A stretch of 63,864 bases of DNA, the filler included, from Octopus bimaculoides (Eukaryota): NCBI RefSeq assembly GCF_001194135.2. It is 6 parts of 6 records of this genome, joined end to end, with 100 filler letters (N's around TTAATTAATTAA, not from the genome) between each part and the next. Parts side by side here need not be neighbours in the genome. Positions count along the whole stretch, not along the records: positions 1 to 27,798 come from NC_068986.1; positions 27,899 to 36,094 come from NC_068983.1; positions 36,195 to 51,554 come from NC_068991.1; positions 51,655 to 53,786 come from NC_069004.1; positions 53,887 to 62,518 come from NC_068988.1; positions 62,619 to 63,864 come from NC_068982.1. The stretch is one strand, 5' to 3'. This document shows, piece after piece, positions 1 through 63,864 of the stretch. The first letter of the stretch is position 1, and each line of letters begins with the position of its first letter. The translations under genes and the position numbers were made by a program. Below the pieces are notes generated by a model, which was given only the letters and a program-made list of their open reading frames with translations, did no database searches and had not been told where the DNA came from.

Positions 1-351
1 ATATATATATATATATATACACACATACACACATAATTTGAAGGAAACTCGGGGAGAGCGTAATAGTAGGTTGTCCTCAGAGGAGAAACCCCCTTAAGGC
101 AAGTGTTTCGGCCCTTAACTCCTGACACTCTAAAGGTTGGGGGAGACATCCGAGTCATAACTCCCGGATGTCCACCTACTGTCCATATTAATACGCATTG
201 GGTGGGATTGGTTTCTCTGGTTTCTAGCAGTGTTGTGATGTGTGCTGAAGCCATGAGAACGGACTAAATATACCCGTTTCCAGCTGGGTACACTGGCGAG
301 CGCTCGGACGACCCAGATGCGAGGGTTCTTTTTTAGTGCGGTCCCAGTGGG

Positions 352-386
<35 letters not shown>

Positions 387-699
387 TGTGTGTGTGTGTG
401 TGTGTGTGTGCACGTATGTATGTAGGTGAACGTGACTACTGTATAATATATGATATATGACTTATTCAAGAATGAAGTAAGTAAATTCACAAGTATGATA
501 CTCAATGGATCACGTTGGATATATTGAAGATTTACATTATATTACCCGCGTAAAATGAGCAGAACCCTTTTGCATATAATTCATGAAGGGACTCGAAAAG
601 AGCTACGGTCTCTAGATATTCATACACCAACACCTAAACATACTTATATATAATATATACATGTATATATGTTTATTATAAATATTTTATTATAAATAG

Positions 700-783
700 T
701 GAAGGGATTAACACTACTGTTGGTTAGACCTAGGAAGCTGCACCGCTTCCTAGGTCTAACTAACAGTAGTATTATTCCCTTCA
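700..783. repeat. 84-nt near-perfect hairpin (39-bp arms, 6-nt loop)
   Basis: Arm 700-738 is the reverse complement of 745-783 at 36/39 positions; loop TGCACC. Confidence 0.9.
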
Positions 784-1299
784 GGGGACTGCCACATTAA
801 GTTGACAGCATGCCACTACTTCATCGTGTCACTACTGCATAAATCTCTATGGGTGATTTAGAAATGTATTATTTCTTTCTCTATATATATAACTGATGAC
901 ATTGTGGCGATGTTTCTGCTCTCTCCTCCTATCCTCACTCATCTCATAATAGGTACGGCAATATCCTATTCTTCAATGAATTGTACATTCAGTTCCGTGC
1001 TCTTGAATATCTACATGAATGATGATAGCAGTGTTTTCTGAAACAATCACATTCAGCTACACAAACAACCACACAAAAGACACACACGTACGTACATACA
1101 TATAAACCTAGGTACACGCACACATTTACTTGTGCGTGTGTATACATGTATGCATGTTTATGTGTGTGTGTATTTGTCTGTGTATGTTTGTTTACATGTG
1201 TGTGGGTTGCTCGAAATCGACCCTTCACTACTCAACATACGTCTACGAAAAATTTACCATCTTTTCCACTCCAGTAGATTATTCTAATTCTCAGCTGTC

Positions 1300-1590
1300 T
1301 TCTTAGCTTGGCTCCACACTCTTGCTTAATGGGGTCCAGATATTTCATCATTCGTACAGCTAGCCTCTTCCACCAGTTCTTTCCATCGCTGGTCGTCCTG
1401 TGGCAGCCCCTCTGCATCATCCAACGAACCCCCAATCCTCTGGAGAACCTTCCAAATCACGTCCATGTGGTGCGGAACCTCCCACGAGACCTCTTCCAGA
1501 TTGCAAGCTGCTGCATCGAATGAGAGTAAAGCCGTGGCAGGATGATATATCGGAAGAATGAGTACATGTCCGTACCAGCTTATGCGAGAG
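1300..1590 (-). mobile_element. RTE-clade LINE fragment, RT C-terminal region (degenerate)
   Basis: ORF 1326..1697 contains RISWYGHVLILPIYHPATALL...W..V..L...G.SLDDAEGLPQDDQRWKELV, matching the RLRWxGHVxR...WxDxV...AQDRxxWR pattern of RTE ORF2 ends. Confidence 0.75.
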
Positions 1591-2460
1591 ATAGCTATGA
1601 GGTGAGAGACTGATGTGTGCTTAACATTTTTTGTTTTGTTTTCCTTTTCGTATTTTTTTTTACACTTGTAAGGCTGCATAATCATTTCTTCCTCCATTCT
1701 ATTCCTCTTTCTCTCTCTTGTGCCTTTCTTAATCCTTCTCTTTCGTCCCGTTCCCTTTCCTTTACTACCTCGCTAATACTTTTGTGGTGCCATCTGTATA
1801 TACTAATCATTATATAATTTCATCTGCCCAGTTCTAATTTTAATACCAATTTCGGTTATGTATTTTTGCCGACTCTTTTACAAGCAAATTGACTCTTCGT
1901 TGTCACGTCTCTTTCAGTACCTCATCCACGTTGGCATATATAAATGTCAATTGTCAGTTGAATAAGATTTTTCCAATTGTTGAGGAGTGAAACTGTCCAC
2001 ATATTTTGAAGGAAATCCGAAATCATAACGAGTGATTTTTGTACTTGCTGCAATATCTTGCTTGATGTTTCATTTATATTCATTTTAGTTGTATGTATGT
2101 CTGTGTGTGCGCGTATGTCTGTGTGTGCGCTTATGTTTGTGTGTATCTATGTACGTACATAAGATTCCAAATTGTGGATTTCAATGACTTCATGACTTTG
2201 CGATAGGCAATGTCATCGAAAAGTGTAGCTGTTTTAGTATTTTCACGGAGATTATCATTTTTACTCCTCCCTCACCTCTCTCATGCTATCCTCTCGTGCT
2301 TCGACCCTTTCTTTTTCCATATCTCTCTTATTCCTTCCCCTCCCTCTCCATCTGTGAGTCTGTCTCCCTCTCTTATTATTTACTTTTCTTTTCTCTTCTC
2401 TGTTTCTATGTGGAGGATGTGATATTATCTGATATTACCTTTCTATTTTTATTTTTCTAG

Positions 2461-2519
2461 ACTGGACGTAAATACTCAATTCGGGGTTGCTCTAAACGAA
2501 AATCTACGTACCAAACTTC
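2461..2519 (+). CDS. Candidate short internal exon, product unknown
   Basis: Long polypyrimidine acceptor (ttctatttttatttttctag) and donor gtaaga; two open frames (TGRKYSIRGCSKRKSTYQT or LDVNTQFGVALNENLRTKL). No homology recognised. Confidence 0.15.
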
Positions 2520-3375
2520 GTAAGATCTTGATATAATAAGGAGATAGTTGAGAAGCACAATTTTATATCCGTCATGCTGGAAAAATGGCACTAAGCGATA
2601 AATGAATTAAGATACGGCTCCGAAATTTTCCTGAAGTCTGGCAGACTATCAGATAGGGTAAAACCAATCGGAAAAACCTATTAACCTAAAGTGATTCTCT
2701 TGAAACCAGAGTCAATCAAAAATACCATTTCGTACTTCAATATCTCAGCAAAATTGTTGGAAGAAATTCTACTTTTCGTCTTCTCGTAATTTCAACTCTT
2801 ATCTATCACAACGTATTTTATATAGCATTTTACGAATCTGTTCGATTAATTTGGACACACGTTATTTAATTTAAAACAATATTTGATGTAGAGTAATCAA
2901 TCGAACCCACACAAAATTAAACAAACTATATAAATTAAATAAATAAATAAACATACATCACACATATATTTGGCTATGTTTACACTTTGTACTGTGCTCA
3001 TTAGTAAAATAAGGAGACGATATTCATGCTTGTAGGGCTTGTAGGGCATCGACACAAAAATATAATATTCTAATTGCAAAACGAGCAAAAAGGAAAACGG
3101 GGCTGACCCACTTATATACCTAAAATTTAATATGCACTTCTAGAATTTGAAATTTAGAAATCATATCTAAAATAAGAGGGGCTTTAATGTAACCTTTAAA
3201 TAATGCACTTAAGTTTTCAGTGGATATAGTGGGAGTCATAAAACTATACAAGGACGATAGAATTCTGGTATATACATAGATAGATATACATGCATACGTC
3301 AACGTTCACACGTGTGTGGAGGTGTATATGTATGTGTATATATATGTGTGTGTACATTACACACACGCACACACA

Positions 3376-3406
<31 letters not shown>

Positions 3407-5269
3407 TCACACACACACACATATATATATTACGCGCACTAACACGCACGCCGATTAAATAATGGATGACATTTATGTCATAGAAGTGCTTTAAAATTTA
3501 GGTAATGGTTTAAGCTAACTTGTAGATTTTGAAATTAATTCCTTTAATTTAACGAACTACGCATCATTAAATTTGACTATGTTTGCGCTTATATTAATTA
3601 TGCTTTGTGAACTCCATATATATCCATCGCTCTTTTAACACCAATGGTTTCAAATTTAGACACAATTTTGTCTTGTACAATAATATATGAACTTGTAAAA
3701 TTGTAATATCGTTTCTTACAAACTTGGCTCTAGTTTATACAAAGATAAATTTAGAAATGGTTTTCTGCATAATAGTCTGAAAGATGTAAATAACTTTTAA
3801 CAAGCGAAAAAGATAATTAATTAATAAACAGACTGCACAGCAGTAGAATAATTTGAAATTATTATCTCATGGAAATGGTAATTGCGAAATCGTTTTAGAA
3901 AGATGTAGGATGAACGTTAAGTTACCTACGTTGTTATTGCCTCCCCTCACCCATATAATATTATATAAGGTGTAATAATTTTGATTAATTGCTTAACAAA
4001 TCATGTTATTAGATTTCCGTTATATGTTCGAAGCTAAAGGTCGTGGCCATGCTGGAACACTACGAGCGTTGTCACATTGCTAATGGCTCTCTTGTATGGT
4101 TGGCTGTTAATGAATGATGGAGTTCGATATTATTGCACTCATTTGAGATTCTTGCCGTGATAAGTCATAATTGGATCATCTGGGATTTAGGACAGAAAAT
4201 GGTCTAGAGGTTTCTTGAAAACTCCAACTCCAACTCCTTGTAGATCACACAGGGGTTTCTGAAATTCCGGTAAATATTTTTGAAATGTATGAATAAAAAA
4301 ATGATTGACAAGGTGGGAAACAGAGATGTCACTAACGATGGTTCTTCATAGCATTTAAACTATCGAACTGAAACTGCTGCAATTAAAAGTCTTCTAACAA
4401 CATTTATTGGAAAATTGTGTGTATATAAAACACAATTCCATGTAGCTGACACGAGTTGTTACAGGGTTTAAGTTTTAACTGCTACTGTATGTACAATCAG
4501 TCAATGTAGATATGTGGATAGATAAGTCCTTTGATCGATAAAAGATAAAAAGTTCGATGGCCAGATATGCCGACACATAGTTAAGGCAAGGGAAAATAGC
4601 GTTAGTAAGTAGCTGTCTCTTTTGTCTTTTGATGTGTTGCAGCCCAAATGCCCAGGCCATGCTGGGGCACAACAATTATCCTGTTATATTCTTTTTGATT
4701 GTTTTTTTTTTCTCAACATGCTCTAAAATCTTAAGAAAATACAAAATCACAATAATTTCAATGTCATAATTAGCAAAAGCGGTCAATAACCGCAATACTC
4801 TTTCGTTTAAAATATATTAAATCTATGTGACTGTGCGTATTTCGCTTCCCTTATGATATATATTATATATAGATATATATGAATGTGTATCATGCGAAAT
4901 ATATTTATATATAAAAGAAAGGAGGGAAATGTACACTGTCACATAGATTTAATATGTAATAAACGAAAGAATTTTGTGGTTATCGACCACTTTCGCTAAT
5001 TATAACGTTGAAATTATTGTGATTTCGTATATTCTTAAGAGGATTTTAGTGCATGTTCTTGTATGGATGTTTGTGAATGACTCAACAAGATAAATCTAAG
5101 GTGAGGTAATTGGTGATAGTTATCATTCGCGACAGGGGAGGTAATTGCTCAATTTTGGGGTAGGATAAATAAACATACAAACCATGATGACGTAAAAGAT
5201 GTGAAATAAAATATGTACAGTGATGGAGGACATGTGATCATGAAGTATATATATATATATATATGCGTA

Positions 5270-5421
5270 GTGGTGTAGACAGCAACTAGATGTATTAGTT
5301 TAACGCTCGGGAAGTGAAAAAGTTTTTAACGTTTCGAGCCTACGCTCTTCCACAGAAAGGAACACAGAAAGAAACAGGCAGAGGAAAAATAAAGAATGTG
5401 TAGTGGCTAGCGATCTATCGT
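5270..5421 (-). mobile_element. Penelope-like pLTR-type repeat with variant hammerhead motif (copy 1)
   Basis: Reverse-complement match to 10857-11018 and 31885-32040; hammerhead-like fold at 5323-5359. Confidence 0.65.
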
Positions 5422-8400
5422 GCATACGCATATATGCATTTGAAAGTATCTTTTTTCAGGGTTACACCGTCATTTTCTACGTTGTTTAATTTGAATCTCG
5501 GTTAACATGAACTGGTTTCTACAAATGTTGGAATAGTTTGCTTCTATTTTCCTTCTTCGTAGTGTCGAATTATCATTTAATGCTTCCAGCGTAGATGCGT
5601 CGTGTTTATATGAGTAACATAAAATATGTCAGTGTTTAAAAGAGATTTTAGTTATCTAAAAGAGGTGAACATATTTGAAACACAAAGAATATGAATAAGA
5701 ACCCAGTGTTTAGACCTTATATAATTTCCTTTTGGAAAGTTTAGACATATTGTGTTGTTCTTGAATTAATTGCCGATCAAAGTCAAAATGGTTGTATGAA
5801 ATGCGGTATCAGATTTGATTTTAAACGATCAGTTTTCTCTCCTTTTCTCTCCCCATTTATTGTATCTTTTTCATTATAAATTTTCCCATATAAAATACAA
5901 TGATTTATCATTTTATAGACAAATGGCCTAACTTCCGATATTTTCTACTTCGACGAATGTAAATGACGAACACGAAGCAAATTTGCTTAAACACCTCCAG
6001 TGGTCACTTTCTTGTTAATAAATTTTATGCGTTATCCTATGATGGATATATAATTGAAGATTCGCCAAGAAGTTCAGTGAGTTTAGCTAAATGGAACAGA
6101 CATCACTTGGAGCCTGAAAGTAATTCTGAGTTTAAAATATGCTTAAAGAGAAGTAATATAATACATTTTCTGTGAATAAATATATTGGTAGAGGTGGTTA
6201 TAATATCATTTAATACTAGATATAACAGTATTTTATTTTCCATATATGTTTCATATTGAACGTTTAATATTCGAGCTATTTCACATGCTATTACGCAATT
6301 AACTGTTTTTCATAATGTAGATGTCGTCACAGAATTATTTGAATTTTAAACAATTCTCTTTTCACTGTTCAATGCCACCACATATACATTTATTTATGTT
6401 ATTGAACCATTTATTTGTTATCAATTCGGTAAATTGCTGCGAGGCTTCACTTCCGCAGATAACGCTCAGCCAAGCAGAAACACGTCCGGAATTGTCTTCC
6501 GTAGTTACCGGGAAAAAATGAAAGATTTTAAGTCATTGCTTAGCATTATTTTTCTCTCACCGCACATAAGAGTCTAGTTTAGCTTTCTAATGTTGCATAC
6601 TTTAATTATAAACTTATCCACTTAACTATTTGGCAGAAATACTTCAGCATTATATAAAATAATAGTTATTTAAAGAAAGCTGATGTAAAACAGTTTAATC
6701 CTCGAATGAAAGTTCTATAAGCAATATGGGTACTAATATATTATTAATATATTCCTTTGTTGGGGGCCCTAAAATGTAATTGTCACATACGAAAAATATT
6801 AAATCGTTACACAGCGGGAAGTAATGGAACAAATTATATCGTCGAATGAGATGATTTGAGCGATTTAATTCAGAATCATTACTTTCTGATTTTAATGAGG
6901 TGAACTGTGCATTTAATCTCTATAAAATATGAACCTCTCGAATATTTGACTTAGTATACAGGCTTTTAAGTATCACCTTAATACGACCTATTGAACTTAT
7001 CAATATCATACTTCTATTAGGATTTTGAATTGAAATTTCGATTTTTCGGCCCTCTTTACTCAGCTCAAATTCCGCCGACGTTGATTTTCCATTGATACTT
7101 TCGGGTTCAAAGAAAATAAAAACAGTACCAGTTAAATACTAGGGTAAATGTAGACGACTAACCCCACAAAACTGATGAACCTGTGCCAAAATCTTAAACC
7201 ATTGTTATCTATGGTGGAGTGCTTACAATCTCTGGTGGCAACTATGACTATAATCATTTCATCCTTTTTAGAAAATTCAGCATCATTTAACATTTAAATT
7301 TTATAATCAATATATTACGAAGACACTATAAAATCAAAAGTGAAAAATTGATTATAAAGATGATTTGTTAGGAGAATAGAGAAAATGAAATTCATATCTG
7401 TATTCAGGATCTCTGAGAATGATGAAAGAATAAATGATATCATATCCGTTAGCATATGAAAGGAGAGCAAAGTTGAGCCACGGAATGAACCAACAGATTG
7501 AAGTTGATCTTCAATCAGAGGACGGATTACGACTACTGTATTATTACATTGTTTTTTTTTTGTTTCCTTAGAGAAAAATACCACGCAAAGCAGATTAAAG
7601 GATCGCGCTCTAGAAATTCTATTCAATTTCGTTGAACACATAAAATATTTAAAGAGGTGTTAAGACATGAGGCTGCTTGCGAAATAACTAAAAACAGGTT
7701 AAAAAGACAGCATGGATATATTATTTGAACCCATATTTCAGAATCACATATGCAGGATAAAAGAATTTAGAGCATTAACGTATGCAATGTAGGCCAATAT
7801 CTATTAAAGGATCAGCGGTTGTTATTTGAAACAGCTTTTTGTAAATTATGTGCCGTCAAATACAATAAATTAACCACTAGATAATCAGTCATGTTCATGC
7901 TGCTTTTCTTTTATTTGATTATTGGGCTCGTGTTAAAGGTGTATGATTCACAATCATAAGGCCATGCATACGACTCACAAACGAGACAACATTATTTAAA
8001 CACAGAAATTAATTTTCATGTTAACCCAGTCTTCTCAGCTCTAATGGGTACCATTCTGGCGCAAGCCGATTTCTTTTCAGCTATCACATACTCCAACAGT
8101 GGACCCTAAAACAACAAAATCCTGGAATGTCTTAACAAGTCATGTTCTCTGGTTATTGACGACCGGGTGTACATAAGTCTGAATATGATATCGTATGCTC
8201 AATATATCGGTAGATATTACGCTGGTGTTAAAATGACCGCAGAGTAATACTTGCGTTCTATGCAGGTGCAGATTTTGACGAGTTTTCATGCGCTGCAACA
8301 GAGTAACAGCTCATTTAACATTGACTCAAATAGTGTCTCATGGTATTTGAAAGGATTGGCTTACTCACTATTGAAATTGGAAAAAGATTACGCAAAAGCT

Positions 8401-9411
8401 TGCGTCTAAAAATAAAATGAAAAATAAAAAGGCAAAAAGAAGAAAAGAATCACAGCTAAGTATACTTCTTCAGGACCGCTGGGGTTTGTGTTTGTGAATG
8501 GTTTAACATCAATTTATCGTTATGGATAACATCTGTTGCCAAGAGAAATGTGCAGTCTCACTGTTTAGTTCTATTTTGAATTAGATGTAATGTTTGTGAC
8601 TGCACTCATAAATATCTTGCTGATAAGGTGTTTTGTTAATTGACAGAATACAGGTGGGTTTTATGATGGATATTGTAGATATAGGCTGGTTTGTTCTCTG
8701 TGTTTACCTGAGGTTGCTGTAAGCATCTTAATAGATGAATTTCTTTCTTTTTCTACTTTTTCTTGTTACTACATTGAGATAGCTTTGAAGATTTGCCTGT
8801 TTAGTGCGCGTGATATGTATGCAAGAATGAATATACATATTCATATGCATATGTGCATGTGTATACATACACACGCGCATATATACAAAAATGCATACAC
8901 ATATATATATACAACTACATATGTAAACGTACGTGTATGTATATATATATATATATATATTCACACGCGCATATATGTGTGTGTGTATTTAACTATAAAG
9001 AAAGTAGACACTCCATCATCTGCGACGACGATCATCACAGTTCTTTGATAAACTGAATTATCTACTCAATATAAGAGCGTGTAAATGATTATTCCACCGA
9101 ATTTTGTAAGTTGTATTTAATCTTGAGGGCGAGAATTAGTGCGAGAGATAGGTTTAAGGAGGACACATGGACTTTTTCCATATACTCCAGCCACCTAATT
9201 TCCATATATATCTCCAGCTTTCTTTAAATATATGTTTCTCTATGAAGATATGATTAAATCATTTCATGAATCGGCAATAATTGTGATCGAACTCAAGGCC
9301 TACAGAAGTTCGTAACAACCTTCTAAGACACATAAACCACATGAATTCTTTATACATACATTCATAATACAAATACACACAACGCACATACACCTATATA
9401 TACACACACAT

Positions 9412-10000
9412 ACATCATAATCAACATCGTCCTCGTTTAACGTCCACTTTCTGTGCTGGCATGGGTTGCAAGGTTTGATTGGAGCCTGGTGTAGCCTTCT
9501 CGCTTGCCAGTCCTCAATCTAATCTGGTAAGGTTTCTACAGCTGGATGCTTTTCCTAATGCCCACCACCACGAAAGTGTAAAGAATGCATTTTACGTGCC
9601 ACCAGCATGAGGGCCAGTCAGGCGGCACTGCATCGACCACGCTTGAATGATGAATTTTTACATGCCAGCGGCACGGGAGCCAGTCAGGCGGCACTGGCAA
9701 CAACCATACTGGAATGGTGCTTTTTACGTATCACCGGCACGGGAGCCAGTCAGGCGACACTCGAAACGACCCACGCTCGAAAGGTGCTTTTTACGTATCA
9801 CCGGCAGTGAAGCCGGCGAGGCGGCACTGGCAACAACCGCGCTCGAATTATCACCGGCACAGAAGCCAATCAGGTGGCACTGGCAACAACCACGCTCGAA
9901 TGGTGCTTTTTACGTATCATCGGCACTGGCAACAACCACACTAGAATGTTGTATTTTACGTGTCACCGGAACGGAACCAGATAGGCAGCACTGGCATCTT
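9412..10000 (-). mobile_element. Non-autonomous element with RTE-like 3' tail and hairpin minisatellite (family D)
   Basis: Tail is the reverse complement of 27960-28141 and 52560-52740; about 6-7 degenerate GCCAGT-N8-ACTGGC units at 9600-10000. Confidence 0.8.
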
Positions 10001-10419
10001 CATATATAGCATGTAAATAAGTAACAAGGAATCACAGATATCAATATATTACGGCCGTTTCATGCAGCTCCATTTAATCGATCAATGAAAATATTACATC
10101 AATTTCAAAGCAACCGCACTCCTCAGGCGCAGATGACCATACCATTTTAAAAACATTTACATCAATACTAGATAGCAAAATAATTATATTGTTTCCTTGT
10201 GTTAAAGCTTACTATTATTTAGAGAGTAGCAGAGGGAAATAGTCAGGGGGGGGGGCAAAATATAGAAGTGGTGACGTCGCAATTTATAGACTAGGCAAGG
10301 TGCCTCAATTTAAGTGCCCAATTGAGCTGGATATTAATTATTTACACCCACATATATATACATATATATGAATGCATATATGTATACGTACAAATATATA
10401 TATATATATATATATATAT

Positions 10420-10810
10420 CAGCAGCTTCCTTCCCAACCACATGGTTCCGGGTTCAGTCTTATTGTCTTATTGCGTGAAATGTTGGGGAAGTGTTTTATA
10501 CTATAGACCTGGGCCGATCAAATCCTTGTGGGTACATTTGGTAGACGGAAACTGAAGGTACTCCATTGTATAAATGTGTAAACATTTATGTGTGTGTGCT
10601 TGTGTCTATGTTTGTCACCCCACCTACCATAGCTTAACATCAGATGTTGGTGTGTTTACGTCCCCATAAACCAGCAGTTCGACAGAAAGGAGCAATATAA
10701 TAAGCACCGGGCTTACAAACAATAAGTCGATGGCTTGATTTCTTCGACTAACAGGTGGTGCTGCAGTATGACCACAGTGAAATGATTGAAACAACTAAAA
10801 TAATAAAATA
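10420..10810 (+). mobile_element. tRNA-derived SINE family A, diverged near-full copy
   Basis: Matches 40668-41133 (ccacatggttccgggttcagtc...ggtagacggaaactgaa...tgaaacaa). Confidence 0.8.
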
Positions 10811-10856
10811 TAAGAACACAGACACACACATATATGTGTGTGCGTTCTTATATTTA

Positions 10857-11018
10857 TGATAGATCGCTAGCCACTACGCATTCATTTTTTTTTCTCTCCC
10901 TTTTTTTGTGTTCCTTTCTGTGGAAGAGCATAGGGTCGAAACGTAAAAGACTTTCTCACTTCCCCAGCGTTATACTAATACACCTGTCTTCGTCTTTTTT
11001 TTTGTGAAATCTTCCCGT
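10857..11018 (+). mobile_element. Penelope-like pLTR-type repeat with variant hammerhead motif (copy 2)
   Basis: cttt-CTGTGGAA-gag catagg gtc-GAAACGTA-aaag at 10914-10949; homologous to copies near 5270 and 31885. Confidence 0.65.
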
Positions 11019-12067
11019 ATATATATATATATATATATATATNNNNNNNNNNNNNNNNNNNNNNNNNNNNNNNNNNNNNNNNNNNNNNNNNNNNNNNNNN
11101 NNNNNNNNNNNNNNNNNNNNNNNNNNNNNNNNNNNNNNNNNNNNNNNNNNNNNNNNNNNNNNNNNNNNNNNNNNNNNNNNNNNNNNNNNNNNNNNNNNNN
11201 NNNNNNNNNNNNNNNNNNNNNNNNNNNNNNNNNNNNNNNNNNNNNNNNNNNNNNNNNNNNNNNNNNNNNNNNNNNNNNNNNNNNNNNNNNNNNNNNNNNN
11301 NNNNNNNNNNNNNNNNNNNNNNNNNNNNNNNNNNNNNNNNNNNNNNNNNNNNNNNNNNNNNNNNNNNNNNNNNNNNNNNNNNNNNNNNNNNNNNNNNNNN
11401 NNNNNNNNNNNNNNNNNNNNNNNNNNNNNNNNNNNNNNNNNNNNATATATATATATATACAAACATATTTTGAAGCAGGCATATATACATATATGCATAC
11501 GCACATGGATGCCTATATACAATCATACATGTATATTACTTTTCCGAATACTGCACACATGAACCTTGTCATTGAATAGGAATTAAATAACTCGCAATAT
11601 TAGCGTAAACTCTCACAATATATCTCGTTAAGCTAATTAGCACTTATTAGCAGAGCTATCACACAGCTTCCTACCTCTCTGTATTTCTTCTCACATCATT
11701 TATCTTCATCGCATTTCTTTTTATCGACTGCTCTTCTTTTTTCTAATTCTTTCATCTTTTATCTTTTCCCAACAACTTTTCCTAATTTTTTATATTTTTC
11801 CAATTCTTCATTTCTTTATTTCTTTCTTTCTTTCTCTGTATTTATTTATGTATTTATTTGTTTGTTTGTTTATTTACTCCACGTAATTTCCTATCGACAT
11901 ATCTTTCTTTCCGTGCATTTTCCTGTATTTTTAAATTGTTACTTTCCTTTATTCTATCTTATCCAGATATCGAATATTTTCCCTATTTCTATCTATCCGT
12001 ATATCTATCCATGCACACACACACACATACGTAGATATATACATACAAAACGCATATATGCACACGA

Positions 12068-12099
<32 letters not shown>

Positions 12100-12873
12100 N
12101 NNNNNNNNNNNNNNNNNNNNNNNNNNNNNNNNNNNNNNNNNNNNNNNNNNNNNNNNNNNNNNNNNNNNNNNNNNNNNNNNNNNNNNNNNNNNNNNNNNNN
12201 NNNNNNNNNNNNNNNNNNNNNNNNNNNNNNNNNNNNNNNNNNNNNNNNNNNNNNNNNNNNNNNNNNNNNNNNNNNNNNNNNNNNNNNNNNNNNNNNNNNN
12301 NNNNNNNNNNNNNNNNNNNNNNNNNNNNNNNNNNNNNNNNNNNNNNNNNNNNNNNNNNNNNNNNNNNNNNNNNNNNNNNNNNNNNNNNNNNNNNNNNNNN
12401 NNNNNNNNNNNNNNNNNNNNNNNNNNNNNNNNNNNNNNNNNNNNNNNNNNNNNNNNNNNNNNNNNNNNNNNNNNNNNNNNNNNNNNNNNNNNNNNNNNNN
12501 NNNNNNNNNNNNNNNNNNNNNNNNNNNNNNNNNNNNNNNNNNNNNNNNNNNNNNNNNNNNNNNNNNNNNNNNNNNNNNNNNNNNNNNNNNNNNNNNNNNN
12601 NNNNNNNNNNNNNNNNNNNNNNNNNNNNNNNNNNNNNNNNNNNNNNNNNNNNNNNNNNNNNNNNNNNNNNNNNNNNNNNNNNNNNNNNNNNNNNNNNNNN
12701 NNNNNNNNNNNNNNNNNNNNNNNNNNNNNNNNNNNNNNNNNNNNNNNNNNNNNNNNNNNNNNNNNNNNNNNNNNNNNNNNNNNNNNNNNNNNNNNNNNNN
12801 NNNNNNNNNNNNNNNNNNNNNNNNNNNNNNNNNNNNNNNNNNNNNNNNNNNNNNNNNNNNNNNNNNNNNNNNN

Positions 12874-12908
<35 letters not shown>

Positions 12909-13766
12909 CATACATACGCGTGAAGTTGTATATATGTTAATATGTAAATATACATGTATACACGAACACACATACACACATATATGTGCGTGTGTGTGTA
13001 TATGTTTGTGTGTATATGTTTGTGTGTATGTAGGTAAGTATGTTTATACTTCCAACTGCAAGTAATTATATATCAAAATAAAAAATGTATGATGAGGTAC
13101 AAACATACACGAAACAAGTCTAGAACCGACAAAACAAAAATAACAGGTATACATACACATACATAAACATCTATTCACTAGTTTCCATGTTTAGATTAAC
13201 GCAGATTCAACGACCATTGCACAGGTGTTATCATATTCAAGAATCACTCAGTTGGAAATTACCACGTAAATCCTGGAGAGTTGGAAGCAATTAGTATGTG
13301 TTGGCAGCTGGTCAAGACAAATTGACCATTGCTACTGAACTTAGAGCATGGCCAGTTCTATAAATGTATTAAGTAGCACGGAACACATTATTTCTATCCA
13401 GAAACACTTCACTTCATACCAATTGAAACTATAACATTGACGCAATACTATTATTACTAACCTATTATTATTATTAATGTATTTTTTTTTTTTGTTGAAG
13501 ATTTGATTTTGCTTGTTTTCAAACTTTGCTGTTTGAAACATAAATAAACATAACATATGTATATATTTTTTATGCCTGGCTCATTGTTTCGGCATAAGGC
13601 CAACTGTACAATGCAGCCATCATTGAGGCTTTCCTGCATTAGTAATAGCAGCCAAATTTTCAATGAGATCTAAGTTTTCTCAAACGGAGGATACATACTC
13701 AAACACTACCATACTTACTGTGAAAAGACAGTCCTGATTGGGCTACATTTGGAGGTAGATTTGCAT

Positions 13767-13953
13767 AATTGTACAGCGAGATTTGTACAATTGTACAGCG
13801 AGATTTGTACAACTGTACAGCGATATTTGTATAATTGTACAGCGAGATTTGTACAATTGTACAGCGAGATTTGTACAATTGTACAGCGAGATTTGTACAA
13901 CTGTACAGCGAGATTTGTATAATTGTACAGCGATATTTGCATAATTGTACAGC
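13767..13953. repeat. 22-bp minisatellite, about 8.5 copies
   Basis: Unit AATTGTACAGCGAGATTTGTAC; junctions form the palindrome TGTACAATTGTACA. Confidence 0.95.
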
Positions 13954-16265
13954 TAGATATTATTAAGCCACAACTGCGTTAATCTAAATATTTGGCTCTC
14001 GTCGATTAAATTTGATCTGCAAGAAAACAAGCAGGTTAAAATTAGTATCATGGTATTGTTCGGATAATTTCTGTAATTTAACGGTATAATAAGGTGTAGT
14101 GCGGATGATTTTGACGACAGTGCTTCTTTCTGCTGGAAGTAAACACGCACATAAAAATACGAAAAGCAGAGAGAATGGAGAAATGGAGAGAGAGGTGGAG
14201 AGGATGATATAGATATTAAAACGAAAGAAACATTGAAACATTTGATGTCCAATAAGTTACCATTAAATCCGTACAGCCAAATCAATGGCGCCATAACATC
14301 TGTGCTATCTCGTCTCAGAGCCAAATCTAAGGGCTAATGTCGGTACTATAGTTCACTTTTAACGCCAGTTGACCCTCACCAAGATGCTCTATTGTCAAAC
14401 AGAATTGGCCAAAGATATGTGTAAGTGCAATAGGCTTGAAAAAGGGTAGTGACTGGGAAAAAATTTGTTTAACTGAGATTATAACTGGAACGATGCGAAC
14501 AAATAAAAAAGAAAAAAAAAAAGAAATGTTCAGAGAACTAAAAACAAAACCCAAACAGATAATTTGGTAAATTTTAAACAATGGAGACTTTTTAAAAAAA
14601 CAATGGTGTAATAGGTATAGGGAAAATATTTTCAAAGCCAAATACCATGAGAAGCTTTATATTGGCATTTTTTTATTGTGCACTGCAAAGCAGAATTCTA
14701 CAGAAACGTGTCATGCATAAACAAACATGAATACGCATAAACACACACACACACATACACATTTTCTCCGTCATTCTCTCACGAACTTACGCACTCATAT
14801 TTACACATATTTGTTCCTCGCTAACGTGTATTTAAAGGAACTAGGAGAATTGTGTTTATGCGGCAGATTGGTACCTTGAACCACAACCACAAATTGACCT
14901 GCAGATGTCAAAGGCGAAATTTGGCAGTGAAAAAGTGTACGGAACGCCGCCGTATATGTATGTATATATGTGTGGGTGGGTGTGCATTGCTGTGCGCATG
15001 CATGTGGATTCTGTTTCAATAGCGGTGTAAACCATTAAAACACGCGGGCGATGTCCCAGCGTAACTGTAACTCAATGCCTGATGTATACAAGACTATATA
15101 CAAATGAATATGTATGAGTTTGTAAGTAAATATTTATGTATGTCTGCATTTGTGTACGTGTATACATGCATACATATATATATATATATANNNNNNNNNN
15201 NNNNNNNNNNNNNNNNNNNNNNNNNNNNNNNNNNNNNNNNNNNNNNNNNNNNNNNNNNNNNNNNNNNNNNNNNNNNNNNNNNNNNNNNNNNNNNTACGTA
15301 TACAATATTAGTTATTTTTGCATGATACAAGAATTTCTATTTGTTTATGTTTTTATTTACGAAAATGCCTTTTAGATCTCTAACATGACACATGGATTAT
15401 GCAGTTCTCAACAGTAATTAGCTGAGCTACAAACTATTAATGTCAATAACATATCTTGTCCAATGTTCTCATTGTTAAAATTGTTAAAAAAAAAACAGGT
15501 AGTTCTTTGTCTTTTCAATCACCTTCAATTGTCAGTACTTATTTGAAACACATTGAACCTGAAAATGCATAAACTTGAGAAGAACCAGCCTGCAGGCACT
15601 ACTCTCCTGTTAAAAAGTACGTCAACTCCATGCAAAATACATTTAAATACATGCATTCTTTTCAGGTTATTTCGATGTTACACTCGCTTGCACTAAGCCT
15701 TATTGCACGCAAATGGAGAAAACGTTCACTGCGTATATATCGATCGCTGTACGTCAGCGTCTAACAGCTTTGGCTTTTTAATGCACAACAAATTGAAGTT
15801 ATTTTTCTTCTGTGCCTCTGATTAAAATTTTCGATAAACAAACCCAGCCACATTACTTGGAAAAAAATAATCTTTATTGTGCTGCTTTTTCGTAAAATTT
15901 CGCGCATGGGAAATGCAACAAAATCGCCCCACCCCACTTTGAATGGGAAATTCCTATCTTAAAAAGTAATAATCGATTATCTCGGTAACCATGGGAGTTG
16001 GAGGGCAATAAAAATCTCCTGAACATGAGCGGACCTTGCTGCCACTCTGTGCTGAATTTCACGCGATTCCACTGCACCATTCTCGAGTGAATCTGCCGAC
16101 ACTCAATCAATCAATCAATCAAGCAATCAAGCAATCAAGAACACTGCAATTTATAGTATAGATGAGCATTTCATAACAGATTTCCATGTACACCCGGTCA
16201 AATATTCTCGTATAACCACATAAAATCATATATAGACGTTTCTATGCACATGCTATACTCACATA

Positions 16266-16342
<77 letters not shown>

Positions 16343-16591
16343 AGATACTAAAATATAGACCCATGGAAAGAGTATTGGCATAACGTGGTATTTCTTTATT
16401 CTAATTGTTACATATGTTTCAATATTTGTCAGCACAAGTCATCGCAATAGATACAAATAGTTGATGCTGCTAGTGGGGCCTGCATGGATCATTCACATCG
16501 TCGCTTATACACGTAGCTACTTCGGATAAGGACATCTTGAACATACAAACCAGCTGCAGGTTTAACGCGTTTGATATTAGAATTGAGTAAA

Positions 16592-16765
16592 CAGGCCAGC
16601 TGGAAGAATCGTTGGCACGCCCGGCGATAGGCTTAGCGGTGTTTCATCCGTCGTTACCGTTCTGGGTTAAAATTCTGCTGAGGTCGACTTTGCTTTTCTT
16701 AATTTCGGAGTAGATAAAATAAATACCAGTTAACTATTGGGGACGATGAACTCGACTTACCCACT
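16592..16765 (+). mobile_element. tRNA-derived SINE family B, diverged
   Basis: Matches 20001-20217 (gaggtcgactttgc...aaataccagtt). Confidence 0.75.
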
Positions 16766-16810
16766 TATTTATTCTTTATTCTTTGTAAGCCTAGTATGTA
16801 TTCTATCCAA

Positions 16811-16902
16811 TCTCTTTTGCCGAATCGCTAAGTTTCGGAGACGTAAACACACCAGCATGTGTTGTCAAGCGATGGTGAGGGGACAATCACTGACAAAAAC
16901 AT

Positions 16903-16941
<39 letters not shown>

Positions 16942-17100
16942 TATGCATATACGACGGGCTTCTTTCAGTTTCCGTCCACCAGATCCACTCACAAGGCTTT
17001 GGTCGCCCCGAGGCTATAGTAGAAGACACTTGCCCGAGATGTCACGCAGTGGGACTGAACCCGGAACCATGTGGTTGGCAAGTAAGCTACTTACCAGTCA
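16811..17100 (-). mobile_element. SINE family A
   Basis: Reverse complement of the family A consensus with an internal (CA)n tract. Confidence 0.85.
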
Positions 17101-17495
17101 CATACACAAACATTTCTTCCGATACAAGTATTTGCATGGAGCATGCTGCTAGAAACATACATCGGCATATTTTATTATCTGGTTTTCATCTTAGTCATGC
17201 GACATAATTTAATAATGAGCGAATGTTTCTATGACAAACTTACCAAACAACAGCCGACCAACTTGCGTCACCGTCATCGTTAACATCAAGCATGAAGCAA
17301 CAGCAGAAGAAGAAGAAACAGAAGAAGAACAACAACAGCAGCAGCAATTACAAGAAAGACAGTAGAAGCAGCAGCGCCACTTTGGATGGCGAACGAGAAA
17401 AACAAGAAAACATTCAGAGGAACAACGTTGATAATAATAACAATTACAACTAAATCAGCACCAGCGACAACAACGTAGTAGTAGTAGTAGTAGTC

Positions 17496-17551
<56 letters not shown>

Positions 17552-18411
17552 CTCCGCTTATTATTGTCCCTAGTGCCGCAATGCATGCTGGGGGAATGAT
17601 TTCTTATCTCTATTAAAAAAAACAACAAAAAACACGATTTCCTCCCGAGATGTAAACACGGTAACTCATTGCACCTGAAACGCTAGAAGTATACAACCTA
17701 TGTGTGAAAGACAGAGATAGAAAGAAAGATGGCGACGAAAGGGGACAACACGAGGAGAGAATGAAAAAGAGACAGAGAAAAACAGAAAGTTATGGAGAAA
17801 AAAGAGAGATGGAAAAATCGTGAGTGGGAGAGAGCGGGAGAGAATAAATTGAAGAAGGAATGACACAGAAATGATTATATCGATATACATAAGAAATGTG
17901 AGAGAGAGAGAGAGAGAGAGGAGGAGGACGTCGAAATAGTGAATACCAGGGAAAGATGGTCACAGATGTTAATATTTGATAATTCTAATTGGAGCCTTAG
18001 TAAAGCATGTTGAGCTGTTATTGTGACAGCTGAGACTTACGGCGTGAGATATGCATAAAGAAAGTACAGATACGTAGACACACACACACACACACACACA
18101 CGTACGCGTGCTCACACTTTCAATCATACGCGCGCGCACATATGTCAAAGGATATTTTTGTGATTAAATTAAGAAACACCAACAACCTCCCCCCACCACC
18201 GCCTCCACCACACACAGTCATACAAATGCATATATACTTATGTAGATATGCGTGCATGTATAGAACAAACAACGGACTTTAGAAATAACCCAGAGTGGTC
18301 AGTGGCAGGAAAGTAAGCAACAAGAGAAATACAGGCGTATCAATACTATGCAACGTAATTTCCTAATTTGTTGAACTAATCTCCGACTCAAAGTATATAT
18401 TTATATATATA

Positions 18412-18592
18412 TTCTCTCTCACTTTTACTTGTTTCAGTCATTTGACTGCGGCCATGCTGGAGCACCGCCTTTAGTCGAGCAAATCGACCCTTAGAACTTA
18501 TTCTTTGGAAGCCTAATACTTGTTCTATCGGGTTATTTTGCCAAACCGTTAAGTTACGGGGATGTAAACACACCAGCATCGGTTGTCAAGCG
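18412..18592 (-). mobile_element. SINE family A, 3' half
   Basis: Reverse complement of cgcttgacaaccgatgctggtgtg...gactgaaacaagtaaaag. Confidence 0.85.
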
Positions 18593-19010
18593 AGAAGAAT
18601 TGCAATTAGTTCTTGGAGACTTTTATTTCGTGTTCTGTAGTTTGAGACAATTGTAGAGATTCTTTTCGCTAGGTTGACGGGGATGTTTGTCTTCGGGTGC
18701 TTTGGGTGACTGGAGGTGAACAGAAGGTATTGTTTGGAATCAGTTGGTTTGTAGTGGATATCAGTTTCAATGTTGGTGACTTTTTTCATAATAAGAATGT
18801 CAAGTAAAGGAAGTTGGTCTTGACTATATTCCATTGTAAATTAGATATGGCTACTGGCACTGTTGATTAAATTTTTGAAATCAATGAGTTGGTCGAGTGT
18901 GTGGGACCATCGGATGAGGCACTCATCCAAGTAGCGTTTCTAATTCTCCAACAGGTATTTGTGGAAAGACAGACCGTATTTAGATTTGGATGCTTCATAA
19001 ATTTCTTTTT
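18593..19010 (-). pseudogene. Penelope-like element reverse transcriptase fragment (palm/thumb)
   Basis: YLLEN*KRYLDECLI (decayed YxDD) followed by MEYSQDQLPLLDILI...IETDIHYKPTDSKQYLLFTSSHPKHPKTNIPVNLAKRISTIV, the typical PLE RT C-terminal motif; stops and frameshifts present. Confidence 0.85.
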
Positions 19011-20000
19011 TGTCTTTTCTACACTTTGGCCAATTTCGCCACAACCTTGTGGTATTGAGGTTCCTCCGCTGCAGCTGAGCGTTGGAATAAAAACAAAAAA
19101 GGAAGGTGGCTCTGTGCGTGGACGGTAGCGCGTGCTGTTGTTATCTATTAGCGACCATATAAAACACACGATGTTTCACCACTTTCAAGCATTCAAAAGC
19201 GAAACCGTACAAGGAAAGGTCTACATGAAGCTTAGCTGTACATATGTCCCCAATGGCATTCTCATATTCGTGACTATGTAAGCACACCATTTTTGGAAGT
19301 TATTTCTTTTTCTTTGCACTCACTCATCTCTGATTTTTTTGTTTGTTGTTTTTGGCTAAAATACCAAAAACTACTACAATTTTTATTGGTTAAATTTTTA
19401 TTACATAATTTACTGCACAGAGCAATTTGCGATTTAGGATTTATATGCGGAATGGTTTTCAAAGAATTCTCTGTAATTTACTTTCACCTCATAATACTGC
19501 AGTTCATTCTATGTCATGCATATTTCTAAATATTGGAGTTTTGCTAATGTATTTGTCTTCATGATGTTTAATCTCTAAAAACAAACAACCTATTATTTTA
19601 GTCATTGTTTCAGTTTCCTATCCCGACATTTTGATTATCTCTATTTTCCGATCATTGTTTGGATAATAACTGTATTTCATTTCATTCCAATATACATTAT
19701 CTTTATGTTCGGACTGATTCTTTGATTACGAATTACTTCCTATCCTTTGTGTTCTCTATCGTTCATTAATTACGAAATATATTTGGAAGATTGGAGATTT
19801 TCTCATATCTTGTTTCTTCATTTTGCAGGATATTAGTGCTCTCACTTAATTTGTACCTCTTGGTAATTGCATTTGTATATTTTTCAAACTTCAATCCAAC
19901 GCCTACACATCCAATGAATAGCTTCTGCCTTACTGCAAAAGTTTTCCTTATTTTCCCCAGTCTTTTTATTTATTATCTCTCTTAATATATACTACAAAAT

Positions 20001-20217
20001 AAGGCAGCGAGCTAGCAGAAACGTTAGCACGCCGGATGAAACGCTTAGCGGTATTTCGTTTGTCTTTATGTTATGAGCTCAAATTCCACCGGGGTCAACT
20101 TCGCTTTTCATCTTTTCCCGGTCGATAAATTAAGTACCAGTTGCGTACTGGGTCGATCTAATCGACTGGCCCCTTCCTTGCAAAATTTTAGGCCTTGTGG
20201 CTAGAGTAGAAAAAATA
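20001..20217 (+). mobile_element. SINE family B, full length
   Basis: gcagcgagctagcagaaacgttagcacg head, B-box-like gagctcaaattcc, gtcgataaattaagtaccagtt core, A-rich tail. Confidence 0.85.
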
Positions 20218-20219
20218 TA

Positions 20220-20765
20220 CGAGGGTGAGTCAAAAAGTAATGCCATTTTGTTTAAGACATGTATAATTACCAACACAGGAACATGTATCATACATCAAAA
20301 TGAAGCTGGTCCTCTGTTGATCACATCCCTACTTCTCAACATAGTCACTGTTTCTCTCAATAGCAGAGCATGTATCCCAGCCCTGTAAAATTCTCTTGAG
20401 TGTTCTTTGAGCCACCTCTTCACTACAGTTTTCACTTCCTCGTCACTAGAATAATGTTTGCCTCTCAAACCCTCTTTCATGGGCAGAAGAGATGATCCAG
20501 TGACGATGATAGTGCAGTGACGAGGAAGTGAAAACTGTAGTGAAGAGGTGGCTCAAAGAACAGTCAACACAATTTTACGGGGCAGGGATACATGCTCTCA
20601 TTCGAAGGTGGAACATTGCTATTGAGAGAAACGGTAACTATGTTGAGAAGTAGGGATGTGACCCACTACAGAGGACCAGTTTCATTTTGATGTATGATAC
20701 ATGTTCCTGTGCTGGTAATTATACCTGTCCTAAACAAAATGGCATTAATTTTTGACTCATCCTCG
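20220..20765. mobile_element. Foldback mariner-derived MITE made of two inverted transposase 3' ends
   Basis: TA on both sides; TIR cgagggtgagtcaaaaagtaatgcc; arms 20220-20447 and 20516-20765; each encodes mariner C-terminal peptide (SDEEVKTVVKRWLKE..FY.AGIHAL). Confidence 0.9.
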
Positions 20766-20967
20766 TATATTACAAGATACCGAAGAAGATTAGGAAGGCT
20801 GAAGACATTTGGTTGTGCCGTTACTTTTCATTTGGTGCTTATGAAATTAGTCCTGTCAGTAAGCCAATACATTCCGCAGTTCTATGTCTAACTCATTAAA
20901 CACCTACAAGGAACATCTCGGCACTCCTCTGAAAAAAAACCCAATTAACTCAGAAGTTTGGGTTTGT

Positions 20968-21176
20968 GATCCGGAATCCAGGTAAAGTCACAGGAGAAAA
21001 AGTCACAGGAAAAAACGCCGCAAGGGATTGATTGGCCTGGGTGGAAGGTTGTCCGAGGGGATTTTCTCCTAGAAGACTTTTGTCCGGATCCCATAAATTA
21101 ATGATGGCAATTTTCTTTTTTTTGCTGTGGCTTTTTTCCTTGCTAAAATTTTGACTTTATTACTGTGACTTTGACC
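20968..21176. mobile_element. Possible short non-autonomous DNA element with (sub)terminal inverted repeats
   Basis: ggtaaagtcacag (20981) versus ctgtgactttgacc (21163-21176); repeated aaagtcacag; GATCCGGA/TCCGGATC pair. Confidence 0.35.
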
Positions 21177-22979
21177 GTGGTGGCTTCAATTTTTTGAGCG
21201 TACATATGTCTTCTCAAAATACTTCAAGTGTTATGGCTCTTCTTTTCGTTCGCCATGATTCTTTTACTATCCGCATTCTTCTTTAGAAAATTCTTCTTGC
21301 TCTTGGTGCAATAAATTCTATTTAAATTTTATCCCAGTACTTGTTCACATTTAGTGTAGGCTTGACCTATTTCATTTCTTGAACGCCTTTCATACGAAGC
21401 GATTCTCTATGTTTTAGTATTGTTTCATTTCAAAGATGCTTTGAAACACACACGTGTTTTTGTTTACCATATTTCCGTTTTGTCGTTACCTTAGTGACTG
21501 TGATACAGATCATGAGATCCTAACTTTTATATTCTACTTTTTATTTTATTTAGTGCACATTATATCCTCGTTGTTTGGCTCAGATGTTATATTTAGCCTT
21601 CAGTAGATCTGAGGGAGTAAAAACTAAAATGAGTATATTAGGAATTGAGTCTTCTTATACACACCTTCATTGAACAGGTCTTATATTTTTAGAGGTAAAG
21701 TTACTTTCACTTTCAGTTTTATACTTTGTACCAACAGTTCTTACATGGTAAAATCTTATATGCTTTTAAGTCTATATTTCAAGCTTTAGATAGTTATGTT
21801 CATGGCTTTTTATGTTCATCGCTTTAATTTCCCATCCTTAAAAGTTCTTCATGTTCCACTTCATACATACATATAAATATACTAGTTTATGTTTTTCTAA
21901 TTCCGATTAGTTGGTCGCAATTCGAAATTTCTATTTTGTTACTTTCAAACATTTACTTTCATTCTTAAGACTGTACTTCAACAATATTCGTAAATAGTAA
22001 TAGATTTACTTGTTTCGTTTTTTTCTGTATGACTTTGTGCTTCAGTATTACTGTGATGTCTTACATGTCATTCTTTGATCATACACAAACACACACACAT
22101 ACACACCACATACACACCACACACACGTACACACACACACACACGCACGGGGACATGCATGCACATACGCACGCTCACGCACGCACACACATACACACAC
22201 ACGCACAGATATATAACTTACAACCGAATTTTGAAAATATATAATTTCCCATTCTTTTTTTATGATGTCTTGATTATACAAAAGTATATATATGCGCATG
22301 GCTTAGTGGTTTCGAAGTCTTTTGAAGATAGTTGTGTTATTTCCCATTCACAATTTCGTTTGTTTCTCATTCACGGTAGACTCTAACTTTAAAGTAAGGT
22401 TGAGAAACAGCAACGCATTCTTGCCGTGTCTACTTACGATTTGTCCCTTCTGTTTGCGAGACCAAAACTCAATACCAACTTTATTCACTTTCACTGAAAG
22501 CATGTTTCTTTATTTCTATCTTCAAGATGTCTTGCACGTCTAGTTTTCTTTTATTTATATTTGTATTCAAAGTATATCAGAGTTAAAAACAGACCAAATG
22601 ATACAAAGTTCAATTGCATTGGTTGCAGTTTATTGTGTTTCGGAATGGATCGGACTGGTCTTGAAATAAAATGTGCTGAATGAGTTATTTAGATACGTAG
22701 TTATGGGACAACCGCTGTGAAGCATAGCTAACACTCAAAATACATTACGTGTTAGTATCACACTCCAAGTCTTCTCCGTCACCCTAATCCTCTCACTGTT
22801 CTTAATCTTTCTCCGTGCTTCATGTATATTATTTTTTTTTTGTCCTTGCAGTTGTGTTTTCTTCTTTTTTCTGTGATGAAGCCCACCAACCCACATACAT
22901 ACATACATGCAAACACGAACACACACACGCACAGTTATACGTAAATAGATAGATAGATAGATAGATAGATAGATGCGAA

Positions 22980-23132
22980 ATGCTTCATTCAGATTCCATC
23001 AAGCAAATCCAATTCTTTCATTGGCCTGAGGGTATATTGGAAGACACCTTCCCAAAGTTCCGCACAGTGGAACCGAGCCTGAAAACATGTGACTTGGAAG
23101 CCAAGTACTTACCACACTGCCACGTCAGCACC
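22980..23132 (-). mobile_element. SINE family A 5' part, old
   Basis: Degenerate match to gaagacacttgcccaaggtgccacgcagtgg...cttaccacacagcc. Confidence 0.6.
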
Positions 23133-23213
23133 TATATATTTATATACATATATACACACAGAGACACACATACTCATATATCTATGGGGCGGGATGCGTG
23201 AGAGTATGTGTGC

Positions 23214-23273
<60 letters not shown>

Positions 23274-23481
23274 TGTGTGTGTGTGTGTGTGTATGGAAAA
23301 GTTCAAATTTTCGGCTTCTTAGGCTGCTTTAGACTCCAAGAGACCGAAACTTCGAAAGCATTGTCATTCCACTTCTCTTAAAAATACAATATGGTATCTA
23401 CAAAAAGTATTGAATAAGTCATCAGTTTAAAGTTCAATTGCTTTCAGTATAACTTTATATGAAAAGAATCATTATATATGA

Positions 23482-23520
<39 letters not shown>

Positions 23521-24765
23521 TGTGTGTGGAAAGAGAAAGAGGGCGAGAGATATGCATGAGGTGATCTGAATTTCATTTGACGCTTGGTTAGCTCGGCCAC
23601 ATCACACTTAATGTTTTCCATCAAGTGTTTGCGGCAAGGCTGCTCGCCGTTTCTTGTTGTGTCATAACCAGGATGAAGTCAATCTACCTTAATAATGCTG
23701 CAGAAGCCTAAATCTTGTGACCCTCGTCTGCTTTGAAAATATTTGTTTAATTTACTGTTAACATGTTTAATGCATGGACCGTACAAAAGCTAATCAGAAA
23801 TAATTATGCGTTAACGAAGAATTATTATTAACCAATAATTAATATTACATGTGATTTGGTACAATCTGTATCTTCGTGAAAATGACCTCCGATAGTTATT
23901 TATGGTAGGTTACTGTCTGATTTCAAACCCTGGTGAGCTTAAAACTTAGCTGTTAAAATTACTTCTAACTGTAGTACAAGGAGAAAAATTTCGAAGGCAG
24001 AGGTTAAGTCGATTATATCCACTGCTCCCAATAATTGACAAATACATATTTATCGGCATCCGAAGAATGAAAGGGAAAATCGAATTCGGCCGAATTTTAA
24101 ACGTAGAATGTTGAGTCAGAGACATGTCGTTGGGGAATGTTGTCAAGGGACCTAACGATTAAACCGTGTCGCCGTCTTATTTAAGGTAATAAAATAAAGT
24201 AATACACCTCTGTAATATATGAAAAAAGCCTGAAAGGTATAGCCGGACAAATATCATGAAACAATCCATCCGACATGATAAAGAGGCAACATTCATAAAC
24301 AAACAGAATAAGAGTAAAAGTGAGCAAATAAATTGTACTGTTCCACTTATGAAATTGTACTTATGTTAATAATTGATAGTCTATATAAATACATACATAA
24401 ACACATATCTATACATACATATACACATAAAGGTGTATGCATGTACGTATGTATGTATATAAATGTATATGTATATATATATATAGTTCAAATTTACAGA
24501 AAACGAAGGACGTCGACAGATGAAGGAACAAGAAACAGTTGTATTAAGTCTGATGCTCGAGAAGAATTGGAAATATCTCTACATATCTCTGTATTATAAT
24601 TCACTGGTCTGTTCATCCGTTATTCTTTAGTAAGTTAGAGAGATGGAGGTGGAGTGAGTGAGGGGTAGAGTAAAAGCGAGAGAAAGAAGGGGGGATGTGA
24701 GTAGAGAAGAAAGAAGGGGTGAAGAGAGAGAGATTAAAACGGTGAGAGAAAAGAGGGAGAGACAA

Positions 24766-24990
24766 GTGTTAACAACCACGAGCATATGGCGTAGTGGTTA
24801 ACAGCGCGGGCTACTAACCCCAATATTCCGAGTTCAATTCCAGGCAGTGATTTGAACATCGAAAAATACCTTTGGAATAAGAACTCAGGTTCGAAATTTT
24901 CCCAAGACACCTGATGAAGGCTGGAGTTTATATCAGCCGAAACGTTGTGTTAACAACAAACATGATGAGGACAAATATCCGTGAAATGTA
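24766..24990 (+). mobile_element. tRNA-headed repeat carrying a hammerhead ribozyme
   Basis: A box TGGCGTAGTGG (24787-24797), B box GAGTTCAATTCC (24830-24841), hammerhead at 24906-24951. Confidence 0.75.
24906..24951 (+). ncRNA. Minimal type I hammerhead ribozyme motif
   Basis: Stem I gacac/gtgtt, core CTGATGA plus extra A, stem II ggctg/cagcc, GAAA, palindromic stem III AACGTT, predicted GUU cleavage after 24946. Confidence 0.75.
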
Positions 24991-26000
24991 AATAATGAAC
25001 CTCATGTAGGTTTGAGAAAAATATATGTTTACGACACAATATTTAGCTCAGGGTGATATTCTGGTGTTGAAGTGAAAGAAAGGCAGATAGAGGGAGATGG
25101 ACAGGAAAGGCAGTTATACTGAGAGAGAGGAGAGAGAGATGAGACAGAGAGGTGTGGGAGAGAGGCAGATAGAGTTTATATTTTCGGAGTAGAGATACAT
25201 GGACAGAAAGAAAGAGTAGATATAAACAAAGAGATGAGCTGAAGTGAAATAAACTGAGCTTTGTCCCTGAAAACTACATTGATGATGATGGTGAAGCTGA
25301 TGGTGATGGTGGTAGTGTTGGTTTTCATAGTGAAAAGTATCTTTTAAAACTAAATCTATAATATTGTTCTTCTACCTCTTCGTTCACATTTTCTGCTTTA
25401 GTTTGTGAGAGAGGAGGAGGAGGTTGAGTGAGAAATAAGAGGAGGGAATGTGAGAGTGAGAGAGAAGATAGCCCGCCGATGCATTATGCTCTCATTCATG
25501 TGGTTAGTGGTAGCAAGAGATGAAGCGAAGGAGAGAAATGTTAACGATATGAAGAGGACAGTTACATGGGTAAAAAGTTTGTGGAATAGGTTGACAGAAG
25601 GAGAGGAATACGAGCCGCATAGCCGAGAGAAATTTAAAAATCACACAATATATGACAGGTAGTAAAATAACATAGAGAAATAGTTTCTTTTAATCTTTAT
25701 CGTACTGTTCTCACGCGTATATATATATATATATATATACATTTTTTTTCAGAATGAGATAACAATCCAAGGCTGTGACGATAATAGAATAATAATATCT
25801 CATTCTGAATGGGGTTTTTTTTTTCATATATACACATGCTGATATATGACCTACGTTGTACTCCTTATTTGCATAATCACCGAACCTGGAGCTTAACTAT
25901 GCTCTGTCTATAGCACTTACTCAGCATTACCTGACACCTTTGGGTCTTATTGACTCCATTACCTCTCATAATCCCTCCCCCTCTCTCTCTCTCTCACTCT

Positions 26001-26034
<34 letters not shown>

Positions 26035-26751
26035 NNNNNNNNNNNNNNNNNNNNNNNNNNNNNNNNNNNNNNNNNNNNNNNNNNNNNNNNNNNNNNNNNN
26101 NNNNNNNNNNNNNNNNNNNNNNNNNNNNNNNNNNNNNNNNNNNNNNNNNNNNNNNNNNNNNNNNNNNNNNNNNNNNNNNNNNNNNNNNNNNNNNNNNNNN
26201 NNNNNNNNNNNNNNNNNNNNNNNNNNNNNNNNNNNNNNNNNNNNNNNNNNNNNNNNNNNNNNNNNNNNNNNNNNNNNNNNNNNNNNNNNNNNNNNNNNNN
26301 NNNNNNNNNNNNNNNNNNNNNNNNNNNNNNNNNNNNNNNNNNNNNNNNNNNNNNNNNNNNNNNNNNNNNNNNNNNNNNNNNNNNNNNNNNNNNNNNNNNN
26401 NNNNNNNNNNNNNNNNNNNNNNNNNNNNNNNNNNNNNNNNNNNNNNNNNNNNNNNNNNNNNNNNNNNNNNNNNNNNNNNNNNNNNNNNNNNNNNNNNNNN
26501 NNNNNNNNNNNNNNNNNNNNNNNNNNNNNNNNNNNNNNNNNNNNNNNNNNNNNNNNNNNNNNNNNNNNNNNNNNNNNNNNNNNNNNNNNNNNNNNNNNNN
26601 NNNNNNNNNNNNNNNNNNNNNNNNNNNNNNNNNNNNNNNNNNNNNNNNNNNNNNNNNNNNNNNNNNNNNNNNNNNNNNNNNNNNNNNNNNNNNNNNNNNN
26701 NNNNNNNNNNNNNNNNNNNNNNNNNNNNNNNNNNNNNNNNNNNNNNNNNNN

Positions 26752-26783
<32 letters not shown>

Positions 26784-39279: not shown

Positions 39280-39385
39280 ATCACCCGATGAGGCACATCT
39301 GCATCGCCGGATGCTCCTGAATCAGTTGTTGAGTGTCCCACTCGTGAGGGATCGATGCTAAATGTGTCGAAACAATTGTCGTGAT
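39280..39385 (+). ncRNA. Type I hammerhead motif with U4C core and enlarged stem II
   Basis: Stem I atcac/gtgat, CCGATGA, stem II ggcacat/atgtgtc enclosing gcatcg/cgatgc, GAAA, palindromic stem III ACAATTGT, GUC site after 39380. Confidence 0.75.
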
Positions 39386-39419
39386 CAATAACAAATTCTC
39401 CTATATTCCATCTTCCATT

Positions 39420-39460
<41 letters not shown>

Positions 39461-39489
39461 TGAACATTTACTGTGTACCAAATTCACTT

Positions 39490-39614
39490 GCAAATTATTG
39501 GTCGGCCTGAGCCTATTGTTAAAGACACTTGCCTAAGGTGTCGTGCATTGAACTGAACCTGGAACCAAGTGGTTGTACAGCAAGATTGTTTACTACACGG
39601 CCATTCCTGCGCCT
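39490..39614 (-). mobile_element. SINE family A 5' part
   Basis: aagacacttgcctaaggtg...cctgcgcct reverse match. Confidence 0.7.
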
Positions 39615-40667
39615 ATAAAAAGACGGATTGCGTGCCGCTAGAACGCCTTTTTCATATGGCTCCGAACAACGAAGGCAAATGTGCAAACCACCAATGACGG
39701 TAATAACGAGTTTTAAACTACAATCTCAGATATATGCTATAGATATCACTTAGTTTCTACAGTTTATATAACCGTTCCTGTAGCTTTTAATTGTATTTTT
39801 ATTCTGTATTTCCGTTCCGTGTAGTGTAGCAAATCGTCGAGTCCTTGAGTTCTGATTGAATATAATGTTTTTATCAACGTGAAGAGCTTACTTGTCTCTC
39901 AATGAAAACTGCGACAAAAAATATGGAGAAGAATCAAGCATAGTGCTAATTTGTACTTTATTTACCGATCTTGGAGGGATGAAATCAAAGTTTATATCGG
40001 CGAGATGTGAATGCAGAAAGTGGGAAGCCAACAACGGAAAAATATTCTCTTCGTTGCTCCAAGACTCAACCATTTCGTTGTCTTGTTAAACTGTATAATG
40101 TTTATTTTTAAGAATTTAAATCGCAACCGCTTCTCGTCAACGTAGAAGATGTTGTATTCAATTAATATCTTCTAATTCAATCAAATAATGTTTAGATTCG
40201 TATCTCATCAAGCTATTGGAAATTTCAATATGAATGTTTCAATAATATTTGTATACAAATGCCGACACAAATACATAGAGCTACACTCACATATACATAC
40301 ACACAGCTGCATATACACATATGAAAGAAGTCAATGCTTTCCCACATGAGTCATATTTACAGAAAATATAGGTTTGTGTCCAACGTCCAACGCGCAGCGA
40401 TCGACTTTTTTCTTTCAAATGTTTTTGTTTTTTAACCCATGAGACCCACCATTACAATGATTTATTTGACCATCTCGAAGACTCTAAAAATGAAAAGATA
40501 AAAATTTTATAAAGTAAACAATGATTTACCATTATTTAATTTGTTCATATTTCTGTATATCTTTTCTAATACATGACTTCACTTCTCATGCGCGCATATG
40601 ATTTATGGTCTTATGGAAGTGTAGTATTTAGCTGTATACGCAGGAGTGGCTGTGTAGTATTTAGCTG

Positions 40668-41133
40668 TAGGCGCAGGAGTGGCTGAGTGGTAAGTAGCTT
40701 GCTTACCAACCACATGGTTCCGGGTGCAGTCCCACTGCGTGGCACCTTGGGCAAGTGTCTTCTACTATAGCCTCGGGCTGACCAAAGCCTTGTGAGTGGA
40801 TTTGGTAGACGGAAACTGAAAGAAGGCCGTCGTATATATGTATATATACATGTGTCTGTGTTTGTGTGTCTGTGTTTGTGTGTCTGTGTTTGTGTGTCTG
40901 TGTTTGTGTGTCTGTGTTTGTGTGTCTGTGTTTGTGTGTCTGTGTTTGCACCCCCCCCCACTATCGCTTGACAACCGATGCTGGTGTGTTTACGTCCCTG
41001 TAACTTAGCGGTTCGGCAAAAGAGAACGATAGAATAAGTCCTAGGCTTAAAAAAGAATAAGTCATGGGGTCGATTTACTCGACTAAAGGCGGTGCTCCAG
41101 CATCGCCGCAGTCAAATGACTGAAACAAGTAAA
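40668..41133 (+). mobile_element. SINE family A, full length with expanded internal 14-bp VNTR
   Basis: Complete consensus; (TGTGTCTGTGTTTG) x about 7 at 40851-40948. Confidence 0.95.
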
Positions 41134-41189
41134 GTGTATGCATTTTACTATTATATATTCAACATTACTCAACGTAATAAGGTGACAAA

Positions 41190-41335
41190 CAGGCAGACTC
41201 GTTAGCAGGCCGGCAGCTTTTCATCCGTCTTTATCCTATGAGTTCAAAATCCGCCGACGTCCACTTTGCTTTCATCGTTTCAGGGTCAATAAATAAAGTA
41301 CCAGTTGTGTACTGCGGTAGAAGTAATTGACTTAC
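41190..41335 (+). mobile_element. SINE family B, diverged
   Basis: gagttcaaaatccgccgacgtccactttgc...aataaagtaccagtt. Confidence 0.7.
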
Positions 41336-41367
41336 GGCGAAAGTGAAGAATACGTACACCCGGTGTT

Positions 41368-41427
41368 TAGGGTTAGGGTTAGGGTTAGGGTTAGGGTTAG
41401 GGTTAGGCTAGGGTTAGAGGTTAGGGT
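41368..41427 (+). repeat. Interstitial (TTAGGG)n tract, about 10 units
   Basis: ttagggttagggttagggttagggttagggttaggctagggttagaggttagggt. Confidence 0.95.
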
Positions 41428-41674
41428 GGTGTGCGTATTCTTTATATCCGCCCGACTTACTCTCTACCCTCGTACTTGCGGCCATGTGCCACAATTGGAA
41501 ATTAATATTACTAAACATGATATGAGTGCAGCGCATAACAGTGGTATTTTCTGCGTGTTATGTGGGTATGAGACGTTTTAGCACAGCCGTTTTTGGCTTA
41601 GCTTATTTGGCGTCGTTGATTCGACGCTGATTTTTTTCGTCGTTTTTGTTTCTCTCGTGTTAATGATTTTCGTG

Positions 41675-41761
<87 letters not shown>

Positions 41762-42787
41762 GCACTCTGTTATTCATTGTCTTTCTCCTTTTCCTTTTTC
41801 CTTTCTCCTGTTCTTTCTTCCTTCTTTACTTCTTTTTTCTCTCCCTTTACTTATATGCGTATGAGAAGGGAAGTGTTTATGACGATCGTGTTGAATTAAT
41901 AAAATGTAATCTCTCCCATCTCTCTCCCCCTCCCCCTCTCTCTCCCTCCTTTCTCTCTTTCTCAAACACACACACGTATAAACACACACACACACACACG
42001 TATAAATACACACACACACTATCCGTATCTGTATATGCCTCTGCACGCGCGTGTGTTTTCCTTCAGTGCCAAAAATTACTATCGTCATCGCCAAAACAGA
42101 TTCACTGCTCAGTCAGCCGTGCCAAATAATCAGCGTCCAAACTGCTGCGACCAGCGGTCTCATTCCGGTTTTATGTGTATGTGTAAATTCTGACAATTTT
42201 GGGTATTGTCATGAAACATTACACTGTTTAGTATATCCAGCATATTATGGGTTGTTTTAGCACAGTTTAGCTCACTCTCCTGGAAGCTTTCAGAATACGT
42301 TATTCGTTTCTCGTCCTCAACAGATATTTTCTTTGTAGAGGCTGAATAAATCTGAACGTTATTCGTAGCCATGTTATCAAGTAGAATATTGGTGCAAAAT
42401 GTCACATGGGAACTTCTACTTTTACCTCTCTAAGTCGTAAAGAAACTCCACCTCAGTAAACAAAAACTGAATTAGATCCGAAGCAGCATTGATGTAGCTA
42501 TGTTGACGTAGAAGTTCATTAATGGCACTGTGCACACATCGAGCCCTAAAGTAGCAAGCTACAATAATGAACATGGAAGGAATAATCAACAAGACATGAC
42601 TAGTTTCTCTTTAGTATTTATAGATTTCAATGAATGAAGCCCATTTGTCGTGTTTACATTTAGCTATCCAATTTAAAAATGCCTAGTTAATTAGTACAAT
42701 AAATATATAAATGTATATGTGGGTGTACGTGAGTGTACGTGTATTACACACACACACGCACGCACACACACAGACACACATATGTAA

Positions 42788-42822
<35 letters not shown>

Positions 42823-42883
42823 NNNNNNNNNNNNNNNNNNNNNNNNNNNNNNNNNNNNNNNNNNNNNNNNNNNNNNNNNNNNN

Positions 42884-42931
<48 letters not shown>

Positions 42932-43149
42932 CATGTATCGTAATGTAATTCCTACGTTTCTAAAAATATATTTCACGTAGTGCAATTATTATCTGGAAAA
43001 GAACTCAATACAGTAGGTAGAGTAGAGAGATTACTTGTTATACCAATTACCGACAATCTATTCTGAATTTCTGGCTTTGATTTTGACTACTGTTCAGTGA
43101 GTGTACTCATCCAGTTGCAATCAGACACAGGCACTACCTCAGCTTCGTT

Positions 43150-43352
43150 ACACTTGGCCCAGCAGCACATCTGGGATGTCAAAATCGGAGAGAGACAGAG
43201 TTGTCCTAGAAACTGGCGGATATATATTTACAATTGAATAAGCTGGACAATGTGGACTGAAACACCTTGCTCAAGAACACAACACACTGCTCGTTCCAGA
43301 AAGTGAACCCACTACCTTATGGACTTAAGCCAAGTATCCTAACTACTAGACC
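43150..43352 (-). mobile_element. SINE family C, old copy
   Basis: acaccttgctcaagaacacaac...cctaactactagaccac is the reverse of the head of 59423-59746. Confidence 0.55.
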
Positions 43353-45003
43353 ACCCAGTTTGTGATTATATGTAGTTAGTATGTGTGTGTGTGTGTGCAC
43401 ATACATATGAATATTATTACGTGTGTACTTATGTATGTATATGCATGTATATGTGTTTTTCACCATCCCTCTGCACTTCCACCTTGTAGGTTTCTAACTT
43501 TTTGATGACGAACTAATATTGAAGAGTCAAATGCACTTTCACTTTCGTTATGTCTCATTTAGCGTTGCTATCATAATTACGCGTTGCTTTCACTTAGCTT
43601 TCAGTGTTTTTATTTAAGCCATAAATTTTGAATATGTGTTTGTGTGTGTGTGTATATACGTGTGCATATATGTTTTTGTGTGAGTATGGCTTTAGTGAAA
43701 AACACCATATATATACGGGATTACATATCTGAACGTGTTTTTTCCTATTTTAAGTTTCTTGGGTGTCAGTTGGGATATATTTGGCTGCTACATCTAGCAT
43801 ATATCTCGGTTTAGATTTTGATTGGGAGAGAGTTGGGGTGAAATTAACATCAGTCGCATGCACTATATTCATAATCACACATTACATTACCAGTTTCATA
43901 CAATGTGACATTCTAACGAAGTAATACACGTTGTCGGTTGTACATGTGTACAAACAACGCCAACAATGATTACGTGGTACATTCTTTGCTTGCGTCCCAT
44001 ATACACAGCAATCTCAGTCCTTCCTAGCTTCAGCTTAAATCCTTATTGATATCATAATCAGCATTCCGCTTGAACAAAGTCATATAGGCACCTTCAGCCT
44101 TAAGATATCTTTTGACCTGCTAAAAATAGCAAACATCCCACACCCTAAATCACATCCTGTTTCCTTTATAAAATGGACGCATTAGGTATTGTAATTCTGG
44201 GTACACTGAAACTGAAAACATTAAAAAAAAGGGTGTAAATACCTCTTTTTTTTATTCATAAGCCTACTGAATCAAAGCTAATCTGTGGTTAAACAGTAAC
44301 TACACCTACACATAATCGCACAAACAGTAAACTTCATCTGAACGTACTTGACCTTTTCTGAGTATACAGAAGAAATAATTCACAATAAACACAGCTCTCT
44401 GTTTCCAGACAGTTCTCCTCTCCCCTCTTTCTGGCCACCTCCTACACTTTTTATATTAGCATAAACTTAATTTGTCTAGCTTGAATATTATCGCCAGTTA
44501 TAGGCAATGGGCTATGTTGCTTCCTTTAACGATTCGCGATGTCCTAACTGAAAGCTCAATTGTTCAGTTTTATTCAGAGTAGAATTATTGAAAACTAACA
44601 TTAAGCTCGTTATCCACGCCAAATATTTGTTGCCATTCTTTACTGTGTTTAAAATGGAAAGTGTAGCCTTTCAGCAAAATTTTCTCCCAGGAACAACTAC
44701 AAATCCAAATGTACCAGCTTTTATTTAATCATTCGCTGGAAAAAGTAAAAGATGAAGCAAAAATTAAAAATATAATAATATGAAATAGAATGTCCACCTT
44801 TTGCCATTTCAGCGGCAAATATCACTTTGATAGCTTTTATAGCCGACTTAATTGAATCCTCAACTGCCGAAAGCATTCCATTGTGAGTGTATTCACGAGT
44901 GAGAAGTTGTTCCGTAATAATTACTTCAATGAAAACAATAATTCCAATGCATAACATGAATTCGATCTGTACAAAAACATATAAAACAACTCGAGATGCA
45001 GTT

Positions 45004-45242
45004 TATCTCCAGTCTGATGAAGGTTAGTGACTGAATTGTTGCAGTACCTACCAGGGTCTGGATAATTGAAAACATGTTTGTGACCAACCGTTCCGGTTTT
45101 TCAATCCTGCTTTTATAGATCGGCTTTTCACGCCTAAATCTAAACGAGCAATTTAAGTAGTAAACAGTGTATAAACATATACATACATGTGTGTACACAC
45201 ACATACACAAACACACACATATACACACACAAATACACAAAC

Positions 45243-45297
<55 letters not shown>

Positions 45298-45762
45298 NNN
45301 NNNNNNNNNNNNNNNNNNNNNNNNNNNNNNNNNNNNNNNNNNNNNNNNNNNNNNNNNNNNNNNNNNNNNNNNNNNNNNNNNNNNNNNNNNNNNNNNNNNN
45401 NNNNNNNNNNNNNNNNNNNNNNNNNNNNNNNNNNNNNNNNNNNNNNNNNNNNNNNNNNNNNNNNNNNNNNNNNNNNNNNNNNNNNNNNNNNNNNNNNNNN
45501 NNNNNNNNNNNNNNNNNNNNNNNTATCTCCAGTCTGATGAAGGTTAGTGACTGAATTGTTGCAGTACCTACCAGGGTCTGGATAATTGAAAACATGTTTG
45601 TGACCAACCGTTCCGGTTTTTCAATCCTGCTTTTATAGATCGGCTTTTCACGCCTAAATCTAAACGAGCAATTTAAGTAGTAAACAGTGTATAAACATAT
45701 ACATACATGTGTGTACACACACATACACAAACACACACATATACACACACAAATACACAAAC

Positions 45763-45800
<38 letters not shown>
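45004..45800. other. Identical duplication on both sides of an N gap (probable assembly artefact)
   Basis: 45004 to about 45250 is repeated at 45524 to about 45770, both running into the same (AT)n tract. Confidence 0.8.
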
Positions 45801-45807
<7 letters not shown>

Positions 45808-46142
45808 CATGCATACATACATGCATACATACATACATATATACATACATACATACATACATACATGTATGCATGTATGTATATGACTTGATAGAAATTT
45901 GGCTGATCTTATTAGCATTTCAAGGGACCACAAATAGGCACCACTTTCGTTTGATAGTGTTGATGATGCTTATTGCTATCGCCATTTAGCCCTATGTCGC
46001 CCTTCATTAAGCAGTATATTGTGTACCTGTATGGTATATATGATATGTGTGCACATATGTGCGTATGTATGATACATTCCATTACTGTTTATACGACGTT
46101 GCTAAATATTCATTGCGCACATAAAACTTCACAACTGAACTA

Positions 46143-46231
<89 letters not shown>

Positions 46232-48553
46232 GGGAGGGAGATAGACAGAGACGGACAGACAGACAAAAAGACTAAATACCATGCGGGTCAATCAGAAACC
46301 ATTCCACTTCTAGAAACATCAGACAATTCTTCCAAAAATTACTCTATGTTGTTCTATGAGAGCGGGGCATATTGTTTAATGGAATCCTAGATATAGAATA
46401 TCCGAGAGAAGGTTGAGATAGTCATGTCGAGAGATATTGGAAAGACTTTTACCATAGATTTGTTTCTTTCAGGGTGATGTGCAGATAAACAAGAACAATT
46501 AAACGTTATATAATATTTAGTTTGCCTCGAACCAGTAATCCATTGCTAGCCGAATGGATGTCATACCGATTGCGTTACATCAATCCTGATCTCTCACTAA
46601 GAGAGAAATTTTGTAGTGATGATTACAGTCACATATAGCACAACCAAAACCACTACCAACGGAAATATCAACAACAAAAGTCGACCAGAGTTCTAAAAGT
46701 CCCTTTCCTTGATATAAATAGGAAGTTAAATTCCGTAAGTCCACAACTTACTATCTTTAAAAAAGGAGTCATCGAAGAAAATGTCAGCCTAATTATTTCT
46801 CAAACGACGGGATGATCACAGCCGGAATGTCTTTGGTCACAGGGCTGCATAATAAAGGTTATACTGGGAAATGTCGTCGTAATTATTTCTAAAACTAAGG
46901 GGTAGTAACAGCTGGAATAATGTTGGTCATAGGTCCGCGTCATAAATAACGGTAACAATAGTAAGCATTTACAATACTATCATGCGAACGCGCTCACTCA
47001 ATGTGGTCCCTTCACATAATAATAATAAGAGCAAGCAAATATCCAGCTTTAAAAAAATGTATATGAACTAATGTCTTAGAGATACTAGACTACTAAAGAC
47101 GATATAGTTACGACTGGAATCTCTTTGAGCTTAAGTCTGCTCGTTCATGTTTGATCTGGTGATAAGAAATGAAAGTATGGAGTATCTATCTACCACAGGA
47201 AAAGCTAGAAATAGCAGCCGAAGTTACTTCAGGTCACTTTACATGATCTTAAGCATGGGACAATATGTTGGTTGATGTCGCTCTGAATAAATGTATGAGG
47301 ATAAAATGGCCACTAGTACAACAATTTGGATTCTAACTCCATTCGATCCAAGTTCGCTTGAATTTCAAAAATAACAGTACTAAAAGCAACAACAAAAATA
47401 ACAGTACTAAAAGCAACAACAACAAATATAACAGTACTAAAAGCAACAGCAAAAAATAAAAGAAAAGCATCAACAACAAAAATATACGAGGGCAAATCAT
47501 ATGCATACTCAAAACGTTTCCCGTAACCAAACTTAAAGGATAGCACGGGATTTTGTCAGTGAACAGGTCGCGGTTTCAAAGCGACGAAAATATTTTGACA
47601 AATTAAATTTAAATGTTGAAGTGAATCTAACGGTTTTTGTGTGTGTTTAAATGGCTTATAAAGACCTTCCACGCTGCCATTGCTTTTGTTTCAGCACACG
47701 ATCTTAGATCAGGTCACTTGCTATGCAAGTACATCTCCGTAATATNNNNNNNNNNNNNNNNNNNNNNNNNNNNNNNNNNNNNNNNNNNNNNNNNNNNNNN
47801 NNNNNNNNNNNNATATATATATGTATATATATACTGTTAAGTGTTAAAAATCATTTATTTCTGTTTCGAACCTACTGGTCACGGGAATCGGATTTTACGA
47901 AACTCGTCTGCGTAATGTGCTGGGTAACTGGACGTATAAGCACTATATTATGTCTATTAGGACAATCTGCAGTGGATAAACCATTCCCCGCTATTCCCTC
48001 AAAACATTTTTCTTTTGCTACACCCATTAAACTTCTTTGCAACAATAGATGATGATTTAGAATTTGCATCAGTATTGTATTATAATGAAAAGTGCAATGA
48101 TATTATTCTGAATCTTGCGTATATCAACAACTGTCTGTTGCTTTGTAATAACTTCACAAACATCACTAAACAACCAGCCTTTAGCATTTCATAAGTTCCT
48201 GTTTCTTGTTCTACGCTATCTAGCGTCACACGACACTTCTTTGGATTGTTTCGTCTCCCTGAAGCTTTGATATAAAATACGGGGGCCGAGAGGTGCGTCC
48301 TCATAGAGATATCAGCAAACATCCGGAGTGCAACGAGCGTAATGCGCATGCTGAAAGACGGCGGTGGAAGTGAATACTGACAGTCACTCTTGATTCACAT
48401 TTCATTCTCCGGGCTGTTTAGTTCAACAGGGAACATTTTAACGACACTCAAATACATACATACTAATATATATATGTGTGTGCGTACGAACATGTACATA
48501 TGTATGAATGTATGTATTGTGTGTGTGTATGTGTATATATATATATATATATA

Positions 48554-48618
<65 letters not shown>

Positions 48619-48926
48619 NNNNNNNNNNNNNNNNNNNNNNNNNNNNNNNNNNNNNNNNNNNNNNNNNNNNNNNNNNNNNNNNNNNNNNNNNNNNNNNNNN
48701 NNNNNNNNNNNNNNNNNNNNNNNNNNNNNNNNNNNNNNNNNNNNNNNNNNNNNNNNNNNNNNNNNNNNNNNNNNNNNNNNNNNNNNNNNNNNNNNNNNNN
48801 NNNNNNNNNNNNNNNNNNNNNNNNNNNNNNNNNNNNNNNNNNNNNNNNNNNNNNNNNNNNNNNNNNNNNNNNNNNNNNNNNNNNNNNNNNNNNNNNNNNN
48901 NNNNNNNTTTATTGAAATGTATAATT

Positions 48927-48957
<31 letters not shown>

Positions 48958-50687
48958 ATTTGACCATATATAGTGATGTGGGAAAACGTGAGGAAAAAAT
49001 ACAATAAAAAAAGATAAATTTCTTTTTTCGCTATATATCCAAGTCGTGAGTCAGTGATTTATGGGAAAAATATAGTCTTGAGTATTTTTGCCACCTGTTA
49101 GTGATCCCGTCACCTTTTCTGAGTTAAAAAACGGAGTCTCTAGCTTGTCAGTTAATCTGCTAGAAGTTATAGCCAAATATCTATCAACTCAACCTCTAGG
49201 CTTAGAAATGCTTATGTAGAATCTGCTCAGACTTAGTTCGAAATATTTATATGACTAAGACGGGTTGATTACAGTTACAATCCCTTTAATCATAAATCTG
49301 CGTGATCAGATCTGATGTGGAGGCTAGAAAATAATATCATCAACAACAACAGAAGCTACCGTGATTGTATATCTAGTTTCAATTCTGTAATTTAAGATAC
49401 AAATAAAAGCAATGAAACGAGTTGCAGTTCTATTACAAATGACCTATTTCTTTAGCCATGTTTTCTTTAGAATTCTACAGGAATTAATCAAGTTTCCAAG
49501 AAAAGAAATTCCCCTAGGCTTTGTTCTTCTTCACACGATCGTCATTACGTTTAGCTTAGAAATAATCCAATTATTTGTGCATAGTCTCACAATGATTGTG
49601 TTCTTAAAAAAAAATAAAGCAAAACAAACCAAAAAGGAATCGTAGAATTTCGAAGATTTTGATTTTGGTGTTCGTAATTGTCATTGTAACATTAGTAATT
49701 ATTATTTCATTATTATTTTATCATTGTTGTTGTTGTTGTTGCTGTTGTTGTTGTTGTTGCTATCGTCATTATCCTCGTTTTCGGAAGCAGATGTGACTCC
49801 ACCTCGCTCCGAGGAATTTGTAAAATTTACCAACTATGTCTAGATGGGAAAATGTTTGTTTTAGAATATTTTTTCCACAGGGGACATTCTGTGATGCGTC
49901 AGATTTCAGCAGCATATTGAATACAACATCGAAAAACACAAACATATTTTTTTTCTAAAATTAAGAAAACAAAGTAACTTAAATCGTTATTTTAAGCAAC
50001 GCAAATGATACTGCAAATAATGGTTTCGTTAGTGTACCGAGCAACAAGGGGTCACCGAAGAGGAGTAAATATCTTCGAGACAGAGATATGGGAAGAAAAA
50101 AAAAAACAGATGTCTTGCCTAAACACCTTACAGAAGGGTCAGGAAGGAAGGTCACACATCGCTGAATCTGAGAACACATAGGTTCTACTCATGACTTTGC
50201 AGAAACAAGTCGTGGTAGCCCGGGCCGATATGCCGTATAACATGTAAAACATGGGCCGGAATGAAGCTTGTGAGACTATACCTGGTTCTTAAATTTCATT
50301 ATGCGAAACGGCAAACCGAAGTGGTGTGCCAAACGCACACACACACTACAATACAAGAAGCGAAGCGCACGAAGAATGCTGTGAATGAGATTGGTAAAAA
50401 TGTTGGCTTTTGTATCACATCACAGACTTTTTTAGTCAATGCACAAATGATTAGAAACCACATTAGGTTGCGAGGTGTCTGAATAGTCAATGGAATTTTT
50501 AATGACCCTTGAGGGCTTTTGTGGGCTTTGCTTTGTGGTGGGCCCGAAAAGAAAACCAATAAAGATCAGTGGTTACAGAAAAGAAGCAAACACGGTACAT
50601 GTAGAAATAAAAGAGAGTTGAAAGCTTTCTGTCTTGAAGTTAAAACGGTAGAAAATACGAGAACACATCACAGCCAGCATCAAGAGC

Positions 50688-50719
<32 letters not shown>

Positions 50720-51391
50720 CAACAACAACGACAGCAGCAGCAGCAGTAGGTATGTAAAGCTGCTGCTCTCAAAACATCACCGGTCGATAGTGCCGAAGCA
50801 TCCGAAGAAATTACCACGTCCTGAATCCCAGAAGACGACAAGGAACCCTCTGGTTTGTATAATAACGAGCACTAGTTTGTTATCGTCAGTGATGAAGAGG
50901 AGATGAACCATCGTGAACAAGTGTTTCATTTTGTTTAAGGTAATAAGGAGAGTAAAAGGGTAAAGAGTAAAAGACAAAGGAATGTGAAATGTATCACCAG
51001 AGAAAAGGAATGGGGAACGTGCAAGGAGTTCCCTCTCGAGAAAAACATGAGCCACATTGTCGTTCGAAGTACAAGTTTTCTCCTTACACTGATAATGGAA
51101 GATATGTTTGATCTGCAAGGTGAGGCACAAAATCAACCAAACAACATAGAAAGCGATACAAATGATAGTCTAGAGTACACGAATTTTATATCATCACCTG
51201 AAAAAAGAAGAGAAAATAGAAAAAAACACTAGATTTGAGAATGGAAAATTCTACTGTGCAGAAAATATTTTTGTGTAAGAGTCATTAGACTCTGAAGAAA
51301 GGGGGATGTCAGCGTAGTACGCTACTGCGATTCACGTTCGGGAGAAAAACCGTTATTTGTTTCGTGTATGCTTTTCTTGTATCGTATTCAT

Positions 51392-51553
51392 CAGGAGTGG
51401 CTGTGTGGTAAGTAGCTTGCTTACCAGCCACATGGTTCCGGGTTCAGTCGTACTGCGTGGCACTATGGGCAAGTGTCTTCTACTATAGCCTCGGGCCTAC
51501 CAAAGCCTTGTGATTGGATTTGGTAGACGGAAACTGAAAGAAGCCTGTCGTAT
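51392..51553 (+). mobile_element. SINE family A 5' half
   Basis: ggagtggctgtgtggtaagtagcttgc...gaaagaagcctgtcgta. Confidence 0.9.
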
Positions 51554-51654
51554 TNNNNNNNNNNNNNNNNNNNNNNNNNNNNNNNNNNNNNNNNNNNNTT
51601 AATTAATTAANNNNNNNNNNNNNNNNNNNNNNNNNNNNNNNNNNNNNNNNNNNN

Positions 51655-52740
51655 CGACACATGAAATGCACCATTTTGGGCGTGGCCGTTGCCAGTGCCG
51701 CCTGGCTGGCCTTCGTGAGATTTTCGAGCAAGATCGTTGCCAGTGCCCCTGGACTGGCTCATGTGCGGGCGACACATGAAATGCACCATTTTGGGCGTGG
51801 CCATTGCCAGTGCCGCCTGGCTGGCCTTCGTGGAATTTTCGATTGAGATCGTTGCCAGTGCCCCTGGACTGGCTCTTGTGGGGGTGACACATGAATTTTT
51901 CGAGCGAGACCGTTGCCAGTGCCCCTGGACTGGCTCATGTGCGGGCGACACATGAAATGCACCATTTTGGGCGTGGCCATTGCCAGTGACGCCTGGCTGG
52001 CCTTCGTGGAATTTTCGAGTGAGATCGTTGCCAGTGCCCCTGGACTGGCTCTTGTGCGGAGCGGTCATAGGATTTTCAAGCGAGATCGTTGCCAGTGCCC
52101 CCGCACTGGCTCTTGTGTCGGTGACACATGAAATTTTTCGAGCGAGATCGTTGCCAGTGCCCCTGAAATGGCTCTTGTGCGGGGCTGTCATAGGATTTTT
52201 GAGTGAGATCATTGCCAGTGCCCCTGGACTGGCTCATGTGCGGGCGACACATGAAATGCACCATTTTGGGCGTGGCCGTTGCCAGTGCCGCCTGGCTGGC
52301 CTTCGTGGGATTTTCGATCGGGATCGTTGCCAGTGCCCCTGGACTGGCTCTTGTGCGGAGCCGTTGTAGGATTTTCAAGCGAGATCGTTGCCAGTGCCCC
52401 TGGACTGGCTCTTGTGCGGGTGACACATGAAATTTTTCGAGCGAGATCGTTGCCAGTGCCCCTGGGCTGGCTCTTGTGCGGGTGACACATGAAATGCACC
52501 GTTTTGAGCGTGGCCGTTGCCAGTACCGCCTGACTGGCCTTCGTGCGGGTGACACGTAAAAGCACCCACTACACTCTCTGAGTGGTTGGCATTAGGAAGG
52601 GCATCCAGCTGTAGAAACTCTGCCAAATCAGATTGGAGCCTGGTGTAGCCATCTGGTTTCACCAGTCCTCAGTCAAATCGTCCAACCCATGCTAGCATGG
52701 AAAGCAGACGTTAAACGATGATGATGATGATGACGATGAT
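51655..52740 (+). mobile_element. Family D element: 15-unit hairpin array plus RTE-like tail
   Basis: Units of 48-67 bp each begin (g/a)ttgccagt; tail 52560-52740 nearly identical to 27960-28141, ending in (GAT)n. Confidence 0.9.
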
Positions 52741-52745
52741 ATATA

Positions 52746-53786
52746 CAGGGTGCAGTGAATAAAGTGTGTAAATTCCACAAAAATTAAAATAACACTGACA
52801 TCTCATTATGCTGCCATAATCCTTGCCTTTAGTTCATCTTTGGTGTTACAAGGAGTTTTGATGGTCTCTTGCTCAACTGCGCACCACACATAATAATCAA
52901 GGGGGTTGCAGTTTGGGGAGTTAGGTAACCAGATGTTAGGGGTGATGTGGTTGCAGAAATTGTCTGACAGTCATGACTGGGTTCTCCTGCTTGTGTGGCA
53001 TGGGAGCAGAGTCCTGTTGCCAGACATAGGGTCTTCCAGCAGCCACTCTCTTGACTCAAGGCAGCACTACCTCCTCCAGGCACTTGATGTAGGCCTCCGT
53101 GTTGAGTCTGAGGCTACGTAGGAAGATGAATGGAGGGATAACATGGCCATCATTAGTGATCACTCCAAACACCATCATGTTGACTGGATGTTTGATCTGT
53201 GTTACTCTCGGTACATGTTTTGGGGACACAACAAGTGAATGATTATTCTGTATGTTTACCATCTGATCCTGGCAGAAATTTTTCTCGTCTGAGAGAAATC
53301 AAAGCATGTTCAGTTGGAAGGGATGCCTGAATTTGTTCAAAAGCTTCATAGCGTGGTCTTTCCTCTTATCCTTGATGGCCCTTTCTCATCTTGTATGAGG
53401 AATACCGAATGTCGTTATGGACTACCTGCTTGATAAGAAACTCAGACACTCCCATATCCCTGGCGGTGGACCTGACTGACTTGGAGGGATCGTTGTCAAT
53501 CATGGCCTGGATCTCACCAACAAATTCAGGAGTCCTTTTCTTATCAGAACGATCAGAGTGAGTTTTCCAAGCTGCCATACCTTTGTAATCACCATTGGAC
53601 TCATCCAACTCTTTCCGAATCCTCTGCACTGTTCTCAGATTGACAGCCAAACACTCAGAAATGTTCATATCGGAGCTTCTGGCATGAATGCCAAGCAGTA
53701 CAGCATATCATTTCCAAATCTCTGGCAGAGTGAATTGTGTCATGGTGTTGCTTTTCTCACAGACAGTGCCCAACTGATCGTTCTAT
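52746..53786 (-). mobile_element. Tc1/mariner transposon, maT/DD37D-like, degenerate
   Basis: TA plus CAGGGTG end; HTH region (RTVQRIRKE...RTPEFVGEIQAMIDNDPSKSVRS), MMVFGVITNDGHVIPPFIF, QQDS.P.H and PNSPNCKPLDYYVWG motifs broken by frameshifts. Confidence 0.85.
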
Positions 53787-53886
53787 NNNNNNNNNNNNNN
53801 NNNNNNNNNNNNNNNNNNNNNNNNNNNNNNTTAATTAATTAANNNNNNNNNNNNNNNNNNNNNNNNNNNNNNNNNNNNNNNNNNNN

Positions 53887-54520
53887 TCTCACAATATCGA
53901 TCAGAGTTCACAGCCACTGTAACGTTGTCTTCTTCAAAGAAGTACGGACCCCATATACCGAATTCTGATACCGCACACCACACAGTCACCCGAGGAGAAT
54001 GCAAAGGGCGTTCATGCAACTCACGAGGGTTGTTTTCGGCCCAGTATCTGAAGTTTTGCTTATTCACTGTGGTACACAGATGAAAATGCGTCTCGTCACT
54101 GAACAACACAAGAGATGCATTGGGGATATTTTGTTGCATTTCCAAACACAATGCTCTGCGAGTTTCAATATCTCTTTCGCTGAGTTCTTGTGACAATATC
54201 ATTTTGGATGGATGCATTTGCAGATCATTGTGAAGAATTCTTCGCAAACTTCTATCGGCAAGCCTAAGAGCCGCGGCACGTTTAGATGCTGAACGCCGTG
54301 GAGACTGTTGAATTGAGGCTCTTACCGCTGCCACATTTTCTGGAGTTCTGGCGGTGCGAGGTCGGCCAGTTGATTTTCGTTTCAATGCTGATCCACTGGC
54401 TCTGAAGTTACTAACCCATAACAAAATCGTGTGTCAAGCAGGTACGGGATCATGTCTAACAAGTCTGAAGCGCAAACGGAACACTCGTTGTGTTGCAGTT
54501 ACAGATTCGTTCCTAATAAA
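53887..54520 (-). pseudogene. Tc1/mariner transposase N-terminal two thirds, rosa/DD41D-like (subfamily tentative)
   Basis: ESVTATQRVFR...LLWVSNFRASGSALKRKSTGRPRTARTPENV...FSDETHFHL..VNKQNFRYWAENNP...VTVWCA...GPYFFEE; one stop near 54434; truncated by gap. Confidence 0.85.
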
Positions 54521-54781
54521 CGTATATATATACATACATATATATATATTTGTCTTGCTTCTATATGTTGATTCCCTGACGATGAATATATGTGCAATTC
54601 CAGCACCTCTTACTTCTTTGGAGAAGAGTACATATATTTTGAAACATATGTAGGAATTAAAGGAACTTTTATTTATATGCATTTTGCTCCATTTATTGTT
54701 ATTATTCATATACACATATATATATATATGCTTTTGGTGCAAATGGTTTTGTTATGCGACACCGTATAACACAATCATGTA

Positions 54782-55094
54782 AATAATAATAATAATGGTA
54801 TTTTTATATAAGCTTAAATTTTATGGCGTTCACCGTGCAATGACTAAAGAAAATAGTCTAATAACGAGGCATATAAGCACTCGACAGAAAAAACAAGGCT
54901 TTTCTATCCATGTGTGAAGGTAACACAAACAGTCATGTTAACAAAGGGATGTGGATTCGCGTCCCACGCGGATGGGAAAGCATTCTTTTTTCTGTCGAGG
55001 GCTTATATGCTCGGTTATTATGCTAGTTTCATTAGTCATTGCACGGTGAACGGAATAAGCTTTGAGCTTATATAAGAATACCATTATTATTATT
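54782..55094. mobile_element. MITE-like element with about 130-bp inverted arms
   Basis: 54782-54915 is the reverse complement of 54963-55094 (cgttcaccgtgcaatgactaa, gcatataagc, ctcgacagaaaaaa shared); (AAT)n ends. Confidence 0.8.
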
Positions 55095-55145
55095 GACAGG
55101 ATTGTGAAAGACGGCACCGAATAATAAAGCCATTCGCATCGAAAG

Positions 55146-55184
<39 letters not shown>

Positions 55185-55441
55185 TGTGGTTGATTTCTTT
55201 GACCAATGACAGTGCTCCACCATGGCTGCAGTCACATGACTGAAACAAGTAAAGCAATAAAAATCTATGCCATTTTAATCCTGAGCAAGGCCGGGTATCT
55301 CTGCTAATGTATGATAAATTCAAAACAACCAAATAAATAAGCAAATCACTTGACAGAGTAATTTGAACGGAAAAGGTTTCAGGCAAATTTCATTTTCGTC
55401 TAAATAAACAGAATACCCATAAAGGTTACATTTCATTTTAA

Positions 55442-55668
55442 CTCTTTTGTTGACGCCATTTCTGTTGTTGAGATGATTCTCTGGGTTTCTTTCAATTATT
55501 TTAAATATAACAAAGAATTTAGCAAAATAACTTAGTTAACATTAAGCTAGTGTTAGGAACATAAATTGTGACTAAGGTTTGGTGGAAGATTTTAATTCAG
55601 AACTTAAGAAAACAAGACATTTGTACTCAGAGCCAGAGTCAGTTTCAGCCAGGTTGGTATCAAAAGGG
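55442..55668 (-). mobile_element. piggyBac-type MITE
   Basis: TTAA at both flanks, end ggtatcaaaaggg|TTAA; reverse homolog of 57021-57240. Confidence 0.7.
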
Positions 55669-56270
55669 TTAATACAAAGTAACGATTTTTTTTTTCACTT
55701 ACTTGTTCTGTTGAGAGAATAAATCTGGAAATATTCAGATATGGCTGCATGATTAAGAAGCTTGCTTTGTGACCACATGGTTTCAGGTTCAATTTCCTAA
55801 AGAATATCCAAGGTTACTTACTTCTCCTTGCAGCAACATCCACCCAGGGTGGGTTGAGCCAGCTCCGACCAACAAGTTATTTCATGTTCGGAGTTTCAGC
55901 GTGAATGCAAGTTCACATGTGGTCCCTGGACATATGTATACACACTTTGGGATAGTGTGGTTTGTAGCAGTCCATTTTGCCATTGATTATTGACCATAAC
56001 AGAGAACTTGCTGACCAAGTCACAGCCAATTATCAGAGCAGATGTCACCGGGGTTTGAAGGGGGTTCTAGAGACATCTTTAACAAAGACTAAGTAGGGGT
56101 GCTGGTTTAGTCGCTGACAACCCAACCATGCAACAGGTTGTACTGGATTCCATGTTCCCAGTTGCATTCATGAGACTTAATACAAAAAGAGCATTATCAA
56201 TGTAAATTGAATTGATTTTGACTAAGGTTTGAAATTTAGGTTGCATATCAGGTTTATTTTTAAAAAAATC

Positions 56271-56950
56271 AATAACTGTATCACAATACTTGCCAATTTA
56301 TAAGCAACAATTGGCAAAACCTGACAATCACTGTATCACAATTTATAAGCAACAATTGGCAAAACCTGACAATCACTGTATCACAATTTATAAGCAACAA
56401 TTGGCAAAACCTGACAATNNNNNNNNNNNNNNNNNNNNNNNNNNNNNNNNNNNNNNNNNNNNNNNNNNNNNNNNNNNNNNNNNNNNNNNNNNNNNNNNNN
56501 NNNNNNNNNNNNNNNNNNNNNNNNNNNNNNNNNNNNNNNNNNNNNNNNNNNNNNNNNNNNNNNNNNNNNNNNNNNNNNNNNNNNNNNNNNNNNNNNNNNN
56601 NNNNNNNNNNNNNNNNNNNNNNNNNNNNNNNNNNNNNNNNNNNNNNNNNNNNNNNNNNNNNNNNNNNNNNNNNNNNNNNNNNNNNNNNNNNNNNNNNNNN
56701 NNNNNNNNNNNNNNNNNNNNNNNNNNNNNNNNNNNNNNNNNNNNNNNNNNNNNNNNNNNNNTGGCAAAACCTGACAATCACTGTATCACAATTTATAAGC
56801 AACAATTGGCAAAACCTGACAATCACTGTATCACAATTTATAAGCAACAATTGGCAAAACCTGACAATCACTGTATCACAATTTATAAGCAACAATTGGC
56901 AAAACCTGACAATAACTGTATCACAATTTATAAGCAACCTGACAATCACT
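56271..56950. repeat. 45-bp minisatellite (array partly in gap)
   Basis: Unit ATTTATAAGCAACAATTGGCAAAACCTGACAATCACTGTATCACA; at least 7 copies visible. Confidence 0.95.
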
Positions 56951-57020
56951 GATGTTTGCTGAAACCTTTCGTATTTTCTGTTCTGAGTTAAATTATTCAC
57001 TATTTTATAAATGTGTTTAA

Positions 57021-57240
57021 CCCTTTTGATACCAACCCAGCTGAAACTACCTCTGGGTCTGTAGTACAAATGTCTTGTTTTTATAAGTTCTGAATTAAAA
57101 TCTTTCATCAGATCTTAGTCACAATTTATATTCCTAACATTAGCTTAATGATTAAGTTATTTTGCTAAATTTTTTGCTATATTTAAAATTAATTGAAAGA
57201 AACACAGTACACCCCCAACAGAAATATGGTAACAGAAGGG
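57021..57240 (+). mobile_element. piggyBac-type MITE, 220 bp
   Basis: TTAA|CCCTTTTGATACCA ... TGGTAACAGAAGGG|TTAA (12/14 TIR match); a truncated third copy starts at 57259. Confidence 0.8.
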
Positions 57241-58542
57241 TTAACATAATTAATTTAACCCTTTTGTTATAAACCCAGTTGAAACTACCTCTGGGTTTGT
57301 AATACAAAAGTCTTGGTGGTCCATTGTGATAGGTATAAACTCCAAGCAATGTAAAATGTAGCCCAGACCATGTTTACCAGCATGAACATCAGACTTCAGA
57401 AAGTAGTTAACCATTTAATGGTTTTAATAAATTTATACAGAAAAAGTAAGCATTATACCGTTCAGTATAAATAAAAGTCAACTTTATTATATTTAAGCCA
57501 TTATTTTTTCTGCAAAAACCTATTCTGACATTAAATGAGTCAACTTCTAGTACGAATATTTACAGTTTGTACGTCTTTTTCAAAAAAATTCTGGAAATGA
57601 TCTATTCATGTAATTTATACACCCCCTAAAGTCTATTTCTATGTTTGCAGAAAAAAGTACATGGGTTTTTACAGTCTGTTGATTCTACTCTGTGTTATAC
57701 CTCAGAAGAAATCAGCTTCTCTACAAACATTTTACTTACCAAGGCCAGAGAGGGACCCTGGGTACTGATAAATAACTTATGTTGATGAAATGATGAGCAT
57801 ACACTTATCAAATTTAATGGCGTAAAGAGAAAACCATTATTTTTCAGTTTAAGACCATCTCTGACTGAAGGGTTCCTTTAGCAGAAGTCACTTATAGCAC
57901 CCTAGGGTAATCTTTGCTGCCTGACCCCTGCTTCCAAATAATCATTACTAAAAAATTCACAGACACTTACCTGTTTGGCAATTCTCTTTCGTCTAACATT
58001 TATGGATTTCAATAGAGACAATGACTTCAAACTGCACCCCACCACCTAACACACACACACACTAACACGTAGGCTGCACATTTTGTCTCTTACCTTCTAT
58101 CACCAATATGTCCGAGTCATTTTATCTGCTACTCCTCAATCCAAATGGCTCTCTAAGCAATACTCTTGTAGACATAGCTGCTACTTATGCTGTATACATT
58201 CCACTTAACAAAAGCAGCACCCAGACTCCCCATCGCATTGAGGAAGTCTCATGATTGTTCTAAACCAGAGGCTGGTAAAGTTGTCAACATTGACCCCTGG
58301 GTAGAAGTCTGTGTGGCAATCTAAGGGCTGCGATAAACACCTGAAACAATTTTGAGCATTAAGGCTGCTGAAACACCAGCAAACTGAACCTGGAAGAGTG
58401 TAAGTAATTTCAGGTTAAAATCCATTCATTTCACTGAATTCACAGCCAAACACCAATACAATGACTGGTATTCACTGAATATATTTCACATTCAGTATTT
58501 CAACTGTTTCAATATGAATTTTTGTTCTTCTTCTTGCCAGTG

Positions 58543-58806
58543 CCGTCTAATTGGCCCTTGTGCCGCTGGCATGTAAAAAGCACCATTCAAGCGTAGTCAA
58601 TGCCAGTACTGCTTGACTGGTTCTCGTGCTGGTGACACGTGAAAAGCACCATGTAAAAAGTGGTTGGTGTTAGGAAGGTCATCCAGCTGTAGAAACCTTG
58701 CCAGGTCAGATTGGAGCCTGGTGCAGCCTTCTGGCTTGCCAGTTCTCAGTCAAACCATCTAACCCATGCCAGCATGGAAAGCAGATGTTAAACGATGATG
58801 ATGATG
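58543..58806 (+). mobile_element. Family D element, diverged
   Basis: Two hairpin-like units plus RTE-like tail ending in (GAT)n. Confidence 0.85.
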
Positions 58807-59422
58807 TCATTCAATTTCTTTCTTTCTTATTAAAAAGCAGTAATGACACAAAAGAAAGGAGTCATTGATTTTAAATCAAGAAATATTTTTATTAATTGTA
58901 GTTTTTAATTTTATTTTAGAAATTTACATGATGTGGATTGATAAGGTAGTAAAGATTTCATGAAGGGGCCAATGACAAAAGAAGTTTTCTGACCCCTGTT
59001 CTAAACTAATAATACAACAGCTTTTTTTTTTTTTTTTTCGATTATTCTGTCTCTGTTTTTGCCAAATTCCAACCAGTGGAATTGTGACAGTCTTCCAATC
59101 TTGTGAAGACCGACTTGTTTAACTCTGCCAGCAACCAGCCAATATCTCAAAAATAATCGGGGTCCATAAATGTCTGAAATAGCAATGCCTGGAATATTTC
59201 TGTACAACACACTTCATGTGACACTACAGAGATGTCATGTCTTGGAGTATTTTGTAAAAAAAAAAAACACTAACACTTTTGACATTAACAAAAAAGTTTT
59301 AACACAAGAAACATCAAACCATGGGACCCATTGAGTGGCTTTCTCATCTCATTGGCCACAAGTTTTGTTAAACCTGTTTCAGGCTCTCTCTAATCCAATT
59401 CTATCAACACAGTGAAGGGACA

Positions 59423-59746
59423 TGGCTGGGGTTTCGGGTATTTGCCTCAAGATTATAAGGTCATGAGTTCAATTCCCAGCAGTGCATTGTATCCTTGAGC
59501 AAGACACTTTATTTCACATTGCTTCAGTCCACTCAGCTGGCAAAAATGAGTTGTACTTGTATTTCAAAGGGTCAGCCTTGTCACATTCTGTATCTGGATG
59601 AATCTCCCTGAGAACTATGTTAAGGGTACATGTGTCAGTGGTGTACTCAGCCACATGCATGTTAATTTCATGAGCAGGCTGTTCCATTGATTGAGATCAA
59701 CTGGAACTTGCATTGTTATAATCAATGGAGTGCCACTTTCTATCAG
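59423..59746 (+). mobile_element. tRNA-derived SINE family C
   Basis: B box gagttcaattccc followed by ccttgagcaagacactttatttcac core. Confidence 0.7.
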
Positions 59747-60769
59747 CACGACTCTCCCACAAAGGCTAGATGTCTCCAACTATTCTGTTTTTATCCATGG
59801 GAACATGCCTGGCTAAAGGGAAATATCTTCCTTGGAAGCAGGTAAGGTTTGGTGACAGGGAAGGCATCTGCCCATAGAAAATCTGCCTTGGGATATTCCA
59901 TCTATGCCATGCAAGTATGGAAAAGTGGACAGTACAATGAGGAGAGTGAGATCAATGATCAGCTCAAGGTGTCTCCTCTCTGCATACATTGTTACCATTC
60001 CCATGAAGACAACGGCACCTTAACTGACTCCGTAATCTTCACCACCTGAGTGCCATCTGTATGTAGTCTAGGTATTTCTCACTGGATACATACCACTTCC
60101 ATGAACAAAATCTTCAATAACACATTATATTGGGGCCACGAGAGACAATCTAATCTTTTGAATAAGGCCCTGTCCACATTTTCTCCTTAGAGATACTGAC
60201 CCTGACCAGAAGAAATTCAACCTGGACATCATTTGTATCGACCACATCAATTTAGAAAGGTCTGCACAGAATATGAATACTGGATCTGGTCTCCAAACTA
60301 AATTTTAAAAATAAGTTATAAATTCAAAACCATGTTCACCATTTAACATGTGAAACCTTAAACATCTAAAAATCAAAACCTTTCAATCAATATTGAGTTG
60401 CCACGTAAGAGCTGTAAATTACAACAGCTTGCAGATTACAATAAAAATCTATATTTAATATATGATTTTTATCTGTCAATAAAAATCTATATTTAATATA
60501 TGCTTTATTACTGGAAATACAGGAGGGAACATGTTGGTTATTCTGATTTCATAAGGACACACAAATATATAGCAATCAATGTATGTAGTTGTTGCTAGCT
60601 GGTTTTTTTTTTCGTAATAATTAGGTAATACTTGTATATTGTGAATATACAAGTTGGTGGGAAAATTCTGTTCATACCAAAAAGAACTTTCTAGAAAAAC
60701 GTCCTGTGTACGGATATACTTTATGTCTGCTTGTAGAGAGCAAGTTATTTCTTGTAAGTTGTGAATAAA

Positions 60770-61195
60770 ATACTGGCTTTAAATATTGGCACACAAGGTC
60801 AGTAATTTCGGAGGAAGGGCTTACTTGATAACAACCGCAGTGTTCAAGTGGTACTTATTTTATCAGCCCCAAAAGGATGAAAGGCAAAGCTGACCTTGGC
60901 AGAATTTGAACTCAGAATGTAAAGTTAAATGGAATACCACAAAGCATTTAGCCTGGTATGCTAATGATTCTACCAGCACACTACTATGATGGGCTCAAAT
61001 TTCAGCAAAGGGTCAAGAATTTGGGAGGGAAGGCTAAGTCAATTACATTGACCCCAGTACTCAACTGGTATTTATTTTATTGATCCCAGAAAGTTGAAAT
61101 GCAAAGTAGGCCTCAGTGAAATTTGAACTCAGAATGTAAAGAGAGATGAAATGCTTGCAAAGCATTTTAGCCAGAGCGCTAACGACTCTGCCATC
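60770..61195 (-). mobile_element. Two tandem diverged SINE family B copies
   Basis: aaggcaaagctgaccttggcagaatttgaactcagaa and gcaaagtaggcctcagtgaaatttgaactcagaa repeated in the same orientation. Confidence 0.8.
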
Positions 61196-61342
61196 TTTCC
61201 CCCTTCATTTGTTAATGACATTGGAATTCTAGAAACCCTGAATCAGCCAAGTGGTTGTGGTTTCAGCCCCACTGTATAGTACCTTGGGCAAGTGTTGTCT
61301 ACTATAGATCTGAGCCAACTAATGAGTGAATTTGGTAAATCA

Positions 61343-61685
61343 TCATCATTGTTTACTGTCTGCTTTCCATGTTGGCATGGGTTGGAAGGTTTGACTGAGG
61401 ACTGGCAAGCTAGGACAGGGTGAGGAGGTTGGCATCAACCATGATCGGATGGCACTTTTTATATGCCACTGGCATGAGAACCATTCAAGATGGAGCTGGC
61501 ATCGGCCACGTTTGGATGGTGCTTTTTACATATCACTGGCACAGGGGCCAGTTGGGGTGAGGGAGCTGGCATCAACCACATTCAGATGGTGTTTTTTACA
61601 TGTCACCGGCACGGGGAGCCATTCAGGTAGCACTGGCAACGATCGACACATGAATGGTGCTTATTGCATGCCACCAGCATGGGAG
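61343..61685 (-). mobile_element. Family D element, old and rearranged
   Basis: catcatcatt...ttccatgttggcatgggttgg tail plus decayed units. Confidence 0.7.
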
Positions 61686-62286
61686 TCAGAAACTACAAAT
61701 TCCTTTGCTTATATGTGTGTGAAGACTTATACTGCAATTCCATCAAAAAGCAGAGTGTTGGATGGTAATGTTTGGAGATATTCTTTGGATGGTAATGTTT
61801 TGCTGCTTTTGAAGATTAAGTGGAATGAAAATGTTCTGACATGAAAAACAGTTAAGAGTTAACAGGAAGGGCAATCAGCAGTAAAAACAAAACCATAATA
61901 ATTGCTATTCATCTAACTCATGCTAGCATGGGAACATGGACATAATACAAACAAATAACACAATTATACTTTTGAAAGGTTGTTTACAATCTGCCCCTTC
62001 TTTTACTTTAGCTTTTTCAAAGTTTTATTGACTCAAAGACCTAAAACTTCTGACTCTGTTATTTTGCTTTTAGCATCAAATATTCTTTTCTATTTTTTTT
62101 CAAGGTTTATTCTGGCAGAATGAGTCATGCTTATGACCTTCACAAGTATTTTTTTTTGCACATTTGCTTTGTATTATGTGGTTATTTAAAAAAGTAAACT
62201 AATGCCACAATATCAAAGTGGTGCTAATGGGAAGGTCATTTTGTCAATGAACACACATGCACTGGTTCTATTTTACTTCTTTCTAA

Positions 62287-62518
62287 TCATCATCATCATC
62301 ATCATCGTTTAACGTCCGCTTTCCATGCTAGCATGGGTTGGACGATTTGACTGAGGACTGGTGAAACTGGATGGCAACACCAGGCTCCAGTCTAATTTGG
62401 CAGAGTTTCTACAGCTGGATGCCCTTCCTAACGCCAACCACTCAGAGAGTGTAGTGGGTGCTTTTACGTGTCACCCGCACGAAAACGGCCACGCTCGAAA
62501 TGGTGTCTTTTATGTGCC
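62287..62518 (-). mobile_element. Family D element, 5' end lost in gap
   Basis: Near-identical reverse complement of 27899-28141. Confidence 0.9.
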
Positions 62519-63085
62519 NNNNNNNNNNNNNNNNNNNNNNNNNNNNNNNNNNNNNNNNNNNNTTAATTAATTAANNNNNNNNNNNNNNNNNNNNNNNNNN
62601 NNNNNNNNNNNNNNNNNNTACATATATATATATATATATACATATATATATGTGTGTGTGTGTGTGTGTATGTTGGCTGCTCAAGAGTGGGCAGCAACAA
62701 AAAACCTATTTGTATATGCTCCACAAGGGAAAACAAGGAACATAGTTTACAATGAGGTGTTATAATCACAACAGCAAGAAAGTATGTACATGATCACCTT
62801 CTTTTACGAAACTTCATTGACTTTCATATATTTATATTGATATACATATATATACGTGTGTTTGGGTGCGTGTGTGTATATACATCTCTCTATATAAAGA
62901 TGATGCGTAGTCTAGACGGCGTTTGTAGATTTCATTATTCTCTTTAATCCGGGCAACGCCGGGTATTTCTGCTAGTATATACTATAATTTAGGGTATCTA
63001 AGAGATACCAACGTCGTAGGTTCGTATATGTAAGTATTCCCTTGTTGTATATATATATATTTCTATTTATGTGCTATCTGAATAT

Positions 63086-63144
63086 ATTCCACAGATGAAG
63101 GCAGGGCATTTCTTATGCAGAACCAGAAATCCGGGAACTGGAAT
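63086..63144 (+). ncRNA. Decayed hammerhead-like motif with CAGAUGA core
   Basis: Stem I attcca/tggaat, CAGATGA-A, stem II gg..gcat/atgc..cc, GAAA, ATCCGGGA; U16.1 appears mutated to A. Confidence 0.4.
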
Positions 63145-63395
63145 TATTCAGTAATTTTTTTTTTTTTTACTAGTTTATTTTGTCCTTTTGTTTTCTCTCC
63201 TGTGTGGTATATAAACATTTAATGTGGTTTTAGAGTCAATTTGTGGCTGTATCTCTTAGATACCCCAAATTATAATTTTAATAATAATTATTACCTTTGA
63301 GGTTTTCATTCCCATGCTGGCTACCTAAGATCGGTATTTTAAATAACGATCTTACCCATATTTATATAAGTTTATATATATATATGTAAGTAGAT

Positions 63396-63436
<41 letters not shown>

Positions 63437-63511
63437 AAGAAAAATAGATAGTTACATAGACATTATTATATACACATATATCTATGTACGTATGTATACA
63501 CATAGGCAGTT

Positions 63512-63864
63512 ACGATGGAATACATCAACATTAGCGAAGAAGATGTACTACTAGCTATACATGAAGTGGACACAAACTCAACTGATGGCCCTGATGGTTT
63601 CTCAGCAATCCTCCTTAAATCGTGTAAGCATGCCCTGGCAAAACCCCTCCAGATCCTCTTCCAGAGCTTTCTCGCAAACGGAAGACTGCCAAGCAAGCTG
63701 AAGGAGGGAATAATATGCCCAATCCATAAAGGGGGAAGCAGAGCAGATGCCAAAACCTATAGGCCTATCTCTCTGACTTCACACATCAGCAAAGTCATGG
63801 AAAGGATAATCAGAGGAAAACTAATCGCATTCCTTGAAGAAAATAAATTGCTGAGTGATACCCA
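63512..63864 (+). mobile_element. CR1/L2-group LINE ORF2, start of RT domain, open to window end
   Basis: Uninterrupted frame ...STDGPDGFSAILLKSC..ALAKPLQILFQSFLANGRLPSKLKEGIICPIHKGGSRADAKTYRPISLTSHISKVMERII... Confidence 0.92.

What the first reader, a model, noticed from the sequence alone, without database searches (positions are those of the whole stretch)
5323..63144. Several unrelated repeats each carry a dimer-type minimal hammerhead with a different non-canonical core
Seen: eight motifs share the order stem I / core / stem II / GAAA / short stem III (self-complementary or nearly so) / NUH / stem I. Cores are CUGAUGA (24911), CCGAUGA (39285), UUGAAAA (31009-31003, minus), CUGUGGA (three copies of one family, one broken) and CAGAUGA (24517, 63092, both decayed). 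Known: Penelope-like elements carry minimal type I hammerheads that cleave as dimers through palindromic stem III (Cervera and de la Pena 2014; Lunse et al. 2017). Inference: this genome hosts several parallel PLE-dependent non-autonomous families that sample core variants at positions 3/8, 4 and 6. A PLE RT remnant (18593-19010) is in the same window.
Basis: partly seen in the sequence, partly recalled or inferred. Interest (0 to 1): 0.75.

Follow-up and report, generated by a model that had tools for sequence, protein, structure and literature searches.

The report
Penelope hammerheads with family-fixed variant cores
Seven of the eight motifs belong to repeat families that carry small hammerhead-shaped RNA motifs of the kind known from Penelope-type jumping genes, and three protein-coding families carry a family-wide change in the normally fixed core (one, A6 to U, not found in the papers searched) that likely slows self-cutting, which is untested.

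Summary
Partly confirmed. Seven of the eight motifs are copies of hammerhead-bearing repeat families; 24517 is not a hammerhead but the antisense of a truncated tail. Three variant cores are family-wide: A6U (5355, 10918, 31928; 2,267 exact genome matches with U6, 41 with A6), U4C (39285) and U3-A8 (31009). CAGAUGA at 63092 is private decay of a canonical core. The two families with no linked ORF (24911, tRNA-like head; 63092, ~500-bp permuted unit) keep canonical cores. U3-A8 (schistosome PLEs) and U4C (a viroid) are published; natural A6U was not found in my searches, but Lünse et al. could not be read. Two A6U subfamilies differ at only N7 and H17 over 36 nt while flanks diverge, suggesting selection on the fold and cut site. 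Cleavage is untested; most copies were made from uncut RNA. A canonical hammerhead at 54576 was missed. This scan already noted A6U and the tRNA-headed family on other DNA.

The parts
5324..5359 (-). A6U minimal hammerhead (core CUGUGGA 5355-5349, extra A, stem II GAGC/GCUC, stem III ACGU, H17 U) in the 3' end of a Neptune-type PLE; matched copy about 5270-5419
   Evidence: endonuclease frame upstream on the same strand in L030, L022, L012
10914..10949 (+). Second A6U copy, one G-G mismatch in stem II, H17 A
31924..31945 (+). Third A6U copy, stem II and GAA deleted; cannot fold
24488..24580 (-).
24781..24850 (+). tRNA-like head with A-box-like (24787-24797) and B-box-like (24830-24841) sequence, boxes read by eye against the recalled consensus
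   Evidence: not called by ARAGORN or Rfam
24906..24951 (+). Canonical-core minimal hammerhead (CUGAUGA, stem III ACGU) of the tRNA-headed, non-coding, fold-back family
30977..31012 (-). U3-A8 hammerhead (UUGAAAA, stem III ACCGGU, extra C before G12) at the 3' end of a second Neptune-type PLE
39280..39385 (+). U4C hammerhead (CCGAUGA, long structured loop II, stem III ACAAUUGU) at the 3' end of a PLE with Penelope/Poseidon-like motifs (clade label recalled)
63086..63144 (+). Decayed copy of a canonical-core hammerhead (family CUGAUGA, extra A before G12, stem III AUCCGGGAU) in a ~480-540-bp non-coding permuted unit
54568..54660 (+).
   Evidence: motif parsed in 20 of 20 loci
18594..19004 (-). 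Decayed RT fragment of a third Neptune-type PLE, whose family end carries its own U3-A8/ACCGGU hammerhead (not present in this window)

Best explanation
The motifs are the terminal-repeat (pLTR-type) hammerheads of several independent repeat families: the three variant cores (A6U, U4C, U3-A8) lie at the 3' ends of protein-coding Penelope-like elements, and the canonical cores at 24911 and 63092 belong to short non-coding families likely copied by Penelope enzymes. Shown: family membership, family-wide cores, linkage to ORFs, fixed 3' ends at microsatellites, variable 5' ends, fold-back pairs. Inferred mechanism: the element's RT-endonuclease primes near the 3' end of a mostly uncut transcript and stops early, scattering hammerhead-bearing stubs. 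Two hammerheads pair through the self-complementary stem III (modelled only) and cut slowly, probably helped by the element's protein. Cutting is not needed for each insertion, so weak cores such as A6U and U4C can spread, but the fold and a non-G cut site are still maintained in the master copies.
For: A6U: 2,267 exact matches with U6, 41 with A6, 164 with C/G6. 21 of 24 copies picked by their tail alone show a hammerhead and all 21 have U6. Two subfamily majorities match at 34 of 36 hammerhead positions, differing only at N7 and H17, against 28 of 50 upstream and 71 of 85 downstream. Read and contig depth at 85% likeness peaks over the hammerhead in 4 of 4 runs. One sister-lineage copy (L252) has canonical A6 and a compensatory G-C for C-G in stem I. 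ORF linkage: A6U 3 of 30 loci (GIY-YIG Pfam E 0.0004, below cut-off); U4C at least 12 of 30 loci, 3 of them the queries; U3-A8 hammerhead 585-873 bp downstream of the endonuclease end in 6 of 15 loci. No collinear PLE ORF in 30 loci of 24911 or 24 of 63092. In the 24911 family all 7 loci with an inverted hammerhead have the ~30-bp tail on exactly one arm, the PLE signature described in 10.1101/2021.04.23.441226. Only 2 of 27 distinct A6U-family copies start within -1..+6 of the cut site. In Anolis PAc the hammerhead needs the protein to cut and is dispensable for insertion in vitro (PMC11167929).
Against: No cleavage data. No compensatory stem change inside the A6U family, so fold conservation there is invariance; covariation is seen only between families and in one sister copy. 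A6C gives kobs below 0.1/min and U4C lowers activity (PMC3088659). The double-hammerhead fold is above the cofold minimum in all 5 window copies tested, by 2 kcal/mol (31009) to 16 (5355); the 39285 value is not comparable because its loop was left unpaired. RNA reads show no pile-up of ends, though the libraries are unstranded and could hardly show one. Absence of an ORF for 24911 and 63092 rests on +/-1.5 kb around 54 loci and on queries from three PLE families only. No intact full-length element or true tandem pLTR pair was recovered.
Confidence: 0.7

Rival explanations
1. The A6U (and perhaps U4C) hammerhead is catalytically dead and is kept as a protein-binding or RNA-pairing structure, or as an overlapping promoter or priming signal.
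For: Position 6 changes are damaging in tested hammerheads. Most copies include sequence upstream of the cut site. Cleavage is dispensable for PAc insertion in vitro. The dimer fold of 5355 is weak (-6.7 against -22.8 kcal/mol).
Against: Subfamily differences fall on N7 and H17, and H17 takes U, A or C but not G as a majority state, the pattern expected if cleavage is still selected; G5, G8, G12 are kept.
Confidence: 0.3
2. One reading: parallel non-autonomous PLE-dependent families each sample a different core.
For: Most copies are short and ORF-less; 24911 and 63092 do look non-autonomous.
Against: The three variant cores are contiguous with PLE ORF ends on the same strand; the non-coding families are canonical; 24517 is spurious.
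Confidence: 0.07
4. The motifs are chance matches in AT-rich repeat DNA.
For: 24517 and probably 28673 are such cases.
Against: 5 hits against 0.17 in shuffles; stems paired in 22-29 of 29 relatives per position in unrelated families.
Confidence: 0.02

Closest known systems
Minimal type I hammerheads in pLTRs of metazoan PLEs (Cervera and De la Peña 2014, PMC4209133; parts 1-2 of 4 read, one of two supplements searched)
   Same: Short stem I, extra base between 9 and 10.1, palindromic stem III, many unrelated families per genome, mostly single truncated copies; U3-A8 reported there in Schistosoma mansoni.
   Different: Their consensus is CUGANGAH; family-wide A6U and U4C are not in the parts read. 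An extra base before G12 (31009, 63092, 54576) is not in their consensus line.
PAc Poseidon element of Anolis (PMC11167929; passages read)
   Same: PLE with hammerhead and one-ended tail; uncut RNA is the main template.
   Different: PAc has C3-G8 and was assayed; the cores here are variant and unassayed.
Natural core variants A6C (phage Bcep176), U4C (viroid), U3-A8 (PMC3088659 section 8 and passages; PMC7151607 passages)
   Same: Changes at the same positions; low but detectable activity; A6C favours Mn2+.
   Different: Those are rare single cases in phage or viroids; here U6 is the majority state of a lineage with thousands of copies.
Schistosome Sm-alpha/Sj-alpha SINE-like elements (second-hand, PMC6765202 section 11 part 2)
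   Same: Pol III-type promoter joined to a hammerhead, as in the 24911 family.
   Different: Sm-alpha occurs in tandem multimers; 24911 copies are dispersed or fold-back with a PLE tail.
Animal non-LTR retrozymes (PMC7229834 passages; 10.64898/2026.07.22.740005 part 1 of 5)
   Same: Non-coding, hammerhead-bearing units proposed to derive from PLEs; 63092 has a permuted ~500-bp unit.
   Different: No locus with two complete same-strand hammerheads was seen; redundancy is partial (3 of 24 loci) and inversions are commoner (8 of 24).

Membership tests
PLE minimal hammerhead (Cervera 2014) | Core CUGANGA or U3-A8 variant | tested here: met
   Met for 24911, the 63092 family, 54576 and 31009
PLE minimal hammerhead (Cervera 2014) | Core CUGANGA in the 5355 and 39285 families | tested here: not met
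   U6 in 2,267 of 2,472 exact matches; C4 commonest in 39285 relatives. These are variants, not strict members
PLE minimal hammerhead (Cervera 2014) | Extra base between 9 and 10.1 | tested here: met
   29/29, 29/29, 29/29, 23/23 in A6U, 24911, 31009, 63092; absent in 39285
PLE minimal hammerhead (Cervera 2014) | G10.1-C11.1 pair next to G12 | tested here: inconclusive
   Met in A6U, 24911, 39285; an extra base separates it from G12 in 31009, 63092, 54576
PLE minimal hammerhead (Cervera 2014) | Palindromic stem III/loop 3 | tested here: met
   ACGU, ACCGGU, ACAAUUGU, AUCCGGGAU self-duplexes of -1.7 to -9.9 kcal/mol; 0-3 bp possible as monomer
PLE minimal hammerhead (Cervera 2014) | Self-cleavage as a dimer | not testable with these tools
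   Only folding energies and fragmented RNA-seq
Endonuclease-positive PLE | RT followed by GIY-YIG endonuclease, hammerhead downstream on the same strand | tested here: met
   U3-A8 family RT and endonuclease; A6U endonuclease end only; U4C C-terminal part only, no Pfam hit; RT-remnant family
Endonuclease-positive PLE | 5' truncation, inverted copies, microsatellite targets, one-ended tail | tested here: met
   Second inverted copies in 11/30 (24911), 8/24 (63092), 5/30 (39285), 4/30 (31009), 2/30 (A6U) loci; tail on one arm in 7 of 7; (TA)n ends
Endonuclease-positive PLE | Intact ORF between two pLTRs | tested here: inconclusive
   None recovered; loci are short and gapped; two close same-strand pairs are duplicates across assembly gaps
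Non-LTR retrozyme | Tandem units with at least two complete hammerheads | tested here: not met
   63092: partial redundancy of period 478-539 in 3 of 24 loci, no complete tandem
Non-LTR retrozyme | Circular RNA | not tested
   No reads were laid on the 63092 family
Sm-alpha-like SINE | Pol III promoter boxes followed by a hammerhead | tested here: inconclusive
   Box-like head upstream in 14 of 30 loci, read by eye; no ARAGORN or Rfam tRNA call; Pol III transcription not shown
Sm-alpha-like SINE | Tandem multimers | tested here: not met
   No head-to-tail hammerhead units in 30 loci

The most novel reading that the evidence does not exclude
A6U is a working natural hammerhead core that cuts only when two copies pair and the element's own RT-endonuclease assists, so autonomous Penelope elements carry protein-gated, weakened cores while their non-coding passengers, including a tRNA-promoter SINE copied by Penelope instead of LINE enzymes, must keep canonical cores.
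Probability: 0.22. Interest if true: 0.72.

Novelty: new variant of a known kind. Interest (0 to 1): 0.42.

Why it matters
The role of hammerheads in Penelope-like elements is open. A lineage that spread through several subfamilies with U at a normally fixed core position, beside a sister with A6, is a ready natural pair for asking whether these elements need to cut their RNA. Family-wide A6U and U4C cores are missed by descriptors built on CUGANGA, so animal hammerhead counts are likely too low. The tRNA-headed fold-back family would be a SINE-like passenger of Penelope enzymes.

Tried and rejected
Rfam scan: no hammerhead among 150 of 197 matches shown, microsatellite noise only. CAGAUGA as a core class: rejected. 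Linking the window's RT remnant to its motifs: no match in 14 extended loci. A6 or C6 master subfamilies: pattern counts suggested them, but on a 62-row tree built without positions 6-7 (8 of 70 rows dropped for gaps) C6 needs 9 changes for 10 rows (221 of 500 shuffles as low) and A6 12 for 17 (11 of 500), so they are mostly scattered mutations. 192-196-bp tandem pairs: duplicates across assembly gaps. RNA: no RNA holder listed on record; raw reads from three runs of one study, organism B, unstranded, show the A6U family in transcripts but no end pile-ups, and two of those runs show the same for 24911; this is no test of cleavage. Pfam missed the RT and PDB gave nothing; the Atlas gave RVT_1/GIY-YIG clusters at 0.96. 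The 54576 block was mis-registered by one base and is replaced. tblastn hits from query L108_2 in unrelated loci are discounted as likely due to a repeat insertion inside that query. Lünse et al. is not held, so its variant list is unseen; supplement file 1 of PMC4209133 was not searchable; either could already hold A6U or U4C. Literature searches; 'hammerhead ribozyme' + 'A6U' gave only a twister paper.
Full report
Setting. The window is a pack of six stretches from a 2.34-Gb animal genome, likely an octopus; that label is recalled from its repeats and matches earlier scan notes, it comes from no call on this genome. The motifs fall on contigs C6, C3, C11, C8 and C2.

Observation. A descriptor scan gave 5 window hits against a mean of 0.17 (max 2) in 60 shuffles, and 14 hits in 529 kb of evenly spaced genome samples, so hammerhead-like motifs are common genome-wide. 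Rfam listed none among the matches shown. Each motif was then searched in the genome and its best 24-30 loci aligned; these sets lean toward the query, which matters least for 39285 and 63092 (relatives 83-88% identical) and for 24517 (tail-only query).

A6U family (5355, 10918, 31928). Copies end at a fixed point before (TA)n and are variably cut at the 5' side. In 3 of 30 loci the shared upstream sequence runs into a CxxPRCxxC linker and GIY-YIG frame on the same strand (Pfam E 0.0004, below cut-off), the Neptune-type layout described in 10.1101/2021.04.23.441226 (passages). Exact 30-base matches number 2,267 with U6, 41 with A6 and 164 with C or G (93 C and 7 G among the first 100). On a tree built without positions 6-7, A6 and C6 copies are scattered, so U6 is the master state across subfamilies. 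The CUGUGGA/U17 and CUGUCGA/C17 subfamilies differ at 2 of 36 hammerhead positions, N7 and H17, while flanks match at 28 of 50 and 71 of 85; all 21 hammerheads among 24 tail-selected copies have U6. In reads of organism B and contigs of organism E, depth peaks over the hammerhead, N7 and H17 vary, and position 6 is not among the 40 of 109 differences shown. One sampled sister copy, L252, shares the downstream tail but has canonical A6 and a compensatory pair in stem I. Only 2 of 27 distinct copies (33 rows, 6 duplicates) start within -1..+6 of the cut site, so most insertions came from uncut RNA; this test followed a lead from note e1-10280645.

24517. The relatives match only the stretch that is the reverse complement of the A6U tail. 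The copy starts near the predicted cut site, which one decayed copy cannot distinguish from chance. It is not a hammerhead.

31009. UUGAAAA in 26 of 29 relatives, with an extra C/U before G12. Searching with the endonuclease end found upstream in one locus returned RT and GIY-YIG frames, with this hammerhead downstream in 6 of 15 loci. U3-A8 is published for schistosome PLEs. The window's RT remnant belongs to another Neptune-type family whose end carries a different U3-A8/ACCGGU hammerhead with U opposite U at the base of stem II (4 loci); none of five window families matched its 14 extended loci.

39285. CCGAUGA is the commonest core (12 of 29; CUGANGA 4 of 29) with an 8-bp stem II. Upstream lies a PLE C-terminal frame with WFNP, CSC-CPL and YIGQT-like motifs (Penelope/Poseidon label recalled; no Pfam hit) in at least 12 of 30 loci, 3 being queries. 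C4 cores also occur in other sampled families (L233, L245, L253). U4C is known from a viroid, with reduced activity.

63092. Canonical in 20 of 23 relatives; the window copy carries three private damaging changes. The unit shows direct redundancy of period 478-539 in 3 of 24 loci, inversions in 8 of 24 and no collinear ORF: a likely non-autonomous, retrozyme-like passenger that fails the tandem criterion.

24911. Canonical in 28 of 29. A tRNA-like head plus (AAT)n precedes the hammerhead in 14 of 30 loci, 17 counting inverted arms; 7 of 7 fold-back loci carry the tail on one arm only; no collinear ORF. BLAST found 8 matches in 529 kb, against 2 for A6U and 1 for 31009, which would scale to roughly 35,000, 9,000 and 4,000 copies, order of magnitude only. 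It resembles Sm-alpha but with PLE insertion marks.

Mechanism. Stem III allows 0-3 pairs in a monomer and 4-8 between two copies; double-hammerhead folds are stable but not the minimum. PLE minimal hammerheads cut poorly even as dimers; PAc cuts only with its protein and does not need cutting to insert in vitro. I therefore take slow, dimeric, probably protein-assisted cutting under weak but real selection as most likely (0.7 with the family assignments), and a dead but retained fold as the main rival (0.3). The contrast of variant cores in coding families and canonical cores in non-coding ones rests on three or four against two families and is a lead only; 54576 is canonical and unassigned.

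Novelty. The kind is known, as are U3-A8 and U4C as natural variants. Family-wide A6U was not found in seven literature searches, but Lünse et al. and one Cervera supplement were unseen. Earlier notes of this scan report A6U in octopus and shark DNA and the tRNA-headed family in octopus; they are unchecked and not independent support. Verdict: new variant of a known kind, interest 0.42.

Noticed in passing
   Followed up: partly
L045, L055, L056 (upstream of the hammerhead) and L060: A different retroelement sits inside the (AAT)n linker of 24911-family copies; its translation resembles the C-terminus and RT of R4/Dong elements, which target (TAA)n (resemblance recalled).
   Followed up: partly
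L197, L200, L202, L204 (3' end of the window's RT family): U3-A8 hammerhead with ACCGGU stem III and U opposite U at the base of stem II, after a ~1.5-kb AC-rich 3' region.
   Followed up: partly
L221, L233, L245, L246, L253, L264, L010: Further unrelated hammerhead families in sampled DNA, several with C4 cores or an extra base before G12.
   Followed up: no
families of 31009, 63092, 54576: An extra base before G12 faces the extra base after A9, equivalent to an A-C, A-A or U-U mismatch closing stem II; U-U at this place is reported in PMC3088659.
   Followed up: partly
window 20214-20771, 30610-30904, 4715-5057, 55418-57266: Long inverted-repeat elements, likely MITE-like.
   Followed up: no
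window 9430-9996, 51655-52721, 58531-58806, 61339-61689: A 60-66-bp satellite-like repeat family shared by several stretches.
   Followed up: no
window 41367-41427: Interstitial (TTAGGG)10 array next to a repeat copy.
   Followed up: no
window 45004-45163 and 45524-45683; L309, L310: Identical sequence on both sides of assembly gaps, which mimics tandem copies.
   Followed up: yes
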